43,160 bases of DNA. Origin: Acidimicrobiales bacterium (lineage in GTDB: Bacteria > Actinomycetota > Acidimicrobiia > Acidimicrobiales > VFJN01). Position 1 is the stretch's first letter. The number at the start of each line of letters is the position of its first letter. Below, piece by piece: positions 1-43,160 of the stretch. The position numbers and the translations under genes are program-made. The notes under the pieces are model-generated. The model saw nothing but the letters and a program-made list of their open reading frames with translations. It was not told where the DNA came from and did not search any database. The DNA is taken from contig DASSUD010000440.1 of NCBI GenBank assembly GCA_035707385.1, forward strand, positions 1 to 43,160. The letters are read 5' to 3'.

Positions 1-1
1 G

Positions 2-424
2 CGCATCGGCAAGTTCGACCAGGACTTCCGGTTCGGCAGCGAGGGCATCCGCGACGCGTTCTACCTGGTCAAGCTGCTGGAGGACGCCGGGTGGGAGGGC
101 ATGCGCCACTTCGACGCCCACGCCTACCGCACCGAGGACGCCGAGGGGGTGTGGGACTTCGCCCGGGGGTGCATGCGCACCTACCTGATCCTGCGGGACA
201 AGGCCCGCCGCTTCCGGGACGACCCGGAGATCCAGGAGGCGCTGCGGGTGGCGCAGGCCGAGCGCCTGGCCGAGCCGTCGCTCCCCGGATCGCCCTCGCC
301 CGAGGCCATCGCCGGGCTGCGGGCCGAGGCCGCCGGCGCCGACGAGGCGGCCCTGGCCGCCCAGGGCTACGGCCACGAGCGCCTCGACCAGCTCGTGACC
401 GAGCTCCTGCTCGGCGCCCGCTGA
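2..424 (+). CDS. xylA: xylose isomerase, C-terminal part (5' end lies outside the window)
   Basis: Frame 2 is open from the window edge and reads RIGKFDQDFRFGSEGIRDAFYLVKLLEDAGWEGMRHFDAHAYRTED..., typical of the actinobacterial XylA C-terminus. It is followed directly by a xylulokinase gene. Confidence 0.85.
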   Translation, partial: RIGKFDQDFRFGSEGIRDAFYLVKLLEDAGWEGMRHFDAHAYRTEDAEGVWDFARGCMRTYLILRDKARRFRDDPEIQEALRVAQAERLAEPSLPGSPSPEAIAGLRAEAAGADEAALAAQGYGHERLDQLVTELLLGAR

Positions 425-454
425 GCGGCCGCCCCCCGACTCACGGCCTCCGCG

Positions 455-1885
455 GTGGCGCTCGTCATCGGGGTCGACAGCTCGACCCAGTCGACCAAGC
501 TGGAGGCCCGGGACGCCGCCACGGGGCGACTGGTGGCCGCGTCCCGGGCACCGCACCCTCCCGTCTCCCCGCCCCGCAGCGAGCAGGACCCCGAGGCGTG
601 GTGGCACGCGCTGGGCCGGGCCGGCGCCGACCTCGGGGCGGGCCCCGCCGACGCGCTGGCCGTCGCCGGCCAGCAGCACGGGATGGTAGTGCTGGACGCC
701 GCCGGCGCGGTGGTGCGCCCGGCCAAGCTGTGGAACGACACGGAGTCGGCGCCCGACGCCGCCGCCCTGGTCGAGCGGCTGGGCGCGCCCGCCTGGTCCG
801 AGGCCACGGGCCTGGTCCCCGTCGCGTCCTACACGGTCACCAAGCTGGCCTGGCTGCGGCGCTGCGAGCCGGGGGCGTGGGCCCGCCTGGCCCGGGTCCT
901 GCTGCCGCACGACTGGCTGAACCTGCGCGCCGCCGGCGTGGCGGCCACGGACCGGGGCGACGCCTCGGGCACGGGGTACTGGTCGCCGGCCACCGGCCGC
1001 TGGCGGCCCGACCTGCTGGACCTGGTGGACGAGGAGCGCGACTGGGCCGCGGCGCTGCCCGAGCTGCGGGGCCCGGCCGAGCCGGTGGGCGCGCTGCGGG
1101 GCGAGGCCCGCGACCTGTTCGGGCCCGCGCTGGTCGGGCCGGGCACCGGCGACAACATGGCCGCCGCGCTGGGGCTCGGGCTGGCGCCGGGCGACGTGGC
1201 CGTGTCGGTCGGCACCTCGGGGACCGTGTACACGGTGAGCGACGCGCCGGTGGCGGACCCCGACGGCATCGTGGCCGGGTTCGCCGACGCCACCGGCCGG
1301 TACCTGCCGCTGGTCTGCACCCTCAACGCGGCACGGGTCCTCGACACGGTGGCCGGCCTGCTGGGCACCGACCACGGCGGCCTCGACGCGCTGGCGCTGG
1401 CCGCGCCCGCCGGGGCGCGCGGCCTCACCCTGCTGCCGTACCTCGACGGCGAGCGGACCCCGAACCGCCCCGGCGCCAGCGGCACCCTCGCCGGCCTGCG
1501 GACGCTCCACGGTCGGGGCGACCTGGCCCGGGCAGCCGTCGAGGGGGTCGTGCACGGGCTGCTCGACGGGCTCGACGCCCTGGTGGCGCAGGGCCTGGCG
1601 GCGGCCGGGCGCCTGGTGCTCACCGGGGGAGGGGCCCGCTCCGGCGCCGTCCGTCAGGTGCTGGCCGACCTGAGCGGGCGCCCGGTCGAGGCCCACGCCG
1701 GCGCCGAGACGGTGGCCCGGGGCGCGGCGGTCCAGGCCGCCGCCACGCTGGCGGGCGCCGACCCGGCCGAGGTGGCGGCCGCCTGGCGGCCCCCGCCCGA
1801 CGTCGTCGTCGAGCCGGGGCCGGGGGTCGACCGGGCCGCGCTGCGGGAGGCGTACCACCGCCTGCGCGACGGCGGGGAGCCCTGA
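455..1885 (+). CDS. xylB: xylulokinase (FGGY carbohydrate kinase)
   Basis: 476 aa. N-terminal LVIGVDSSTQSTK, internal GTGDNMAAALGLG and C-terminal LTGGGARS FGGY-kinase motifs. Sits next to xylA. Confidence 0.85.
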   Translation: MALVIGVDSSTQSTKLEARDAATGRLVAASRAPHPPVSPPRSEQDPEAWWHALGRAGADLGAGPADALAVAGQQHGMVVLDAAGAVVRPAKLWNDTESAPDAAALVERLGAPAWSEATGLVPVASYTVTKLAWLRRCEPGAWARLARVLLPHDWLNLRAAGVAATDRGDASGTGYWSPATGRWRPDLLDLVDEERDWAAALPELRGPAEPVGALRGEARDLFGPALVGPGTGDNMAAALGLGLAPGDVAVSVGTSGTVYTVSDAPVADPDGIVAGFADATGRYLPLVCTLNAARVLDTVAGLLGTDHGGLDALALAAPAGARGLTLLPYLDGERTPNRPGASGTLAGLRTLHGRGDLARAAVEGVVHGLLDGLDALVAQGLAAAGRLVLTGGGARSGAVRQVLADLSGRPVEAHAGAETVARGAAVQAAATLAGADPAEVAAAWRPPPDVVVEPGPGVDRAALREAYHRLRDGGEP

Positions 1886-1897
1886 CCCCCGGGCGGC

Positions 1898-3070
1898 TCA
1901 GCGCAGGTCGAAGGCGAGGTCGAAGCGGCGGACCGCCCCGGCGAACACGTTCGGCTCGATGTCGGGCGGGGTCAGCACCCGCAGGTTGGTCCACCGCTCG
2001 GTGAGGGCGCCGAACAGCATCCGCAGCTCGAGCCGGGCCAGGTTGGCGCCGATGCAGAAGTGCGTGCCCTGCCCGAAGGCCAGGTGGGGGTTCGGGTCGC
2101 GGCGGATGTCGAAGGCGAACGGGTCGTCGAAGACCGCCTCGTCCCGGTTGGCCGACGGGTAGGCGAGCATCACCCGGTCGCCCGCCGCCACCGCCTGGTC
2201 GCCGATGCGGTCGTCGGCCAGCGCCCGCCGGAACATGTTGTTGAGGGGCGTGACCCAGCGGATGACCTCCTCCACCAGGCCGTCCACCAGGGCCGGGTCG
2301 GCGGCCGCCGCCTCCCACTGGTCGGGATGGTCGGCCAGCACGGCGAGGCCCCGGGCGATGACCGTGCGGGTCGTCTCGGCCCCGCCCGCGATGTAGAGGC
2401 CGGTTTCGTGCATGAGCGTCAGCGGATCCATGCCGGCCCCGGTCCACACGGTGACGAGGTCGTCGGCGGGGCAGGCCCGGCGCTCCTCGGCGATGGCCTG
2501 GAGCACCGGGTTGAACTCCATGATGGCGTTCATGAGGCCCACCAGGGCGTCGTTGTCGAACCGGACGGCGTCGGTGCGCATCAGCCGCTCCGACCAGGAG
2601 CGGATGTCCGGCCAGCGGTCCTCCGGGAAGCCGAGCAGGTCGGCGGTGAGGCGCGACGGGAGCTGGGCGGCCAGGTCGTGTACCACCTCCGAGCGGCCGC
2701 GGGCGGCCACGGCGTCGAGCAGCTCGTCGATGCGGGACCGGAGGAACGCCGCGTGGTCCTGCACCGCCCGGGGCGTGAACCGGCGGGTCACCAGCCGCCG
2801 TTGCGCCAGGTGCTCGGGGTCGTCGAGGGCGATGGTGTTCGACTCCTCCATCGCCAGGTTGACCCGGTACGAGCCCCGGGACGAGAACACGGTGCTGCGC
2901 CGCTCGACGTCGATCACGTCGGCGTGGCGGGTCACCACCCAGAAGCCGTTGGCATCCCGGTACACGGGCGCGTCCCGGCGGGCCCAGGTGAAGAACTCGT
3001 GCACCCGGTCCAGGTCGACCCACCAGGCGGGGTCGAGCAGGTCGGCCGGCGCAGCGTCGGTCGCCGTCAT
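1898..3070 (-). CDS. cytochrome P450
   Basis: 390 aa. Heme-thiolate loop FGQGTHFCIGANLA, EXXR (EEVIRW) and I-helix-like AGGAETT. Confidence 0.9.
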   Translation of the reverse strand: MTATDAAPADLLDPAWWVDLDRVHEFFTWARRDAPVYRDANGFWVVTRHADVIDVERRSTVFSSRGSYRVNLAMEESNTIALDDPEHLAQRRLVTRRFTPRAVQDHAAFLRSRIDELLDAVAARGRSEVVHDLAAQLPSRLTADLLGFPEDRWPDIRSWSERLMRTDAVRFDNDALVGLMNAIMEFNPVLQAIAEERRACPADDLVTVWTGAGMDPLTLMHETGLYIAGGAETTRTVIARGLAVLADHPDQWEAAAADPALVDGLVEEVIRWVTPLNNMFRRALADDRIGDQAVAAGDRVMLAYPSANRDEAVFDDPFAFDIRRDPNPHLAFGQGTHFCIGANLARLELRMLFGALTERWTNLRVLTPPDIEPNVFAGAVRRFDLAFDLR

Positions 3071-3126
3071 CCCCGCAACGTACCGGCTGGGCGCCGGGCG
3101 TCGCCGTGCGACGCGCCGGCCCGTGG

Positions 3127-3560
3127 TCAGGCCAGGAACAGGTCCAGCCCGAGCCGGCGCGACAGGAAGCGGGCCACCATCTGGCCCTTCACGCTGCTGC
3201 CGGCGGCGTCAGGGGCGGGGCGAACGTCCCCAGCCCGCCCTCGCCGGGGGCGACGGTGACGATGCCGCCGCCGATGCCGCTCTTGCCGGGCAGGCCGACG
3301 TCGTAGAGCCAGTCGCCGGAGGTCTGGTACAGGCCCGCCGTGGTCATGGCGGCCAGCGCGCACAGGCACGTCTCGACGCCGACCACCCGCTCACCGCTCA
3401 CCGGATTGACACCCCCGGCCGCCAGGGTGGCGCCCATCACGGCCAGGTCGGTCGCCGTCACGCTCAGGCTGCTCTGGCGCGTGTACAGGTCGAGCGCGGT
3501 GGCGGGGTCGGCCGCCAGCAGGCCCAAGCTGGCGAGCAGGGCGGTGATGGCCCGTCCCGG
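3127..3560 (-). pseudogene. glutaminase remnant (5'-truncated, frameshifted)
   Basis: The ORF 3189-3620 reads ...LDLYTRQSSLSVTATDLAVMGATLAAGGVNPVSGERV...YDVGLPGKSGIGGGIVTVAPGEGGLGTFAPPL, which is the C-terminal half of GlsA-type glutaminases. The expected tail (GSSVKGQMVARFLSRRLGLDLF) is in a different frame (ORF 3127-3369). The N-terminal ~150 aa are absent. Confidence 0.6.
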
Positions 3561-4151
3561 CGCCCGGCGCGCCACGGTCGTCCTGGTGGCCATGGTGGCC
3601 ATGGTGGCCCTGCTGGCCACGGGGGCCGTCCCCCCGGCGGTGGCCAGCCTCCTTGCCGCCGGCGCCCTGGTGCTGGGCCGGGCGGTGACGCTCGACGCCG
3701 CCTACCGGGCGATCTCGTGGACGACGGTCATCCTGGTAGCGAGCATGATCCCGCTGTCGACGGCGATGACCACCAGCGGCGACGCCGGGAAGCTGGCCGG
3801 CGGGCTGGTCGAGGTGGTGGGGGACAGCGGGCCACACCCGTTCCTGATCGGGCTGTTCGTGCTGACCGCGGTGCTGGGCCAACTGATCAGCAACACGGCC
3901 ACCGCGCTCATCGTGGTCCCCGTGGCCGTGTCCGCCGCCGGCACCCTCGACGTGTCGGTGCGGCCCGTGCTCATGTCGCTGGCGGTGGCGTAGGCGCCCG
4001 CCCTGCTGCCCCCGGTGGCCACCCCGGCCGACATGATGGTGCTGGGCCCGGGCGGCTACCGCTTCGGCGACTACGCCCGGCTCGGCCTGTCCGTGATGGC
4101 GTGGTCTTCGTGGTGTCGGTGGGCATCGTCCCCCTGTTCCGGCCGCTGTAG
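3561..4151 (+). pseudogene. SLC13/DASS-type anion permease remnant (5'-truncated, in-frame stop plus frameshift)
   Basis: Only the last ~190 codons of a multi-TM permease are present (AISWTTVILVASMIPLSTAM...LGQLISNTATALIVVPVAV...). There is a TAG at 3991-3993 inside the conserved ...AVA*APALLPPVATPADMMVLGPGGYRFGDY... block. The final helix (VVFVVSVGIVPLFRPL) lies in another frame. Confidence 0.55.
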
Positions 4152-4218
4152 CGCTCTACTGGACAACTCAGGCGTTCGCCCGTGACAACCGGGCCGTGGC
4201 GGTACGCGTCAGACAGGT

Positions 4219-4728
4219 GTGCACGTGATGGTGGGGAAACAGGCTGACCTGGCTACGGAGGCCCTGTTCCGCGAGCGCTACTCCGAGATGGTCGGCCTGG
4301 CCGCGCTCCTGCTGAACGACCGCCACACCGCCGAGGAGGTGGTGCAGGACGCGTTCGCCAAGTTCCACCTGGCCCGGCAGCGCATCCTGGATCCCGACCG
4401 GCAGGTGTCCTACCTGCGGTCGATCGTGTGCAACCTGGCCCGGGGCCGGCTGCGGCGTTGGGGGATCGAGCGGCGCCTGCGCCCCGTCCCCGAGCCCGAG
4501 GCCGCCCCCGACAGCGACGCCGCTCTGGCCCGCCACCGGCGCGACACGGTGGCCGCCGCGCTGGCCGGCCTGCCCCGCCGCCAGCGCGAGTGCGTCGTCC
4601 TGCGCTACTGGCTCGACCTGCCCGAACGGGACATCGCCGACACGCTCGGCATCGCCCCCGGTTCGGTCAAGTCCCACCTGCACCGGGGGCTGGCCGCGCT
4701 CGAGAGCCGCCTGGAGGACCTGCGATGA
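4219..4728 (+). CDS. ECF-type RNA polymerase sigma factor
   Basis: 169 aa. Region 2 (EEVVQDAFAKF) and region 4 HTH (LPRRQRECVVLRYWLDLPERDIADTLGIAPGSVKSHLHRG). Confidence 0.85.
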   Translation: MHVMVGKQADLATEALFRERYSEMVGLAALLLNDRHTAEEVVQDAFAKFHLARQRILDPDRQVSYLRSIVCNLARGRLRRWGIERRLRPVPEPEAAPDSDAALARHRRDTVAAALAGLPRRQRECVVLRYWLDLPERDIADTLGIAPGSVKSHLHRGLAALESRLEDLR

Positions 4729-5480
4729 GCACCGAGGACTTGGTCCGCGACGCCCTGGCCGACCTGGCCCCCCAGGTCCCCGCCGGCGACCAGGCCCTGG
4801 CCGGGGTCCGCCGTGCCATCACCCGCCGCCGGCGCCGCCGGGCGGTCGCCCGCACGGGCGTGGCCGCGGTGCTGCTGGCCGCGGTGGCCACCGCCGGTGT
4901 CGTCGCGGTGGCGGGCGGCAACGAGCCGGACGAGACGGACGTGGGAACCCCGACGACGACCACCACCGAGCCCGTCGAGCCCGGCGGCCGGCTGCAGTTC
5001 GGACCGGTGAGCCTGGACCTGCCGGACGGCTGGAGCGAGCAGTTCCGCGTCCCCGACACCGGTACGGACGGTACCGGCGAGTCGATCTGCATCGCCCCGG
5101 CCGCCGGCGAGTCCCCCGAGTCCGTCGACTGCGCCGGGCTGATGCTCCACCGCGGCTACCTCCCGGGCGCCGAGACCTCCAGCTACGAGGAGCGACCGGG
5201 CTGGTCCCAAGCGACCGACGTCGTGCCGTGCCCGGTCGGCGGCGTCGTGGACGACGTGGTCGTGACCGGTCCCCAGGGGGTGGCGCCCGTCCAGGAGGAG
5301 GTTCGGCCGGTCGGCGGCAAGGACGCCGAGTGGACCCAGTGGGCCGCCGAGTGCAGCTCCGGCGCCGGCTTCACGCCCGAGGCGTGGCTGTTCCCCGACG
5401 TGCGGGTGCTGGTGGTCGAGGTGCTCGACCGGGACGAGACCGAGGAGATCCTGGCGTCGTTCGAGTTCACGGACGAGTGA
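4725..5480 (+). CDS. putative anti-sigma factor / single-pass membrane protein
   Basis: The ATG at 4725 overlaps the sigma stop (ATGA). Short cytoplasmic N-terminus, RRRRRR, then a TM helix (TGVAAVLLAAVATAGVVAVAG) and an extracytoplasmic domain. The function is called from position only. Confidence 0.5.
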   Translation: MSTEDLVRDALADLAPQVPAGDQALAGVRRAITRRRRRRAVARTGVAAVLLAAVATAGVVAVAGGNEPDETDVGTPTTTTTEPVEPGGRLQFGPVSLDLPDGWSEQFRVPDTGTDGTGESICIAPAAGESPESVDCAGLMLHRGYLPGAETSSYEERPGWSQATDVVPCPVGGVVDDVVVTGPQGVAPVQEEVRPVGGKDAEWTQWAAECSSGAGFTPEAWLFPDVRVLVVEVLDRDETEEILASFEFTDE

Positions 5481-5519
5481 CCCCGCCGGGGGACTGGACA
5501 GGTTACCTAGAGTAAGGGC

Positions 5520-6125
5520 ATGCGCACCTCGAAGCAGGGGATCGGGGCGGTTCCGCATCTGGCACTGGTGGCGATCCCCGTCGTCCTGGCGGTGATCGTG
5601 GGCTGTGGCTCGTCGGCGGGCGACGGCGGCGACGGCGGCGACGAGGCGGCCCGCACCACGACCACCGCGGTCGAGGACGTGGAGGTCGAGGCCGGCGACT
5701 TCACCGCCCTGGCCGACATGACGCCCGTGCGGGGGTTCTTCGTCAACAACCTGCTGGGGCACACCGACGAGGCGGTGGCCGTGGCCGAGAACCCCGACGG
5801 CGGCGTCTACCCCGTGGGCACGGTCATCCAGCTCATCCCCCAGGAGGCCATGGTCAAGCGGGCCGAGGGCTTCTCGCCGGAGACCAACGACTGGGAGTTC
5901 TTCACGTTGGACGCCACCCCCGCCGGCACCACCATCGTCAGCCGGGGCGGGGCCGAGGTCGTCAACCGGTTCAGCGGCACGAGCTGCTCGGGCTGCCACA
6001 GCGCGGCCGAGCCCCAGTTCGACATGGTGTGCGAGGACACCCACGGCTGCGCCCCGCTGGGCGTGCCGGACGACGTGATCACCACCATCCAGCAGTCGGA
6101 CCCGCGGCCCCGGCATAGCGGCTGA
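5520..6125 (+). CDS. lipoprotein with a CXXCH heme-binding motif (cytochrome P460-like is possible)
   Basis: Signal peptide with lipobox (VLAVIVGC). A single CSGCH motif near the C-terminus is preceded by NDWEFF. The family assignment is tentative. Confidence 0.55.
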   Translation: MRTSKQGIGAVPHLALVAIPVVLAVIVGCGSSAGDGGDGGDEAARTTTTAVEDVEVEAGDFTALADMTPVRGFFVNNLLGHTDEAVAVAENPDGGVYPVGTVIQLIPQEAMVKRAEGFSPETNDWEFFTLDATPAGTTIVSRGGAEVVNRFSGTSCSGCHSAAEPQFDMVCEDTHGCAPLGVPDDVITTIQQSDPRPRHSG

Positions 6126-6155
6126 CCGCGCGGGCTCAGCGGGCGTTGGCCGGGG

Positions 6156-6758
6156 TCACGGCTCGGTGGCTCGCCGGGCGCGGAGAGCCCGGAGCTTGTG
6201 GCGGTTGCCGCACCGCTCCATCGCGCACCAGCGCCGGGCGCCGGGGCGGGACGAGTCCACGAACACCAGCGGGCAGTCGTCGCTCGCGCACTCGCGGATG
6301 CGCCCGGCGAGCGGCCCGGACAGCAGCTCGATCGTCTCCCGCGCCAGCGTCGACAGCGCCGCCGTGGCCCGCACCGGTGCGGCCCACCCTGCGGTCGTGC
6401 CGTCGGCGGCCAGCTCGGGGACCAGCGGCGCGGGGGACGCGGCCCGGTTGATGGTCGCCAGCGCGCCGGGGGGGAGCGGGCGCCGGTCGGCCCGGGCGTG
6501 CGCCGCGTCCCAGATCGCCTGGCGGAGGGCCTTGGCCGCGACCAGCTCGCGGGGAGTCACGGGGATTGTCATGACCGCGGCGAGCGGCGGCTCAGCCAGC
6601 CATTCGGCCAGGTCGGCAGGCTCGTGGAGGGTTTCGAACACCGCGTAGCTGCCCTCGCCGCCCGTGTGGGCGAAGTCCAGGCAGAGGGCGCCGGCGTCGA
6701 ATCGGAACGACGCTCCCCGGGGGTCGGTCAGCACCCGCCCGGTTGCGCTCGCTCTCAT
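6156..6758 (-). CDS. CGNR zinc-finger (ABATE domain) protein
   Basis: 200 aa. C-terminal WCAMERCGNRHKLRALRARR is the CGNR zinc-finger signature. Confidence 0.8.
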   Translation of the reverse strand: MRASATGRVLTDPRGASFRFDAGALCLDFAHTGGEGSYAVFETLHEPADLAEWLAEPPLAAVMTIPVTPRELVAAKALRQAIWDAAHARADRRPLPPGALATINRAASPAPLVPELAADGTTAGWAAPVRATAALSTLARETIELLSGPLAGRIRECASDDCPLVFVDSSRPGARRWCAMERCGNRHKLRALRARRATEP

Positions 6759-6765
6759 GAAGCCA

Positions 6766-6803
6766 CTATAACCGGTGTCGTGCGTACCGCTATTACCGGT
6801 GTC
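6766..6803. promoter_or_regulatory. two 14-bp direct repeats CTATWACCGGTGTC in the divergent CGNR/RidA intergenic region
   Basis: ctataaccggtgtc at 6766-6779 and ctattaccggtgtc at 6790-6803 (13/14 identical, 24-bp register). Each contains the palindrome ACCGGT. Candidate operator. Confidence 0.3.
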
Positions 6804-6823
6804 ATCCGCACAGGAGGCAACAC

Positions 6824-7213
6824 ATGAGCACGCGACACATCAACCCCGAGGGGCTCCACCGCAGCCCGGCCTTCAGCCAGGCCGTCGTGGTCGAGCAGCC
6901 GGCGAAGACGATCTACATCGGCGGGCAGAACGGCGTCGACGCCGACGGCAAGGTCGTCGGCCCCACGGTCGGGGAGCAGGCCGGCCAGGCGTTCCGCAAC
7001 CTCGCGACGATCCTCGAGAGCGAGGGGGCGACCCTGGCGAACATCGTGCACTGGACGATCGCCGTGGTGGACGGCAACTCGTTCGACGAGGGTGTCGCCG
7101 CCTTCCAGCAGGTGTGGGACCCGGCCGACCCGCCGCCGGCCATCACGGTCCACGTCGTCGCCGGCCTGAGCCCCGGGTTCCTCGTCGAGATCGACGCCGT
7201 CGCCGTCCTGTGA
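6824..7213 (+). CDS. RidA/YjgF family protein
   Basis: 129 aa. IYIGGQNGVDADGKVVG and C-terminal VEIDAVAVL are typical of the RidA family. A GGAGG-like RBS (caggagg) lies upstream. Confidence 0.8.
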   Translation: MSTRHINPEGLHRSPAFSQAVVVEQPAKTIYIGGQNGVDADGKVVGPTVGEQAGQAFRNLATILESEGATLANIVHWTIAVVDGNSFDEGVAAFQQVWDPADPPPAITVHVVAGLSPGFLVEIDAVAVL

Positions 7214-7235
7214 CGACCCCGGGCGGCGGGGGCGG

Positions 7236-7847
7236 TCAGGCGTCCCCGTCGCCCAACCAACCCTCGGCGTTCTCCAGCAGGTAGCGGCTCACCGCCAGGC
7301 AGGTGTCGAGCACGTCGCACATCTGCTCCTGGCCGAGGAACACGCGGGCCAGCGACACCTCGATGCGGGACACGATGGCCAGGCTGCGCTCGGGGGCGTC
7401 GGTCACCGACGGGAACGAGTCGATGGCCGACACCTCCAGGGGAAGGTCGGTGCCGCCGATGCCGGCCAGCTCGGTGGCCAGGATGAGCAGGTCCGGGCCC
7501 TTGGGCAACGGCGGCAGGGCCCAGTTGAACACCAGCGGGAAGTGGAAGGTGTCCGGCGGGTCCTCGTCCTCGGGGAGGCCGTTCATCACGTCCTCGAACG
7601 ACAGCAGCGCCCGGGGGTCCACCTCGAGGGCGAGGTGCAGGTCGAGCGGGCCGCCGCACGCCTCCTCCGGGTGGAGGTCGACCTCCCAGGTCTGGCGCAG
7701 CGAGTACGTCTCCACGAAGTGGCGTTCGTCGTGCACGTGGAAGCCGTGGTCGATGGCGTGGTCCTTCAGCTCGGACACGAACCCGGCGATGTCGATGGCG
7801 GCCACGGGCCAAGCCTGCCACGTCGCGCCTGGTAGACCCTCGCGCAT
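7236..7847 (-). CDS. hypothetical protein (start uncertain; alternative GTG at 7805)
   Basis: High GC3 in this frame over 7236-7800, and an acidic protein-like sequence (...FHVHDERHFVETYSLRQTWEVDLHPEE...). No motif recognised. Confidence 0.45.
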   Translation of the reverse strand: MREGLPGATWQAWPVAAIDIAGFVSELKDHAIDHGFHVHDERHFVETYSLRQTWEVDLHPEEACGGPLDLHLALEVDPRALLSFEDVMNGLPEDEDPPDTFHFPLVFNWALPPLPKGPDLLILATELAGIGGTDLPLEVSAIDSFPSVTDAPERSLAIVSRIEVSLARVFLGQEQMCDVLDTCLAVSRYLLENAEGWLGDGDA

Positions 7848-8619
7848 GCCCGTGACGGACGACGGCCTCATCGAACTGCTCCACGAGGCCGCCACCGCCG
7901 TCCGGGTCGCGCTGGACCAGCTCGACGACTGGGGGCCGTCGGGGATTAAGCCCGGCCAGTACCGGAGCGACCTGGTGGCGGACGCCGCCGCCCTGGCCGT
8001 CCTCGGCCCGGCCGGCGTCGGCGTGCTGTCCGAGGAGTCCGGTCTCGACGGCGGCGATCGGGACGTCGTGGTGGTCCTCGACCCCCTCGACGGCAGCACC
8101 AACGCCGCCCGGGGCATCCCCTGGTTCGCCTGCAGCCTGTGCGCGGTCGACCGCGACGGCCCCCGGGCCGCCCTGGTCGTCGACCTGCCCCACGGGCGGA
8201 CGTTCGCGGCCATGCGCGGCGGGGGAGCGTCGGTCGACGGCGTGCCGCTGGCGCCCTCCGGGTGCACCGTGGCGGGCGAGGCGCTGGTCGCCATATCGGG
8301 CCTGCCGGCGGTCGCGCTGGGTTGGCGCCAGTTCCGGACCCTGGGGGCGGCGGCGCTCGACCTGTGCGCGGTGGCCGAGGGGACGCTCGACGGGTTCGTG
8401 GACTGCCTCCCGTCCGCCCACGGCGCCTGGGACTACCTCGGCGGGGCCCTGATCTGCCGGGAGGCGGGGGCGGTCGTCGACGACGCCTTCGGCCGCGACC
8501 TGGTGACGCTCGACCACCTCGACCGACGGACGCCGGTGGCCGCGGCCACGCCGGAGCTGTTCGGCGCCCTGGTGGCGGCCAGGAGTCGCCTGGCTGACGG
8601 GGAGCGTCCAGTAGGTTGA
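7846..8619 (+). CDS. inositol monophosphatase family protein
   Basis: VLSEESG...VVLDPLDGSTNAARGIPWF and WDYLGGALICREAG are IMPase/SuhB/HisN family metal-binding motifs. Confidence 0.8.
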   Translation: MPVTDDGLIELLHEAATAVRVALDQLDDWGPSGIKPGQYRSDLVADAAALAVLGPAGVGVLSEESGLDGGDRDVVVVLDPLDGSTNAARGIPWFACSLCAVDRDGPRAALVVDLPHGRTFAAMRGGGASVDGVPLAPSGCTVAGEALVAISGLPAVALGWRQFRTLGAAALDLCAVAEGTLDGFVDCLPSAHGAWDYLGGALICREAGAVVDDAFGRDLVTLDHLDRRTPVAAATPELFGALVAARSRLADGERPVG

Positions 8620-8623
8620 CCGG

Positions 8624-9238
8624 GTGGTGCACGGAGTGCAGAGGCTGCTACTGCGGGTGTGGCGGCGCCTACCGCGGCTCGCCCGGCGGTGGATCGTTCG
8701 CACGGCAGCCCCCTCCTTCACGGTCGGCGCGGCCTGCGTCCTCGAGCGGGGCGACGGGGCGATCCTGCTGGTCCGTCTCGTCTACCGGGACGGCTGGGGC
8801 CTGCCCGGAGGGCTGATCAAGCGCAGCGAGGACGTGGCCGAGTGCGCCCGCCGCGAGGTCCTGGAGGAGGTCGGCCTCCCCGTCGAGCTGGCGGGGCCGC
8901 CCGCGGTGGTGGTCGACAGCCGGCCCCAGCGGGTCGACGTCGTGTTCCGGGCCCGGCCCGCTCCAGGCTCCGATCCCGCGGCCGCGCAGCCCCGGTCGCC
9001 GGAGATACGCGAGGTGCGGTGGTTCACCCCCGACGAGCTGCCCACCCTCCAGCACGAGACCGTCTCGGCCCTGGTCGCCCTGGCGTCCACCGTCCTGGGC
9101 GCCGGGCGCGAGCCGGTCCACGACGCCGCGTCCGGGTCCCTCGAGCAGGCGGCCCGCGCCGCCGGGGCCCAGGCGAAGCGGCGGCGCGACCGCGGCGACG
9201 GCGCCGGCGAGGGGGGACGGTCGGCCGCCGTGTGGTGA
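8624..9238 (+). CDS. NUDIX hydrolase
   Basis: Nudix box GLPGGLIKRSEDVAECARREVLEEVGL. Confidence 0.8.
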   Translation: MVHGVQRLLLRVWRRLPRLARRWIVRTAAPSFTVGAACVLERGDGAILLVRLVYRDGWGLPGGLIKRSEDVAECARREVLEEVGLPVELAGPPAVVVDSRPQRVDVVFRARPAPGSDPAAAQPRSPEIREVRWFTPDELPTLQHETVSALVALASTVLGAGREPVHDAASGSLEQAARAAGAQAKRRRDRGDGAGEGGRSAAVW

Positions 9239-9293
9239 CGGCGGGGGCCGTCGCTATGCTCCCGCCCGTCGGAACGCAGGGAGAAGGTGTCGC

Positions 9294-10226
9294 GTGCGTG
9301 TCCTCGTGACGGGTGGGGCCGGGTTCATCGGGTCGCACCTGGTGGATGGGCTGGTGGAACGGGGCGAGGAGGTCGTGGTCATCGACGATCTCGCCACCGG
9401 GCTGGCTCGGAACGTGCCCGCCGCCGCCCGCTTCGTCGAGGCCGATGTCGGCGACGAGGTGGCCCTGGCCAAGGCCGTCGACGGCTGTGAGGTGGTGTTC
9501 CACCAGGCGGCACTCGGGTCGGTCACGCGCTCGGTGGCCCAGCCGCGGGTGAGCGACCGGGCCAACGTGGCCGGCACGGTTGCGGTCCTGGACGCCGCCC
9601 AGCGCGCCGGGGTGCGGCGAGTGGTGCTCGCGTCCTCGTCGTCCGTGTACGGCGGGGCGACCGAGGTCCCCACCCCCGAGTCGGCCCCGCTCCTGCCCCG
9701 GTCGCCGTACGCGGTCACCAAGCTGGCGGGCGAGCACTACGCCCGGGTGTTCTGGGAGCTCCACGGCCTCGAGACCGTGTGCCTGCGGTACTTCAACGTG
9801 TTCGGGCCGCGGCAGCGGCCGGACACGCAGTACGCGGCGGTCGTCCCGCTGTTCGTCGACGCCCTGCTGGCCGGGGAGGCGCCGGTGGTGCACGGTGACG
9901 GGGCCCAGAGCCGGGACTTCACGTTCGTGGCCGACACCGTGCGGGCCAACCTGCTGGCGGCCGAGGCGCCGGCCGCGGCGTGCGCCGGCCGGGTGTTCAA
10001 CATCGCCCGGGGGCGGCCCGTGTCCGTGCTCGATCTGCTGGGGGCGCTGGCGGGGGCGCAAGGCCAAGCGGTCACGCCCCGGCACGCCCCCGCCCGGGCG
10101 GGGGACGTCCGCCACTCGCACGCCGACATCAGCGCCGCCCGCGAGGCGCTGGGCTACGAGCCGTCGGTGTCGCTGGAGGAGGGCCTGGCCCGCACGCTGG
10201 CCTGGTTCGGGGCCCGCCGGGGGTAG
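9294..10226 (+). CDS. NAD-dependent epimerase/dehydratase (UDP-sugar 4-epimerase-like SDR)
   Basis: N-terminal Rossmann VLVTGGAGFIGSHLV and catalytic YAVTK (YxxxK). Confidence 0.85.
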   Translation: MRVLVTGGAGFIGSHLVDGLVERGEEVVVIDDLATGLARNVPAAARFVEADVGDEVALAKAVDGCEVVFHQAALGSVTRSVAQPRVSDRANVAGTVAVLDAAQRAGVRRVVLASSSSVYGGATEVPTPESAPLLPRSPYAVTKLAGEHYARVFWELHGLETVCLRYFNVFGPRQRPDTQYAAVVPLFVDALLAGEAPVVHGDGAQSRDFTFVADTVRANLLAAEAPAAACAGRVFNIARGRPVSVLDLLGALAGAQGQAVTPRHAPARAGDVRHSHADISAAREALGYEPSVSLEEGLARTLAWFGARRG

Positions 10227-10243
10227 CAGCCCAGGAGCCCCGC

Positions 10244-11191
<948 letters not shown>

Positions 11192-11292
11192 GCGGATCCC
11201 TCCAGAAGTTCGGCGGCAGGCTCTGACGGGGCGGGACGTGCCCGCTGGTGGGGGAGGAGGAGGCGAAAGGGACTCGGCGGTATGGTCGGTCA

Positions 11293-11796
11293 ATGAGCGA
11301 ACGTAGTTCGCGCTCAGCGCCGCATGAGGGATGGTCGGACAGCGGCGACCGACCGCTGGTGGTGTCGGCCTGCCTGCTGGGGGTGGCATGCAACCACCAG
11401 GGGCGCGCCAGCGAGAGCGCGGCGGTGGTGGCGCTCGGCCGGCGCCGGCGCCTGATCCCGGTCTGCCCGGAGACGGTCGGCGGCCTGCCCACGCCCCGCC
11501 CCGCCGCCGAGCTGGGCCGGGACGGCCGGGTCCGCACCGCCGCCGGCGACGACGTCACCGACGCCTACACCCGCGGCGCGGCGCACACGGTGGCCCTGGC
11601 CCGCACCGTGGGCGCGGCGGGCGCGATCCTCAAGGCCCGCTCCCCGTCGTGCGGCTGCCACGAGGTCTACGACGGCACCTTCACCCGCACGCGTGTCCCC
11701 GGCGAGGGCGTGACCGCCCGGGCCCTGCGGCAGGCCGGCGTCCCGGTACGCTCCGACGAGGACGTGGCCCGCGACCGGGACGGCTCGGGCCGGTAA
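11293..11796 (+). CDS. DUF523 (YbbK-like) family protein
   Basis: VSACLLGVACNHQG...PVCPETVGGLPTPRP...KARSPSCG is the conserved DUF523 cysteine pattern. Confidence 0.7.
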   Translation: MSERSSRSAPHEGWSDSGDRPLVVSACLLGVACNHQGRASESAAVVALGRRRRLIPVCPETVGGLPTPRPAAELGRDGRVRTAAGDDVTDAYTRGAAHTVALARTVGAAGAILKARSPSCGCHEVYDGTFTRTRVPGEGVTARALRQAGVPVRSDEDVARDRDGSGR

Positions 11797-11810
11797 CCTG
11801 GCTGGTTCCC

Positions 11811-11884
11811 GGGCGCGTAGCTCAGTTGGCTAGAGCGCTGCCCTTACAAGGCAGATGTCGGGGGTTCGACTCCCTCCGCGCCCA
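11811..11884 (+). tRNA. tRNA-Val (anticodon TAC)
   Basis: It folds by eye into a cloverleaf: acceptor GGGCGCG/CGCGCCC, D stem GCTC/GAGC, anticodon stem CTGCC/GGCAG with loop CTTACAA, T stem GGGGG/CCCTC with loop TTCGACT, discriminator A. No encoded CCA. Confidence 0.9.
11843..11884 (+). repeat. copy 1 of the 42-nt repeat (tRNA-Val 3' half, attL-like core)
   Basis: cttacaaggcagatgtcgggggttcgactccctccgcgccca recurs at 42924-42965 (42/42). From tacaagg onward it recurs at 31596-31637 with 2 mismatches. Confidence 0.85.
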
Positions 11885-12249
11885 CCCTTTGACCAGGGAT
11901 TTTAGTCCCACCGGCTGGAAGGCTGCGATCACCAAGACCAACGGACTGGCGCATATGCCCACTCCGGACTGTTCTCGTGGCAGGCCACAAGCGGTTCCGT
12001 CGGGGCCTGGCACTGTCGGTCGAGGCGCCGAAGGACCCGATGGGTCGACACGAACTGCGAGCGCCCCGCCAGCCGCGAAGCCCTGCTCTCCGCCTCCGAT
12101 GACGACATCGCGCTGCTCCGGGTGACGCCGCACGTCGACGAGGGTCGTTGATTTCGCGCTTGAGAAGGCCGAGGTCATCCGGTGGGTCGGTCTCCTCTCG
12201 TGCGCAAGCAAGACGGACGAGGGTCGGCGGCGTGCCGGGAGGCTGGCCG

Positions 12250-12469
12250 TCAGCGGTGCACCCACGAGCCGTGGCCGAGGTCGAGCCGGATGGACTGCAT
12301 CACTTGGAAGGTCGTGCTCTCGGTGAAGACGTCGGCGGCGGCGAGGACCCCGGTGTACTTCACGGTCGCCGAGGAACGTTGCGGTGCGTGGTGCCGACCC
12401 GGCGGCCGGGGTCAGCACCCAGCTCACGGCGGCGAGCGCCACCGGCACCGCCCAGAGGAGCCTGATCAT
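12250..12469 (-). pseudogene. small exported protein, apparently frameshifted
   Basis: Strong RBS (GGGGAGGGGG) and an ATG at 12469 encode a signal-peptide-like MIRLLWAVPVALAAVSWVLTPAAG. The high-GC3 continuation ATVKYTGVLAAADVFTESTTFQVMQSIRLDLGHGSWVHR* is in the +1 frame. The span of 220 nt is not a multiple of 3. Confidence 0.3.
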
Positions 12470-12563
12470 CACGACCACCCCCTCCCCGCCGGACACCATG
12501 CTCGGCACGCGACGCCGCGCGAAGATGGCCGCGGCCTGAGCTGGCCTTCCCGGGGAGGTACGT

Positions 12564-13226
12564 GTGGACGGAATCCACGACATGGGTGGCACCCAGGGGT
12601 GGGGCACGGTGACGATCCCGCCCGATGAGCCCGTCTTCGCCGAGCCATGGGAGGCCAAGGCGTTCGCGTTCGGTGCCCTGTCGGCCCGGTTGTCCGGCCA
12701 GAACCTCGACGCCATGCGCCATGCGATCGATCGCCAGCATCCCTACGACTACCTGGCCGATGGGTACTACGGCAGGTGGCTCGGGTGCGTCGAGACGATG
12801 CTGGTGGACAGCGGCGTGCTCGCTCCGGGAGCGGTGGTGGCGCGGGCGCGCACGCTGCGCGGCGAGGAGGTGACCGAGCCCGCCGATCCGACACCGCACA
12901 AGCCCGACTACCAGCCGACGGCCGGTGGATCTCTGCGCCAGGTCGACACGCCGCCCCGCTTCGCCGTCGGCGACCGCGTCCGAACGAGACACTACGCCCA
13001 CGCAGGCCACACCCGGCTCCCGCGCTACACGAGGGACCATGTCGGCACGGTGGCGGCGATCCATCCGGCGCAGGTCCTCCCTGACACCCACGCCCACTTC
13101 GTCGCCGAGAACGCCCAGCACGTCTACGCCGTGGCCTTCGACTCGACCGAGCTGTGGGGCGACGGCGCCGAGCCGTTCACGCTGACGATCGATCTCTACG
13201 ACGACTACCTGGAGCCGATCGCATGA
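12564..13226 (+). CDS. nthB: nitrile hydratase beta subunit
   Basis: N-terminal [14 protein letters not shown]...EPWEAKAFA is the NHase beta signature. RBS GGGGAGG lies upstream of the GTG. Confidence 0.9.
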
Positions 13227-13822
13227 CCGCGGTGCCGCGTCCCCATGACCATCCCGACGCCGCGCTCCGGACCGAGGCGTTGGAAGCGCTGCTACTGGAG
13301 CGGCAGCTCATCGACCCGAAGGTGGTCGACGGCCTGATCAGCCGGTACGAGCACGACGTCGGTCCCATGAACGGCGCCCGGGTCATCGCCAAGGCCTGGA
13401 CCGACGCCGACTACCGGCGGCGGCTGCTCGAGGACGGCACGGCCGCCATCGGCGAGCTCGGCTACTCGGGCCCGCAGGGAGAGCACATCGAAGTGCTCGA
13501 GAACACCGGCGCGGTGCACAACGTCGTCGTGTGCACGCTGTGTTCCTGCTACCCGTGGCCGGTGCTCGGCTTGCCGCCGTCCTGGTACAAGGACCCGGCC
13601 TACCGGGCACGCATCGTGCGCGAGCCTCGCCGCTTGCTGGCGGAGATGGGTCTGGTGCTCGATGACGACGTGGCGATCCGGGTGTGGGACAGCAGCTCCG
13701 AGGTGCGGTACCTGGTGCTCCCCGAAAGGCCGGAGGGCACGTCGGACCTGTCCGAGGAGGACCTGGCCGCGCTCGTGACCCGCGATGCCATGGTCGGCGT
13801 CGCCCGGGTGGCACCCCCTTGA
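13223..13822 (+). CDS. nthA: nitrile hydratase alpha subunit, cobalt type
   Basis: Metal-binding [10 protein letters not shown] (the CTLCSC Thr/Tyr variant is characteristic of Co-type NHases). The ATG overlaps the beta-subunit stop (ATGA). Confidence 0.9.
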
Positions 13823-14199
13823 GCGACCTCCCCGCCGAGCTGGCGATCAGCGGTCCCGCCGCACCGCCGCGCTCGAACGGCGAGATGGTGTTCGACGCTC
13901 CGTGGGAGAGCCGCCTGTTCGGTGTCACCATGGCGCTCGTCGAGGCGGAGCGCTTCGCGTGGAGCGAGTTCCAGCCGCGGCTGATCGCCGCCGTGCGGCG
14001 CTGGGAGGCCGAGCACCCGGACGGCGAGGGCTACAGCTACTACGAACGTTGGGCCGAGGCGCTGGAGTCCTTGTTGGACGACCTCGGCGTCGTCGCCGTC
14101 GAGACGATCGACGCGCGGGCGCTTGCGCTCGCCGCCCGTCCGGCAGGGCACGATCACCACGGGCACGGACCGGGCCCCGGCGCGCACGATGGCCCGTGA
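13819..14199 (+). CDS. nitrile hydratase accessory (activator) protein
   Basis: [24 protein letters not shown]...W.EFQ..LI resembles beta-homologue NHase activators, with a His-rich tail (GHDHHGHG). A putative TTG start overlaps the alpha-subunit stop. Confidence 0.65.
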
Positions 14200-14602
14200 G
14201 CGCCGGCTCTCGGCCGTCGTCGAGGCCAGGTGGGAGGCGGACTACCGCGCCGACATCGCGGTGCGCGACTTTCAGTTCGTCGCAGACGAGCCGCCCCGGT
14301 CCGGTGGGGAGGACGCGGGAGCGATGCCGACCGAGTACCTGCTGGTGGCGCTCGCGTCGTGCTATGCGATGGCGCTCGCCCATGTGGCGCGCAGGGACGA
14401 CGTGAGGCTCGGCCCGCTGAGAGTCAGGGCCGTCGCGACATACGACGGGCCGGCGTTCAGCGCCATCGATCTCGAGGTGGTCTTCGAACAGGGCCCGCCC
14501 GATGAGGTGGAAGACCTCGTCGCCCGCGCCTCGCGGTTGTGCTACGTCTCCAACACGTTGCGGCGGGCGCCCGACCTGACCGTGACCGTGGCGCCCGCGT
14601 AG
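14189..14602 (+). CDS. OsmC/Ohr family protein
   Basis: PTEYLLVALASCYAM and ASRLCYVSNTL are the two conserved Cys motifs of the OsmC family. Overlaps the accessory gene by 11 nt. Confidence 0.75.
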   Translation: MARERRLSAVVEARWEADYRADIAVRDFQFVADEPPRSGGEDAGAMPTEYLLVALASCYAMALAHVARRDDVRLGPLRVRAVATYDGPAFSAIDLEVVFEQGPPDEVEDLVARASRLCYVSNTLRRAPDLTVTVAPA

Positions 14603-14615
14603 CGGGAGCCAGGGG

Positions 14616-15104
14616 TCAGACGGTCCAGGTGTTGAGCTGGAACGCGCCGGCTCGCCACGCCGTGAGCGCCGAGTCGAGGACGTCGAGTGGGTGGAACGCC
14701 TTGACGCCGGGGATCAGGTCATCCTCCCGGAAGCCGTACAACGCGCCCATGGCGAACCGGCACGCATGGACCGTGGCGCCCTCCTTGAGGAGGGTCTTGA
14801 TCTGGTTGTTGATGGCGAGATGGCCGGGGAATGCCTCCTGCCCGACCGAGGGATAGCCGCGGGTACCCGATGCCAACAGGACACCCGGCCCATACAGCAC
14901 GATCGTGACGTCGAAGCCCTTGCGGACGAGGCGGGTCGCGGTCAGCAGGTTGACGAGCGCGACCGAGCCTTCGTAGGGCACGGTGTGGATGAAGACGAAC
15001 GCCTTTTCGCCCGGCTCGGCCTGGATGTCCTCGAACACCTTCTCCTCGGTGTCGAAAAGGGTCTCGCCTTCGTCGGGAAGCGGTACTTGCACCGTCTTTG
15101 GCAC
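14616..15104 (-). CDS. DsrE/DsrF-like family protein (possibly MSMEG_0572/Sll0783-type)
   Basis: 162 aa. FVFIHTVPYEGSVALVNLLTATRLVRKGFDVTIVLYGPGV...GATVHACRFAM resembles DsrE-like folds. The subfamily is not verifiable by eye. Confidence 0.55.
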   Translation of the reverse strand: MPKTVQVPLPDEGETLFDTEEKVFEDIQAEPGEKAFVFIHTVPYEGSVALVNLLTATRLVRKGFDVTIVLYGPGVLLASGTRGYPSVGQEAFPGHLAINNQIKTLLKEGATVHACRFAMGALYGFREDDLIPGVKAFHPLDVLDSALTAWRAGAFQLNTWTV

Positions 15105-15146
15105 CTGGTTCTCCTTCTGGTCAAGGTGACTACGGGTTGGTGGCTG

Positions 15147-15407
15147 TTACACGGCTGGGCCCAGGGGATGGCGGGCACGCGGCGTCCATGTCTTGCGATG
15201 GCTGCCGGGCATCGACTGGAGGACGAACGAACGGAAGCGCCACGGCAGCCGCCGGTAGACGGGCGCGAACACCAGGAGGAAGAACCTCCCCTTGACGCCT
15301 TCGTGGGGTCGAGGGCACTCGTGGTCATGGCGCGCCGCGACCTCCCGCTGCGCGGCCATCAAGAGGTAATGCTCGGAGTTCGTGCGGAGCCAACGGGCGA
15401 ACCTCAT
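15147..15407 (-). CDS. small hypothetical protein (86 aa)
   Basis: The ATG lies 5 nt after the upstream oxidoreductase stop. High GC3. Sits between two co-oriented genes. No motif recognised. Confidence 0.4.
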   Translation of the reverse strand: MRFARWLRTNSEHYLLMAAQREVAARHDHECPRPHEGVKGRFFLLVFAPVYRRLPWRFRSFVLQSMPGSHRKTWTPRARHPLGPAV

Positions 15408-15412
15408 GGTCG

Positions 15413-16741
15413 TCAGAGGTTCGCGAGGGCGTTCTGGGCGGCGAGCGCGATCGGTTCGTTGAGCGCGCCGATCGGGGGCGAGTACACGTTCTCCATGTAG
15501 GCAAGGTCGTCGAGGGTGATGCCGGTCTTGACCGCCATGGCCAGGAAGTCCGCCCGCTCCTTGATGCCTTCCTGGCCGACCATCTGGGCGCCGATGAGCC
15601 GCAGCGTCTCCGGCTCGGCCAGCAGCTTCACCTTGAGGGTCTTGACGCCGGGGTAGTAGCGAGCGCGCGAGATGCCCTGGGCGACGCCCATCACGTGGGG
15701 GATCCCGAGTGCCTTGGCCACCGTCTCGCCGTAGGCGACGCCGCCGATCATCCAAAGCCCCGCCACCATCCCCCACGGCACGTACACCGGCTGGTACTCA
15801 CGCGTGCCCCCCCCGGCGTTGATCCCGGCCACCTTCCCCTGGGCGTACGCGTGAGAGCCCGAGAGCCCCTGCACGGGAAGGTTGCCGACGCCGAGGGGCA
15901 CCTCGACGCAGTCGCCGCACGCGAACACCGCGTCGGCGTTGGTGCGCATCCGGTTGTCGACGATGAACCCCCCGGTCGGTCCGGTCACGAGGCCGGCGGC
16001 GGTACCCAACGAGGTGTTCGGCACCTTCTTCGTGCAGACGACGGCGATGTCGGCGGGCAGGTCGCCGGCAGACGTCTGGACGGCGTTGATCCTGGGCCCG
16101 CCGAGGAACGCCTCGAGCCTGACGCCGTAGTGCATCTTGACGCCCAGCTCGGTCCAGGACTCCTCGACCGGCTGGGCGATGTCGGGGTCCGCCAGGTCGC
16201 TGAGAGCCCAGGGGCGGTGATCGATGACGTGGGTCTCGATCCCCCGATGGGCGAGCGCGGTGACCATCTCCAGCCCCAGCGGGGTGGCCTCGACCACGAC
16301 GGCCACCTTGACCTCGTCGAGGACCTTGTCCCACTCCATGGCCCGGCGGATGTTCTTGACGTAATAGAGGCCCTCGAGGTCGGTGCCGGGCACCCCCGGG
16401 TCGGCGTAGTCGAACCCCGTGGCGACGATCAGGCGGTCGTAACCGACGTCTGCCTGCCCGTCGACTCCCACCGTGCCGGCCTTCAGGTCGAGGGCTGCAA
16501 CCGGGGTCTCGTAGCGGATGTCGATGCCCTGCTCGACATAGGCCTCCTTGGTGGCGAGGAACAGAGCCTCGAAGCTCGCGATCTCCTTGCCGTGGACGTA
16601 GGGGATGCCGCAGGGGCTGTACGCGGCGTCCTCGTACTCCGTGAAGACGATGACCTCACCGTCGGGCTGAGCGCCCTTGAACGCACCGGCGGCGCCGATC
16701 CCTCCCGCGCCGCCGCCGATCACGACGAGCCTCGGTGCCAT
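15413..16741 (-). CDS. FAD-dependent pyridine nucleotide-disulfide oxidoreductase (CoA-disulfide reductase / NADH oxidase-like, single-Cys class)
   Basis: N-terminal VVIGGGAGGIGAAG FAD fold, redox Cys in AAYSPCGIPY, a second dinucleotide fold VVVEATPLGLE, and CGDC near the C-terminus. The start is at MAPRLVV, preceded by gaggggg. Confidence 0.85.
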   Translation of the reverse strand: MAPRLVVIGGGAGGIGAAGAFKGAQPDGEVIVFTEYEDAAYSPCGIPYVHGKEIASFEALFLATKEAYVEQGIDIRYETPVAALDLKAGTVGVDGQADVGYDRLIVATGFDYADPGVPGTDLEGLYYVKNIRRAMEWDKVLDEVKVAVVVEATPLGLEMVTALAHRGIETHVIDHRPWALSDLADPDIAQPVEESWTELGVKMHYGVRLEAFLGGPRINAVQTSAGDLPADIAVVCTKKVPNTSLGTAAGLVTGPTGGFIVDNRMRTNADAVFACGDCVEVPLGVGNLPVQGLSGSHAYAQGKVAGINAGGGTREYQPVYVPWGMVAGLWMIGGVAYGETVAKALGIPHVMGVAQGISRARYYPGVKTLKVKLLAEPETLRLIGAQMVGQEGIKERADFLAMAVKTGITLDDLAYMENVYSPPIGALNEPIALAAQNALANL

Positions 16742-16805
16742 CGACACCCCCTCGAGATCCGACGAGCGCAGCGCCCGCTCCGGCCCGGCTGAGGCGTCTA
16801 CCATA

Positions 16806-16839
16806 GAACACGTGCGTCGTACTTTGCTACGAAGTGTTC
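16806..16839. promoter_or_regulatory. nested inverted repeat abutting the XRE-cupin start codon
   Basis: GAACACgtgcgTCGTActttgcTACGAaGTGTTC: outer arms 6 bp, inner arms 5 bp. Located in the divergent region between the oxidoreductase operon and the regulator. Confidence 0.3.
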
Positions 16840-16840
16840 G

Positions 16841-17479
16841 ATGACCGTACCGAAGCGTTCGGAGACCGCAACGACCGAGCCGGACGCCGACGAAAGCGGT
16901 CCCGGGGCAAGTGGGCTCCACGAGATCGTGAGCTCCATCGGGCCGAAACTGCGAGAGCTGCGGCTCCAGCGGGGGATGTCGCTCCAGCAGCTCGCCGCCC
17001 AGTCGGACGTGTCCGCCGCCGCCATCCACAAGATCGAGCGCGGGGGCATGGTGCCGACGATCACCACGCTCCTGAAGATCGCCGTGGCGTTCAACCGGCC
17101 GGTGTCGTACTTCGTCGAGGAGCAGATCGGCGAGAATCGGCCCGTCGCCCACATCCGGAGCGACGACCGTGGCCCGATCTTCACGGCCCACAGCGGCATC
17201 GAGCTGGCCGGCATCTCCGGTCCCTACGGCCGCTTCTTCCTCGCCGGCGCGATCGCCACCGTGCAGCCGGGAGCCAGCAGTGGCGACAAGCCGATGGAGC
17301 ACCCCGGTGAGGAGCTGATCCTCGTGCTCGACGGCACGTTCGAGGTCGACGTCGACGGCCAGCACTTCGCCTTGGCGGAAGGGGACTCCCTCCACTTCCG
17401 CACCGATCGGCCCCACCGCTGGCACAACGCCGGTACGTCGCCGATCAAGGCGGTGTGGCTGGCGCTGCGCCCGTTCTGA
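16841..17479 (+). CDS. XRE-family transcriptional regulator with C-terminal cupin domain
   Basis: HTH LRELRLQRGMSLQQLAAQSDVSAAAIHKIERG, then cupin-like HPGEELILVLDGTFEVDVDG...GDSLHF. Confidence 0.8.
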   Translation: MTVPKRSETATTEPDADESGPGASGLHEIVSSIGPKLRELRLQRGMSLQQLAAQSDVSAAAIHKIERGGMVPTITTLLKIAVAFNRPVSYFVEEQIGENRPVAHIRSDDRGPIFTAHSGIELAGISGPYGRFFLAGAIATVQPGASSGDKPMEHPGEELILVLDGTFEVDVDGQHFALAEGDSLHFRTDRPHRWHNAGTSPIKAVWLALRPF

Positions 17480-17500
17480 GCGCGCGGTCGACGGGGCAGT

Positions 17501-18928
17501 TCAACGACCTGACACGGCGCGGTCGAGCGCCATCACCGCGTCGACGAAGCACGTCAGAGGCGCCTCCGCGACGCCGGCGCCGACCTGCCCGGCACCGGCC
17601 GACGCGTGGAGGACGCCGGTGGTGATCTTGGGCGTGATGCCCAGCTCGGCGACACGGCGCGCGTCAACGCCGAGGGGCGTGCCCCGGAGGTCGAGGAGGG
17701 GGATGCGCAGGCGGGTGCTGCGACCGGCGCAGACGAGGTCGAGCTCCTCGGTGGTCGCGCGCGCGTCGGCCATCGTCCCGCCGACGAAGGCGGCCACGGC
17801 CGGCGAGCCGGCGGCGGCCGCGGCGCCGAGGCCAACGAGCTCGAGCACCGCGCTGTCGCCGACGTCGGGCGCGGCGGCTTCGGGGCCGTAGTCCGCGTAG
17901 TACAGCGCCTGGCCGACGGCGGGTGCGGGCGCCAGATGCCAGCTCGGCGACCCGGCGAGGCCCACGGCGAACTCCGTGCCGTTGCGCGTCATGGTGGTGA
18001 CGATCGACGAGTGGGGGACGTCCATCGCCCAGCCGGTCAACGCCCGGGCCGCCGCCATCGCGACGTTCAGGAAGAAGAGGTGGTTGCCGGCCAGGAAGCG
18101 AGCGAGGTCGGTACGCCGCGGATCGTCGAGCCCCGCCAGATGGGGGAGCAGGTCGCGCAGCATCAGGTTGGTGCTCCCCTGCAGACGGATGTGCACGTCA
18201 TCGCCCATGTGCAGGCCCTGTGCCGCGATGTTCATGACGTCGAGGGGCCCGTGCGAGCGGACGGCGTCGTCGAGGAGCGGTCCGGCGACCGCAGCCAGGA
18301 ATCGCAGCCGGTCGATCGCGGCGCGCGTGTCGCGGCCGAACCATGCGGTGTCGCCCGGTCCCTGGTTCAGCGGCGCGAACGCACGGTTACCGCCGGCCGC
18401 GTTCTCGACGATCCAGACCGGCTGCGACGGCCCGAAGGCCGTGACCATGGGCACGCACGCGTCATGCCGGTTCGCCGGCTCGAGCCCGACCCGGCCGCCC
18501 GCGAGCAGCCGGTCGGCACTATCCGTCTCGTCGGCCCAGCCCTCGGCGACCACGGCGGCGCGCATCGAGCGGCGCAGGGGATCGATGGCGTCGGCATAGT
18601 CGATGGGTGGCCCGCAGTGGAGAAGTGTCGTGCCCTCGAAACCGGGCACGACATCTGCGGCGGTGCGGACGCCGACGGCGCGGGGGGCGCCGCTGTCGAG
18701 GCGCCTGAGGACCTCGGCGTTGGCCGCGTCCACCGCGGCGGACATCGGCCCGTAGAGGCGAGCCAGGGCAGCGACGACGTCGGGATCGCCCCCGCCGGGG
18801 ATCCGCCAGTCGACGTCGACCACCTCGAAGCCCTGCCGGGCGACCGCGTCCGCGAACAGCGACAGCCCGATGTTGACGACCCGTGCCCTCTCGGGCAGCG
18901 ACGGGGCGTCGTCGCCGCCGGTGGTCAC
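17501..18928 (-). CDS. DUF1116 family protein (YlbE-like)
   Basis: 475 aa. VNIGLSLFADAV..QG..VV.VDWRIPGGGD, LLHCGPPI, MVTAFGPSQPVWIVENAAGGN and AQGLHMGDDVH resemble the E. coli YlbE family. Confidence 0.75.
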   Translation of the reverse strand: MTTGGDDAPSLPERARVVNIGLSLFADAVARQGFEVVDVDWRIPGGGDPDVVAALARLYGPMSAAVDAANAEVLRRLDSGAPRAVGVRTAADVVPGFEGTTLLHCGPPIDYADAIDPLRRSMRAAVVAEGWADETDSADRLLAGGRVGLEPANRHDACVPMVTAFGPSQPVWIVENAAGGNRAFAPLNQGPGDTAWFGRDTRAAIDRLRFLAAVAGPLLDDAVRSHGPLDVMNIAAQGLHMGDDVHIRLQGSTNLMLRDLLPHLAGLDDPRRTDLARFLAGNHLFFLNVAMAAARALTGWAMDVPHSSIVTTMTRNGTEFAVGLAGSPSWHLAPAPAVGQALYYADYGPEAAAPDVGDSAVLELVGLGAAAAAGSPAVAAFVGGTMADARATTEELDLVCAGRSTRLRIPLLDLRGTPLGVDARRVAELGITPKITTGVLHASAGAGQVGAGVAEAPLTCFVDAVMALDRAVSGR

Positions 18929-20412
18929 TCCGATGGCTCCTCGATCACACGCCGGGCCTCGGCGACGAGGCTGTGCTCGGCGCGATCGATCGTGTCGAGG
19001 CGGTCTCGCGCCGCTCCCGCCAACGCGTCCGTGTCGGCGGCGGTGTCGGCGAGCATCGCCTCCATCGGTTCCGGCGCCGCGCCGCCCAACGCCACGCGCG
19101 TGGCGACGATCGCCGCCGGATCGAGGGCGTCGGCGAGCGTCGCGGCATCGATGGCGAGGGGCCGGCCGAGCTGCTCGACGGCGATCTCGTCGAGCAGCGT
19201 CGGGTTGAGGTCGCCGGCGGTGCCGCCGTCCGCGGCGAGACGACGCACCGCGCTGCCGACGACCTGGTATGCGGTCCGGTAGTCGACTCCGCAGGCCACC
19301 ATCAGCTGCTCGGCGACGTCGGTCGCCTGGCTGAAGCCGGTCGCGAGCGCCTCGCGTAGCCGGGCCTCGTTCATGGTCAGGGTGGACACCACACCGGCCG
19401 TGAGCTCGGTCATGCGCCGGGCGTGGTCGAGGGCGCCGGGGATCTCACCGTAGGCGAAGATCAGATTGTCGCTCCGGGCGGAGGGGCTCTTCTGCACCGC
19501 CAGCACTCCGGCGACGTGCCCGATCAGCACGCCCGTCGTGCCCCGGATCACCGACAGCGCGTACGGGTTGCGCTTCTGCGGCATCAGCACGCTGGCGCGG
19601 GTGTACTCCTCGGCGAGCTCGGCGTAGTCGAACTCGGAGCTGGCCCAGATCTCCAGGTCCTCGGCGAGCGAGGTCTGCGTGAGGGCCAGGCTCGCGAGGG
19701 TCGATGCCAGCTGGACCAGGCCGTCGACCTGCCACATGGCGTCGCGGGTGTTGACGATCACCGACGCGAAGCCGAGCCGGGCGGCGACGGCGCCGCGGTC
19801 GCCCTGGAGCCGGGTGCCGTTGACGCAACCGGCGCCGGCAGGGCTGGCGTTGAGCCAGTCGAACACCTCGAGGAGCCGGTGGCCGTCGCGGATCACGGGA
19901 TAGGCGAACGACAGCAGGTAGTGCCCGACGGTCGAGGGTTGGGCGTGCTGGAGGTAGGTCTGGTCGGCGAACAGCGTGTCCCGGTACTGGCCTGCCCGGT
20001 CCGTGAGCGCCCGCGCCAACGCCGTCGCCGCGAGCACCAACTCCGCGGTGCGGCGCCGGAGGTGCAACCGGAAGGCCAGGCGGGTCGCCTCGCGCCGGGG
20101 ACGACCGGCGTGCAGCCATCCGGCCGTCGAGCCGATCTGCGCGGCGAACGCGCGCTCGCGGGAGTTGTACGGCTCGCCGTCCCGGGGGTCGTAGCCGATC
20201 GAGTCCATCGACGCGTCCAGGATCACCCGGAGCAGGGCCACCGCAGCGGGGCGGGGGATGATCCCGCGTTCGAGGAGGTCGAGCACATGGGCGACGTCGG
20301 CCTGGTTGAGCCCATCGTGGAGCGTGGCGGCTCCCCGTGACTCGTAGCCGAACCCGGCGCCGACGAGCTCCGGCGCCGGGCCCGGGGTGCTGGCGCCCCC
20401 CGGGCGGGTCAT
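18925..20412 (-). CDS. aspartase/fumarase-superfamily lyase, argininosuccinate-lyase-like paralogue
   Basis: 495 aa. TYLQHAQPSTVGH and the signature loop ASVLMPQKRNPYA (canonical is GSSxMPQKKNP). The start ATG overlaps the upstream stop (ATGA at 20409-20412). Confidence 0.85.
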   Translation of the reverse strand: MTRPGGASTPGPAPELVGAGFGYESRGAATLHDGLNQADVAHVLDLLERGIIPRPAAVALLRVILDASMDSIGYDPRDGEPYNSRERAFAAQIGSTAGWLHAGRPRREATRLAFRLHLRRRTAELVLAATALARALTDRAGQYRDTLFADQTYLQHAQPSTVGHYLLSFAYPVIRDGHRLLEVFDWLNASPAGAGCVNGTRLQGDRGAVAARLGFASVIVNTRDAMWQVDGLVQLASTLASLALTQTSLAEDLEIWASSEFDYAELAEEYTRASVLMPQKRNPYALSVIRGTTGVLIGHVAGVLAVQKSPSARSDNLIFAYGEIPGALDHARRMTELTAGVVSTLTMNEARLREALATGFSQATDVAEQLMVACGVDYRTAYQVVGSAVRRLAADGGTAGDLNPTLLDEIAVEQLGRPLAIDAATLADALDPAAIVATRVALGGAAPEPMEAMLADTAADTDALAGAARDRLDTIDRAEHSLVAEARRVIEEPSE

Positions 20413-21356
20413 CCGTGCCCGATCCCCATGGCCTCGCCGACGCAGCCCAGCCAGCCGCCGGTGTGCCACAGGACGAGCGGCCCGTCGAGCGACCCGAGGA
20501 CGGCGACCGCGCGGGCGACATACGTCGTGTCCGCCATGATGCCCTCGGTACGGAGGGCGAGGCGGGCTGCGTCGCACGTCGTCCGGTCGGCCCGGCCGAA
20601 GCCGGCGCCCAGGCCATCGAGCAGGCGCAGGCGACCGATGTCCGGACCACCAGCGCCCAGGGCGGTGGCCGCTTCGCAGGCCAGGCGGATCACTTCGCGG
20701 CGGGTCTCGGCCAGTGGGCGGCTCACGGCCACGCCGACGAGGGTGCCGGGGACGCCGGAGCCCGCCCACCCGGCGAGCAGCCCGGCGACCGTGCCGCCGG
20801 AGCCGACCGCCACCACCACGTGGGCCGGCCGGAACGTCAGCTGGGCGGCGAGCTCCTCTGCCGCGAGCGCGTACGCCGTCGCACCCACCCCGGAGGCGGC
20901 CCCGCGGGGCACGATGTACGGGTGGTGCCCGCGCCGGCGGAGCCGGTCGGCGGCCGCAGCCGCATGCTCGGGTGTGGACGCGCGACCGGGATCGCCGGTG
21001 AAGCGGACTTGGGCACCGAACATCCGCATCAGCGCGAGGTTCGGGTGGGGCGCCGCCGGCTCGCTGCCGTGCAGGACGAGGGTGCAGCGGAGCCCGGCCA
21101 CCGCGGCCGCGGCCGCCAGTGCCGAGCACAGGTTGGAGGCCGGCCCGCCGCAGCCCACGACGTGGTCGCACCGTTGGTCGATCGCCTCCGCCAGGAGCAC
21201 CTCCAGGACGCGCACCTTGTTGCCACCGAGCGCGAAGCCCGTCATGTCGTCGCGCTTGATCCAGACCTCGCGATCGAGCGCCGCGCTCAGCCGCGGGGCG
21301 TGAACGAGCGGCGTGGGGAGCACGGCCAGCGGCAAGCGCGTCGGCGGCGTCAGCAC
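20409..21356 (-). CDS. fold-type II PLP-dependent enzyme, D-cysteine desulfhydrase / ACC deaminase family
   Basis: 315 aa. IKRDDMTGFALGGNKVRVLE (PLP lysine motif), and a Gly-rich VVAVGSGGTVAGL phosphate-binding loop. Confidence 0.85.
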   Translation of the reverse strand: MLTPPTRLPLAVLPTPLVHAPRLSAALDREVWIKRDDMTGFALGGNKVRVLEVLLAEAIDQRCDHVVGCGGPASNLCSALAAAAAVAGLRCTLVLHGSEPAAPHPNLALMRMFGAQVRFTGDPGRASTPEHAAAAADRLRRRGHHPYIVPRGAASGVGATAYALAAEELAAQLTFRPAHVVVAVGSGGTVAGLLAGWAGSGVPGTLVGVAVSRPLAETRREVIRLACEAATALGAGGPDIGRLRLLDGLGAGFGRADRTTCDAARLALRTEGIMADTTYVARAVAVLGSLDGPLVLWHTGGWLGCVGEAMGIGHG

Positions 21357-22693
21357 GAGTCCTCCCCGAGGCGGCCGAGGACGGAGCGCACCGCGGCGGT
21401 GTCACCGGGAGCGATCGGGTCCGCGACCGCCGACTCCGCCTCGGCCCGGGTCATCAGGCCGGCTGCCTCGAGCGCGTCGGCCGCAGACCGACGGTCGCGC
21501 CCCGCTGCGCCGAGGGCGTCCCGGAGCGCAGCCTGGGCCCGGTGCTTGCCCAGGCGGCCGGAGAGCATGCCGAGGATCCGCTCGGACGCCAGCAGGCCCT
21601 CTGCCGCACCCACGTTCGCGCTCATCCGGTCGGCGTCGACTTCGAGCCCCTCGACACAGGTGATGGCGAGGCGCAGCGAGGCCGAGGTCAGGAGGCACAC
21701 CTCCGGGAGCGCCACCCACTCGGCCTTCCAGGCACGGCCGTCGCGCTCGTGGATCTGGACCTGGCCCTCCAGCAGCACCAGCGCGTGGGCGCGGGTGAGG
21801 CGGGCCAACGTGTCGAGGTGCTCGCTCGACTCCGGGTTCCGCTTGTGCGGCATCATGATGCTGCCGACGACGTCGACGGGGACCGCCTCCCGCAGCTCGC
21901 CGATCTCGGGTCGCTGCAGTTCCATCACCTCGTTGCCGACGCGTGCGAGCGTCCCGGTGATCCCGGTCATCACCGCGGCGAACTCGGAGATCCGGTCGCG
22001 GCTGGTGAACCACGCGATGCCCGGGTCCGCGAGGCCGAGCCGCTCCGCGAACCGGGCCCGCAGCGCTGGCCCGACCTCGCCGTAGAACCCGAGCGTGCCG
22101 ACCGCCCCGCCGAGCTGCACGGTCGACCAGCGGGGCCGGCCCTCGTGCAGGCGTTCCCGGTGACGCCCGAGCTCGTCGGCCCAGGTGGCGAGCTTGAACG
22201 CGAAGGAGATCGGTGCGCCGGGCTGGGCGTGGGTCCGGCCGGGCATCACGGTGCGCTCATGCCGGGCTGCGAGGCTGGTGACCGCCCCGACGAGCCGGCG
22301 CACGTCCCGGTCGAGGAGGTCACCGACGTCGCGCATCGTCAGAGCGAACCAGGTGTCGGTCAGATCCTGCACCGTTGCGCCGTAGTACACGTGCTCGGCG
22401 ACGTCGTCCGGCAGGATCCTCTGGAGCGCCCGGATCAGGCCCAGCGTGGAGTGCGCGGTGCGGCGGGTCTCCTCGGCCAGGTAGTCGAGGTCGAGGTTGT
22501 CGACCCGCGCCAGCTCGGCGATCGTCTCGGCCGACGACGGGGGAACCACGGCGAGGTCGGCTTGCGCCGCCGCCAACGCGACCAGGATGTCGAGCCACTG
22601 CTGCCAGCGCGCCCGTTCGTCGAACAGGGCGTGCGTCTCGTCGGTCGCCCACAGGTGCGCGTAGGCGGCGCTGTCGGTCAGGCGGGCACCCAT
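21350..22693 (-). CDS. aspartase/fumarase-superfamily lyase, adenylosuccinate lyase / carboxymuconate cycloisomerase-like paralogue
   Basis: 447 aa. GATVQDLTDT, MPGRTHAQPGAPISF, and the signature loop VGSIMMPHKRNPESSE (canonical is GSSAMPHKRNP). An alternative ATG lies at 22705. Confidence 0.85.
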   Translation of the reverse strand: MGARLTDSAAYAHLWATDETHALFDERARWQQWLDILVALAAAQADLAVVPPSSAETIAELARVDNLDLDYLAEETRRTAHSTLGLIRALQRILPDDVAEHVYYGATVQDLTDTWFALTMRDVGDLLDRDVRRLVGAVTSLAARHERTVMPGRTHAQPGAPISFAFKLATWADELGRHRERLHEGRPRWSTVQLGGAVGTLGFYGEVGPALRARFAERLGLADPGIAWFTSRDRISEFAAVMTGITGTLARVGNEVMELQRPEIGELREAVPVDVVGSIMMPHKRNPESSEHLDTLARLTRAHALVLLEGQVQIHERDGRAWKAEWVALPEVCLLTSASLRLAITCVEGLEVDADRMSANVGAAEGLLASERILGMLSGRLGKHRAQAALRDALGAAGRDRRSAADALEAAGLMTRAEAESAVADPIAPGDTAAVRSVLGRLGEDSC

Positions 22694-23547
22694 GCCGGGT
22701 CGCATCGACGTGCCAGCGTGGCGAGGGCCTGCCTGACCTGCTCGAGGCTCGCACCCCAGGGAACCACGGCGACGTCCCCGTCGATCTCGGTGTGGTCTTC
22801 GAGGAGGCAGCACTTGGTGAGCAGGGGCCCGGGTCCCGACGCCAGGGCCCTCGGGCAGGTATCGGGACCGGAGGCGCCGCGCCCGTAGAACCAGTGATGG
22901 AGCTGGCGGGACCGGGCGCACCCGAGCAGGGTCCAGTCACGGTCGGCGGGGCGCTCGTCGAGGTAGTGCACCTCCCGGTCCTCGAGCCGGATGCCCGCCC
23001 CGCGACACGGCAGCAACACCACGGCGGCATCCCCGGCGAGCGATTCCAGCTCGACCAGCTCGGGTTCGAGCACCATCGGTGGCAGGTCCTCGGCGAGGTC
23101 GAGGACCCGCTGCGCCTGGTCCAGCAGCTTGGGGGGATGCGGCGGCACCACCTCGTACACCCGGACCCGCACCGGGTCGGGATCGAGCAGGAAGCTCACG
23201 TGCGAGTACCGGCCCTCGACGACGACGGCTCGCGCCCCGGGTTGCCCGATGGCGACCTTCGCCAGTTGCGAGGGCACGCCCGTGTCGATGTCGGGAATGC
23301 GCAGGTATGCGGTCTCGGCCGGTAGCGCCAGCACCTCCACTGACGCAGCCGGCGAGAAGAGCGGTTCCGGGTCGGCAGGCTCGACGCCAACGAGGGCGGT
23401 GGCGTCGCCGTTGCGCACGACGATGTAGCGGGTGCGCCGGTAGCACTCCCGTCCCAGGAAGTGTTCGATCAGGCGGTCGGCCGTCAGCGGAACCTCGACC
23501 CGCGCGACCGAGACCTCCCGGTAGGCGCGTGGCCTCCGGTTCGTCAT
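22678..23547 (-). CDS. hypothetical protein (289 aa), operon-embedded orphan
   Basis: The ATG overlaps the ComA-like stop (ATGA at 23544-23547), and the 3' end overlaps the next start. Protein-like composition. No motif recognised. Confidence 0.6.
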   Translation of the reverse strand: MTNRRPRAYREVSVARVEVPLTADRLIEHFLGRECYRRTRYIVVRNGDATALVGVEPADPEPLFSPAASVEVLALPAETAYLRIPDIDTGVPSQLAKVAIGQPGARAVVVEGRYSHVSFLLDPDPVRVRVYEVVPPHPPKLLDQAQRVLDLAEDLPPMVLEPELVELESLAGDAAVVLLPCRGAGIRLEDREVHYLDERPADRDWTLLGCARSRQLHHWFYGRGASGPDTCPRALASGPGPLLTKCCLLEDHTEIDGDVAVVPWGASLEQVRQALATLARRCDPAWVPA

Positions 23548-24344
23548 GCGCTCGGAACTCCGCCCGCCTGCGTCCCGGACGCGACGGCGTGGAGGGCGAG
23601 CGTCGTGTCGGCCCGGAGGCCGAGCCGGAGCGCCTCCAGCCCCATCGCCTCGAGCGGCGCCACATTCGCCAGGTTGACGTCGGGGCCGATGCGGCGGATC
23701 AGCCACGCCTGCTGGTGCCGGTGGGGCGCCTCGAAGATGAGGTGGTGAGCGCCGACCCCGTCGACGAGGGCATCGACGACCTCGCCCCGGACCGAGCCGT
23801 CGGCCGCGTAGAGGCCGACCACGCCGCTCTCCCGTCCTTCGGTGAGCACTGCGGTGGCCCCGGCCTCCAGATCGGCACGCGCGAGCTCGACCCAGGTCCC
23901 CGGCGTGAGCACGGACGTCGGGTCCTTCCTCCCCACTTCGGAGACGACGGCGAACATGGAGGCCGCCCTGCGGATGAGGCCGGCCTTGGCGTCCTCTCCC
24001 AGGAGGCCGAGTCCATCGCTCACCTCGACCTGCGTGAACCCGCACTCGGCCGCCCAGTCGAGGCACTCCTCGGCGCAGCCCTGGAGGGCGGCGAGCTCGA
24101 GCAGCGTGCCTCCCGGGCAGCCGATGACGTCATGGCGCCGAAGGAGGCTGAGCTTGGCGTCGAGCGTGGCGTCGAGATAGGCGCTGCCCCAGCCGAACTT
24201 CCACACGTCGATGTGTGCGGCGGCCGAGTCCAGGATGGCGCGCACGTCCGGCAGGGGCAGGCCGGCGTCGATCACACAGGACAAGCCCTGGCGGCGAGGC
24301 TTGCGGGACCGGTCGGGCAGGCGTAGGAATGCCGCCGCAGGCAT
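23544..24344 (-). CDS. (2R)-phospho-3-sulfolactate synthase (ComA) family protein
   Basis: 266 aa. AFLRLPDRSRKPRRQGLSCVIDAGLPL...IDVWKFGWGSAYL...VEVSDG matches the ComA family N-terminal and barrel motifs. Confidence 0.8.
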   Translation of the reverse strand: MPAAAFLRLPDRSRKPRRQGLSCVIDAGLPLPDVRAILDSAAAHIDVWKFGWGSAYLDATLDAKLSLLRRHDVIGCPGGTLLELAALQGCAEECLDWAAECGFTQVEVSDGLGLLGEDAKAGLIRRAASMFAVVSEVGRKDPTSVLTPGTWVELARADLEAGATAVLTEGRESGVVGLYAADGSVRGEVVDALVDGVGAHHLIFEAPHRHQQAWLIRRIGPDVNLANVAPLEAMGLEALRLGLRADTTLALHAVASGTQAGGVPSA

Positions 24345-24372
24345 CGTTCCGGATACTAGAGGATCATTCACT

Positions 24373-25320
24373 ATGGTGCAGGCCCTTGCCGAGCTAGTGG
24401 AGGCGCTGCGCTCGTCGTCGGGCTGGCAGGCCAAGGCTGACATCGCCGTCGTGCGGGCCGTGCTCGGGGAGAGCGACTGGGTGCGCGGCCCCGGGGACGA
24501 CGGGGCGGCGGTACGGGTGGGCGGCGAAGAGGTGATCGCTTGCGGGGAGGCGATCCTGCCGGCGTTCGTCGAACACGATCCGTACGGCGCCGGGGTGGCG
24601 GCGGTGCTCACCAACGTGAACGACGTGGCCGCCATGGGCGCAGTCCCTCTCGCCATCGTCGACACCGTCGTGGGCCCGCACGAGACCTGCCGCGCCGTGC
24701 TGGAGGGGATGCATTTCGCGTCTGCGCTCTACGACGTGCCGGTCGTGGGCGGTCATCTGACGAAGAGCGCTGATCGCGTCGCGCTGTCGGCGTTCGCCCT
24801 CGGACGCTGCCCTGGCCGTCCCCTGTCGGCGACACGCGTCGCCCCCGGGCAGACGTTGGCGCTCGTCGTGTGCCTCGAGGGCAGGATGCGGCGCGACTTC
24901 CCGTTCTTCCCGTCGTTCGACGAGCGCGGGAGCAGGCTCGCCGGCGACGTGCGCCTGCTCGCGGACCTCGCGGCCGGCGGAGTCGTCGAGGCGGCCAAGG
25001 ACGTGAGCATGGCCGGGCTCTTCGGGTCGATGGCGATGTTGCTGGAGGCCACCCGCTGCGGGGCATCGATCCCGGTCGCGGCAGTCCCGGTACCCCCCGG
25101 GATCGACTTCGGCGCCTGGTCGCTGTGCTTCCCGTGCTTCGCGTTCCTGGTCACGATGGCGCCCGAGAACGAGGCCCGTTGCCGCGACGCCGTGGAGCGA
25201 CGCGGGCTGGCCTACGCGACGCTGGCCACCGTCGACGGGTCGGGCGTGCTCGAGCTGGTCGACGGAGGGGACGCGGCGATGCTCGTGGACCTGAACGCCG
25301 ACGGGATCACCGGGCTGTAG
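24373..25320 (+). CDS. AIR synthase-related protein (sll0787-like, PurM/ThiL/HypE superfamily)
   Basis: 315 aa. GDDGAAV...ACGEAI...DPYGAGVAAVLTNVNDVAAMGA...VVGGH pattern. GAGGA RBS 9 nt upstream of the ATG. Confidence 0.75.
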   Translation: MVQALAELVEALRSSSGWQAKADIAVVRAVLGESDWVRGPGDDGAAVRVGGEEVIACGEAILPAFVEHDPYGAGVAAVLTNVNDVAAMGAVPLAIVDTVVGPHETCRAVLEGMHFASALYDVPVVGGHLTKSADRVALSAFALGRCPGRPLSATRVAPGQTLALVVCLEGRMRRDFPFFPSFDERGSRLAGDVRLLADLAAGGVVEAAKDVSMAGLFGSMAMLLEATRCGASIPVAAVPVPPGIDFGAWSLCFPCFAFLVTMAPENEARCRDAVERRGLAYATLATVDGSGVLELVDGGDAAMLVDLNADGITGL

Positions 25321-25783
25321 CGGTCAGGTCGATCGCCATCGGGACGTGGGGCACGCCGACGTAGATCTCCCTCTCCCCGGATACCGACCAGCCCAGGCGT
25401 TCGAAGTAGGGGACGTTGCGGGGCTGGATGTGCGCCGTCATCAGGCGTCCGCCCCGGTTCGCTGCCGTCGCGACCGCGAACCGTACGAGCGGCGCGCCGA
25501 GGCCCCGGCCCCGAGTGCCGAGGAGGACGGCGAGCCGATCGCCCTGCCAGTGGCCGGCATCATCGAGAGGGTAGAGGCGCACCGCGCCGCCGGCGACGCC
25601 GTCGCGGAACCCGAGCACCCTGATCGTGGCCGCCTCGTCGTCCCGGCCATCTCGATCCGAGCCCTGGAACAGGCGCTGCTCCCGGACGAAGACCGCCTCG
25701 CGGATCCGGTGGTGCTCGGCCAGCGTCCAGGCGTCGTCGGCCACGCGGCACTCGACGGTGGTGCGGTGCAGGACGTCAGCCAC
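25307..25783 (-). CDS. GNAT N-acetyltransferase, MSMEG_0567/Sll0786-like
   Basis: 158 aa. HHRIREAVFVREQRLF, GAVRLYPL, GDRLAVL...RGRGLGAPLVRFAV (acetyl-CoA loop). The GTG start overlaps the radical SAM stop by 8 nt. Confidence 0.8.
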   Translation of the reverse strand: MADVLHRTTVECRVADDAWTLAEHHRIREAVFVREQRLFQGSDRDGRDDEAATIRVLGFRDGVAGGAVRLYPLDDAGHWQGDRLAVLLGTRGRGLGAPLVRFAVATAANRGGRLMTAHIQPRNVPYFERLGWSVSGEREIYVGVPHVPMAIDLTATAR

Positions 25784-26954
25784 GCGCCGCGACGGGCTTG
25801 GGCCCGATCTGGAGGCGGTCCTGGACGGCGGCCATCGGCGAGCACGCCTGGCAGCGCGAGCACCCCGCCTTGGCCGTCTCCGCACCGAGGCCGCGCTCGG
25901 TCAGGTAGGGCGTCACGCGGCGCACGAGGCGCTCGACGTAGTCGTGCGCCGGCGGTGACCACTCGGCCATGAGGCTGCCGGCCACCGGCCGCAGCGGCAC
26001 CACGAACGGGTACACGCCCATGTCGGCCGCCCGCCGGCACCCTTCCACCGTCAGCTCCGGGTCCTCGCCCATGCCGAGGATCACGTAGGTGGTGACCTGC
26101 CCCTCGCCGAAGCGCGGCACGGCGCGCTCCCAGGTACGGAAGTAACCCTCGATGCCCGTGCGGGCCTTCGCGGGCGCCACGCGGGCGAGCACGGCGGGAT
26201 CGAACGACTCGACGTGGATCCCGACGGTGTCGACGCCGAGGTCGGCCACCCGGTCGATCACGTCGAGATCCTCGGGCGGTTCGAACTGCGTCTCGACGGG
26301 CAGCCCGCTCGCCTGCTTCACCGCCGCGGCGCACTGGGCGACGTACAGCGCGCCACGGTCGGGGGCGCGGGTGCTGCCGGTCGTGAGGGTCACGTCGACC
26401 GCGCCGTCGAGGTCGCGGGCGGCGACGGCCACCTCGGCGAGCTGCGCCGGGGTCTTCTTCGCCGTGGTGCGACCGGCATCCAGCGAGACCCCGATACCGC
26501 AGAAGGCGCACTGGTCGTCGTTGCCCCAGTAGGCGCACGTCTGGAGCACCGTGCTCGCCAGCGAGTCCAGGTGCAGCAGGGCGATCTTCCAGTAGGGGAT
26601 CCCGTCGGCGGTGGTGAGGTCGTAGCAGCGCGGCCGGGTTTGCGAGCGGGCGGGCGCAACCCACTGTCCGGCCTCGTAGATGCCGACCTCGCTGCCGTCG
26701 GTCCGCAGTTCGAAGGGCGACGAGGCCGTCCGGGCCGGGTCGGTGTCGAGCGTGACCGCGTAGTCGTCGACCCAGACCATGCCGACGTCGGACGGGCCGG
26801 CGCCCCCGGCCCGGCCCTCGGTCTGCACCTCCGTCCGCAATCCGTGGGCCTGCAAACGGAGGATGAGTTCGGCGGTGTGTCGCTCCAACGCTGCCTCCAC
26901 TCCCGTGGGGGACGTGTCGGATATTACGACGACCACGGCGACCGCGCCCACCAT
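25776..26954 (-). CDS. radical SAM protein, MSMEG_0568-like
   Basis: 392 aa from MVGAV. Cys triad CAYWGNDDQCAFCG, GRAGGAGPSD near the N-terminus, and a C-terminal CSRCQAC. Genomic pairing with the GNAT. The exact start is uncertain. Confidence 0.8.
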   Translation of the reverse strand: MVGAVAVVVVISDTSPTGVEAALERHTAELILRLQAHGLRTEVQTEGRAGGAGPSDVGMVWVDDYAVTLDTDPARTASSPFELRTDGSEVGIYEAGQWVAPARSQTRPRCYDLTTADGIPYWKIALLHLDSLASTVLQTCAYWGNDDQCAFCGIGVSLDAGRTTAKKTPAQLAEVAVAARDLDGAVDVTLTTGSTRAPDRGALYVAQCAAAVKQASGLPVETQFEPPEDLDVIDRVADLGVDTVGIHVESFDPAVLARVAPAKARTGIEGYFRTWERAVPRFGEGQVTTYVILGMGEDPELTVEGCRRAADMGVYPFVVPLRPVAGSLMAEWSPPAHDYVERLVRRVTPYLTERGLGAETAKAGCSRCQACSPMAAVQDRLQIGPKPVAARG

Positions 26955-26964
26955 AGAGGACGGG

Positions 26965-27582
26965 TCAGGAAACGTCCGCCTGGAGCTCCTCCGCGACCCG
27001 TTCCCATTCCGCGGCGGTGCCGGCCGTGTGGACCGCTGCACCCGGGTCGGTCCGCAGTTCGCCGGTCGTGAGATCGACTCGCACCGCGGTCACGAGCAGG
27101 GCGGGCGCCCCGGTGGCCTGATCGCCACCCACCTCGGTCAGGATGGCCCAGCCCGACCCGACGTGCACTCTCAGCTCCGGCACGCGCGGGCCGAGCGATT
27201 CGGCGTGGACATCGGTCCACCCTGCACCCGCTGCCCGGGCTCGGCCGATCGCGGCCAGCCTCGCCAGCCGCCGCTCCTCTCCTGCCAGTTCGCGATCCCG
27301 TGCCGCGGCTGCGGATCCGAAGATGTCGTCCGGGTCGAGGCCCTGCGCACTCGTGCCCGTCGCATCGCACGCCTCCGCCACTTGCTCGACCGCCCGCGCT
27401 TGGCAGGCGAGGAGGTCAGCGGCCGTGGTGGTCACCTCCCGCAACTGCTCGCAGGTCGCGGCGACCAGCACCAGGGCCCGCTGGTAGCCGTCGACGTTGG
27501 TCATCGCCAGGGGGTACAGGCGTGCCTCGGCGGCCCGCCACGACTGGCGGGCGCGCACGACGGCATCGTCGCTCATCGACAC
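26965..27582 (-). CDS. hypothetical protein (205 aa), first gene of the radical SAM/GNAT operon
   Basis: High GC3, 10-nt gap to the radical SAM start, no motif recognised. An alternative ATG lies at 27576. Confidence 0.55.
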   Translation of the reverse strand: MSMSDDAVVRARQSWRAAEARLYPLAMTNVDGYQRALVLVAATCEQLREVTTTAADLLACQARAVEQVAEACDATGTSAQGLDPDDIFGSAAAARDRELAGEERRLARLAAIGRARAAGAGWTDVHAESLGPRVPELRVHVGSGWAILTEVGGDQATGAPALLVTAVRVDLTTGELRTDPGAAVHTAGTAAEWERVAEELQADVS

Positions 27583-27655
27583 CCTCGATTGACCATCCTG
27601 GAGGTGATGTCTACTATCCTCAACGTTCCGCTAAGCCAGCCAGCGAGGTGACGGG

Positions 27656-28621
27656 GTGGGTGGTCGTGCCCTCATCGCCCTGGGAGGCAACGCGTTGTCC
27701 GGCGCCGACCAGATGGGCACCTACGCAGAGCAGCGCGACAACGCACGCGCCATGGCCACGTCGATCGGCGAGCTTATCGACGCCGGTTGGCACGTCGCAG
27801 TGGTGCATGGCAACGGCCCCCAGGTCGGAGCCCTCGAGGTGCAGCAGGAGGCCGCGGCAACCCTCGTGCCCCCGCAACCTCTGTTCTCCCTCTCCGCCAT
27901 GACGCAGGGCCACCTCGGCAGCCTCATCGCGCTCGCTCTCCACGAGCGCCTCGGCCGGCGTCACAAGGTTGTGAGCGTGGTGACCCACGTGGTCGTCCAC
28001 GTTGACGACCCGGCGTTCGCCGAGCCGTCGAAGCCGATCGGGCCGTTCTACGCCGCGGGCGACGCCCGCCGGTTGTCGGCGGAGAGGGGCTGGACGATGG
28101 CCGAGGACGCGGGCCGGGGATACCGGCGCGTGGTGCCCTCGCCGGAGCCCCTCGGTATCCTCGAGGCCGACACGATCCGTCGGATCTTCGATGCCGGCCT
28201 CGTCGTCATCGCCTGCGGCGGAGGCGGTGTGCCGGTGACGCTGAGCGTCGACGGCTACGTGGGAGTCGACGCGGTCGTCGACAAGGACCTCGCCGCCCAA
28301 CGGCTGGCGTCCACGCTGGGAATCGACGTGCTCGCGCTGGTGACCAGCGTGCCGGCGGTCCAGCTCGGCCACGGCACGCCCCGGCAGCACGACCTTCACG
28401 AGCTGAACGTCGACGACGCCGAGCGCTACCTCGCCGACGGTCAGTTCGCGGCGGGGAGCATGGCACCGAAGATCGCCGCTGCCATCCGCTTCATCCGCGA
28501 CGGCGGCGACGCCGTGGCCATCACCACCCCCGCACTGCTGGCCTCGACCATGACTGGGTCGGACGGGCGACCCGCGGGAACCCTGGTCACCGCCACGCCG
28601 AGTCGTCAGGTCAGTCCCTGA
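27656..28621 (+). CDS. carbamate kinase
   Basis: IALGGNAL...VVHGNGPQVG...VIACGGGGVP...VDAVVDKDLA are carbamate kinase (amino acid kinase family) signatures. Confidence 0.85.
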   Translation: MGGRALIALGGNALSGADQMGTYAEQRDNARAMATSIGELIDAGWHVAVVHGNGPQVGALEVQQEAAATLVPPQPLFSLSAMTQGHLGSLIALALHERLGRRHKVVSVVTHVVVHVDDPAFAEPSKPIGPFYAAGDARRLSAERGWTMAEDAGRGYRRVVPSPEPLGILEADTIRRIFDAGLVVIACGGGGVPVTLSVDGYVGVDAVVDKDLAAQRLASTLGIDVLALVTSVPAVQLGHGTPRQHDLHELNVDDAERYLADGQFAAGSMAPKIAAAIRFIRDGGDAVAITTPALLASTMTGSDGRPAGTLVTATPSRQVSP

Positions 28622-28632
28622 CCCCCGGCGCC

Positions 28633-30168
28633 ATGGTCGCTGGAGTGCGCGTCCTGCGCGACCGCTATGTCGACTCGGTCCAGTTGCTGGCGATCACGCG
28701 CCGGATGCGTCAGTCTGAGGGCGTCGACTTCGCCGCTGCGCTGATGGGGACGCCGGCCAACCTGGAGGCGCTCGAGGAGCAAGGGGTCGGCGGCGAGGCG
28801 CTGTCGGCGGGCCCCAACGACCTCGTGCTCGCGGCGCGGGCAGGGGATGCCGCGCAGGCGGACGGCGCGCTCGAAGAAGCCGAGCAGGCGCTGTCTCCCA
28901 CGCGTTCGGCCGCGATCGCACCGGCTGAGCGCTCGCCCCGGTCCCTGCAGGCCGTCCTCGACGGGCCCGACGATCCGAACGTCGCCATCGTGTCGGTGGC
29001 CGGCGAGTACGCCGCGCTCGAAGCGCACAAGGCGCTCTCCGCCGGGCTGCACGTCCTGCTGTTCAGCGACAACGTGAGCATGGACGAGGAGATCGCGCTG
29101 AAGGAGCACGCCGCGGCTGTCGGCCGGCTGGTGATGGGGCCCGGCGCCGGTACCGCCAGCCTCGGGGGTTGCGGCCTCGGCTTCGCCAACGCCGTCGTGC
29201 CCGGGCGCGTCGGCGTGGTTGCTGCCGCCGGTACCGGGGCGCAGGAGGTCATGGCCCTGCTGGACCGCTGGGGCGAGGGGGTGTCCCACGTGATCGGCGT
29301 GGGCGGCCGCGACCTGTCCCGGCAGGTTTCCGGGCGCAGCGCGCGGCTGGCGATGCAGGCTCTCGCCCGTGACCCGGGCACGGACGTGATCGTGCTGGTG
29401 TCCAAACCCCCGTCTCCCGACGTCGCACGCGAGGTCGTGGCCGCGGGCGGGGCGAAGCCGGTGATCGCGGCGCTGATCGGACTGGCGCCCGACACGCCGG
29501 TGCCGGGGGCTGCGGCGGTGGCGACCACCCTCGAGGGCGCCGCGGCTCACGCCGTGACGCAACGCGGGGGATCCCCACCCTCCGACTGGTCGGAATGGCG
29601 GTCGCACATCGCCATCAGCCTCGTCGACCTCGATCCGGCGCGCCGCACCGTGCGAGGGCTCTTCTCGGGCGGGACGCTGTGCTACGAGGCGCAGACGCTG
29701 CTGCAGCAACGGCTCGGGGACGTGTGGTCGAACGCGCCGCTGGACGAGCGCCGCCAGGTGCCCGCGCCCGCGGGCGCCCACCTGTGCCTCGACCTCGGTG
29801 AGGAGGAGTACACGAAGGGACGGCCCCATCCGATGATCGACGCCGAGGCTCGCCTCGGGGTGCTGGCCGAGGCGGGCGACGATGACGAGGTGGCGGTGGT
29901 GCTGCTGGACGTGGTGCTGGGCTACGGGGGGCACGACGACCCGGCGTCGGTGCTCGCGCCCGCGTGCGCGGCCGTGGCACGGCCCGAGGGCCCCCGAGTC
30001 GTGGTCTACGTCCTCGGCACCGACGGGGATCCGCAAGGCCTGGCGCCTCAGCGCCGGGCGTTCGAAGAGGCCGGCTGCCTCGTGGCGCCCACGGCCGCCC
30101 GGGCTGCGCTCGGGGCCGCCGCGATCGCGGGGCGCCAGCCCCAGATCGTCGTGGCGGACCTGTCGTGA
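28633..30168 (+). CDS. FdrA family protein (succinyl-CoA-synthetase-alpha-like)
   Basis: 511 aa. N-terminal RDRYVDSVQLLAITRRM...AALMGTPANLEAL and CoA-ligase-like GPGAGTA.. / AAAGTGAQEV segments. Confidence 0.75.
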   Translation: MVAGVRVLRDRYVDSVQLLAITRRMRQSEGVDFAAALMGTPANLEALEEQGVGGEALSAGPNDLVLAARAGDAAQADGALEEAEQALSPTRSAAIAPAERSPRSLQAVLDGPDDPNVAIVSVAGEYAALEAHKALSAGLHVLLFSDNVSMDEEIALKEHAAAVGRLVMGPGAGTASLGGCGLGFANAVVPGRVGVVAAAGTGAQEVMALLDRWGEGVSHVIGVGGRDLSRQVSGRSARLAMQALARDPGTDVIVLVSKPPSPDVAREVVAAGGAKPVIAALIGLAPDTPVPGAAAVATTLEGAAAHAVTQRGGSPPSDWSEWRSHIAISLVDLDPARRTVRGLFSGGTLCYEAQTLLQQRLGDVWSNAPLDERRQVPAPAGAHLCLDLGEEEYTKGRPHPMIDAEARLGVLAEAGDDDEVAVVLLDVVLGYGGHDDPASVLAPACAAVARPEGPRVVVYVLGTDGDPQGLAPQRRAFEEAGCLVAPTAARAALGAAAIAGRQPQIVVADLS

Positions 30169-31319
30169 GACCGGTCGGGCTGGTCACGTACTCCACCAAG
30201 CCGCGCGGCGGGGTGGTGCACCTGCTGGCGCTGGCCGAGGCGCTGGCGAGGCGCTCGTTCCCTGTCGAGGTCATCGCCCTCGGCGATGAGAAGGTCGGGT
30301 TCTATCGCCCAGTCGCGGTGCCGTGCTCCTTCGTCGCCGCCCCTGAGCCGGCCCCCGAGCTCGAGGCGAGGGTGTTCGCTGCGATCGATGCGCTGGCGGC
30401 GGGGCTGGGGGCGCGAGCGGGAGCGCTGCCCCCGGTGCTGCACGTGCAGGACTGCATCGCCGCCCGGGCCGCCCTCCGCGTGCGCGATGCGGGCGCGCCT
30501 TTACGCGTCGTGCGCACGGTGCACCACGTCGACGACTTCACCACGCCCGCGCTGGTCGACTGCCAACGCAGGTCGATCCTCGATCCCGATCGCGTGCTGG
30601 TCGTCAGCCGGACCTGGCAGAAGCGGCTCGCCGACGAGTACGGCGTCAAGGCCGACGTGGTGACGAACGGCGTCGACGTCGATCGCTTCGCCGCGGCCCC
30701 GCCCCCGGGGGTCGCCGCTGCCCTGCGCGCCCGCGCCGGCGCGGAGGGGCGGTTCCTCATCCTGACGGTGGGCGGCATCGAGCCCCGCAAGGGCACCGAC
30801 CAGCTGTTCCGGGCGCTGTCGCGCCTGCGCCGGCGCTGGGCTCGTCCGCCGGTGCTCGCCATCATCGGCGGCCACTCGTTTCAGGACCACACCCCCTACC
30901 GCGAAGGTGTCATCGCCTCGATGGCGGACCTCGACCTCGAGTTCGGCCGGGATGTGGTGCTCGTGGGCACGGTGCCCGACGACGAGATCGCGGCCTGGTA
31001 CCACGCCGCCGACGCCTTCGCGTTCCCGTCCGTCACTGAGGGCTTCGGTCTCGTCGTGCTGGAGGCGATGGCCTCCGGCCTTCCGGTCGTGCTCACCCGC
31101 CTGCCGGTGTTCGCCGAGTACGTACGCTTCGGCGAGGACGCGCTCGCCGTGGCTCCGGGCGACGACGAGGGGCTCGCCGACGCGTTGGACGCCGTCGCCC
31201 GCGACGGCGACCTGCAGGCGACGCTGCGCCGGAGGGGGCGCGCCCTGGCGGCGAGGTTCAGTTGGGACGCTACGGCACAGCAGCACATCGCCATCTACGA
31301 CGACCTGCACACGAGCTGA
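30165..31319 (+). CDS. GT4 glycosyltransferase, MSMEG_0565-like
   Basis: 384 aa. YSTKPRGGVVHLLALAEAL near the N-terminus and the EGFGLVVLEAMASGLPVV GT-B (GT4) motif. The GTG start overlaps the FdrA stop (GTGA). Confidence 0.8.
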   Translation: MRPVGLVTYSTKPRGGVVHLLALAEALARRSFPVEVIALGDEKVGFYRPVAVPCSFVAAPEPAPELEARVFAAIDALAAGLGARAGALPPVLHVQDCIAARAALRVRDAGAPLRVVRTVHHVDDFTTPALVDCQRRSILDPDRVLVVSRTWQKRLADEYGVKADVVTNGVDVDRFAAAPPPGVAAALRARAGAEGRFLILTVGGIEPRKGTDQLFRALSRLRRRWARPPVLAIIGGHSFQDHTPYREGVIASMADLDLEFGRDVVLVGTVPDDEIAAWYHAADAFAFPSVTEGFGLVVLEAMASGLPVVLTRLPVFAEYVRFGEDALAVAPGDDEGLADALDAVARDGDLQATLRRRGRALAARFSWDATAQQHIAIYDDLHTS

Positions 31320-31499
31320 CCGGTGCCGCGAGGGGGAGACGACGTCTCGGGGCCTCGACCCCGCAGACCGACGGCCGCCGCTGGTGGATCATGGGCCCAC
31401 TTTCGCCACAGATCAGCGCGTTGGCCGAACAAGATGTGCGCGGTGCGCCGAGATCGCGCGTGGATGGAGACGCGCGGGCACCGGTCCTGCGAACGCCTC

Positions 31500-31539
31500 G
31501 CCAACCATGATCCGGCCACATGGAGATCAATGCGTGCCA
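31500..31539 (+). repeat. island-end conserved block, copy A
   Basis: gccaaccatgatccggccacatggagatcaatgcgtgcca aligns with 42842-42882 at 33 of 41 columns (one 1-nt gap). Both copies lie 44-57 nt upstream of a tRNA-half repeat. Confidence 0.5.
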
Positions 31540-31595
31540 GGAGGGACCTGCTGCGGCGCCTAGGCCGTGGTAGACGACCCCCCAGCGTGCCGCTC

Positions 31596-31637
31596 TACAA
31601 GGCAGATGTCGGGGGTTCGAGTCCCGCCGCGCCCACC
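31596..31637 (+). repeat. copy 2 of the tRNA-Val 3'-half repeat (diverged, attR-like junction between islands)
   Basis: tacaaggcagatgtcgggggttcgaGtcccGccgcgcccacc: 40/42 identical to 11845-11886. The two changes fall in the T-loop and T-stem, so it is not a functional tRNA. Confidence 0.8.
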
Positions 31638-31883
31638 GAGTGCCTGCAGTCATCTGCGGTGATGCGTCGTCGGCCCGCCAACCCGAAACCACGTGACAGG
31701 GCTTCGAGCCACGGCTGTCCCGTTGTTCGATCTGCCGCGCACCTTGCGTGCCGCGCCGAACAACATCGCTGAACACAGGCTGTTGTTCGTCGACCCGGGC
31801 TGCCTGGCGGGCCAGGGCTCGCCCGGCGTGGTCGGCCAACATGACCAGGCGCGGATCGGCAGTAGCGCCGTCGGCGTCGCCGG

Positions 31884-32045
31884 TCATGGCCTGCCCATAT
31901 GGAGCACGAAGTCGATCAGCTCGTCGAGGTGCTCGGCGACAGTCAACGGGTCGGTCGTCACCTTCACCCGCCTCCACGCGTAGTGCTCGTCGAAGAATTC
32001 GCGCTGACTCGCCGGCGGGCCGTAGCGGACGTTCACGCTGAGCAC
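31884..32045 (-). CDS. small hypothetical ORF (about 50-53 aa)
   Basis: High GC3. Reads (VLS)VNVRYGPPASQREFFDEHYAWRRVKVTTDPLTVAEHLDELIDFVLHMGRP*. Its stop overlaps a following ATG (ATGA at 31884-31887). Below the ORF-track length cutoff. Confidence 0.25.
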   Translation of the reverse strand: MLSVNVRYGPPASQREFFDEHYAWRRVKVTTDPLTVAEHLDELIDFVLHMGRP

Positions 32046-32075
32046 TTGGGGTTCACCGCCCGTCGAGCGCTTCGC

Positions 32076-32315
32076 TCAGTGGCGCGCCATGGCCCGCACG
32101 TCGTCGAGGCGCGGGTCGAGCGCCTTTGGGTCACTGGGATCGAGGAGACAGATCGGTCCCGTCTCGTGCCGTTCGACCCTGCCCTCGAAACCGATGATCT
32201 GCTCTGGCTGCCCGGGACCGCCGCCTGTGATGCGGTCGAGGTTGCGGTCGATCGCCTGGCCGTACTCGTGGATGCGCGGGTGACGGTCCTCTCGATCGAA
32301 GATGACACTGAGCAT
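32076..32315 (-). pseudogene. gene fragment (79-aa ORF, probably the 3' part of a frameshifted gene)
   Basis: MLSVIFDREDRHPRIHEYGQAIDRNLDRITGGGPGQPEQIIGFEGRVERHETGPICLLDPSDPKALDPRLDDVRAMARH*. Protein-like sequence continues upstream in another frame (HMLADPTDHHGVHLNAGISTITDADA). Confidence 0.35.
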
Positions 32316-32499
32316 CGGCGTCGGTGATGGTCGAGATGCCGGCGTTGAGGTGCACACCGTGGTGGTCGGTGGGGTCGGCGAGCATGTGGCCGGGAGACGG
32401 CCTGCTTTGTCACCACGGTCTGTGGTTGAATGTCGGCGCGGCGGAAGTTGACGGTGGATCGAGCCCTTCGCCAGTAGCGCCAGTGGACGGGAGGCGCGC

Positions 32500-35400
32500 A
32501 TGACGCTTTGGGACCAGCTCCCGGCTCCCGCGCAGAACAACGGGGCGGCCGAAGGCGTGCGGCCGCTGCTCGAGGCGCTCGACGCCAACCACGACGGGGT
32601 CGCCACCGAGGATGACGGCAGCTGGGACCGGTGGTCCGCATCGGGGACTTGGCCGACCCCGGTCAGCTTCGACCCCGGTGCTGGCGGGTTCACGGCCAAC
32701 GCGGTCAACGCGTCCACGCCGCTCGAGTTCCCCGACCCGGCCGTCGGGGTCGAGGTGGGGCTGCACCTCGACGCCGGCGGTAACCCCGACGGCGGCTGGC
32801 GGGTCACGCTGGAGGTCCCGAAGGTCATCGTGCGCCTCCCGTTCCTGCGGGGCGCCGACCTCGACGCCCAAGGCCAGCTGCGGGCCAACGGGCAGACCGT
32901 CCGGTTCACCCTTCCCGCGCTCCGGATCCGGGCCAAGCAGCTCACCGGCCAGTCCGTCGGCGTCGAGCTGCTGTCGGCCACGATCACCAACCCACCGGTC
33001 GATCAGCTCTACGAGCTGATCCGCATGGAACCGCCGTACGCGCTGATCGGGCCCAGCGACGTGGTCGGCTTCGCCTTCCGCACCGCCGTGCTGGACCTCA
33101 CCGGCGAGGCCGGCCCCGACGGCGTGCCGCCCGGCGCCCGGGCGATGCCGACCGACTGGCAGGGCCTGTGGCTGCCCGAGGCACGCCTGTTCGTCGCCCC
33201 AACCGGCCTTGACGGCCTGGCCGTCAGCGCCGGCGTGCGCGACCTCTGGATCGGGTTCGGGATTCACGCCGGGGTCACTGGCATCTTCGAGGCCGAGGTC
33301 GTCAACCGCGGCGGCACCCCGACGCTCAATGCCAGCTTCCGTACGGCTACAGGCCGCTGGATCCCGGCGCCGGCGACGGGCGCCGTCCTCCTGCCCGCCC
33401 AGACGACGCTGTTCGTCGACGCCCACGGCGGCATCGCCCCGGTTACCGTATCGATCGACATCGGCGGGACGGTCACCACCGCCGACCGCGTCGACGTGGC
33501 GGTGCCAGCCGCGGGCGCGGTGACCATCACGATCACCGCCACCGACGGGGGCGGCCACGTGACGACGCGCACGTTCGACGTGAGCCGCGAAGCCGCCACC
33601 CCGCCGGGCGGCTCCCCGGGGGCCATGACCACGCTGGCGCCCACCAGCACGGGAGCCCACCAAATGGTGCTGGTCTCTCAGACCACGACCGAAGCGGTCC
33701 TCAGGTTGGAACCGGAGGTGGCCGCCAACTGGAGCTGGCCGGGCGGCTCGGCGCCGAGTGCCACCAGCGCCACCGTGCCGATCGCGGCGGCCGGGGACTT
33801 CACGGTGACCGCCACGATCACAGCCGTGGCGCCGACAGTGATCGACGCCTTCTTCGTCTTCGACAAGCCAGCGGGGTGGGCTGACGACCTGGCCCGCGAC
33901 CGGTGGGCCAGCACCGGCGACAACATGCACACGGGACCGGCCGGCTCGCGCACCCGGCCGGGAAACTCGTCCACACTGGCGTCGACGCTGCCGGGCCGGC
34001 TCGCCCAGCTCGGCGCGGGCACCGCGCTCACCGTGCGGGGGTACGCCTCGTTCGAGGGCTTCGACGACGACCCACACCGGCAGCACAACGAGGCGCTCAG
34101 CGTCCGCCGCCGCGACGCGCTCATCGCGCTCTTGCGGGCCAGCGGGTTCACAAGCCTCAACGCCGCGACGTCGACCGGCCACGCAATGGCCCGCGACGGC
34201 ACGTCGATCGACGGCACGACACCAGCGCCACCCCCCGGCGACGCCCGCTGGTGGCGGGCCCGCGCCATTACCGCGACAACCGGCCCGGAAACGATCACCG
34301 GGCGGTTGCGGCGCCCCGCGCCACCGGCCACCACTAACACGGATCCCGCGCCACCGGCCACCGGCCGCCCCGACTGCTTCCGCCAGCTCGGCGTGCGGGT
34401 GGAGCTCCTACGGAGCACCTTCATCCGCGCCGAGCTGTACGGCCAGTTCGACATCGAGACGGCAGCGGAGACAGCGCTGCGCCACCGCGGGCAGCCGCCG
34501 CTGCGACAGGGGCCCCGCAACCCGATGGAGGGCGTGTGCGACTTCCTGGTCCGCCTGCGGGTCGCTGCCGACCGCGAGTCGTGGCTGGTCAGCGCCGAGC
34601 TGCGGGCAGCCGAGGGCGACCTCGACGGTCTGGCGATGATGGACGAGAGCCGGGCCAACCCGACCGCGCTCGACGTCCTTGGCGCGCTCGCCATCCTGGC
34701 TCCGCTCAGCTCGGCCACCGCGGAGCTGAGCCCAGCGGCGGGCACGCTTGTGGCGCTCGGCTCGCTCACGCTCGGCGGGGCGGGCCTCATCGACACGAAG
34801 CAGCTGATCCTCCGCGGCGCCGAGGTCGTTGTCAGCCAAGGGATCATCGCCGCGGACGGCAGCTCCACCGTCGACGCCCGCGGCACACAGGTGAGCGTGC
34901 TGCTCGACATCGAAACCGCTTTCACCTTCGACCTCGGCATCGTGCGGGTAGACCCGGCGCATCCGGTGACCACCCGCTACAAGGCCATCGGCGTCCGGTC
35001 CTCCTGGAACACGGCACCCGGTCCGGGCGGTCAGGTGGACTACCTGCCGATACCGGTCTTCGACCCCAGCCGCGGCTACACCCTCGACATCCCCACCGGT
35101 GCGCTGTCGGCCAGCCCGCCGCTCGACGAGCTGCTGCGGATCCTCGGCTTCCGGGTCAGCCGCGATAACCCGACCTTCGTCGAGGTGGAGGTCGGCCTCG
35201 GCGTCGACCTCGGGATCGTCGACGTCGAGAGCGTACGCGTCCGCGCCCGGATCGACGGGCCGCCGTTCGACATCACGCTGACCAAGCTCGTGGCATCGCT
35301 CGAGGTGCCGGGCGTGCTCCATGGCCGCGGTTCGCTCGAGTTCACGCCGCTGGGGTTCAAAGGCGCGTTCGACCTCACGGTGGTGCCCCTCAATATTCGC

Positions 35401-38400
35401 GCCACCGCGGTGCTCGCCCTCGAATCGCGCGACGGCGTCACCGGCGTGCTCGTCGGAGTCGACGTCGAGTTCCCGGCGCCGCTGCCGCTCGGCAACTCCG
35501 GGCTCGGCATCTACGGGTTCCTCGGTGGTGTCGGCGCGAACTACGCGCGCAACGAGGCACCACACGCTGGCAGCCAGGTGCCGGCGCTCGACTGGCTGAC
35601 TGCGCAGCTGCCACGCGTCGGTGGCGTCATGGACCCGACCGGCTGGACGTTGACGCCGGGCTCGTACGCGTTCGCCGCCGGCCTGCTGCTCGGAACCGTC
35701 GACGGCGGCTTCGTCGTGCACCTCAAGGGCGTGGTGCTGATCGAGGTCCCCGGGCCGCGGCTGTTGCTGATCATGAAGGCCGACGTCTTGAAGATGCCGC
35801 CGGTACTCAAGAGCGCCAGCCAGAACGCGACGTTCCTCGCCGTCCTCGACATCGACTTCGGGCGGGGGACGATCACCCTCGGCGTCGTCGCCACCTACGA
35901 GATCCGCCGCCTGTTGAAGATCCGCGTCCCGGTCACGGCGTTCTTCGACACGCAGCACCCGGAGAACTGGCTGGTCGACCTCGGCACCTACAACGACCGG
36001 GTCACCGTCGAGGTGCTCGACGTGATCACCGGTACCGGGTACCTGATGGTGCACGGCAACGGGCTGAGCATCCCCGGCCTGCCGCCGGTGACCGGCGGGA
36101 TGGCCATCGGCGTCGGGTTCCACATCAGCTGCATCCTCATGGGCAGCCGCAGCGCGGGCCTCTACCTCGAGGTGGCTGCGGGCTTCGACGCCATACTCGG
36201 GTTCGACCCCTTCTACCTGGCCGGCAAGATCTACGCCCGCGGCGAGCTCCGGTTGTTCATCGTGAGCATCGGTGTCAGCGCCGAGCTGGAGGTGATCGTC
36301 GGCCGGGTCTCCCAGACGAGCCCGGACATCACCTACGTCCATGGCGAGGTGTGCGGGAAGGTCGACTTCTTCTTCTTCTCGGTCAAGGGGTGCGTGTCGC
36401 TGACGATCGGCTCGAAGCCGGCGGCCCCGGCGACCCCACCGCTACTGGTCGCGGGGGTCAGCCTGGTCAGCCGGTCCCCGGCCCTGCTGGAGGGGACGGC
36501 CACCGATCGGGCCGTGGACGGGAAGCTGGGCGACGCGCCGGAGGACGGTACTAGCGGCACCCGCCCGTCCGTGCCCCTCGACGCCGTGCCGGTCATCGCG
36601 TTCTCGTCCGCGCCCGTTCTGACCGGGACCGCGCTGGGCGGGACGCCGGTGGGCAGCTCCGGCGCCCCGGCCGGCGGTTGGGTCCGCCTCGGCGACCGGT
36701 GGTGGACCTACGAACTGGTCGACGTGACGCTCGTCGGCAGGCTGACGGCGGGGTCGACGCCCAGCGCGTGGTGGGCGGCGCCGAACACCGACCCCGCCAG
36801 GGCGCCGTCACTTGCCCTGCTCAGCTGGCTTCCGACGCCGTTCAGCCGCGCCGTCCCCTATGGCGAGGCGCTCACGGAGATCGTCACCGGAAGCTGGGGG
36901 ACGGTGTGCAGCGACCCGGCGCCGCCCGCCCCCGTGCTCTGGACCTTCGACTACCAACCCCTGGGGCCCAGCCCCGTCGGCTGGCTGCTGCACGGCGTGC
37001 CGTGGCCAGACCCCCCTGGCACGGTCCGTACCGCCCCCGTCGACGGCGACGCACTCGTAACCGAGCCGTGGCGCTGCGGCGATGCGGCCATCGACCTGCT
37101 GGCCGGCACCGCGCCGGCGGTGGTCGTCGGCGACTCGGTGCGCTGCGGCGAGAAGCCCGACCGCGGGCTGCTCACCGATCCGATCGCGGCGATCAAGGGC
37201 TTCGGAGGACTGCCCGGCGCCGGGTTGGCCCACGACCACGCCGCGTTCCTCGCGATCACCGAGGCCGTGGCCAGCGGGGTCTCGGCCAGCGACCTCGCCG
37301 CGGCGGAGCAGGCCCAGCGGTGGGACCCGCGCGCGGCGAGGGACGACCACAGCTGCGACGGGCGCATCCTGCGCTCACCCGAGCTGGAGTCGGGCGAGCC
37401 GGCGCCGCTCGGCACACCCGAAGACGCCGAGCGGGTGAAGCAGGCGTGGGACGAGCTGGGCCATGTGCCCCACCGCCTTCGCGACGCCGTCCGCCTCACG
37501 GCCGAGGGCGGGCTCAACGGGTTCGGGTTGCTGCTGCTCGTCCCCGAGGAGCTGTTCGTCGAGCGCCTCATCGTGCTCTACGAGGACGCCGCCGGCGGCG
37601 GCGTTCACTCGCGTCCGCTGAGCTTCGACGACCGGGTGTCGCCGGCCAACCCGCTGCCCGGCGAGTGGCTGGACGCGGACGGGCCGTGGGCAGATCCGGT
37701 ACTGCGGGCCCTCCAGGTCGCCGCCCGGGTCGCAAGCGACTCCTGGCTGCAGCAGGCGTACGTCTTCATCCGCGACGAGGACCTGCCCGACGAGGTCACG
37801 TCCGTGGTCATCGGCTGGGGCGGCGACCACTTCCGGCGGGAGGTCGCACCGGCGTTTCACGTCGTGGCCGCCACCGGCGAGCTGGCCAGCGAGCGCTGGC
37901 GGTCTTCCTGGGACGACGAGGTTGTTAGCAGCAACCAGAGCGCGCTCAGCACGGTGCTGAGCCAGGACCCGGATGACCACGCGCTGTTCACGACGGGCAC
38001 GCAGTACGCGGTCGAGGTCACCTGGCGAGCGGCTTCGCTCCAGTCCGACACCCGCCCCGGTGCGGGCGTGACACCGAGCTTCGGGGCGAACAGGACGCAG
38101 CGCTTTCGTTTCACCGCCGACGGCTCCGACCAGGCGCCCAAGGACCTCGCTCCCTGGCTCCTGGCCACAGCACCCGGGCAGGGTGAGACGGGGGTGTTCC
38201 GCGCGGAGCCGATCCGGGTCGCGCTCGCGACGCAGAACGTCGCCGCCCTGTTCGATGCCTACGGCGAGGAGCTGCTCGTCGTCGTGCACTCCGCATCGGG
38301 CAAGCACCCGGCGCCGCCGGGGGGTTCGCCCGGCTCGGCGTTCACCATCCCGCTCGCTGTCGACGGCGTCCACCTCAAGGGTCTCATCGCCCTCACGGTG

Positions 38401-39183
38401 ATGACGCCCTGGGAGGAAGCGGTTCGCGAGGTGGCGGGCACGCTGGGATGCATCGACGGGTCGGGCACCTACACGCACCACCAGGTGCTCGAGCTGCCGT
38501 ATGACTTCGAACCGCTCACCGACTACCTGCTGGACATCCACGCCGTGTCCAGCGGCGGCTCGGCCACACACCAGAACCTGGTCCATCGCGTGCCGTTCAC
38601 GACAGGCCGATTCTTCGACGAGGGCCAGTTGGCCGAGCTGGTCCGTACGGCCGCCTGGGAGCACACGGTGGTCACGAACCCGGCGGCCCTGGCGGCGCTA
38701 GCCGAGCGGCCGACCGGTGACCAGCTCGACGCGGCGTTCCAGGCCGCGGGCCTTCGAGCCCCGCTGGCGCCGAGCCTGCCGCTGGTGCAGGTGCTGTGGA
38801 ACGCCGACGCCGTACCGCAACCCGTGGCGGTAGTGGTGGAGGGCGCCGAGCCTCTGTGGCGCAGCCGTGACCTCCCGGTCGTGGTGCCCGGCCCCGCGGA
38901 TGCCTCGGACCCGACCCACCGCTGGTGGGCGACCCGGCCGCAGGAGTGGCTGGCCCTGCGGGCGAGCAGCGCGGGTGGCACGTTGCCGGCGGCCGCGGTG
39001 ACGCGGATCGTGCGGGGGCCTGGGGCGACGCGAGCGGTCGTGGTGCTGGGTCCCAGCAGCCGCGGCGCCGAGCTGCGGCTGGACCTGGTGCGGGCCGCCG
39101 ACCCGTTGGCGGGCACGGCGGCATCGGCGGTGGCGGCGCTGAGGCTCCCGTTGCGGGCGGCGCCCTGGGAGTTCGAGGAGTAG
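32500..39183 (+). CDS. giant hypothetical protein (2227 aa) with a degenerate OmpA-like segment
   Basis: Uninterrupted 6.7-kb ORF with uniformly high GC3, and RBS GGGAGG 6 nt upstream of the ATG. I saw no signal peptide, Walker A, or nuclease/peptidase motif. OmpA_C-like LTVRGYASFEG...HNEALSVRRRDALIALL lies at about aa 505-545. Confidence 0.85.
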   Translation: MTLWDQLPAPAQNNGAAEGVRPLLEALDANHDGVATEDDGSWDRWSASGTWPTPVSFDPGAGGFTANAVNASTPLEFPDPAVGVEVGLHLDAGGNPDGGWRVTLEVPKVIVRLPFLRGADLDAQGQLRANGQTVRFTLPALRIRAKQLTGQSVGVELLSATITNPPVDQLYELIRMEPPYALIGPSDVVGFAFRTAVLDLTGEAGPDGVPPGARAMPTDWQGLWLPEARLFVAPTGLDGLAVSAGVRDLWIGFGIHAGVTGIFEAEVVNRGGTPTLNASFRTATGRWIPAPATGAVLLPAQTTLFVDAHGGIAPVTVSIDIGGTVTTADRVDVAVPAAGAVTITITATDGGGHVTTRTFDVSREAATPPGGSPGAMTTLAPTSTGAHQMVLVSQTTTEAVLRLEPEVAANWSWPGGSAPSATSATVPIAAAGDFTVTATITAVAPTVIDAFFVFDKPAGWADDLARDRWASTGDNMHTGPAGSRTRPGNSSTLASTLPGRLAQLGAGTALTVRGYASFEGFDDDPHRQHNEALSVRRRDALIALLRASGFTSLNAATSTGHAMARDGTSIDGTTPAPPPGDARWWRARAITATTGPETITGRLRRPAPPATTNTDPAPPATGRPDCFRQLGVRVELLRSTFIRAELYGQFDIETAAETALRHRGQPPLRQGPRNPMEGVCDFLVRLRVAADRESWLVSAELRAAEGDLDGLAMMDESRANPTALDVLGALAILAPLSSATAELSPAAGTLVALGSLTLGGAGLIDTKQLILRGAEVVVSQGIIAADGSSTVDARGTQVSVLLDIETAFTFDLGIVRVDPAHPVTTRYKAIGVRSSWNTAPGPGGQVDYLPIPVFDPSRGYTLDIPTGALSASPPLDELLRILGFRVSRDNPTFVEVEVGLGVDLGIVDVESVRVRARIDGPPFDITLTKLVASLEVPGVLHGRGSLEFTPLGFKGAFDLTVVPLNIRATAVLALESRDGVTGVLVGVDVEFPAPLPLGNSGLGIYGFLGGVGANYARNEAPHAGSQVPALDWLTAQLPRVGGVMDPTGWTLTPGSYAFAAGLLLGTVDGGFVVHLKGVVLIEVPGPRLLLIMKADVLKMPPVLKSASQNATFLAVLDIDFGRGTITLGVVATYEIRRLLKIRVPVTAFFDTQHPENWLVDLGTYNDRVTVEVLDVITGTGYLMVHGNGLSIPGLPPVTGGMAIGVGFHISCILMGSRSAGLYLEVAAGFDAILGFDPFYLAGKIYARGELRLFIVSIGVSAELEVIVGRVSQTSPDITYVHGEVCGKVDFFFFSVKGCVSLTIGSKPAAPATPPLLVAGVSLVSRSPALLEGTATDRAVDGKLGDAPEDGTSGTRPSVPLDAVPVIAFSSAPVLTGTALGGTPVGSSGAPAGGWVRLGDRWWTYELVDVTLVGRLTAGSTPSAWWAAPNTDPARAPSLALLSWLPTPFSRAVPYGEALTEIVTGSWGTVCSDPAPPAPVLWTFDYQPLGPSPVGWLLHGVPWPDPPGTVRTAPVDGDALVTEPWRCGDAAIDLLAGTAPAVVVGDSVRCGEKPDRGLLTDPIAAIKGFGGLPGAGLAHDHAAFLAITEAVASGVSASDLAAAEQAQRWDPRAARDDHSCDGRILRSPELESGEPAPLGTPEDAERVKQAWDELGHVPHRLRDAVRLTAEGGLNGFGLLLLVPEELFVERLIVLYEDAAGGGVHSRPLSFDDRVSPANPLPGEWLDADGPWADPVLRALQVAARVASDSWLQQAYVFIRDEDLPDEVTSVVIGWGGDHFRREVAPAFHVVAATGELASERWRSSWDDEVVSSNQSALSTVLSQDPDDHALFTTGTQYAVEVTWRAASLQSDTRPGAGVTPSFGANRTQRFRFTADGSDQAPKDLAPWLLATAPGQGETGVFRAEPIRVALATQNVAALFDAYGEELLVVVHSASGKHPAPPGGSPGSAFTIPLAVDGVHLKGLIALTVMTPWEEAVREVAGTLGCIDGSGTYTHHQVLELPYDFEPLTDYLLDIHAVSSGGSATHQNLVHRVPFTTGRFFDEGQLAELVRTAAWEHTVVTNPAALAALAERPTGDQLDAAFQAAGLRAPLAPSLPLVQVLWNADAVPQPVAVVVEGAEPLWRSRDLPVVVPGPADASDPTHRWWATRPQEWLALRASSAGGTLPAAAVTRIVRGPGATRAVVVLGPSSRGAELRLDLVRAADPLAGTAASAVAALRLPLRAAPWEFEE

Positions 39184-39185
39184 CC

Positions 39186-42100
39186 GTGGCGAGGACAGCG
39201 GACTCCTGGCGGTTCCGGGCCCGGGCGGAGCGGCTCTCTTGGACGACCAAGGCGCGCGAGCAGCTGGCCCTCATCACCGCCGTCGGCGCGGACGCTGGCT
39301 TCTGGGCAGAGCACCTCAAGCGACTCAGCGGGCGCTTCGATGAGGACATTCGGTTGATGTGGACGTGTTCGCCCGAGCTGGGTGTGCCGCGCGGGCCGTT
39401 CACGGTGTGGTCGCGCAAGCCGAGCGATGCGCTCGAGGAGGTCGACGTCACCATCCTCGGTGGTGCTTCGCCCGTGCTGTGGTGGGGCGGGGTTGAGGCG
39501 GCGTGCGTCGAGGTCACGTGTGAGCCCTTGAGCGGCAACCGCCCCGTCGGGCTGCTGCTGTTCCGCAACGGTGGCGAGCCGCGCCACGTCGTGTCAGCCG
39601 GCGCGGTCGACCCCGGCGGCGCCAACGTGGTGACGATCCGCGTCCGCACGCCTGGCGCGACCTTCGCCCGCCTCGTCGACGGCTTCAACCCGAGCGTGCT
39701 GATCGACCCACTCAGGACGGTGGTGAACGACGACAGTTGGCAGCCGATCGAGGTCGTCGGCCTTCCGGTGGATCAGCCATGGAACGGCACGATCTACGAC
39801 AGCTCGCCGCAGGGCCTCGTCGGGGCCGAGGTCGCCCCGCACGACGCGGCCGTCGACCGCCTGCGGCGGGGCGGCCCGCGAGTGGGCTGGTGGCCTATCA
39901 CCGAAACGGCCCGGACTGCGCCGTGGTGGGAGGCCCCTGACTCGGGCCGCCTCGTGAAGGAGGTCCGTGACCAGCTGTTGTCCGAGATCCTGCCCCTGTA
40001 CGACGGCGTCGCCGGGGAGCAGGAGCAGGCAGCACTGACGGACCTGCGAACGGTCGACGGCCCGAGCCAGGGCGGCAATACCTCGACGCTGGCCACGACG
40101 GCCGACGTCGGCCCCTGGGCCAAGCTCGTCCTCCCCGCGCTGAGCGACCCGTTCCTCAACCTGGCCTGCGGCTTCGGTACCGCGTACCCCGTGGAGGGAA
40201 GGGACACGCCGCCGGTAGCGGGTCATGACTTCCTCGTGACCGCGACGTACTCGCAGGTGCCGTTCCCGATGGACAGCGAGGAGGTGGCGGCCTACGCGCC
40301 GGCGGCCGCATTGCACCTCGCGGTGCCGGATCCCGCCGGCCTGGCGGCCGAGCGCCGGGGGCTGGTCGCCCCGCCAGTGCCGGACGCCACATGGCGGGAG
40401 TCGATCCGCCTCCGTTGGCAGCGGGTTGAGCCCACGGCGAGCATGCCGCCGATCACCGAGGCCGCCCTCGCGATCTACGAAACGTGGGGTGGCGGCGACG
40501 CGTCGTCGCTGTTGCCCGAGCGAGACGCGGGCGGCCCCCGGCCCTTCCTCATCGGAGCCGAAGCGCCCGAGGGCCAGCCGGGAAACGACCGGATCGCGCT
40601 CGTTCACGGTGAGGCCGAGATCCCCAACGGCAGCGGCGGGAGAGACGTCGGCTACGCGGTCGCGGTCAGCGACGTATTCGGCATCTGGTCCCGCTGGCAG
40701 GACGTGCGGTGGCGCGGGGACGAGCCGCTCCCGCTACCGCCCCGCATCGTGGCCGTCTCGCTGTCGACGACCTACGCCGGCTCGACGGCCTGCCCGGCCA
40801 CACTCGCAACCGAGATCGCGGTGGAGTGGCAGGAGCGCACGCCGACCTACGTCGATGTCGTCGCCCTCTTCTTCCCGATGGCCACGGCGACGACGGCGCC
40901 GCCCGCGGGCCTCTCGCCCGACCTGTCGCTCCCGGCCGGCTGCTTCCGGCGCGACCTCGCGCTGGGCTTCGTCGGCGACTCGCCGATCCCGTCGGGCTGC
41001 ACAGTGACTCCGCTGAACCCGGCTGGGGACGCGGCGATGGCGCCGGGGCCGGGCCAGGGCAACGGCGGCCGGCGCTACCGGCTGCGCGCCAACGTACCGA
41101 CGCTGGACTACGCCAGCGTCGGCCGTTGGGGCGTCCAGCTGTTCACACGGCGGGAGCTCGTCGTCGGGCCGACGCTCACGGCGTGGGGACCGCCGGCCAC
41201 CCACCCTGCGCTGGCCTCGGCGGCCAGCCCGGTCCCGGTCCTGCCCCTGCCGCCCCCGGCGCCGCCGGGCGTCCCCCTCGGGAGCACGCTCGACGCCGAC
41301 GGGCGCTCACACGTCCGCGTGCACTGGTCGCTGCCCTCGGGCGACGTGCGGACCTGCATCGTGTGGGAGGCGTCGGAGACCGCGCTGCGCCAACGGGTGG
41401 GGCTGCCCCCGCGGGCGCCGGACACAGACCCGCCCGGGGTGCGGCTGGCCGAGCTATGGAACCGCTACGACGCCATGACCCCAACCGCCCGGCGGGCCAC
41501 GTTCCGACGGCTGGCCGAACTGCCGAGGACGGCACGGCAGCACGACGTCGCCCTCCCCAAGGGATCGACCGACATCCACCTCTTCGTAGTCACGACGATG
41601 ACCGGCTCCGGTGTGGAGTCGCCCTGGCCGGGCGGCGCGACACCGCACGAGCACCTGCAGGCGGTCATCGCACCCCGCCTGCTGCAACCCGGCCCACCAA
41701 CCGTCGCGCCCGACTTCGATGAGGCGGGAACGGTCACGATCCAGTTGCGCAGCACCGGCGCCATCCCGGTCGACCGCGTCCGCCTCTACCGCACGCGCTC
41801 CGAGGGGGCGGCCCGCAAGGTGGAGACGATGGGACCAGCCTTCGCCGACGTCGGCGCCGTGGTGGTCTCCGGCCTCACGGATCCGGTCCTGCGCACGCCC
41901 GTGTACGAAGCGGTCTGGACGGGCCTCGTCCCCGGGCACTGGGACCCGTGGCTCATCCGGGCCGTCGCCGTCCCGCCGCACACGCTGCCCGTGCAGGGCG
42001 TGCGGGGGCTCCCATCGCCGGCCAGTGACGTCGTGTCGCTGCTCGTTCCGCCTGCGCATCCACCGACCCTGGAGCCGCTGCTGGCGGAGGTGTGGGGCGC

Positions 42101-42770
42101 GGACCACCGAGGCGTGCTGGTCCACACGGCGACGACGGCGCCGCCCCGCACGTCTGCGGTGGGCACGCACACGCTGTCCGCCAACGCAGGCGCGCAGGTC
42201 CTGGCACCGGTCGGGATCGAGGCATTGGACGAAACGGCGCTCACCAGCCCGCCCGCGGCGGCGTCGGGGTCGGTGGTGCTGGAGCGGGGGGTGCGGTCGA
42301 ACGGCCGGTCTCCGTTAGCGCTCTGGTTCACGCGCCTCGTCGCCGGCGACGCGGTTACCGTCGCCATCCGCATCGCCGACCCGTTCGGGCGTGTGTCCGA
42401 GCACACGATCACGGTGCCCGGTTGGGTGCCGCCCCCGCCGGTGAACATCCGAATCACCGACGTGTTCGCCGTCGCCGGCCGGGGCGTCGGCATGACGTTC
42501 GAGACGGACGCCTCGGACGAGATGGTGCTGGAGGTCAACGCCGCGCAGCGCTTGGCGCAACCCTTCCCGCCGCCCCGCCGCCTGTCCGTGCGGGGCCTCG
42601 TCGGCGACGTCCCGAACCGCCCGCCGCTTTTCCCCGGCCGCCCGGGCATCCAGGTCGCCCGGTCAGGTGGCGAGTACTCGGCCTTCGTCCCGCTCACCTC
42701 ACCGGTCGCGATCGAGGTCGCCATCGAAGCCCCCGACGGCTCCCGCGTCACCGACACCGCCTCGGGCTGA
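39186..42770 (+). CDS. giant hypothetical protein (1194 aa), tightly coupled to the 2227-aa gene
   Basis: The GTG lies 2 nt after the upstream TAG. Continuous high-GC3 ORF. Several beta-sandwich-like segments (HVRVHWSLPSGDVRTCIVWEASE; GTVTIQLRSTGAIPVDRVRLYRTRSEG). No catalytic motif recognised. Confidence 0.8.
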   Translation: MARTADSWRFRARAERLSWTTKAREQLALITAVGADAGFWAEHLKRLSGRFDEDIRLMWTCSPELGVPRGPFTVWSRKPSDALEEVDVTILGGASPVLWWGGVEAACVEVTCEPLSGNRPVGLLLFRNGGEPRHVVSAGAVDPGGANVVTIRVRTPGATFARLVDGFNPSVLIDPLRTVVNDDSWQPIEVVGLPVDQPWNGTIYDSSPQGLVGAEVAPHDAAVDRLRRGGPRVGWWPITETARTAPWWEAPDSGRLVKEVRDQLLSEILPLYDGVAGEQEQAALTDLRTVDGPSQGGNTSTLATTADVGPWAKLVLPALSDPFLNLACGFGTAYPVEGRDTPPVAGHDFLVTATYSQVPFPMDSEEVAAYAPAAALHLAVPDPAGLAAERRGLVAPPVPDATWRESIRLRWQRVEPTASMPPITEAALAIYETWGGGDASSLLPERDAGGPRPFLIGAEAPEGQPGNDRIALVHGEAEIPNGSGGRDVGYAVAVSDVFGIWSRWQDVRWRGDEPLPLPPRIVAVSLSTTYAGSTACPATLATEIAVEWQERTPTYVDVVALFFPMATATTAPPAGLSPDLSLPAGCFRRDLALGFVGDSPIPSGCTVTPLNPAGDAAMAPGPGQGNGGRRYRLRANVPTLDYASVGRWGVQLFTRRELVVGPTLTAWGPPATHPALASAASPVPVLPLPPPAPPGVPLGSTLDADGRSHVRVHWSLPSGDVRTCIVWEASETALRQRVGLPPRAPDTDPPGVRLAELWNRYDAMTPTARRATFRRLAELPRTARQHDVALPKGSTDIHLFVVTTMTGSGVESPWPGGATPHEHLQAVIAPRLLQPGPPTVAPDFDEAGTVTIQLRSTGAIPVDRVRLYRTRSEGAARKVETMGPAFADVGAVVVSGLTDPVLRTPVYEAVWTGLVPGHWDPWLIRAVAVPPHTLPVQGVRGLPSPASDVVSLLVPPAHPPTLEPLLAEVWGADHRGVLVHTATTAPPRTSAVGTHTLSANAGAQVLAPVGIEALDETALTSPPAAASGSVVLERGVRSNGRSPLALWFTRLVAGDAVTVAIRIADPFGRVSEHTITVPGWVPPPPVNIRITDVFAVAGRGVGMTFETDASDEMVLEVNAAQRLAQPFPPPRRLSVRGLVGDVPNRPPLFPGRPGIQVARSGGEYSAFVPLTSPVAIEVAIEAPDGSRVTDTASG

Positions 42771-42841
42771 GCCCTGATCGATCGGTGCCCCAGCGCCCTG
42801 GCGCTCGACGAGCACCCGTGACCCTGACATGCCAACATCCT

Positions 42842-42882
42842 GCCAACGGTGATCCGGTCAACATGGGCATCAGGGCGTGCCA
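42842..42882 (+). repeat. island-end conserved block, copy B
   Basis: gccaacggtgatccggtcaacatgggcatcagggcgtgcca; see 31500-31539. It is surrounded by further GYCAAC (42831, 42857, 42913) and GGTGATC (42848, 42893) reiterations. Confidence 0.5.
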
Positions 42883-42923
42883 CGTGGCGCGCGGTGATCG
42901 ACAAATGCCGTGGTCAACCGCCA

Positions 42924-42965
42924 CTTACAAGGCAGATGTCGGGGGTTCGACTCCCTCCGCGCCCA
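42924..42965 (+). repeat. copy 3 of the tRNA-Val 3'-half repeat (exact, distal att-like site)
   Basis: 42/42 identity to 11843-11884. It starts in the anticodon loop and ends at the discriminator base. The upstream sequence is unrelated to the tRNA 5' half. Confidence 0.85.
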
Positions 42966-43091
42966 ACCAGGTCAGAGGCGCCTTCGGGCCGGAAGCTTCA
43001 ACCCCAGAGCCGAATTAGGCAGCACGCAGGCCTTTCGGCTCGACTCGGGGCCATTGACCTCTAGGCGACTTGAGGTTCTAGTTTGCGCGTC

Positions 43092-43160
43092 ATGGACGAT
43101 GTCGATGAGGCCACCATCGGTTCTTCCGAGGAGTTGCGCCGGGTCGGACAGCTCGTGGGG
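43092..43160 (+). CDS. 5' end of an unidentified ORF running off the window
   Basis: ATG at 43092, reading MDDVDEATIGSSEELRRVGQLVG...; only 23 codons are visible, preceded by a lower-GC stretch. Confidence 0.2.
   Translation, partial: MDDVDEATIGSSEELRRVGQLVG

Follow-up and report, generated by a model that had tools for sequence, protein, structure and literature searches.

A tRNA-Val(TAC) gene in an uncultured Acidimicrobiales bacterium is probably the site of two or more genomic islands arranged in tandem, which were inserted serially by a phage-type tyrosine integrase and then decayed to a fixed block. The window analysed here is an entire contig of 43,160 bases from an Acidimicrobiales MAG, and its features are listed in Table 1.

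Table 1. Features of the tRNA-Val(TAC) array in the window, from left to right.
Feature	Position	Strand	Basis
Intact tRNA-Val(TAC) gene (left end of array, attL of island 1)	11811–11886	+	ARAGORN; Rfam RF00005, 72.6 bits
Core copy 1, anticodon loop to tRNA 3′ end	11843–11887	+	Repeat family D2; sequence read directly
Island 1 P′ arm, forming the start of module N	11887–11976	+	nhmmer, module N 11890–12074, E = 1e-36
Tyrosine-integrase vestige, first ~25 codons	11971–12050	+	Profile of N-terminal fragments, hmmsearch E = 4e-5
Island 1 cargo, ~20 genes	12564–31319	not single	Pfam; NCBIfam; gene calls of near-identical contigs L042, L044–L046
P arm (module R) of island 1	31472–31591	+	nhmmer, module R, E = 1e-25; alignments; offsets
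Core copy 2, where islands 1 and 2 join	31594–31638	+	89% over 45 nt; altered anticodon-loop sequence, two T-arm mismatches
P′ arm of island 2 (variant X)	31639–31700	+	82% identity to flank of L003 copy 1; offsets
Two small ORFs, 53 aa (31884–32045) and 79 aa (32076–32315)	31884–32315	-	Called in L042
Island 2 cargo module, two giant genes	32314–42790	+	Pfam DUF6603 for the first
P arm (module R) of island 2	42813–42922	+	nhmmer, module R, E = 9e-26; alignment; offsets
Core copy 3, exact 42-nt copy of tRNA 3′ half	42924–42968	+	98% in repeat search; direct reading
Sequence after copy 3	42969–43160	+	Opens like the common post-core motif GGTCAGAGGCG; faint likeness to a degenerate P′ arm

The tRNA-Val gene and its displaced 3′ halves

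Both ARAGORN and Rfam find one tRNA in the window, and a repeat search returned a three-copy family of direct repeats, all on the + strand, the first of which lies in this gene. An earlier sequence-only reading had reported the 3′ half of tRNA-Val(TAC) three times in direct orientation with spacings of about 19.7 and 11.3 kb, and the tRNA predictions, the repeat search and direct reading of the sequence all agree with it, the measured core spacings being 19,751 nt (copies 1–2) and 11,330 nt (copies 2–3). Copy 3 is identical to the tRNA gene at 42/42 positions from the anticodon loop to the discriminator base, and chance cannot account for an exact 42-nt repeat within 43 kb. Copy 2 matches the gene at 40/42 positions in the 31596–31637 register (equivalent to 11845–11886, a 2-nt shift); both mismatches are in the T arm, as had been noticed, but the earlier list of differences was incomplete and missed the 5′ edge of the copy inside the anticodon loop, where CTCTACAA is found and the gene has CTTACAA. 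The same copy 2 sequence was found in a second assembly, L042.

The contig ends 195 nt past copy 3, so the true right-hand chromosomal flank is outside our view and the array may continue; two is the minimum number of islands. An ORF starts at 43093 in the stretch between copy 3 and the contig end, and no module N or B (described below) was found in this stretch by nhmmer at E < 0.01. The islands have a GC content of 0.72 (GC3 0.91) compared with 0.75 (GC3 0.95) upstream, which fits the reading as islands.

The contig comes from a short-read metagenome assembly, and a chimera in which segments of different strains were joined at the shared 45-nt repeat would fit this source, the end of the contig so soon after copy 3, and the alternative junctions seen in other samples. 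However, final k-mers are typically longer than the repeat, whether it is counted as 45 nt or, including the diverged arms, as ~120 nt; a 15.7-kb stretch spanning copy 2 recurs in L042 at 99.975% identity (this confirms the copy 2 junction only and may come from the same reads), and tRNA–N and R–core junctions are present in many independent assemblies, long-read MAGs included. We regard such an artefact as very improbable.

Attachment-site arms and the remains of an integrase

Conserved arms are found next to the core copies: a P arm (module R) of ~105–120 nt with two GCCAAC sites 11 nt apart lies before each distal copy, and a P′ arm, in which (G/A)CCAAC occurs twice, lies after each proximal copy. 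Module R precedes every distal copy in the window, in L003 (twice), L007 and L012, and in 17/17 metagenome matches, and in an alignment of 20 R sequences the 5′ end of the module is sharply defined near −105 and conserved blocks alternate with variable spacers. Of 22 R arms of sufficient length for scoring, 17 have GCCAAC at −103/−92 and three more keep one of the two sites; in the two R arms of the window, GCCAAC is displaced to about −96 and to −95/−84. In the P′ arms, (G/A)CCAAC is found at about +42 and/or +54, offsets which are conserved across loci. The background rate is 0.43 per kb. The variant X type of P′ arm is also present in L062. Rfam gives the tRNA alone, with no known RNA in modules R or N.

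Site damage or deletion is seen in three of the four window arms. The island 1 P′ arm has an arm-type site (ACCAACGG at 11937–11944) and a degenerate first site in the pair, while the P arm has GCCAAC at 31500–31505 and its partner is changed to GCGAAC. In island 2, the P′ arm has GCCAAC at 31677–31682 with a degenerate second site (CCACGTG), and the P arm has GCCAAC at both 42831–42836 and 42842–42847 with a 12-nt deletion adjacent to the core.

We had at first taken module N to be the native chromosomal flank, since it stands after the tRNA at six loci and also after copy 2 in L015, behind an integrase-bearing element. This was rejected because the genes after N have no shared synteny, N is also found after R–core junctions inside arrays, and N bears phased arm sites and encodes the start of an integrase.

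No functional recombinase was found in the window: the Phage_integrase domain is absent from all called genes (Pfam), tblastn with five integrases (the B-type L015 integrase, P0087, P0090, P0093 and P0105) gave no match beyond the tRNA overlap, and a catalytic-motif regex had no match in the six frames. The absence of a recombinase claimed by the sequence-only reading therefore stands for any functional gene, including under tblastn and Pfam checks over the window of the kind it had suggested, but not for remnants, as the start of a tyrosine integrase ('VAGHKRFRRG..LSVEAPKDP', with indels) is retained inside an ORF at 11977–12102 and was detected only by the profile of N-terminal fragments. 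Its description of the tRNA-proximal ends as holding only degraded or small ORFs likewise does not apply to island 1, where this end contains the P′ arm and the integrase start.

The vestige is in the place of the int gene in this integrase family, and its homologues are the fragments P0066–P0086 and the full-length P0090 and P0093, with the L012 homologue matching Phage_int_SAM_3. P0090 and P0230 are full-length relatives (387–391 aa, Phage_integrase) in temperate-phage-like genomes, and in their attP a P arm is followed by the tRNA 3′ half, a pair of TCCAACCG sites and int, the same layout as in the islands. It should be noted that the P0090 and P0230 tRNA core differs from the tRNA-Val core, and that an IMG/VR search for a tRNA-Val progenitor phage gave no R-type junction and no P0087 relative. 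IMG/VR also holds one tRNA-Val half, which is unrelated.

The Pfam and NCBIfam results for the window include no excisionase, relaxase or transfer gene and no phage structural, replication or lysis genes, the cargo annotations being metabolic or of unknown function; on these annotations, there are no residual phage genes of the kind expected in a prophage remnant. Sequence comparisons indicate descent from a phage-type integrase module and not from an ICE.

Cargo genes and polymorphism among relatives

The ORFs of the island 1 cargo were examined for stops, and its genes encode nitrile hydratase beta, alpha and accessory proteins, OsmC, an MSMEG_0572 family protein, a disulfide oxidoreductase and an HTH-cupin protein; AllG, an ASL-like lyase, a PLP enzyme, a second lyase, an XcbA family protein and ComA; an AIR-synthase-like protein, a GNAT protein, an MSMEG_0568 radical SAM protein and carbamate kinase; and an AllF/FdrA-like CoA ligase and a GT4 glycosyltransferase. 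Annotation suggests that this is a coenzyme-M-like, nitrile hydratase and Nit1C-like gene cluster. Island 2 encodes a 2227-aa DUF6603 protein (32500–39183) and a 1194-aa protein without a known family (39186–42770). PADLOC, NCBIfam and PDB sequence searches for a defence-system or structural identity of these giant proteins were blank, a literature search for DUF6603 returned no papers, and the two small ORFs have no match in Pfam, NCBIfam or PADLOC.

L043 and L041 also contain the island 2 module (96% and 90% identity, respectively), there in different surroundings that lack a tRNA fragment, and the cargo modules of both islands occur elsewhere at 86–96% identity without att sites, so the cargo may have joined an att-bounded frame by other recombination. 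Contigs of ~11 kb with the giant-gene pair were considered as circular forms of island 2 and rejected, being the two-gene module in other genomic contexts.

Synteny was compared by tblastx with filtering by bit score. The DUF523–tRNA-Val synteny is conserved in L001–L032, and at the same locus in ~15 related genomes the upstream synteny is kept and the downstream islets differ, some of them with a tyrosine integrase adjoining the repeat; in none of the relatives with shared upstream synteny do the island genes lie within 10 kb. Elements of a second family (B) have the same core but arms and an integrase of their own, and at least two integrase families use the tRNA-Val hot spot. In two soil assemblies, L050 and L051, island 1 is 99% identical but has another left neighbour: they match the window up to 11834/11840, where the R (P) arm of another element replaces the 5′ half of the tRNA, and this breakpoint falls exactly at the edge of the repeat. 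Presence/absence polymorphism at the same tDNA is thus found among relatives, which do not all carry one arrangement. No exact empty site for these two islands and no single-island state was found in the collections, where the closest relatives are other species. The claim of site-specific integration in series made by the sequence-only reading is supported by the phased att arms, the islet variation at the locus, the L050/L051 breakpoint and the integrase vestige.

The ~350-nt R–core–P′ junctions might also serve as portable homology, with RecA-dependent exchange or unequal crossing-over after DNA uptake shuffling, duplicating and deleting segments. RecA could act on junction modules of this length, which appear repeatedly along the arrays, cargo modules also turn up in contexts that lack att sites, and the observed breakpoints would equally coincide with the ends of homology. 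However, this explanation, which we consider improbable, does not account for the origin of the repeats, the arms with phased sites or the canonically placed vestige, all three of which match the intact phage attP–int module, and the repeat begins exactly at the anticodon loop, which is the usual crossover sublocation of tyrosine integrases (PMC4383910).

Decay, mobility and comparison with known systems

We infer that the att site is the anticodon-loop/3′-half of tRNA-Val(TAC), and that the islands were inserted here successively. The ancestral element would have had the order core–P′ arm (two CCAAC)–int–cargo–P arm (two GCCAAC)–core, with arms that the integrase would have recognised, and every insertion would have restored the tRNA and pushed away a 3′-half copy. 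Later deletions probably took out int and any backbone genes with the cargo and arms staying in place, leaving the first ~25 codons of int in island 1 and nothing in island 2, and the two islands are most likely fused into one fixed 31-kb block. Recombination may still be possible only at the outer sites (copies 1 and 3) and only with a related integrase in trans, and a block moved in this way would be a composite like a cis-mobilizable element (CIME).

The two alternatives left by the sequence-only reading, immobilised islands or a recombinase encoded elsewhere, were well chosen, and the decayed middle and arm sites favour the first. Given the changed overlap region in the middle site and the damage or deletion in three of four arms, the islands are most likely fixed fossils comparable to CIMEs.

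It is possible, though in our view unlikely, that they are instead active non-autonomous elements (CIME, pseudo-SCC or IMEX like, the last being integrative elements which exploit the host Xer recombinase), with a resident or incoming integrase of the same family, encoded at another locus of the genome or by a temperate phage, still inserting and excising the cassettes and tRNA-Val acting as their platform. None of the ~15 R/N-type elements examined has an intact integrase, yet conservation is much stronger in the arm sites than in the spacers between them; single-gene cassettes of 1.1–3.5 kb are bounded by complete R–core–P′ junctions (L063 with DUF4389 and L055 with patatin), array make-up varies among the strains sharing island 1 at 99% identity, and intact integrases of the family are present in the environment. 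The damaged sites of the window argue against such activity, as do the integrase fragments, which end at many different points as independent decay predicts. Furthermore, no tRNA-Val-specific helper integrase was found, P0090 and P0230 having a different core, and the difference in L050/L051 is explained by movement of the other element alone and not of island 1. The conservation of arm sites across ~20 integrase-less elements suggests that the family could still be used in trans, which would make 'fossil' a weaker general description but not one that is weaker for the damaged sites of the window.

More doubtful again is a broader reading in which tRNA-Val(TAC) of soil Acidimicrobiales is a cassette platform, where an in-trans integrase from temperate phages or a resident element would stack, exchange and spread integrase-less units ranging from ~1 kb single genes to 20-kb clusters, each with a complete ~350-nt attP-like junction (P arm–core–P′ arm with an int stub). 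If true, this would be integron-like gene capture from a lambda-type integrase and a tRNA target, and the window would hold two large members.

Composite SCC and pseudo-SCC arrays at orfX (rlmH) in staphylococci are serial cassettes between direct repeats of the target 3′ end, and some SCC-type cassettes without recombinase genes rely on the recombinase of a neighbour. The islands of the window are likewise serial and parted by direct repeats of the target 3′ end, but SCC elements have serine recombinases (Ccr) and a protein-gene target, whereas the system here has a tyrosine integrase, arm-type sites and a tRNA target. Similarly, integron cassette arrays, like the array here, consist of promoter-poor, integrase-less units which each end in a recombination site, and some units at our related loci are also single genes. 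However, the window has no IntI, attI or attC hairpins (no integrase gene was found, the junctions are tRNA-derived and Rfam finds only the tRNA) and its sites are ~350 nt, attP-like and with arm repeats; the vestiges also show that, unlike integron cassettes, each unit of this type goes back to an element formerly equipped with an integrase of its own.

A close likeness is to CIMEs, in which tandem accretion at att sites is known, e.g. ICESt1/CIME of Streptococcus thermophilus and the Streptomyces pathogenicity islands (PMC5704250). In both cases integration and transfer genes have been lost (with a vestige present here) and attL and attR are kept, as each island of the window has core copies and P′/P arms at both ends though several sites are partly degenerate, and both are in tandem at the 3′ end of a tRNA gene through integration, decay and renewed integration at the same site. 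The window differs from CIMEs in that its ancestral integrase would be of temperate-phage type and no conjugation genes are seen, there is no functional partner element, the middle att site is mutated, and the host is an uncultured Acidimicrobiales bacterium.

As in Islander tDNA islands and arrays, an intact tRNA gene is followed by displaced 3′ fragments of the same tRNA in direct orientation which form the island ends, and with these and the tandem ssrA islands of Dehalococcoides (PMC3146451) the window shares an anticodon-centred attP and several islands arranged serially at a single tDNA. For Islander, an island or array member counts only if it has its own integrase gene (PMC4383910), and neither island of the window has one, so arrays of this kind are invisible to such searches.

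Loss of the integrase gene is a well-known route by which acquired genes are fixed, seen here in a little-studied lineage. This case documents the gain and fixation of large gene sets in uncultured soil Acidimicrobiales via a single tRNA-Val hot spot, including what looks like a complete set of bacterial genes for coenzyme-M biosynthesis and two giant uncharacterised proteins. Island finders that require an integrase miss such arrays entirely, and the conserved R and P′ arms provide a sequence handle for locating them in metagenomes. Should the integrase-less units still be moved in trans, this locus would serve as a natural platform for gene capture, and if they no longer are, it would represent ordinary island decay and domestication.

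Copies of the tRNA-Val 3' half and the islands between them

The single tRNA gene in the window, tRNA-Val(TAC), was found by ARAGORN and scored 72.6 bits with Rfam, and a repeat search together with direct reading of the sequence confirmed three direct copies of its 3' half, which spans the anticodon loop through the discriminator base. As claimed in the sequence-only reading, copy 3 is identical to the tRNA gene over 42 nt and copy 2 has two mismatches in the T arm; the coordinates proposed there for copy 2 were off in register by 2 nt but otherwise right, and copy 2 also has an altered 5' edge within the anticodon loop (CTCTACAA vs CTTACAA). Exact protein look-up identified the window as a complete contig of 43,160 bases ('MAG TPA: Acidimicrobiales bacterium'), and it should be noted that this and many of the sequences we compared are MAG data. 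The contig stops 195 nt past copy 3, so that the native right flank lies outside the data, and the array may go on past copy 3 as a third element in which the contig ends. It is unlikely that the contig is an assembly chimera, as the repeat is short, the junction at copy 2 is reproduced in another assembly (L042, 99.975% identity from island 1 through copy 2 to island 2, which may share the same reads), and many independent assemblies have the same junction types.

Ordinary chromosomal genes precede the tRNA, and island 1, between copies 1 and 2, is a metabolic gene cluster. It holds all five protein families described for the bacterial coenzyme M pathway (PMC9457059), namely ComA/XcbB, the XcbA family (NF052538, 328 bits), two aspartase/fumarase-superfamily lyases and a PLP enzyme, and beside these are a CoA-disulfide-reductase-like oxidoreductase, a nitrile hydratase operon and MSMEG_0568/0572 (Nit1C-like) genes. 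Island 2, between copies 2 and 3, has two giant genes, the first encoding 2227 aa with DUF6603 and, by eye, an OmpA-like motif, and the second encoding 1194 aa with no match in family, PDB, PADLOC or NCBIfam searches. Beyond DUF6603, nothing was found for the pair in Pfam, NCBIfam, PADLOC or PDB, and a literature search gave no paper mentioning the DUF6603 family. The compositional check suggested earlier separated the islands slightly from the upstream sequence in GC (0.72 vs 0.75) and GC3 (0.91 vs 0.95) but not in tetranucleotide usage, which is alike, and this similar composition fits island donors from the same broad lineage.

Positions of features in the window and in compared loci (L handles) of other assemblies
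Feature	Position	Content or remark
Upstream chromosomal genes	before tRNA	FGGY kinase, P450, sigma factors, inositol monophosphatase, NUDIX, epimerase, principal-type sigma factor, DUF523
tRNA-Val(TAC)	11811-11886	3' half is copy 1
Island 1	11887-31593	nitrile hydratase beta, alpha and accessory proteins; OsmC; MSMEG_0572/Sll0783-family protein; disulfide oxidoreductase; HTH-cupin regulator; AllG; two aspartase/fumarase-superfamily lyases (one ASL-like); PLP enzyme; XcbA-family protein (328 bits); ComA; AIR-synthase-like protein; GNAT; MSMEG_0568-family radical SAM enzyme; carbamate kinase; AllF/FdrA-like ligase; GT4 glycosyltransferase
Module N	11890-12074	P' arm and integrase start
Integrase vestige	11971-12050	
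Short ORF	12250-12470 (-)	between integrase vestige and nitrile hydratase operon; signal-peptide-like start (MIRLLWAVPVALAAVSWVLTPAAG...), apparently broken by a frameshift; one annotated protein expected here from GenBank numbering
Coenzyme M-type genes and neighbours	18925-24344, with 24373-27576 and 12564-14199	
Copy 2	31594-31638	
Island 2	31639-42923	two small ORFs and two giant genes
Giant-gene module	32314-42790	
Copy 3	42924-42968	
Sequence past copy 3	42969-43160	opens with common post-core motif GGTCAGAGGCG; past this, weak resemblance to a degenerate P' arm (GGAAGCTTCAACCCCAGAGCCGAAT)
Giant-gene module, L043	634-11108	
Giant-gene module, L041	9959-17891	
Integrase remnant, L041	9058-9354	
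Phage-like attP region, L069	1296-1640	
Phage-like attP region, L075	1-151	
Family B, L015	10581-11943	
Family B, L003	18702-19298	
Family B, L059, L064, L065		
Single-gene cassette, L063	10-1178	DUF4389, 1.1 kb
Single-gene cassette, L055	841-4437	patatin-DUF3376, 3.5 kb
Single-gene cassette, L054	608-4978	BTAD-nSTAND1-WD40 (1411 aa)
Single-gene cassette, L058	2683-6342	cyclase-AAA-LuxR (1095 aa)
Segment compared, L005	10638-11908	
Segment compared, L008	10638-11831	

Attachment-site arms and the ancestry of the integrase

Each distal copy of the core is preceded by a P arm, module R, in the window and in the compared loci L003 (twice), L007 and L012, as well as in 17/17 JGI metagenome contigs matching the R-junction-plus-core pattern. 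When 20 distinct R modules were aligned, the similarity was seen to start abruptly ~105 nt before the core whatever the upstream gene, with highly conserved blocks interleaved with variable spacers. Of 22 R arms of scorable length, 17 have a pair of GCCAAC sites at -103/-92 (11 nt apart) and three more retain one of the two; the motif has a background rate of 0.43 per kb. In the window the motif is shifted to ~-96 before copy 2 (one site) and to ~-95/-84 before copy 3 (two sites). Across the core, at the left ends of the elements, (G/A)CCAAC is found at ~+42 and/or +54. Such phased repeats, in direct orientation and on both arms, characterise the arm-type binding sites of lambda-like integrases, and from what is established for such systems we infer that the arm repeats are bound by an integrase.

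The same core is also found with other arms in elements we refer to as family B, in which TCCATCGCGCG occurs at +59/+70 and once in the right arm. This family carries the integrase of the L015 type, which is strongly conserved (HDLRRANATGLVAEGVDIKTAQALLGHSN) and oriented toward the core, and it is often located directly behind an R-core junction (6/17 metagenome hits). Short single-gene cassettes were also seen between or after R-core junctions in metagenome contigs, and several of these are gene types known from conflict or defence islands.

Module N (~190 nt) is found behind the tRNA in the window, behind the core in L001, L008, L009, L012, L013 and several metagenome contigs, and behind copy 2 in L015. 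We considered N as the native chromosomal flank and rejected this because the genes behind it have no common synteny, it follows R-core junctions within arrays, and it encodes the start of an integrase. The ORF after N in L012 matches Phage_int_SAM_3, and a database search with this ORF returned 21 clusters, all of N-terminal fragments with varied end points or a frameshifted continuation. A profile of these fragments located a vestige of ~25 codons in the window ('VAGHKRFRRG..LSVEAPKDP', E = 4e-5), and no such vestige was detectable in island 2. Domains of recombinases, excisionases, transposases or transfer proteins are absent from all called genes of the window, which bears out the earlier statement on the first three; the tRNA-proximal end of island 1, described there as holding only degraded or small ORFs, also keeps the integrase vestige.

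When 1.8 billion representative proteins were searched with a profile, full-length relatives (380-390 aa) that have all catalytic residues were recovered. Two of the closest, P0090 and P0230, are encoded in temperate-phage-like genomes with repressor/Cro-like HTH genes, an HTH_17 excisionase-like gene, AAA_24, Gam and DNA methylases. In these genomes the 345 nt before int run from a P arm to a tRNA 3' half, two TCCAACCG repeats and the int start. The R-core-P'-int stub at tRNA-Val has the same layout, which identifies a phage-type attP-int unit as the ancestral module. The tRNA half in the phage-like attP is not that of tRNA-Val (anticodon loop CTGCTAA and a long variable arm, Ser-like, with T arm and acceptor), the arm motif before int is the same, and it seems that arm-binding specificity has been conserved while the core target differs between the phage-like and tRNA-Val elements.

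Rearrangement at the repeat and the tRNA-Val locus in relatives

L050 (ERZ1758598) and L051 (ERZ1823575), which are independent assemblies from soil, are 99% identical to the window over a stretch leading from the interior of island 1 across N and the core, with the match ending at 11834 and 11840. Left of this breakpoint the tRNA 5' half is replaced by an R arm 95-98% identical to that before copy 3 in L003. The left neighbour of island 1 therefore differs between copies that are nearly identical, with the breakpoint at the edge of the core, and this polymorphism, of the kind that had been proposed as a check, argues by the criterion of the sequence-only reading against a tRNA pseudogene duplication unrelated to insertion.

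The cargo also occurs in other contexts. At least six Acidimicrobiales contigs besides the window have the coenzyme M and nitrile hydratase cluster of island 1. In Acidimicrobiales contigs that carry the cluster at 86-89% identity, one of them 550 kb long, the flanks are different, no tRNA fragment occurs within 8 kb, and homology to island 1 ceases ~50 nt before the nitrile hydratase gene. The giant-gene module is found in three unrelated genomic contexts at 90-96% nucleotide identity, those of the window, L043 (96%) and L041 (90%), with no tRNA fragments in the latter two. As the cargo is found without att sites in these contexts, the att-bounded frame and the cargo have partly separate histories. 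Directly upstream of the DUF6603 gene in L041 is a C-terminal tyrosine-integrase remnant, 35% identical to residues 283-375 of the integrase-family protein P0105, which suggests an earlier mobile state in which the two giant genes followed an intact integrase.

Species-representative genomes scanned with the DUF523 protein provided 40 loci, mostly from Acidimicrobiales MAGs, amongst which the inositol phosphatase-NUDIX-sigma-DUF523-tRNA-Val block is conserved. No island gene from the window was found within 10 kb downstream at any of these loci, and several have a common, different downstream block starting 2-7 kb past the tRNA. Extra direct copies of the tRNA 3' half bound islets of 1.6-8 kb at five of the 40 loci, with unrelated cargo (methyltransferase, IclR, aquaporin and PTS enzyme I; AraC with an ECF sigma factor; PhoX; TraB with MazF). 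In L015, the closest relative, a tyrosine integrase lies directly after the tRNA and reads toward it, split by one frameshift that is possibly a long-read error, and L003 has a shortened homologue of this integrase after its third copy. These variable islets and integrases indicate that the tRNA-Val site is a hot spot where integrases do occur. We also note that L005 and L008 are ~93% identical on both sides of a ~1.2-kb segment after the tRNA which differs between them; N is present in one of these two MAGs and a second copy of the tRNA half in neither, so that the replacement beside the tRNA left no repeat.

State and classification of the islands

Copy 2 has a changed overlap region in addition to its two mismatches, and in the R arm before it one arm site is mutated to GCGAAC and the stretch close to the core has gained small insertions. 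Before copy 3, the R arm keeps both sites and has a 12-nt deletion adjoining the core, and the P' arms have lost the first site after copy 1 and the second after copy 2. These damaged sites and the absence of an integrase favour the view that the islands in the window are fixed and fused. The only plausible remaining substrate would be the outer pair, copies 1 and 3, and their recombination would excise a 31-kb composite only with an integrase provided in trans. An active cassette family mobilised in trans might be argued from the arm sites, which are strikingly conserved across ~20 integrase-less elements, and from the existence of single-gene cassettes such as those in L063 (DUF4389) and L055 (patatin), but this alternative is weakened here by the damage to the sites in the window and by the many different truncation points at which int fragments end. 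Homologous recombination, with the junctions acting as portable homology, could shuffle arrays but leaves their origin unexplained.

The pattern in the window matches a succession known from islands of streptococci and Streptomyces (PMC5704250), in which integration is followed by decay to a CIME and then by renewed accretion. It is also like the tandem tDNA islands of Islander, for which anticodon-centred attP sites are the commonest class (PMC4383910), although Islander requires an integrase for each island and the window islands have none. The islands are without ICE genes, and the array is not an integron. We class them as CIME-like islands that lack an integrase and derive from an attP-int module of phage type, and that occupy a hot spot at tRNA-Val of uncultured Acidimicrobiales. 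This kind of system is already known, and the Acidimicrobiales array is a further member of it.

Follow-up and report, generated by a model that had tools for sequence, protein, structure and literature searches.

A predicted coenzyme M biosynthesis operon with an AllG homologue in a tRNA-Val-flanked Nit1C gene island of an Acidimicrobiales bacterium

The analysed window (43,160 nucleotides of an Acidimicrobiales contig from a soil actinobacterium) carries six consecutive minus-strand genes at positions 17501-24344, which were supported by GC3 frame analysis. Direct reading of the sequence revealed an overlap at each of the five junctions: ATGA between xcbB and xcbA (23544-23547), 16 nt between xcbA and xcbD (22678-22693), GTGCTGA between xcbD and xcbE (21350-21356), ATGA between xcbE and xcbC (20409-20412) and GTGA between xcbC and an allG-like gene (18925-18928). 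The start of xcbB, ATG at 24344, was consistent with its homologues. The six coupled genes and their overlaps were thus found as reported in a preliminary description of this DNA, which had also taken the overlaps as evidence of co-expression. Start/stop overlaps are commonplace in high-GC operons and mean nothing special alone; however, they are also kept in relatives, which indicates an operon. By homology, the order xcbB-xcbA-xcbD-xcbE-xcbC is predicted to be the complete five-gene bacterial coenzyme M (CoM) set, followed by one AllG/DUF1116 homologue. This order is unlike that of Xanthobacter, as previously noted, but identical to the order in Nocardioides JS614, an ethene oxidiser.

XcbB (23544..24344, minus strand, 266 aa; PF02679, 253 bits) is a ComA-type phosphosulfolactate synthase homologue that aligned end to end with the solved ComA/YitD structures 1QWG and 1U83. 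The blocks KFGWG, GGTLxE, SEVGxK, EGRESG and IFEAP are conserved with these structures, and the ComA core motifs are retained. The protein is 39% identical to XcbB of Xanthobacter Py2 and 45% identical to the JS614 protein. The next product (22678..23547, minus strand, 289 aa) had been regarded as an orphan. It scored 329 bits against NF052538, the XcbA family of [2Fe-2S] thioaldehyde reductases with a cut-off of 150 bits, and also matched DUF7714. Alignment with the Py2, JS614 and Methylocystis proteins revealed five invariant cysteines, and identity was 44% to Py2 XcbA and 49% to the JS614 protein. The supposed orphan is thus assigned as XcbA, the predicted reductase finishing bacterial CoM synthesis, so that AllG is the single gene additional to the CoM set, not one of two.

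Two Lyase_1 proteins and one PALP enzyme were detected by Pfam among the six genes. XcbD (21350..22693, minus strand, 447 aa), a putative cysteine-adding lyase of the aspartase/fumarase superfamily, matched the NCBIfam XcbD family best, at 562 bits (cut-off 600) versus 222 for purB, with 43% identity to Py2 and 50% to JS614. XcbE (20409..21356, minus strand, 315 aa), a PLP-dependent member of the D-cysteine desulfhydrase/ACC deaminase family, scored highest against XcbE (236 bits, cut-off 450), with CuyA second at 192 bits, and was 40% and 43% identical to the respective proteins. XcbC (18925..20412, minus strand, 495 aa), an ArgH-like, putatively phosphate-eliminating lyase, scored 424 bits for XcbC (cut-off 575) versus 249 for argH, with identities of 40% and 46%. 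These three scores fall below the strict "exception" cut-offs of NCBI, so identical substrates are not guaranteed. NCBIfam nevertheless favoured the Xcb families over the housekeeping enzymes ArgH, PurB and DcyD. Active-site comparison agreed with this: XcbD has the loop GSI(M/T)MPHK(R/V)NPE in common with Py2 and JS614, and XcbC has the loop RAS(V/K)xxPQKRNPYAL in common with the characterised Py2 XcbC, both being Xcb-specific variants of the catalytic loops. For all five proteins an Xcb family was the best match, with XcbA above its curated cut-off, which bears out the earlier assignment of XcbB, XcbC, XcbD and XcbE to the families of the bacterial CoM route. The five were 39-50% identical to the Py2 and JS614 proteins, and those two sets were 37-47% identical to each other; judged by sequence, the present proteins are as near to proven or physiologically implied CoM enzymes as those are to one another.

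The best 80 related loci were compared, 44 of which had full 10-kb flanks (full-flank loci). Gene identities, synteny and co-occurrence were established directly: the same supercluster was present in nearly all of the 80, in Actinomycetota, Dormibacterota and Chloroflexota, and no epoxyalkane:CoM transferase (EaCoMT) was encoded near any of them. Among the 44 full-flank loci, AllG was found in 42, an AIR-synthase (AIRS)-like gene in 39, a CoA-disulfide-reductase (CoADR)-like gene in 38, OsmC in 37, radical SAM and GNAT genes in 36 each, carbamate kinase and GT4 genes in 35 each and AllF in 33-34; xcbE was truly absent from the cluster in 5. The xcb/Nit1C association persists across phyla despite gene shuffling, and on a Methylocystis plasmid, xcb adjoins a canonical, nitrilase-bearing Nit1C cluster. 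Bacterial xcb genes were previously known from alkene users only (PMC11507031), and the gene order here is shared with one of them, JS614. It is nevertheless extremely unlikely that the operon simply provides CoM for an alkene or epoxide metabolism whose genes lie elsewhere in the genome. The distance from xcb to the transferase gene is <10 kb in Py2 and JS614, whereas the genes conserved around xcb here encode Nit1C proteins, AllFG and carbamate kinase. EaCoMT, EtnE, alkene monooxygenase and 2-KPCC were present in 0/44 full-flank loci and nowhere on the 43-kb contig; tblastn for EaCoMT and alkene monooxygenase homologues found none in the window, in line with the earlier observation. In a neighbour-joining tree of XcbA, all Nit1C-linked copies formed one clade, and the alkene-user proteins fell outside it. 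Because xcb and Nit1C genes are found together in dozens of soil species, CoM probably has a second, undescribed role.

The operon sits within a mobile gene island of nitrogen-starvation and cyanide-linked Nit1C genes. The 19.7-kb gene set is enclosed by a plus-strand tRNA-Val (TAC) gene at 11811..11886 (ARAGORN; Rfam, 72.6 bits) and a 42-nt direct copy of the tRNA 3' end at 31596..31637 on the same strand with 2 mismatches, which accords with the tRNA island mentioned in the preliminary description. The allG-like DUF1116 gene (17501..18928, minus strand, 475 aa; PF06545 AllG, 208 bits; PDB match 3CLQ) is translationally coupled to xcbC through the GTGA overlap, and in 43 of the best 80 loci it adjoins xcbC on its 3' side on the same strand. 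Its product shares 54-55% identity with the Methylocystis copy and 38% with enterobacterial DUF1116 proteins. A carbamate kinase (27656..28621, plus strand, 321 aa; arcC, 326 bits; PRK12352, 289 bits, cut-off 266) and an AllF/FdrA-like protein with a Ligase_CoA domain (28633..30168, plus strand, 511 aa; NF004760 FdrA, 406 bits, cut-off 433) are encoded in the same island. AllFGH with carbamate kinase is an established route yielding nitrogen and ATP (PMC11326118); the purified E. coli enzyme includes AllH, whereas no AllH was found in the 43-kb window.

Four neighbours exceeded the curated NCBI cut-offs for Nit1C/gpr families: an MSMEG_0565-family GT4 glycosyltransferase (30165..31319, plus strand, 384 aa; TIGR04047, 361 bits, cut-off 260), an MSMEG_0567/Sll0786-family GNAT acetyltransferase (25307..25783, minus strand; TIGR04045, 100 bits, cut-off 68), an MSMEG_0568-family radical SAM protein (25776..26900, minus strand, start codon at 26888 or 26900; TIGR04043, 355 bits, cut-off 304) and the DsrE-like MSMEG_0572/Sll0783 (NitB) protein (14616..15104, minus strand; TIGR04044, 206 bits, cut-off 110), which has an invariant cysteine in an aligned ACRF motif. 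Domain and family searches thus recovered the GNAT, GT4, radical SAM and disulfide reductase genes listed earlier; that list had overlooked AllF, carbamate kinase, the AIR-synthase-like gene and a nitrile hydratase. A conserved 203-aa protein (26965..27576, minus strand), present in 23/44 full-flank loci, occupies the slot held by a nitrilase in canonical Nit1C; Pfam and NCBIfam searches gave no match, and its AlphaFold2 model (pLDDT 94) had no PDB match at E <0.1.

The preliminary description had proposed, as an alternative to CoM, a new and more elaborate sulfonated thiol or amine metabolite; in such a scheme, the GT4, GNAT, radical SAM and AIR-synthase-like enzymes would decorate a sulfonate from the Xcb pathway to give a compound resembling mycothiol or bacillithiol. 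The GT4 protein is distantly similar to MshA (107 bits) and BshA (62 bits), a GNAT and a disulfide reductase also occur in mycothiol systems, and NCBI tags these Nit1C families as "biosynthetic process". However, canonical Nit1C clusters that lack xcb also contain the GT4, GNAT, radical SAM and AIRS families; Nit1C/gpr families lacking any xcb genes were found on hundreds of plasmids, with 514 plasmids carrying the radical SAM family versus 6 carrying XcbA. Their substrate is therefore not generally a CoM-pathway product, which argues against the GT4 and GNAT proteins turning CoM into a glycosylated, acetylated thiol. Furthermore, CoM has no glycosylation handle other than its thiol, and XcbA, the final step to free CoM, was retained in all 80 of the best loci. 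Such an elaborated thiol is considered quite improbable.

The CoADR-like flavoprotein (15413..16741, minus strand, 442 aa; TIGR03385, 230 bits, under the cut-off) has a single-Cys motif, YSPCGIPY, and shares 60% identity with its Methylocystis counterpart, 33% with a JS614 CoADR-like protein and 24% with 2-KPCC. A conserved basic 86-aa protein (15147..15407, minus strand) with WLRxNSEHYLL and MPGSHR motifs gave no match in family searches; its gene is always 3' of the flavoprotein gene and was present in 36/44 full-flank loci. An OsmC-like protein (14189..14602, plus strand; PF02566, 62 bits) follows the plus-strand genes of a cobalt-type nitrile hydratase at 12564..14199 (TIGR01323, 292 bits, cut-off 250; TIGR03888, 196 bits, cut-off 152), comprising the beta subunit (12564-13226), the alpha subunit with a CTLCSC motif (13223-13822) and an accessory protein (13819-14199).

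These genes also bear on the possibility that CoM serves nitrogen-starved cells simply as a low-molecular-weight antioxidant, with the CoADR-like protein as disulfide reductase and OsmC as peroxidase, while the nitrile hydratase, AllF/G and carbamate kinase scavenge nitrogen under shared regulation but in independent chemistry; this was judged unlikely, albeit less so than the other alternatives. The single-Cys motif and the frequency of both genes agree with it, as does the strong conservation of the flavoprotein and Sll0783, which at 70-86% identity exceeds that of every other protein in the cluster. The Nit1C-type "gpr" cluster of M. smegmatis, induced >500-fold under nitrogen starvation, confers peroxide resistance and a higher NADPH/NADP ratio (PMC6039565). 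However, the coupling and adjacency of allG and xcbC suggest that AllF/G and the thiol are directly connected. Moreover, Actinomycetota normally already possess mycothiol.

Taken with these comparisons, the complete xcb and allG operon is probably the biosynthetic arm of a tRNA-Val-flanked, CoM-equipped Nit1C/gpr variant that does not serve alkenes or epoxides. Orthology to the Xanthobacter enzymes (PMC9457059) gives good support for CoM as the product: XcbB would join sulfite and phosphoenolpyruvate, XcbC would eliminate phosphate to give sulfoacrylate, XcbD would add cysteine, the PLP-dependent XcbE would release sulfoethanethioaldehyde, and XcbA would reduce the latter to 2-mercaptoethanesulfonate (CoM). 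CoM is most plausibly the thiol cofactor in a system for nitrogen salvage and redox, in keeping with work that connects Nit1C/gpr clusters with the assimilation of cyanide, with nitrogen starvation and with the redox state of the cell (PMC7815647, PMC6039565). The specific chemistry is proposed only tentatively. CoM may be a small-molecule thiol carrier for C-N salvage and redox, to which a carbamoyl or cyano group would be attached; keeping CoM reduced, or handling its disulfide or persulfide, would fall to the CoADR-like flavoprotein, acting with its small partner protein and with the DsrE-like Sll0783. Nitrile hydratase (a nitrilase in Methylocystis) would hydrate the cyano or nitrile group, the resulting carbamoyl group, possibly S-carbamoyl-CoM, would undergo phosphorolysis by AllF/AllG(/AllH), and carbamate kinase would convert carbamoyl phosphate to NH3, CO2 and ATP. 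Several observations count against this reading: hundreds of other clusters have working core Nit1C genes but no CoM, xcbE is missing from some clusters, AllH is absent from the window, no nitrogen-regulator box or riboswitch was found, and only about 45% of loci (17-20/44 full-flank loci) had nitrile hydratase.

The AIR-synthase-like protein (24373..25320, plus strand, 315 aa; AIRS/AIRS_C) had sll0787 as its best match, below the cut-off of that family (TIGR04049, 246 bits, cut-off 321). Its gene is divergent from xcbB across a 28-bp spacer. HypE, which dehydrates thiocarbamate to thiocyanate, belongs to the AIRS superfamily. This pairing and the presence, within one island, of genes for carbamoyl handling and for thiol synthesis would fit an anabolic, HypE/HypF-like cyanation, in which carbamate kinase makes carbamoyl phosphate, AllF/G load the carbamoyl group onto the CoM thiol, and ATP-dependent dehydration by the AIR-synthase-like protein yields CoM-thiocyanate as an activated cyanide donor for the radical SAM, GNAT and GT4 enzymes, with nitrile hydratase recycling or detoxifying. 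The protein lacks the C-terminal carrier cysteine of HypE and would therefore depend on an external thiol; it scored only 22 bits against the HypE profile. This route is highly unlikely: canonical Nit1C clusters encode an AIRS-like enzyme but lack AllF/G, carbamate kinase and xcb, the product would be undone by the nitrile hydratase of the same island, and the arcC-type carbamate kinases and AllFGH studied so far act in catabolism (PMC11326118).

Regulation of the Nit1C-linked cluster was also considered. Searches for a nitrogen-regulator box and a riboswitch found neither. A PuuR-like HTH-cupin regulator (16841..17479, plus strand; HTH_3 and Cupin_2 domains; PuuR, 76 bits) is encoded beside the flavoprotein gene, and the spacer between the two genes contains the inverted repeat TTCGTAGCAAAGTACGA(A/C) at 16816..16833. 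This repeat, the sole match in the window at a chance expectation of 0, is conserved between these two genes in ten related loci and is likely an operator.

Third-position GC analysis of the window, the G+C content of which was approximately 73%, placed six genes in a row on the minus strand at 17501-24344. The five junction overlaps named in the preliminary description were all present in the sequence, namely, ATGA at 23544-23547, 16 nt at 22678-22693, GTGCTGA at 21350-21356, ATGA at 20409-20412 and GTGA at 18925-18928, and relatives showed the same overlaps. The first gene started at ATG 24344, in agreement with its homologues. Because start/stop overlaps are common in high-GC operons, they mark an operon here and nothing more unusual.

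The six minus-strand genes were identified by Pfam and NCBIfam searches. The first gene, xcbB, matched ComA (PF02679, 253 bits); the score of its product with the arch_ComA model was 228 against a cut-off of 280, as expected of a bacterial copy. XcbB was aligned end to end with the solved ComA structures 1QWG and 1U83, and its core motifs were conserved, which dispelled the earlier concern that this homologue might lack the ComA core. The second gene, described before as encoding a 289-aa orphan, was found to be xcbA (NF052538 XcbA family, DUF7714; 329, cut-off 150). Five cysteines of its product were invariant in an alignment with the proteins of Xanthobacter autotrophicus Py2 and Nocardioides sp. 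JS614, two alkene users with reference xcb clusters. In Xanthobacter, XcbA is a [2Fe-2S] protein that reduces sulfoethanethioaldehyde to coenzyme M (CoM) (PMC9457059).

The next three genes were xcbD, xcbE and xcbC. The best match of each product was the corresponding Xcb model, although all three scores were below the exception-level cut-offs curated by NCBI: 562 against 600 for XcbD, 236 against 450 for XcbE and 424 against 575 for XcbC. Therefore, some caution is needed about their exact substrates. For XcbE, the following matches were CuyA (192) and DcyD (165-178). The two lyases did not fall with orthodox PurB and ArgH, as had been considered possible; the next housekeeping matches, far under the Xcb scores, were purB for XcbD (222) and argH for XcbC (249). 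The loops RAS(V/K)xxPQKRNPYAL in XcbC and GSI(M/T)MPHK(R/V)NPE in XcbD were common to the window, Py2, JS614 and Methylocystis; judged by the GSSxMPxKxN signature, they presumably differ from the loops of housekeeping ArgH and PurB. The sixth gene, allG (17501-18928), matched AllG/DUF1116 (PF06545, 208 bits) and was the single gene beyond a complete five-step xcb set, rather than one of two extra genes. Judging from these similarities, the product of the five Xcb homologues is probably CoM or a very similar compound.

The reference xcb clusters were fetched from PLSDB. The Xcb proteins of the window were 39-44% identical to the biochemically characterised Py2 enzymes and 43-50% identical to those of JS614, and the mutual identity of the Py2 and JS614 proteins was only 37-47%. 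In JS614, the tightly coupled genes had the same B-A-D-E-C order as in the window and adjoined etnE and alkene monooxygenase genes. The window differed from both references in that allG was joined onto the xcb operon and that genes for epoxyalkane:CoM transferase, alkene monooxygenase, hydroxypropyl-CoM dehydrogenase and 2-KPCC were absent. Moreover, the xcb set of the window was chromosomal and tRNA-flanked, whereas sets of the Py2/JS614 type were located on a catabolic megaplasmid. The presence of the same genes has been taken as evidence for epoxide metabolism (PMC11507031), and a role of CoM in alkene use would be the ordinary interpretation. Such a role was considered unlikely here because alkene genes were absent nearby: tblastn with EaCoMT/EtnE, 2-KPCC and alkene monooxygenase gave no match in the window or in any of 80 related loci. 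In a neighbor-joining tree of XcbA, which had an arbitrary root and no bootstrap, the two alkene-type proteins were outside a single clade comprising all Nit1C-linked copies.

The genes around the operon formed a coherent set of a different kind. Nit1C gene families are known from cyanide-assimilating pseudomonads and Synechocystis, and the GlnR-dependent cluster of M. smegmatis is named gpr; the literature still describes the role of such clusters as obscure (PMC7815647, PMC11049912, PMC6039565), although links with the assimilation of cyanide, with starvation for nitrogen and with redox balance have been reported (PMC7815647, PMC6039565). A gene for an AIR-synthase-like protein was divergent from xcbB at a distance of 28 bp, and its top match was the sll0787 family (246 bits, under the cut-off of 321). 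On the same side of xcb were genes for an MSMEG_0567/Sll0786 GNAT (100, cut-off 68), an MSMEG_0568 radical SAM protein (355, cut-off 304), a carbamate kinase (289, cut-off 266), an FdrA/AllF homologue at 28633-30168 (406 bits, just under the cut-off of 433) and an MSMEG_0565 glycosyltransferase ending at 31319 (361, cut-off 260). Upstream of the radical SAM gene, in the place occupied by the nitrilase gene in canonical Nit1C, was a gene for a conserved 203-aa protein (26965-27576). Its AlphaFold2 model (pLDDT 94) comprised a helical bundle and a beta sheet; a Foldseek comparison with the PDB gave nothing with an E-value below 0.1 and no functional hint.

On the other side of xcb, genes were found for a PuuR-like HTH-cupin regulator, a CoA-disulfide reductase (CoADR)-like flavoprotein (single-cysteine motif, YSPCGIPY), a conserved protein of 86 aa with no family match, an MSMEG_0572/Sll0783 (NitB) protein with an invariant cysteine (TIGR04044; 206, cut-off 110), an OsmC-like protein and, from 12564, a cobalt-type nitrile hydratase with the CTLCSC motif and its accessory protein. 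Four of the neighbours were thus above the curated cut-offs of families that define Nit1C/gpr clusters. The flavoprotein was rejected as a 2-KPCC (24% identity) and regarded as CoADR-like instead. Assignment of the nitrile hydratase as a thiocyanate hydrolase was also rejected (187, cut-off 291), the nitrile hydratase alpha model giving 292 against 250. A CoADR-like single-Cys flavoprotein gene, divergent from xcbB, was also noted in the ethene-degradation cluster of JS614 plasmid pNOCA01, at 9666-11033 of the fetched locus; its product was 33% identical to the flavoprotein of the window. Reductases of the CoADR-like type may accompany CoM in bacteria generally.

Among the three divergent promoters, only the spacer between the regulator and flavoprotein genes contained a distinct inverted repeat, TTCGTAGCAAAGTACGA(A/C) at 16816-16833, which was unique in the window and kept in ten related loci. 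It is probably the operator of the HTH-cupin regulator. An operator common to the three promoters was rejected since their similarity was limited to TAnnnT -10-like boxes. The GlnR-type nitrogen box GTNAC-N6-GNAAC was not matched anywhere in the window, where 0.58 matches were expected, which is weak negative evidence; therefore, GlnR control was not supported. An Rfam search of the window at a permissive E-value gave the tRNA alone and no riboswitch.

To determine how widely this arrangement is conserved, an XcbA alignment was scanned against one genome per species (185,579 species), and relatives were found to be encoded at 492 places. The best 80 of these 492 loci (50-88% identity) were fetched, and the genes surrounding xcbA were assigned through tblastn searches with a set of reference proteins. 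Among these best 80, 44 loci had full 10-kb flanks. XcbB, XcbA, XcbD and XcbC were each present in 44/44 of them, AllG in 42/44 and XcbE in 39/44. The neighbours were similarly frequent: the AIR-synthase-like protein was found in 39/44 loci, the CoADR-like flavoprotein in 38/44, OsmC in 37/44, the radical SAM protein, GNAT and small protein in 36/44 each, carbamate kinase and the GT4 glycosyltransferase in 35/44 each, Sll0783 in 34/44 and AllF in 33-34/44. AllH (20/44) and nitrile hydratase (17-20/44, approximately 45%) were less frequent, and EaCoMT/EtnE, alkene monooxygenase and 2-KPCC were found in 0/44. The hosts belonged to Acidimicrobiales, Nocardioidaceae, Pseudonocardiales, Streptosporangiales, Streptomyces, Micromonosporales, Dormibacterota and Chloroflexota. 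Across these lineages, the gene order was shuffled yet the membership persisted, which is the usual signature of functional linkage. Cultured carriers included Pseudonocardia aurantiaca JCM 11838, Actinomycetospora rhizophila CGMCC 4.7134, Planosporangium flavigriseum TBRC 198, Streptomyces chiangmaiensis JCM 16577 and Methylocystis iwaonis SD4.

In a subclade of five Acidimicrobiales loci (L021, L022, L025, L035 and L039), xcbC followed xcbD directly with gaps of 6-180 bp. xcbE was truly absent from these clusters (5/44) and xcbA was kept; either another PLP enzyme substitutes for XcbE or the pathway differs there. Two fetched loci, L046 and L065, came from different contigs of a single Nocardioidaceae MAG (SMAG_U16309), and both had an xcb-allG set, which may reflect two xcb copies in some genomes or a mixed bin. 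The extra genes of a Chloroflexia locus (ABC ATPase, methyltransferase and response regulator) were considered as a clue and dismissed as uninformative.

The window shares with Nit1C (nitBCDEFGH; Sll0783-0787) and gpr (MSMEG_0565-0572) the presence of a flavoprotein and small-protein pair. However, the canonical MSMEG_0569/0570 pair was replaced in the window by the CoADR-like flavoprotein and an unrelated small protein, and the place of the canonical nitrilase was taken by the 203-aa protein. A Nit6803-type nitrilase, the gene of which gives Nit1C its name, was lacking in the window and in 80/80 related loci (0/44 of those with full flanks). Added to Nit1C in the window were xcbBADEC, allF/G, carbamate kinase and OsmC, and in some relatives AllH. 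Conversely, the canonical Nit1C clusters of Agrobacterium and Methylorubrum had the MSMEG_0569/0570 pair and lacked xcb, AllF/G and the CoADR-like gene. The radical SAM family was found on 514 plasmids and XcbA on only 6, which indicates that the CoADR-like reductase varies together with xcb and AllF/G, the three being a supplement to the Nit1C core. The Nit1C core works elsewhere without CoM.

Both types met on a plasmid of the alphaproteobacterial methanotroph Methylocystis iwaonis (NZ_CP143315, locus at approximately 180-200 kb), where xcbBADEC was located beside a canonical Nit1C cluster with a Nit6803-type nitrilase. As in the window, this locus contained AllF-like and AllG genes and the trio of CoADR-like, small and Sll0783 proteins; its proteins were 41-60% identical to those of the window. 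Unlike the window, it kept a Pnap_2097 gene, its AllF was the 640-aa long form, and no nitrile hydratase or carbamate kinase was in view. The cytochrome bd oxidase genes cydAB were observed at 9406-11841 of the fetched plasmid locus, a few kb from Nit1C/xcb. Because bd-type oxidases are cyanide-insensitive, their proximity would fit a cyanide-related role.

AllF/AllG/AllH and carbamate kinase constitute the oxamic transcarbamylase system of E. coli, which was shown in 2024 to release carbamoyl phosphate and then NH3 and ATP (PMC11326118). As in E. coli allFGHK, homologues of AllF, AllG and carbamate kinase were encoded in one locus in the window; unlike in E. coli, the genes were split over two operons, and AllG was only 38% identical to enterobacterial copies. 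Tblastn revealed no AllH match or remnant with an E-value below 0.1 in the window. Genes of allantoin/oxalurate catabolism were not annotated in the window or related loci, and oxalurate is an unlikely substrate of AllF/G here. Residues 8-58 of AllG matched positions 504-554 of the 555-position FdrA model, and AllF of the window covered positions 8-495. Hence, the stretch of ~50 residues with which FdrA of the E. coli type ends is located at the N-terminus of AllG here. This arrangement hints at gene fission and, with it, at a possible AllF-AllG contact.

By domain search, FdrA/AllF is a relative of the succinyl-CoA synthetase alpha subunit, and the chemistry of succinyl-CoA synthetase is the phosphorolysis of an acyl-thiol. 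The E. coli FdrA/AllF paralogue phosphorolyses a carbamoyl-nitrogen bond (PMC11326118). The reading favoured here, weakly suggested by these precedents and the gene context, is that CoM could be a thiol devoted to a nitrogen-salvage and redox system. The following chemistry for such a system is offered tentatively and may well be incorrect. An S-cyano or other cyano compound would be hydrated by nitrile hydratase (by nitrilase in Methylocystis), and the product would feed an S-carbamoyl-CoM/carbamoyl-phosphate exchange catalyzed by AllF/G. This exchange was proposed because it fits the precedents of succinyl-CoA synthetase and the E. coli paralogue, and it would explain the translational coupling of allG to xcbC. 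The carbamoyl phosphate would then be converted by carbamate kinase to NH3 and ATP, and thiol/disulfide reactions would fall to the CoADR-like enzyme, Sll0783 and OsmC, a role that matches the reported peroxide-resistance and NADPH phenotypes of gpr and Sll0783. The presence of nitrile hydratase in less than half of the loci, the lack of AllH in the window, the lack of xcbE in five loci, the XcbC, XcbD and XcbE scores under the strict cut-offs and the lack of a regulatory clue are weak points of the interpretation, and a function of CoM as a simple stress thiol was considered about as likely as the specific scheme. The decorated thiol envisaged in the preliminary description, for example a glycosylated and acetylated one, was considered less likely since the decorating enzymes also occur without xcb.

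In the searchable literature, no study was found that connects Nit1C, nitrile hydratase, DUF1116 or carbamate kinase with either xcb or CoM, and according to a 2024 paper, methanogens and aerobic alkene users were the only organisms known to have CoM biosynthesis genes (PMC11507031). The xcb sets in a different conserved context at no fewer than 80 loci break this rule, and for these organisms an alkene degrader would be wrongly inferred from xcb/comA in annotation or ecology. Taken alone, the operon is a further member of the known CoM pathway; what is new is its conserved union with a Nit1C-type island, which would be surprising to a specialist in either CoM or Nit1C and is directly testable in cultured strains. 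The Nit1C/gpr cluster has been without a biochemical explanation for approximately 20 years, and a variant that combines a thiol cofactor of its own with a thiol-disulfide reductase and a module for carbamoyl phosphate and ATP provides concrete, testable hypotheses about it. It is conceivable, though rather improbable, that CoM is no rarity limited to methanogens and a few alkene oxidisers, and that many soil Actinomycetota, Dormibacterota and Chloroflexota and some methanotrophs make CoM and carry cyano or carbamoyl groups on its thiol in a new route of nitrogen salvage. The route would lead from cyanide or a nitrile to S-carbamoyl-CoM, carbamoyl phosphate and, finally, NH3 and ATP; if true, it would reveal what the enigmatic Nit1C/gpr clusters do.

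The boundaries of the island were also studied. The 3' 42 nt of the tRNA-Val gene (11811-11886) were repeated directly at 31596-31637 with 2 mismatches, and a further copy of the tRNA-Val 3' end was located at 42924-42967 (1 mismatch). The first interval, 19.7 kb long, contained exactly the genes from nitrile hydratase (12564) to glycosyltransferase (31319), the classical trace of an element that has integrated at a tRNA gene. ORFs close to the two island boundaries encoded no integrase domain. Because the stored flanks of related loci contained no att-like copies of tRNA-Val, the island structure was tied to this window and not generalised; tRNA scans of 52 related loci gave only scattered, probably spurious calls. 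A second segment, 31638-42967, lay between the two tRNA-Val 3'-end copies. It looks like a second tandem insertion into that tRNA site and likewise lacked an integrase. The segment contained a gene for a 2227-aa DUF6603 protein (32500-39183), overlapped by a 1299-aa ORF (38871-42770) that matched no family.

Follow-up and report, generated by a model that had tools for sequence, protein, structure and literature searches.

A nitrile hydratase-type counterpart of the Nit1C cluster with coenzyme M and carbamoyl-phosphate genes in an Acidimicrobiales genome

The Nit1C signature genes flagged in an earlier note on this DNA lie at the heart of a single functional unit: a 20-gene block of about 19 kb (12.5-31.3 kb) that is a nitrile hydratase (NHase)-type counterpart of the Nit1C/gpr cluster. 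The window, that is, the whole stretch of 43,160 nucleotides that was analysed, is an entire contig of an Acidimicrobiales MAG and the sole contig of that MAG available. Within the block, five Nit1C signature genes (DsrE-like 0572, radical SAM, GNAT, AIRS-like and GT4) are linked at operon level to the NHase genes, a coenzyme M operon, AllF/AllG with carbamate kinase, and a flavoprotein with OsmC, and the whole is very probably one conserved multi-module unit. We infer that its most likely function, with a probability of roughly 0.35, is the scavenging of nitrogen from cyano compounds with coenzyme M as thiol cofactor. No published description of an NHase-type Nit1C variant with coenzyme M genes was found; the NHase swap and the links to coenzyme M and carbamoyl phosphate are new, testable leads to the function of Nit1C.

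The signature genes and the gene that accompanies them are as follows.
24373-25320, + strand: AIR-synthase-related (AIRS-like) protein of the PurM/HypE superfamily, Nit1C sll0787-like (315 aa; best match TIGR04049)
25307-25783, - strand: GNAT acetyltransferase, MSMEG_0567/Sll0786 family (158 aa, GTG start; TIGR04045 100.2, cutoff 68.45)
25776-26954, - strand: radical SAM protein, MSMEG_0568 family (TIGR04043 355.1, cutoff 303.7; GRAGGAGPSD, CSRCQAC tail)
26965-27576, - strand: conserved 203-aa protein (orf203), first gene of the orf203-rSAM-GNAT operon
30165-31319, + strand: GT4 glycosyltransferase, MSMEG_0565 family (TIGR04047 362.1, cutoff 259.85; YSTKPRGGVVH)
14616-15104, - strand: MSMEG_0572/Sll0783-family protein with a DsrE-like fold (TIGR04044 206.3, cutoff 109.85; Pfam DsrE 23.8)

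The earlier note had described the AIRS-like, GNAT, radical SAM and GT4 genes as the hallmark Nit1C set, and their coordinates and the three motifs were all found as it gave them. The set is indeed present, since three of these four proteins pass their family cutoffs (TIGR04043, TIGR04045 and TIGR04047) and a fifth, under TIGR04044, passes too; the AIRS-like protein falls short of TIGR04049 (246.7, cutoff 321.3), which is still its top-scoring family. Identity to the canonical proteins is 38% for the AIRS-like protein and 42% for the radical SAM protein. The list was incomplete in that the 0572-family gene had been missed, and the interval 26965-27582, which had been assigned to the radical SAM protein, holds the separate orf203 instead. 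This gene is specific to this type of cluster: it has no Pfam or NCBIfam match, its 107 homologues are all unnamed, and its AlphaFold2 model (pLDDT 93.6) has no fold match in the PDB (best E = 0.2). The GNAT gene, with its GTG start, shares 8 nt with the stop-codon end of the radical SAM gene, and the 14-nt overlap of the AIRS-like and GNAT 3' ends on opposite strands (25307-25320) was confirmed; the same convergent overlap occurs in relatives, with 41 nt in locus L001 and 20 nt in locus L002. The 0572-family protein, which has one invariant Cys in the alignment (Cys115), adjoins the genes of a Co-type NHase.
12564-13226, + strand: NHase beta subunit (TIGR03888 195.7, cutoff 152.2)
13223-13822, + strand: Co-type NHase alpha subunit (TIGR01323 291.9, cutoff 249.85; VCTLCSC motif)
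13885-14199, + strand: NHase accessory (activator) protein (TIGR03889 69.6, cutoff 46)

All three proteins thus bear out the Co-type enzyme that had been proposed for the island. The ATG of the alpha subunit overlaps the stop codon of the beta subunit, and the best PDB matches of alpha are Co-type NHases (1v29, 290.8 bits) rather than thiocyanate hydrolase (162.6 bits). The reported lack of a nitrilase also holds. A six-frame tblastn of the window with a Nit6803-family nitrilase returned only noise (E >= 0.5), the called genes gave no Pfam CN_hydrolase match (the three NHase-related genes being scanned with NCBIfam only), and a nitrilase is absent from all 82 related loci, each taken with up to 10 kb of flank. 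Nor does one lie just outside in the same island, since the edges of the block are inside the window and the window is the whole contig. Homologues of MSMEG_0570 and MSMEG_0569 were found neither in the window nor in the 82 loci.

In the canonical Nit1C of M. extorquens pCMU01, the slot directly downstream of the 0572 gene is filled by the nitrilase. A comparative survey for nitrilase-to-NHase replacement, which the earlier note had suggested, found the NHase beta and alpha genes immediately 3' of, and co-directional with, the 0572 gene in 37 related loci. This is the canonical nitrilase slot, which strengthens the case for replacement, and the nitrilase has probably been replaced functionally by the NHase. 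Nine related loci carry an Amidohydro_2 gene in place of the NHase, and the two are mutually exclusive in the slot; the hydrolytic enzyme is thus drawn from three unrelated families (nitrilase, NHase and Amidohydro_2). In the window, the NHase and 0572 operons run towards each other instead of in one direction, and arrangements other than the direct downstream one, found in 20 loci including the window, count against the scavenging reading.

The interleaved sulfonate-pathway genes mentioned in the earlier note proved to be the full Xcb coenzyme M pathway, a complete bacterial operon in the order comA-xcbA-xcbD-xcbE-xcbC.
23544-24344, - strand: ComA/XcbB phosphosulfolactate synthase, first gene of the operon (Pfam ComA 252.9; TIGR03849 227.8, cutoff 280)
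22678-23547, - strand: XcbA-family protein, DUF7714 (NF052538 314.2, cutoff 150; Pfam DUF7714 283.3; 49% identical to the JS614 homologue)
21350-22705, - strand: XcbD-like 3-sulfopropionylcysteine synthase (NF052536 562.3, cutoff 600; 44% identical to Py2 XcbD, 50% to JS614)
20409-21356, - strand: XcbE-like PLP enzyme (best match NF052537 236.3, cutoff 450; 40% identical to Py2 XcbE, 43% to JS614)
18925-20412, - strand: XcbC-like aspartase/fumarase-family enzyme, phosphosulfolactate to sulfoacrylate (best match NF052535 410.7, cutoff 575; 40% identical to Xanthobacter Py2 XcbC, 46% to the Nocardioides JS614 protein)

The functions of the Xcb proteins are taken from the work on Xanthobacter, in which XcbA is a [2Fe-2S] reductase that forms coenzyme M (PMC9457059). 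The gene order is identical to that on pNOCA01 of Nocardioides JS614 (43-50% identity), and the characterised XcbB-E proteins of Xanthobacter show 39-44% identity. XcbC, XcbD, XcbE and ComA all score below the strict NCBIfam cutoffs, which counts against the scavenging reading; even so, we consider it likely that these genes make coenzyme M. The start of comA lies 28 bp from that of the divergent AIRS-like gene in the window and 28-38 bp from it across the window and its relatives, and this spacing suggests co-regulation. Co-occurrence with ComA, the other subject proposed for the survey, was also found, comA being divergent from the AIRS-like gene in 20 of 22 loci.

The carbamate-kinase genes that had likewise been reported as interleaved belong to an AllF/AllG transcarbamylase-like module, and the remaining genes encode redox proteins and a regulator.
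27656-28621, + strand: carbamate kinase (NF009007 288.7, cutoff 266; TIGR00746 326.1)
28633-30168, + strand: AllF/FdrA-like subunit of an oxamate-carbamoyltransferase-type enzyme (NF004760 406.1, cutoff 433)
17501-18928, - strand: AllG-like subunit (DUF1116) of an oxamate-carbamoyltransferase-type enzyme (Pfam AllG 208)
15413-16741, - strand: flavoprotein of the pyridine-nucleotide-disulfide oxidoreductase family, CoA-disulfide reductase/NADH oxidase type (Pfam Pyr_redox_2 137.8; TIGR03385 229.8, below cutoff)
14189-14602, + strand: OsmC-like protein, putative thiol peroxidase (Pfam OsmC 62.7; start codon uncertain)
16841-17479, + strand: XRE-family HTH and cupin regulator, PuuR-like, divergent from the flavoprotein gene

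Overlaps of 4 nt join the xcbC stop codon to the allG start and the allF stop codon to the GT4 start. The AllF orthologues in L001 and L002 carry Pfam HMA_AllF_N. The E. coli enzyme AllFGH is a transcarbamylase with carbamoyl phosphate as its product; it requires AllH, and its genes accompany one for a catabolic carbamate kinase (PMC11326118). Two points here count against the scavenging reading: AllH is absent from the window and its closest relatives, and the Nonomuraea loci have no nearby carbamate kinase. Among the nine Amidohydro_2 loci, the six whose flanks reach the All module all keep AllF and four keep carbamate kinase; the module is therefore not simply a companion of the NHase, a further point against the scavenging reading. 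The flavoprotein gene lies upstream of the 0572 gene in one operon.

The variant architecture is not peculiar to this genome but widely conserved, many soil actinobacteria carrying the block. The 0572 protein is 80-99% identical in 80 genomes, and the gene set recurs in Acidimicrobiia, Nonomuraea, Streptosporangium, Dormibacterota and others. Among the 46 full-length loci (>= 18 kb) used for module counts, which are limited by the 10-kb flanks, the XRE regulator and flavoprotein are present in all 46, OsmC in 41, NHase in 40 (from several classes and phyla, at most 10 kb from the 0572 gene), AllF/AllG/carbamate kinase in 38, the Xcb genes in 33 and the Nit1C core genes in 25. Gene order varies among lineages and the links between modules persist: XcbC is followed by AllG in 33/38 loci, AllF by GT4 in 21/21, carbamate kinase by AllF in 12/12 and the flavoprotein by 0572 in 72/74, while the flavoprotein and XRE-cupin regulator genes are divergent neighbours in 65/69.

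Under the scavenging reading, the unit would obtain nitrogen from nitriles or cyanide-derived adducts, like the canonical Nit1C in cyanide-assimilating Pseudomonas; nitB and nitC mutants of P. pseudoalcaligenes do not use cyanide or nitriles (PMC5939895). In the first step the NHase would turn the cyano group into an amide by hydration. Because the called genes of the cluster matched no amidase family in the scans (Pfam, or NCBIfam for the three NHase genes, each of which matched its own family), this amide is proposed to be a carbamoyl group, X-CO-NH2, where X may be a thiol sulfur or nitrogen. The AllF/AllG enzyme would phosphorolyse this group to carbamoyl phosphate, from which carbamate kinase would release NH3 and CO2 with formation of ATP. 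The thiol carrier or cofactor would be coenzyme M, which the cell would produce in situ and the flavoprotein would keep in its reduced state, and the invariant Cys of the 0572 protein could be an alternative or additional carrier. The rSAM-GNAT-AIRS-GT4-orf203 core would make a small molecule common to canonical Nit1C, on which the hydrolytic step would rely. For none of the Nit1C core enzymes do we know of an established substrate or product, so this chemistry is inferred; the particular route from cyano through carbamoyl to carbamoyl phosphate with coenzyme M as carrier is tentative and rather unlikely to hold in just this form.

Against scavenging stands the homologous cluster of M. smegmatis (gpr, MSMEG_0565-0572), whose phenotype is peroxide resistance and a raised NADPH/NADP ratio, not a nitrile phenotype (PMC6039565). 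By analogy, the block might mainly be an antioxidant system built on coenzyme M as low-molecular-weight thiol: the flavoprotein would reduce coenzyme M disulfide, OsmC would act as peroxidase and the DsrE-like protein would carry sulfur, with the NHase and All/carbamate kinase module as accessory nitrogen salvage. The frequency of OsmC, the invariant Cys of 0572 and the flavoprotein, which best matches CoA-disulfide reductase and has the single Cys of the CoADR/Nox-type motif SPCGIPY, agree with this. It is nevertheless unlikely, since it leaves unexplained both the radical SAM, GNAT, AIRS-like and GT4 genes and the nitrile-hydrolysing enzyme that is the tightest 0572 partner in both cluster types, and canonical clusters show the peroxide phenotype without coenzyme M genes. 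Somewhat less doubtful is a biosynthetic role, in which the radical SAM, GNAT and GT4 enzymes, together with the AIRS-like protein as a nitrile-forming, ATP-dependent dehydratase of the HypE kind, would assemble a cofactor or secondary metabolite. A carbamoyl or cyano group would come from carbamoyl phosphate, made by carbamate kinase and AllF/AllG, the product would also take up coenzyme M or a sulfonate intermediate, and the NHase (nitrilase in canonical clusters) would tailor the nitrile to an amide or acid. Toyocamycin nitrile hydratase is a tailoring enzyme of this kind. In support, the AIRS-like protein has HypE, ThiL and PurL/PurM as PDB matches and may be co-regulated with comA, the GT4 after its own family best matches MshA and BshA of low-molecular-weight thiol biosynthesis, and NCBI annotation tags the canonical nitrilase, radical SAM, AIRS-like and GT4 proteins, though not GNAT, with 'biosynthetic process'; the AllFGH assay, too, ran in the carbamoylating direction (PMC11326118). 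However, canonical clusters are induced by nitrogen starvation and required for cyanide/nitrile assimilation, which scavenging fits better than a nitrogen-containing product; the block has no transporter, resistance or scaffold-synthesis gene; and the swap of the hydrolytic enzyme among three unrelated families is unusual for a specific tailoring step.

It is very unlikely that the NHase has nothing to do with the Nit1C genes and that their true partner is a nitrilase encoded elsewhere in the genome. The convergent operons and the single available contig would allow it, but the usual proximity of the NHase to 0572 and its frequent place in the slot, its mutual exclusion with Amidohydro_2 and the lack of a nitrilase in any of the 82 loci speak against it. 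A classical role of coenzyme M in alkene/epoxide metabolism, as in Xanthobacter, Nocardioides JS614 and Mycolicibacterium NBB4, is scarcely credible: the closest plasmid-borne XcbD homologues are all from known alkene oxidisers or methanotrophs, but no epoxyalkane:CoM transferase homologue was found in the window or the 82 loci, and in this block the operon continues into allG and has the AIRS-like gene as its divergent partner. The position of the block in a tRNA-Val island beside another island might suggest that NHase, coenzyme M, All/carbamate kinase and Nit1C core genes were gathered by accretion with no shared function. This is highly improbable, given that dozens of species-level genomes carry the same set with different flanks and shuffled order, that start/stop-codon overlaps in the window (xcbC/allG and allF/GT4) cross module borders, and that inter-module adjacencies are conserved.

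Homology to relatives ends at 12.49 and 31.32 kb, and in this Acidimicrobiales genome the block sits on an island inserted at tRNA-Val, enclosed by att-like direct repeats that are copies of the tRNA 3' end.
11811-11886, + strand: tRNA-Val(TAC) (ARAGORN; Rfam tRNA 72.6 bits)
31596-31637, + strand: partial copy of the tRNA-Val 3' end (40/42 identical), right boundary of the island with the cluster

The left copy of the repeat (family D3) is the last 42 nt of the tRNA (11845-11886), and a third copy of the 3' end is found at 42926-42967. The tRNA-Val island adjoins a second, unrelated island.

Genes in the window, whose G+C content is 72%, were therefore called by third-position GC. Five Nit1C signature genes were found in this way, together with a further gene, orf203:

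14616-15104, minus strand, MSMEG_0572/Sll0783-family protein (0572 protein; TIGR04044), adjoining the nitrile hydratase (NHase) operon
24373-25320, plus strand, AIR-synthase-like (AIRS-like) protein, 315 aa
25307-25783, minus strand, GNAT protein, 158 aa
25776-26954, minus strand, radical SAM (rSAM) protein
26965-27576, minus strand, orf203, 203 aa, a gene distinct from the rSAM gene
30165-31319, plus strand, GT4 glycosyltransferase

The AIRS-like, GNAT, rSAM and GT4 genes lie where the earlier note had placed them and are what it had called them, and the AIRS-like and GNAT genes are convergent, with the claimed 14-nt overlap of their 3' ends on opposite strands (25307-25320). Its statement that the four are hallmark Nit1C genes holds by NCBIfam/TIGRFAM scoring for the rSAM protein (TIGR04043, MSMEG_0568 family, 355.1 bits, cutoff 303.7), the GNAT (TIGR04045, MSMEG_0567/Sll0786 family, 100.2 bits, cutoff 68.45) and the GT4 (TIGR04047, MSMEG_0565 family, 362.1 bits, cutoff 259.85), but not to the same degree for the AIRS-like protein, which reached 246.7 bits with TIGR04049 (sll0787 family, cutoff 321.3). 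This protein of the PurM/HypE superfamily still aligned over its full length with TIGR04049 as its top-scoring family, the runner-up being methanogenesis marker 2 (163.7 bits), and its synteny with the GNAT and rSAM genes supports orthology. The list of signature genes was also incomplete, since the fifth, the 0572 gene, had been overlooked; its DsrE-like product scored 206.3 bits with TIGR04044 (cutoff 109.85) and has a single Cys that is invariant, including in the proteobacterial canonical homologue. PDB sequence searches with the 0572 and rSAM proteins gave no match. The interval 26965-27582, formerly taken as part of the rSAM gene, holds orf203 instead, for which there was no Pfam or NCBIfam match, and whose confident structure model (pLDDT 93.6) had no PDB fold match (best E = 0.2).

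Canonical proteins from plasmid pCMU01 of M. extorquens CM4 were searched by six-frame tblastn against the window and also against 82 related loci. The five proteins common to both clusters matched the window at 38-56% identity, while the nitrilase of the Nit6803/sll0784 family gave only noise in the window, which spans the whole of a contig from an Acidimicrobiales MAG (best E = 0.51), and no match in the 82 loci at 1e-5, so that the reported lack of a nitrilase was borne out. Neither the MSMEG_0570 protein nor the MSMEG_0569 flavin oxidoreductase had a tblastn match in the window or the 82 loci, and no CN_hydrolase or amidase was matched among the called genes scanned with Pfam (all except the three NHase genes). 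Those three were scanned with NCBIfam only, and each matched its own family above the cutoff: the alpha subunit TIGR01323 (291.9 against 249.85), the beta subunit TIGR03888 (195.7 against 152.2) and the accessory protein TIGR03889 (69.6 against 46). With the VCTLCSC motif in the alpha translation, this agrees with the Co-type NHase that had been noted in the same island. Among PDB structures the alpha subunit has its nearest relatives, with close similarity, in Co-type NHases rather than in thiocyanate hydrolase. Its operon has the beta-alpha-accessory order and the CTLCSC cobalt site of the classical Co-type operons of Pseudonocardia thermophila, Bacillus/Geobacillus and Rhodococcus rhodochrous J1, but unlike these it has no adjacent amidase and lies inside a Nit1C-like cluster, beside a DsrE-like protein. 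In one long related contig (L002, 16952-17899) the GT4 gene is succeeded by the cobalt transporter genes CbtB and CbtA, which fits a Co-type NHase.

The NHase occupies a defined position. The beta and alpha genes lie directly 3' of the 0572 gene and on the same strand in 37 related loci, and in the canonical cluster that was read (M. extorquens pCMU01) the nitrilase fills this slot directly after 0572. The nitrilase-to-NHase replacement that the earlier note had proposed to survey is supported by this position. The canonical cluster and these 37 loci share a nitrile-acting enzyme right after 0572; the window has an inverted NHase-OsmC segment and an NHase operon convergent with the 0572 gene. 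Nine loci encode an Amidohydro_2 protein (PF04909) without NHase (L048 at 10489-11337, L051, L053, L058, L060, L065, L072, L074 and L076), and in Asanoa hainanensis this gene directly follows 0572. NHase and Amidohydro_2 are mutually exclusive among the sampled loci, which, together with the canonical nitrilase position, shows that three unrelated families (nitrilase, NHase and Amidohydro_2) have replaced one another in the slot, beside a DsrE-like partner of extreme conservation. The hydrolytic partner is exchangeable, and what the system always keeps at its centre is a DsrE-like protein paired with a hydrolytic enzyme. In L058, a Micromonosporaceae MAG, ORFs recognized by eye from sequence motifs as LarE- and LarC-like (nickel-pincer cofactor synthesis) follow 0572 at 10956-13833, where the NHase usually sits.

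Canonical Nit1C is exemplified by nitBCDEFGH of P. pseudoalcaligenes, sll0783-0787 of Synechocystis and MSMEG_0565-0572 of M. smegmatis, and on pCMU01 its order is 0572-nitrilase-rSAM-GNAT-AIRS-GT-0570-0569. Orthologues in the window are the 0572/Sll0783 protein (56% identity), rSAM (42%), GNAT (38%), AIRS-like (38%, the one under its family cutoff) and GT4 (39%), and the rSAM-GNAT succession is common to both. In contrast to the canonical cluster, the block lacks the nitrilase, the MSMEG_0570 protein and the MSMEG_0569 flavoprotein; the variant has instead a Co-type NHase (Amidohydro_2 in nine loci) and a flavoprotein of the CoADR type, and adds OsmC, orf203, five coenzyme M genes, AllF/AllG (with AllH in some loci) and carbamate kinase. 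Whereas the canonical genes form one co-directional operon, coordinates confirmed the split described earlier, with at least five convergent and divergent transcription units interleaved with other modules. The variant clearly shares five orthologous components and the logic of 0572 plus a hydrolase with Nit1C; lacking the nitrilase that names the cluster and two further members, it is not Nit1C in the strict sense. Full-text searches found Nit1C paired with nitrilase, Xcb genes with alkene oxidizers and AllFGH with allantoin; they found no description linking Nit1C genes to NHase, coenzyme M genes or AllF/AllG, and no paper linking ComA with NHase or coenzyme M with Acidimicrobiia that describes this variant.

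The sulfonate-pathway genes said to be interleaved with the core turned out to be a complete Xcb pathway. The comA-xcbA-xcbD-xcbE-xcbC operon runs on the minus strand from 24344 down to 18925, successive genes overlapping at stop and start codons, and for each of the five enzymes an Xcb or ComA model was the best match. XcbA passed its cutoff (314.2 bits against 150), as did ComA with Pfam; the other scores lie under the strict NCBIfam cutoffs, of the 'exception' type for XcbC (410.7 against 575), XcbD (562.3 against 600) and XcbE (236.3 against 450), and under 280 for ComA (TIGR03849, 227.8). Identity is 43-50% to the proteins of Nocardioides sp. JS614 and 39-44% to the biochemically characterized XcbB-E of Xanthobacter Py2, whose bacterial coenzyme M pathway has been described (PMC9457059). 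From these matches, the predicted product is probably coenzyme M (2-mercaptoethanesulfonate). Gene order is that of plasmid pNOCA01 of JS614; Xanthobacter autotrophicus Py2 has xcbB-E plus xcbA. Unlike both, the window operon has no linked epoxyalkane:CoM transferase or alkene monooxygenase, has four of five proteins under the strict cutoffs, runs on into allG and is divergent from the Nit1C AIRS-like gene. XcbA belongs to a small family, with 458 clusters at E <= 1e-3 in the representative search. The divergent comA and AIRS-like starts are 28-38 bp apart (24344-24373 in the window; 9962-10001 and 9972-10001 in the long related contigs L001 and L002), a gap too short for two conventional promoters, which implies promoters inside the neighbouring coding regions or leaderless transcripts.

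The interleaved carbamate kinase gene is likewise present, as part of a module with AllF and AllG. The AllG-like gene (Pfam AllG, 208 bits) has a start that overlaps the xcbC stop codon, and carbamate kinase (NF009007, 288.7 bits, above the cutoff of 266), AllF/FdrA (NF004760, 406.1 bits, under the cutoff of 433) and GT4 form a single operon in which the GT4 start overlaps the allF stop. In E. coli, AllFGH is the oxamic transcarbamylase, which requires AllF, AllG and AllH all together and gives carbamoyl phosphate to the co-encoded carbamate kinase (PMC11326118). The window resembles allFGHK of E. coli in having AllF-like, AllG-like and carbamate kinase genes, the last adjacent to and co-directional with AllF; it differs in that AllF and AllG lie in separate operons, each fused to another module, and AllH is absent by tblastn. 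No allantoin-pathway genes accompany the module, so oxalurate is presumably not what it acts on. Thirty related loci have AllH; in relatives 79-82% identical it lies between allG and the XRE gene as PF11392 (L001 at 2251-3045; also L010, L011, L014 and L017), and a clean loss has removed it from the window (17479-17501) and from the window's closest relatives, L003-L008. The other neighbours lie upstream and are, in order, an XRE-cupin regulator, the flavoprotein, 0572, an OsmC-like protein and the Co-type NHase (beta, alpha, accessory). The flavoprotein is of the CoA-disulfide-reductase/NADH-oxidase type, with one Cys in SPCGIPY.

The metagenomic relatives of the AIRS-like protein number in the thousands, and two long contigs carry the same gene set at 66-77% identity. 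Against GTDB species genomes the 0572 protein found 221 relatives, and the best 80 of these are 80-99% identical and come from Acidimicrobiia, Nonomuraea, Streptosporangium, Asanoa, Micromonosporaceae, Lapillicoccus, Euzebyaceae, Miltoncostaeaceae, Dormibacterota and others. Module counts, including the ComA co-occurrence that had been suggested for survey, are as follows.

Modules within 10 kb in the 46 related loci of at least 18 kb (counts limited by the 10-kb flanks)
XRE regulator and flavoprotein: 46/46
OsmC: 41/46
NHase: 40/46
AllF/AllG/carbamate kinase: 38/46
Xcb genes: 33/46
Nit1C core genes: 25/46

The order of modules varies by lineage and the junctions between them are kept: the AIRS-like gene is divergent from comA in 20 of 22 loci, AllG follows XcbC in 33 of 38, GT4 follows AllF in all 21, AllF follows carbamate kinase in all 12, GNAT follows rSAM in all 21, and 0572 follows the flavoprotein in 72 of 74. 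The gene set is a conserved unit and not an oddity of one genome. Eight 'minimal' loci have only XRE, flavoprotein, 0572, NHase and OsmC within 10 kb; they are probably not truly minimal, since AllH lies at the far edge in two and other loci carry unrelated inserts of 1.5-6.7 kb. Across classes and phyla the 0572 protein is 80-99% identical (14616-15104 in the window; L003-L082) against 31-96% for its neighbours, which suggests either unusually strong constraint on this gene or that it in particular has recently spread horizontally.

Canonical Nit1C is strongly induced by nitrogen starvation and is associated with cyanide and nitrile assimilation and with peroxide resistance and a raised NADPH/NADP ratio (PMC6039565; PMC5939895). 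Mutation of nitB or nitC leaves P. pseudoalcaligenes unable to use cyanide or nitriles (PMC5939895). The operon opens with nitB, which is also its most conserved gene, at >90% identity (PMC11049912); from this place and conservation we infer that NitB is the 0572 family member. Slot exchange beside a conserved DsrE-like partner fits the genetics of these mutants. NitB and NitG are still listed as proteins of unknown function (PMC11049912), and the mechanism was left open (PMC6039565).

Beyond gene content, operon fusion and conservation, which are observed, we infer a mechanism from the following considerations. Since the variant has an NHase but no amidase, amide nitrogen must leave by another route, for which the block offers no candidates other than the AllF/AllG transcarbamylase-like enzyme and carbamate kinase. 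They would suit a hydration product that is a carbamoyl group, and hence a substrate X-C#N in which X is S or N. The obvious candidates for X are coenzyme M and Cys115 of the 0572 protein. Cyanide would be captured through cyanolysis of a disulfide, the CoADR-type reductase and OsmC-type peroxidase setting the redox state of coenzyme M. The sulfur-borne cyano group (coenzyme M thiocyanate, or cyanylated Cys115) would be hydrated by the NHase to S-carbamoyl, the AllF/AllG-type transcarbamylase would move the carbamoyl group onto phosphate, and carbamate kinase would turn the product into NH3, CO2 and ATP. HypE, whose superfamily includes the AIRS-like protein, interconverts S-carbamoyl and S-cyano groups, and the scheme would be the reverse of the HypF/HypE chemistry of hydrogenase cyanide-ligand synthesis.

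We give this specific route from cyano group to carbamoyl to carbamoyl phosphate, with coenzyme M or Cys115 as carrier, a probability of roughly 20%. It is weakened by the Amidohydro_2 loci, the loss of AllH from the window and from its nearest relatives, the Nonomuraea loci without carbamate kinase, and the roles of rSAM, GNAT, GT4 and orf203, which it does not explain. The narrower idea that the AllF/AllG/carbamate kinase module is an NHase-specific adaptation is weakened because the Amidohydro_2 loci retain the module. A biosynthetic role, with the NHase tailoring a nitrile-bearing or sulfonated metabolite produced by the core, may be entertained tentatively, and a coenzyme-M-based redox defence seems rather unlikely. 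That the nitrilase is encoded elsewhere in the genome is improbable given that none occurs in the 82 related loci. A chance mosaic of modules is less likely still and is contradicted by the inter-module junctions that persist across lineages with shuffled order. The classical use of coenzyme M in alkene metabolism has the least to recommend it and is very improbable, no homologue of epoxyalkane:CoM transferase (EtnE/EaCoMT) being found in the window or the 82 loci.

As the earlier note suggested, this architecture gives leads to the role of the cluster. Dozens of soil actinobacterial and Dormibacterota genomes have the core linked, through operon structure, both to coenzyme M biosynthesis and to a module yielding carbamoyl phosphate. 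This restricts the hypotheses on its chemistry to those involving thiol, cyano and carbamoyl groups and points to a coenzyme M role beyond alkene oxidation and methanogenesis. It is conceivable, if doubtful, that coenzyme M serves as the thiol cofactor of cyano-group nitrogen salvage, which would be a second, previously unrecognized bacterial role, possibly more widespread than alkene metabolism. If true, the salvage reading would be the first mechanistic handle on the roughly 20-year-old puzzle of Nit1C, a widespread cluster that Pseudomonas needs to assimilate cyanide and M. smegmatis to resist peroxide. Cultured carriers of the variant exist: Nonomuraea sediminis, N. mangrovi, Streptosporangium sp. 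and Asanoa hainanensis.

The closest relatives (87-89% nucleotide identity) match the window from ~12.49 kb onward, up to 31.31 kb in L002, and the flanks of the block differ in every genome. The features around it are listed below.

10244-11389, minus strand, full-length sigma-70-family sigma factor, just outside the island
11248-11796, plus strand, 2-thiouracil desulfurase (DUF523), just outside the island
11811-11886, tRNA-Val(TAC); its last 42 nt (11845-11886) are the first direct repeat copy, the only one within an intact tRNA
31596-31637, copy of the tRNA-Val 3' end, 40/42 identical
32500-39183, plus strand, giant ORF of island B, 2227 aa, only a DUF6603 Pfam match
38925-42770, plus strand, giant ORF of island B, 1281 aa, no Pfam match
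42926-42967, third copy of the tRNA-Val 3' end

The three direct copies of the tRNA-Val 3' end indicate two islands in tandem at one tRNA, island A with the cluster (~19.75 kb) and island B (~11.3 kb). No integrase was found among the ORFs called in either island; the ~600 bp between tRNA-Val and the block (11887-12485), where no ORF is convincing and no related locus shows homology, could be the remnant of an integration module. tRNA scans of 29 related loci found none beside tRNA-Val, so the tRNA insertion is specific to the genome of the window. The longest DUF523 and sigma factor ORFs overlap at their 5' ends, which makes their true start codons uncertain. The two giant ORFs, as called, overlap by ~260 nt; an assignment as NRPS genes was rejected, the sole Pfam match being DUF6603, and neither is an NRPS or PKS gene. 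Searched with Rfam for riboswitches, as a hint to a ligand, the whole window gave tRNA only. At the cluster edge in relatives, DJ-1/PfpI proteins are encoded in L001 (17198-17872, a precomputed Pfam match) and L044 (17408-18154, recognized by eye).

Follow-up and report, generated by a model that had tools for sequence, protein, structure and literature searches.

The window analyzed here, a 43,160-nt stretch of an Acidimicrobiales contig, carries an inserted segment almost filled by two adjacent giant genes, which raises the question of what these genes encode and where their products would act. Two tandem inserted segments are anchored at an intact tRNA-Val(TAC) gene (11811..11886; ARAGORN, Rfam, and repeat search; all features given here lie on the + strand). 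The 11.3-kb segment under study (31641-42925) is flanked on the left (31596..31640, direct repeat D2, matching the tRNA-Val gene at 11845-11886) and on the right (42926..42970, repeat search) by repeats of 42-45 nt copied from the 3' half of this gene, and the tRNA-Val island proposed in the initial annotation is therefore real. ORF A (32500..39183, ATG start) encodes a giant multidomain protein of 2227 aa with a DUF6603 domain according to the ORF list, its translation, and its homologues, while ORF B (39186..42770, GTG start) encodes 1194 aa. Together they account for 91% of the segment, matching the initial estimate of more than 90% for two ORFs 2 nt apart.

The junction of the coupled pair reads TAG cc GTG as first described (39181..39188), with the stop of A, a 2-nt spacer, and the start of B indicating translational coupling, and in homologous loci A and B likewise overlap or lie only a few nucleotides apart. 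ORF A cannot be extended upstream, since its stop-to-stop frame opens at 32452 and its first start codon is 32500. The longest frame of ORF B begins at 38925, and for its start at GTG 39186 there is support from the N-termini of homologues and from the contig's NCBI record (P0121, 100% identity). The uniform high-GC3 coding signal noted earlier was recovered as GC3 values of 0.92 and 0.89 for A and B, respectively, a strong coding signal. More than 120 full-length homologues of A with 43-95% identity, all of about 2230-2290 aa, and 75 homologues of B were found. Comparison with two relatives gave a dN/dS of 0.16 (A) and 0.18-0.21 (B) and no breaks in frame, so that the untranslated or frame-disrupted ORFs considered in the initial annotation do not describe this pair. 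On these sequence comparisons, A and B are real genes under purifying selection and not chance ORFs.

One point in the initial annotation needs correction, as the pair does not stand alone. ORF A exceeds the Pfam cut-off for DUF6603 (PF20248; 36.9 bits at aa 882-1123, cut-off 27 bits) and the pair belongs to a large family in several bacterial phyla and one archaeon, with the DUF6603 match spanning only profile positions 13-256 of 502 and only 6 out of 20 distant A family members reaching DUF6603 at E 1e-3. Relatives of the A core form 904 clusters at 50% identity. The A-B pair is carried by Actinomycetota, Paenibacillus, Massilia, Rhizobium tropici, Paracoccus, varied metagenomes (36-74% GC), and Haloferax, the latter with hhalign probabilities of 100 (A) and 97 (B). 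Many A homologues are annotated as “DUF6603 domain-containing protein”, a name that gives no functional information on A, and a literature search found no paper mentioning DUF6603 and no experimental data for any member of the A-B family. In keeping with the initial annotation, profile searches placed neither protein in a characterised family.

The suggested check of co-occurrence gave a uniform result, as all of the about 110 loci with downstream DNA have B directly 3' of A. The three-gene form is more frequent than the two-gene form, with sizes of about 2300-2480, 1200-1270, and 1030-1120 aa in fixed order. The third gene is degenerate and phospholipase D (PLD)-like, Baseplate_J-like, or absent as in the window, and both Paracoccus and the entire actinobacterial clade lack it. 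In bacterial gene C, the C-terminal domain resembles phospholipase D at both signature motifs, the HKD catalytic residues are replaced (PLD His and Lys are not conserved), and the protein is conserved up to its C-terminus and not polymorphic. On pHME322 of Haloferax mediterranei, the A-like and B-like genes are followed by a gene whose product has a Baseplate_J domain (PF04865, E 2e-12) and weakly matches triplex and wedge proteins of baseplates in PDB. This product is not homologous to that of bacterial gene C. For three relatives with ≥79% identity the genomic context is different each time, with an integrase and transposases adjoining one of them, the window copy lies between the tRNA-Val 3'-half repeats, and horizontal mobility of the family is well supported. 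It is likewise well supported, given also the strict A-B pairing, the coupling, and the purifying selection, that A-B is the constant part of an operon family that moves horizontally as a self-contained unit and in most cases includes a third gene of varying type. This operon family is catalogued but uncharacterised.

The neighbourhoods bear on two of the contexts suggested initially. No conserved neighbour other than the third gene was found, and the 150 flanking genes of 61 non-redundant loci showed no enriched functional class. A descent from phage baseplate wedge proteins, with A-B as a novel or degenerate tail-like particle or as a receptor-binding complex, would accommodate the Baseplate_J domain of the Haloferax third gene, which is the sole phage-tail hint in the loci, as well as an insert of about 95 aa in Paenibacillus gene C that is common to tail-fibre PHROGs and the likeness of the Ig-like domains of A to phage decoration proteins. 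However, contractile-injection or prophage genes are not conserved beside the module in the about 125 loci, sheath, tube, spike, and other baseplate genes were absent around the module in the loci examined, including the Haloferax plasmid, and PHROGs gave nothing for A or B. Relatives were absent from IMG/VR viral contigs and from 50,697 phage records, Foldseek against viral models returned porin-like noise only, and the lack of homology between the Baseplate_J protein and gene C also speaks against this origin, making it highly unlikely. An anti-phage defence or surface-exclusion module would agree with an island-borne, patchy, and recently mobile distribution, with giant components of no assigned function, and with an AbiEi gene near the Jiangella copy. 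It is nevertheless highly improbable, as PADLOC gave no match for A or B, neither protein contains a nuclease, NTPase, or sensor domain, and the defence-like matches among the 150 flanking genes of the 61 loci are isolated (one DrmC-like, one AbiEi, and one viperin-like) and not a defence-island signature.

The domain layout of A agrees with what had been read from its translation, as profile and structure searches confirmed the OmpA-like segment, Pro/Thr linker, and beta-rich core, along with the Ig/FN3-like character of B. A has a conserved N-terminal domain without signal peptide and with no assigned fold (aa 1-300, 32500..33399), of which aa 150-250 are among the best conserved stretches of the protein in the conservation profile. 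Close homologues show no variation at W4 and D5, and the Haloferax homologue keeps this domain (profile positions 13-257). It is followed by a variable Ig/PKD-like beta-sandwich region (aa ~300-470, 33397..33909; Pfam and family profile), which is among the least conserved parts of A. Here, the Pfam PKD match in the window copy is weak (aa 405-440, E 0.085), while one distant A family member has a significant PKD match (2e-8) and the family profile retrieves Ig-like phage decoration proteins (E 2e-3).

At aa ~498-615 (33991..34344), profile searches against PDB indicate an OmpA C-terminal-like fold of the peptidoglycan-binding type with an altered ligand motif, GYAS.EG ... N..LS.RR. A diverse family profile matched RmpM first (1r1m, E 3.9e-6), followed by Pal, OprF, and YfiB (to 1e-3), and a profile of closer homologues reached E 0.01, with GHTD changed to GYAS and N..LS.RR kept. 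Pfam OmpA matched one distant family member at 2.3e-6 and did not match the window copy. The translation then shows a Pro/Thr-rich linker (aa 604-625, 34309..34374), RRPAPPATTNTDPAPPATGRPD, over which the start of the modelled AF2 fragment has a pLDDT <50. Before the core lies an Ala/Gly/Leu-rich, weakly hydrophobic helical pair (aa 721-764, 34660..34791), with Kyte-Doolittle means of 1.62 in 19-residue windows at aa 723-741 and 746-764 and with low-confidence predicted helices at fragment residues 107-146.

The DUF6603 core (aa ~881-1305, 35140..36414; Pfam, AF2, and Foldseek) is the most conserved part of A and is predicted as a barrel-like meander of about 24 long antiparallel beta-strands. 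Fragment residues 280-690 have a pLDDT of mostly 78-90 with strands of 10-17 residues, at a model pTM of 0.39. The best PDB matches were FimD/PapC ushers, ApoB100, LptD, SlpA, and TonB-dependent receptors (E 9e-5 to 1e-2, TM 0.13-0.30), and the modelled core would resemble outer-membrane barrels of 22-30 strands only loosely. The presence of ApoB100 and LptD among these top matches, together with the likeness of gene C to phospholipase D, could fit a complex that binds and transfers lipids or other hydrophobic ligands, in which a large amphipathic beta-sheet of A would hold lipid as in ApoB100, LptD, and bridge-like transporters and the PLD-fold third protein would provide lipid recognition. 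Such a function is very doubtful, since the ApoB100 match probabilities are 0.28-0.44, except for one short fragment with 0.85, full-length ApoB100 entries have a TM of ≤0.1, the catalytic PLD residues are lost from a gene C that is dispensable in many lineages, and A and B contain no membrane anchor. The C-terminal region of about 900 aa (aa 1306-2227, 36415..39180; AF2 fragment and conservation profile) has no Pfam or PDB sequence match and, in the part covered by the AF2 model (up to aa 1814), is partly of low confidence, with a confidently predicted alpha/beta domain at aa ~1618-1814 and a hypervariable stretch at aa 1551-1600.

Searches of Pfam, NCBIfam, PADLOC, PHROGs, and PDB sequences returned nothing for ORF B. 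Its AF2 model (pLDDT 88.7, pTM 0.60) shows a short helical element at the N-terminus and about ten beta-sandwich domains of the Ig/FN3/macroglobulin type joined in a chain, and the W-containing strands quoted in the initial annotation were located at aa 72, 407, and 709. Foldseek matched it in PDB to complement C5/C3, E. coli alpha-2-macroglobulin, a mastigoneme, cytokine receptors, and an S-layer protein with E down to 1e-13, yet with a global TM of only 0.08-0.15.

The motif absences claimed for both translations held on re-scanning, as neither A nor B contains a Walker A/GK[ST], HExxH, lipobox, LPXTG, YD..G, twin-arginine, or sortase motif, and in the hydropathy scan no segment of either was hydrophobic enough to give a clear TM helix. 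Pfam, NCBIfam, and the motif scan gave no catalytic or NTPase motif or domain, and NRPS/PKS, RHS, and known toxin families were without a match, as had been stated. Sec or Tat signal peptides are absent from both window proteins, export signals are likewise absent at the inspected homologue N-termini, including that of Massilia, and no secretion, export, lysis, or immunity gene is linked to the module. With neither an export signal nor a linked secretion or lysis gene, a cytoplasmic location is the default reading. It could take the form of a purely intracellular scaffold or compartment pair, with a repurposed OmpA-like fold and metal-binding cysteine pairs, and the degenerate OmpA ligand motif of A would fit this as well.

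The cysteines of A point elsewhere. C1285 and C1298, in the hairpin GEVCGKVDFFFFSVKGCV (36352..36393), covary in the family cysteine statistics: among non-identical family members, both are present in 298, neither in 8-14, and a single one in 0. C1470 and C1984 are universal; for C1549 and C1619, covariation holds in most cases. The Haloferax homologue, whose archaeal host has no peptidoglycan, lacks both the Ig/OmpA segment and the C1285/C1298 pair. Paired cysteines and a wall-binding fold would thus point to a location of A-B outside the cytoplasm, for which the variable Ig-like region counts as further support, since an exposed binding module would be expected to vary. Peptidoglycan binding by the OmpA-like fold is not assured, as the canonical Asp is lost, and the covariation could reflect a metal site instead. 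Nonetheless, a cysteine pair across a beta-hairpin would be an atypical metal site and Ig/PKD arrays are overwhelmingly extracytoplasmic, which, with the archaeal loss of the OmpA-like segment, renders a purely intracellular pair quite unlikely.

Most likely, A and B form one stoichiometric, non-enzymatic structural complex. The preferred explanation, to which a probability of roughly 0.4 is given, is that this complex acts outside the cytoplasm at a cell envelope and is released non-classically. Binding to wall or surface polymers would fall to the OmpA-like and Ig-like domains, the conserved, disulfide-stabilised beta-core of A would serve as the working platform, either a pore/conduit or a large binding shell, and B would be an extended arm formed by a rigid array of about ten Ig-like sandwiches. 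Release may occur by lysis or vesicles, as for signal-less Tc-type toxin complexes, rather than by Sec, because signal peptides are missing from the window proteins and the homologue N-termini inspected, and the module brings no export gene with it. The variable third gene may be an exchangeable accessory or payload, which the actinobacterial clade including the window does without. The target could be the envelope of the producer (scaffold or adhesin) or of a neighbour (binding or pore-forming antagonism), and the absent immunity gene argues against an antibacterial toxin. Of the initial interpretation, the descriptive core stood, the pair proved to have a large family, the phage/injection and defence contexts gained no support, and the envelope-associated machine became the favoured option by inference from the OmpA-like fold, its absence in the archaeal homologue, and the paired cysteines.

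A lysis-released, multi-subunit toxin similar to Tc is unlikely, with A as wall binder and pore or translocator (beta-core and helical pair), B as bridge, and the PLD-like C as payload, and with the actinobacterial two-gene form as a payload-less pore or binder. Like Tc (ABC) complexes, the family comprises three giant signal-less proteins in fixed order, close in size to TcA, TcB, and TcC, in a mobile, self-contained module of patchy distribution with a variable third slot. The helical pair before the A core would also fit, as would the PAAR and Tle1-like genes adjoining the Massilia module. In contrast to Tc complexes, the family has no TcA/TcB/TcC domains, RHS repeats, or beta-propeller. 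Pfam finds no Tc, RHS, SpvB, or VRP1 domain, no such structure is among the top Foldseek matches listed, and the loci hold no immunity or lysis cassette, with PAAR/Tle1 unique to Massilia. Gene C, with its replaced HKD residues and conserved C-terminus, is non-polymorphic and often absent, including from the actinobacterial clade and Paracoccus.

For the preferred envelope-acting complex, other known systems offer partial likenesses. Contractile-tail baseplate wedge proteins (Baseplate_J/gp6/TssF) resemble only the Haloferax third gene, at a single locus without other tail genes. Alpha-2-macroglobulin/complement proteins, S-layer proteins, and adhesin arrays share the multi-domain beta-sandwich build of B (best matches C5, C3, ECAM, CD109, and an S-layer protein), whereas B has no A2M Pfam match, no signal peptide, and in its model no large helical block usable as a thioester domain. 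OmpA C-terminal/Pal/RmpM domains share the N..LS.RR motif with A and differ in that GYAS.EG replaces the Asp of GHTD and that they sit at the periplasmic end of a membrane protein or lipoprotein, while in A the domain lies in the middle of a signal-less protein of 2227 aa in a monoderm. The outer-membrane barrels FimD/PapC, LptD, Deinococcus SlpA, and TonB-dependent receptors share no sequence similarity with the A core and match it with a TM of only 0.13-0.30, and the hosts of A are mostly monoderms and one archaeon without an outer membrane; like the core, they are built from long antiparallel strands, about 24 in A. In SlpA and OmpM-type proteins, a giant barrel is preceded on its N-terminal side by a wall-binding domain and a linker, much as the OmpA-like fold and Pro/Thr linker precede the barrel-like core in A.

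GC content across the window ranged from 68 to 80%. ORF A (32500-39183) encodes 2227 aa in a frame that opens at 32452 and has its first start codon at 32500, which leaves no space for a hidden signal peptide. The longest frame of ORF B starts at 38925, while the GTG at 39186 (39186-42770, 1194 aa) is backed by the N-termini of homologues and by the deposited annotation; the database protein P0121 is identical to the window's ORF B. The two genes meet at TAG cc GTG and have GC3 values of 0.92 and 0.89, respectively. More than 120 full-length homologues of A were found with identities of 43-95%, all about 2230-2290 aa long, and 75 homologues of B with identities down to 27%. A phmmer search of the A core, its DUF6603 beta-meander, against 1.84 billion cluster representatives returned relatives in 904 clusters at E <=1e-3 and in 255 at E <=1e-30. 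Comparison with the DNA of two relatives, L129 (86-88% identity) and L130 (79-83%), gave dN/dS values of 0.16 in A and 0.18-0.21 in B, calculated across the full lengths and with intact frames. The motif absences recorded in the initial annotation, from signal peptide and lipobox to Walker A, HExxH, and YD/RHS repeats, all held in the A and B sequences, and the tryptophan-containing strands it had quoted were found. The two genes make a coupled pair that is inherited together, non-enzymatic, under purifying selection, self-contained, and mobile.

When one genome per species was scanned, 77 loci with A were identified, nearly all in Actinomycetota and a few in MAGs labelled as other phyla. B followed 3' of A at 0-90 nt in every scanned locus with downstream DNA, which bears on the question raised earlier of whether the two genes always co-occur. 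Copies of A about 50-56% identical to the window's occurred in L029, L042, L046, L027, L059, and L080, in MAGs labelled as Brevundimonas, Alphaproteobacteria, Polyangiaceae, Chloroflexia, Granulosicoccus, and Polaromonas. These copies reflect either recent cross-phylum transfer or binning contamination. Distant versions of the pair were found in Paenibacillus montanisoli, in Massilia/Telluria, and in 44 metagenomic loci of 36-74% GC. The megaplasmid of Rhizobium tropici CIAT 899 carries A, B, and a third gene, C (2480, 1225, and 1087 aa, respectively), and pAMI4 of Paracoccus aminophilus carries A and B only. On pHME322 of Haloferax mediterranei, an A-like protein of 1858 aa and a B-like protein of 1370 aa were recognized with hhalign probabilities of 100 and 97 (E 1e-55 and 8e-11); this A retains the N-terminal domain, the core, and the C-terminal region and lacks the Ig/OmpA segment. 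A profile search toward canonical DUF6603 proteins of other architectures returned same-family fragments only.

When flanking ORFs were clustered, first for 85 loci and later for 47, no conserved gene besides A, B, and C emerged. The 150 immediate neighbours pooled from 61 non-redundant loci were housekeeping or metabolic genes, transporters, and regulators, and Pfam and PADLOC searches showed no phage, injection-system, T6SS, or defence enrichment among them, so the injection-system, defence-island, or prophage neighbourhoods suggested earlier did not materialize. Two scans of 2.9 million viral contigs, as far as a pattern search can reach, and a search of 50,697 phage records detected no A-B relative. 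The three closest relatives lie in three distinct contexts, one with an integrase and transposases alongside, which indicates that the module moves as a self-sufficient unit. A GT4 "conflict-system" glycosyltransferase, located immediately 5' in the window and two genes 5' in Paenibacillus, was rejected as a partner because it lies outside the window repeats and is unconserved in other loci. PAAR/Tle1 were also dismissed as module neighbours, occurring in Massilia only.

The boundaries of the island derive from the tRNA-Val(TAC) gene at 11811-11886, specifically from its 3' half. Copies of this half occur at 11845-11886 (within the gene), 31596-31637, and 42926-42967 with 0-3 mismatches, and 45-nt direct repeats at 31596-31640 and 42926-42970 bracket the second segment. 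Given this origin of the repeats, the region consists of the tRNA and two tandem insertions, each ending in a regenerated tRNA end, the mark of two integrations in succession at the same tRNA. The first inserted segment (11887-31640) holds metabolic genes, while ORFs A and B make up 91% of the second (31641-42970), consistent with the more than 90% estimated initially; the right-hand repeat begins 155 nt past B. No integrase-like ORF was found in 31641-42925, tblastn of the integrase adjoining A in the related locus L130 gave no match in the window, and Rfam identified only the tRNA-Val gene at the island ends.

The roughly 170 nt 5' of both downstream tRNA-half copies (31400-31595 and 42790-42925) are weakly alike, for example in GTGATCCGG..ACATGG..ATCA..GCGTGCCA..GCCGTGGT, and may be attachment-flank remnants of integrating elements; Rfam found nothing in either flank. 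The stretch from the left repeat to ORF A contains two small reverse-strand ORFs (31884-32045 and 32076-32320). Both start with MLSV, neither has a Pfam match, and they may be pieces of one decayed gene. The first inserted segment encodes nitrile hydratase alpha and beta, OsmC, a DsrE-like protein, a pyridine-nucleotide disulfide oxidoreductase, an AllG-like protein, two fumarate-lyase-family enzymes, a PLP enzyme, ComA (phosphosulfolactate synthase), an AIR-synthase-like protein, a GNAT, a radical SAM enzyme, an amino-acid kinase, a CoA ligase, and the GT4 glycosyltransferase, and may represent a sulfonate- or small-molecule pathway island. Adjacency to a tRNA was rare among 62 related loci. 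A further association with a tRNA occurs in Microbacterium, where the end of the module precedes, by 60-100 nt (L044, L050) to about 2 kb (L022), a tRNA-Ser(CGA), which is placed at 20596-20686 in L044, 20664-20754 in L050, and 22388-22478 in L022, with an integrase homologue immediately past it in L022 and L044.

Protein A belongs to DUF6603 (PF20248) with 36.9 bits over a gathering cut-off of 27 (E 2.2e-9), the match at aa 882-1123 covering only part of the profile (positions 13-256 of 502). Beyond this, Pfam gave a weak PKD match only, and searches of A with NCBIfam, PADLOC, and PHROGs added nothing. When a profile of the diverse A family was compared with the PDB, aa ~498-615 matched the OmpA C-terminal-like fold, with RmpM first (E 3.9e-6) and Pal, OprF, and YfiB following, and aa ~320-400 matched Ig-like phage decoration proteins. 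Pfam OmpA recognized one distant family member (2.3e-6) and gave no match to the window's A sequence by itself. In the RmpM alignment, GHTD is replaced by GYAS.EG, with the Asp gone and a conserved Glu two residues on, while N..LS.RR is retained (N530, L533, S534, and R537 are invariant), and the "degenerate OmpA-like segment" of the initial annotation is therefore an accurate description. Wall binding by this domain is plausible. A Pro/Thr linker follows in the translation at aa 604-625. Across three A/B alignments, PDB sequence-profile searches yielded only the OmpA-like and Ig-like matches for A and none for B.

The AlphaFold2 model of A covers aa 615-1814 with a pLDDT of 73 and a pTM of 0.39. 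The pre-core, which includes an Ala/Gly/Leu-rich helical pair at aa 721-764, is predicted with lower confidence. About 24 antiparallel strands, each 10-17 residues long and modelled with confidence, follow at aa ~894-1304. After a stretch of poor prediction comes an alpha/beta domain at aa ~1618-1814, again with good confidence. Foldseek ranked FimD/PapC ushers, ApoB100, LptD, Deinococcus SlpA, TonB-dependent receptors, and VDAC highest in the PDB, with E-values of 9e-5 to 5e-2 and TM of 0.13-0.30, and among viral models it returned porin-like noise only. As modelled, the core is a very large barrel-like beta-meander, and no more is claimed for it. Conservation was highest in the core and at aa 150-250, and the Ig-like region and aa 1551-1600 were the most variable.

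The AlphaFold2 model of B reached a pLDDT of 88.7 and a pTM of 0.60. It is nearly all beta, with about ten sandwich domains, two short helices close to the N-terminus, and a few helical inserts. Foldseek matches comprised complement C5/C3/C4, E. coli alpha-2-macroglobulin, CD109, mastigonemes, cytokine receptors, and an archaeal S-layer protein, with E-values down to 1e-13 and a global TM of just 0.08-0.15, so the likeness lies at the level of repeated Ig/FN3/MG domains and not of overall architecture. B had no match in Pfam, NCBIfam, PADLOC, PHROGs, or PDB sequence profiles. A wall-binding-type fold and a giant beta-core thus occur together in A, and B consists of arrayed Ig domains. In Pedococcus dokdonensis (L001 16773-20584), B is divided between neighbouring genes, one of 640 and one of 630 aa, that jointly span the whole protein; this results from a frameshift or sequencing error or, alternatively, is a true split.

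Most non-actinobacterial loci carry gene C (1030-1120 aa) 3' of B, and the actinobacterial clade, to which the window's pair belongs, lacks a third gene within 10 kb. C has a conserved C-terminus, and its last ~250 aa align with phospholipase D (PLD) at both signature motifs, the matches to plant and human PLD being fold-level motifs (E 0.07-0.5). Copies with this PLD-like end lie at 13593-16958 in L004, 13826-16990 in L005, 11300-14404 in L007, and 22734-25997 in L133. The PLD catalytic motif HxK(x)4D(x)6G(S/T)xN is absent from C, with His replaced by Arg or variable residues, Lys by Thr, and Asn by His. In the HKD place C has R/x-x-T...D...G(S/T)xH, with an invariant FHPxGFPGR just 5' of it. 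Judged by these residues, C would be either a pseudo-enzyme or a protein with a re-tooled active site. A-B as a lipid-handling complex could draw on this PLD-like end and on the ApoB100 and LptD matches of the A core; with the catalytic motif altered and those matches at low TM, we consider it very unlikely.

The Haloferax mediterranei module (L132 9757-22870) consists of the A-like and B-like genes and a third gene whose 1142-aa product contains a Baseplate_J domain (E 2e-12). This protein was rejected as a counterpart of bacterial C, to which it is not homologous. The plasmid proteins most closely related to it belong to ordinary tail clusters or have just one domain in common with it, and no other tail genes were found near the module. 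A halocin H4 gene about 10 kb downstream is probably a coincidence.

No Sec/Tat signal, TM helix, lipobox, or sortase motif was detected in the window's A and B, nor at the N-termini of the homologues inspected. Among ~306-312 non-identical A-family members, C1470 and C1984 are universal. C1285 and C1298, which lie 13 positions apart on a single hairpin, occurred together in 298 members, were both absent in 8-14, and never occurred singly, while both C1549 and C1619 were present in 233, neither in 14, and one in 17. The Haloferax A lacks the C1285/C1298 pair. In a subclass of ~1750 aa (e.g., P0269, P0290, P0300, and P0312), the core starts at about residue 245 and some 450 N-terminal residues are absent; several of its members also lack C1285/C1298. 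Such paired covariation is what disulfides would give, with a metal site as the alternative. Haloferax has no peptidoglycan. The OmpA-type fold, missing from the homologue of this peptidoglycan-free archaeon, the variable Ig/PKD region of A, and the pairwise cysteine covariation are sequence features that point to A-B acting outside the cytoplasm. An intracellular scaffold would agree with the missing export signals, but these three features weigh against it, and we rate it as distinctly unlikely; it would still be a new giant protein family, of narrower interest.

Our main reading, to which we assign a probability of about 40%, is that A-B would form one complex acting at a cell envelope after non-classical release, with the third gene as an exchangeable accessory. 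If so, a large operon family without experimental description is concerned, and the relatives of its A core, from several bacterial phyla and one archaeon, fill about 900 clusters at 50% identity. The family's architecture is difficult to square with known cell biology, as an outer-membrane-sized barrel-like core occurs in hosts mostly without an outer membrane, and a wall-binding fold is present yet signal peptide and partner genes are absent. The site and role of A-B could reveal a new exit route for giant proteins or a new envelope-acting complex. Rhizobium tropici CIAT 899, Pseudarthrobacter species, and Haloferax mediterranei are genetically tractable carriers, making the question directly testable. 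A further-reaching proposal, which we regard as unlikely, is that A-B with or without the third gene would be an unrecognised class of signal-peptide-independent extracellular devices in monoderms, diderms, and haloarchaea: a disulfide-stabilised giant single-chain beta-barrel or shell with host-specific wall-binding modules and a rigid Ig arm, which would exit without dedicated secretion and act on envelopes via a pore, adhesion, or delivery of the third subunit.

The A-B module was compared with known systems. Tc (ABC) toxins are recognized by VRP1, neuraminidase-like, and TcB-binding domains in TcA, SpvB and a beta-propeller in TcB, and RHS repeats with a hypervariable C-terminal toxin in TcC. 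No Tc-type Pfam domain was recognized in A, B, or homologues of the third gene, a YD motif is missing from A and B, the top 50 Foldseek matches include no RHS or Tc structure, and the C-terminus of C is conserved; a Tc-like toxin is accordingly doubtful. A structure derived from a contractile injection system or phage tail could account for the Ig-like decoration-protein match in A and for the lone Baseplate_J domain of the Haloferax third gene, the sole exception in this comparison. Sheath, tube, spike, and baseplate are conserved in no module locus, and PHROGs gave no match to A and B, so this origin has very little probability. Equally improbable is a defence or exclusion system, which an island-borne, mobile module might suggest, as A and B matched no PADLOC system and the neighbours are unenriched. 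Chaperone-usher systems are linked to A only through the fold likeness to FimD (E 9e-5, TM 0.15-0.23), and A has no Pfam usher or signal peptide and no chaperone among its conserved neighbours. The alpha-2-macroglobulin/complement family, assessed by A2M/MG Pfam domains, the thioester domain, and the CGEQ motif, differs from B, which has no Pfam match, no helical toroid domain in its model, and a TM of 0.08-0.12. Literature searches for the family in the searchable library found no relevant paper. Contrary to the possibility that profile searches would place both proteins in a well-characterised family, only the functionally uninformative DUF6603 and the fold-level OmpA-like domain were matched. 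The A-B family is therefore catalogued but uncharacterised, with a firm anatomy, a weak mechanism, and a biology testable in tractable hosts, and as a system it fits no known kind.
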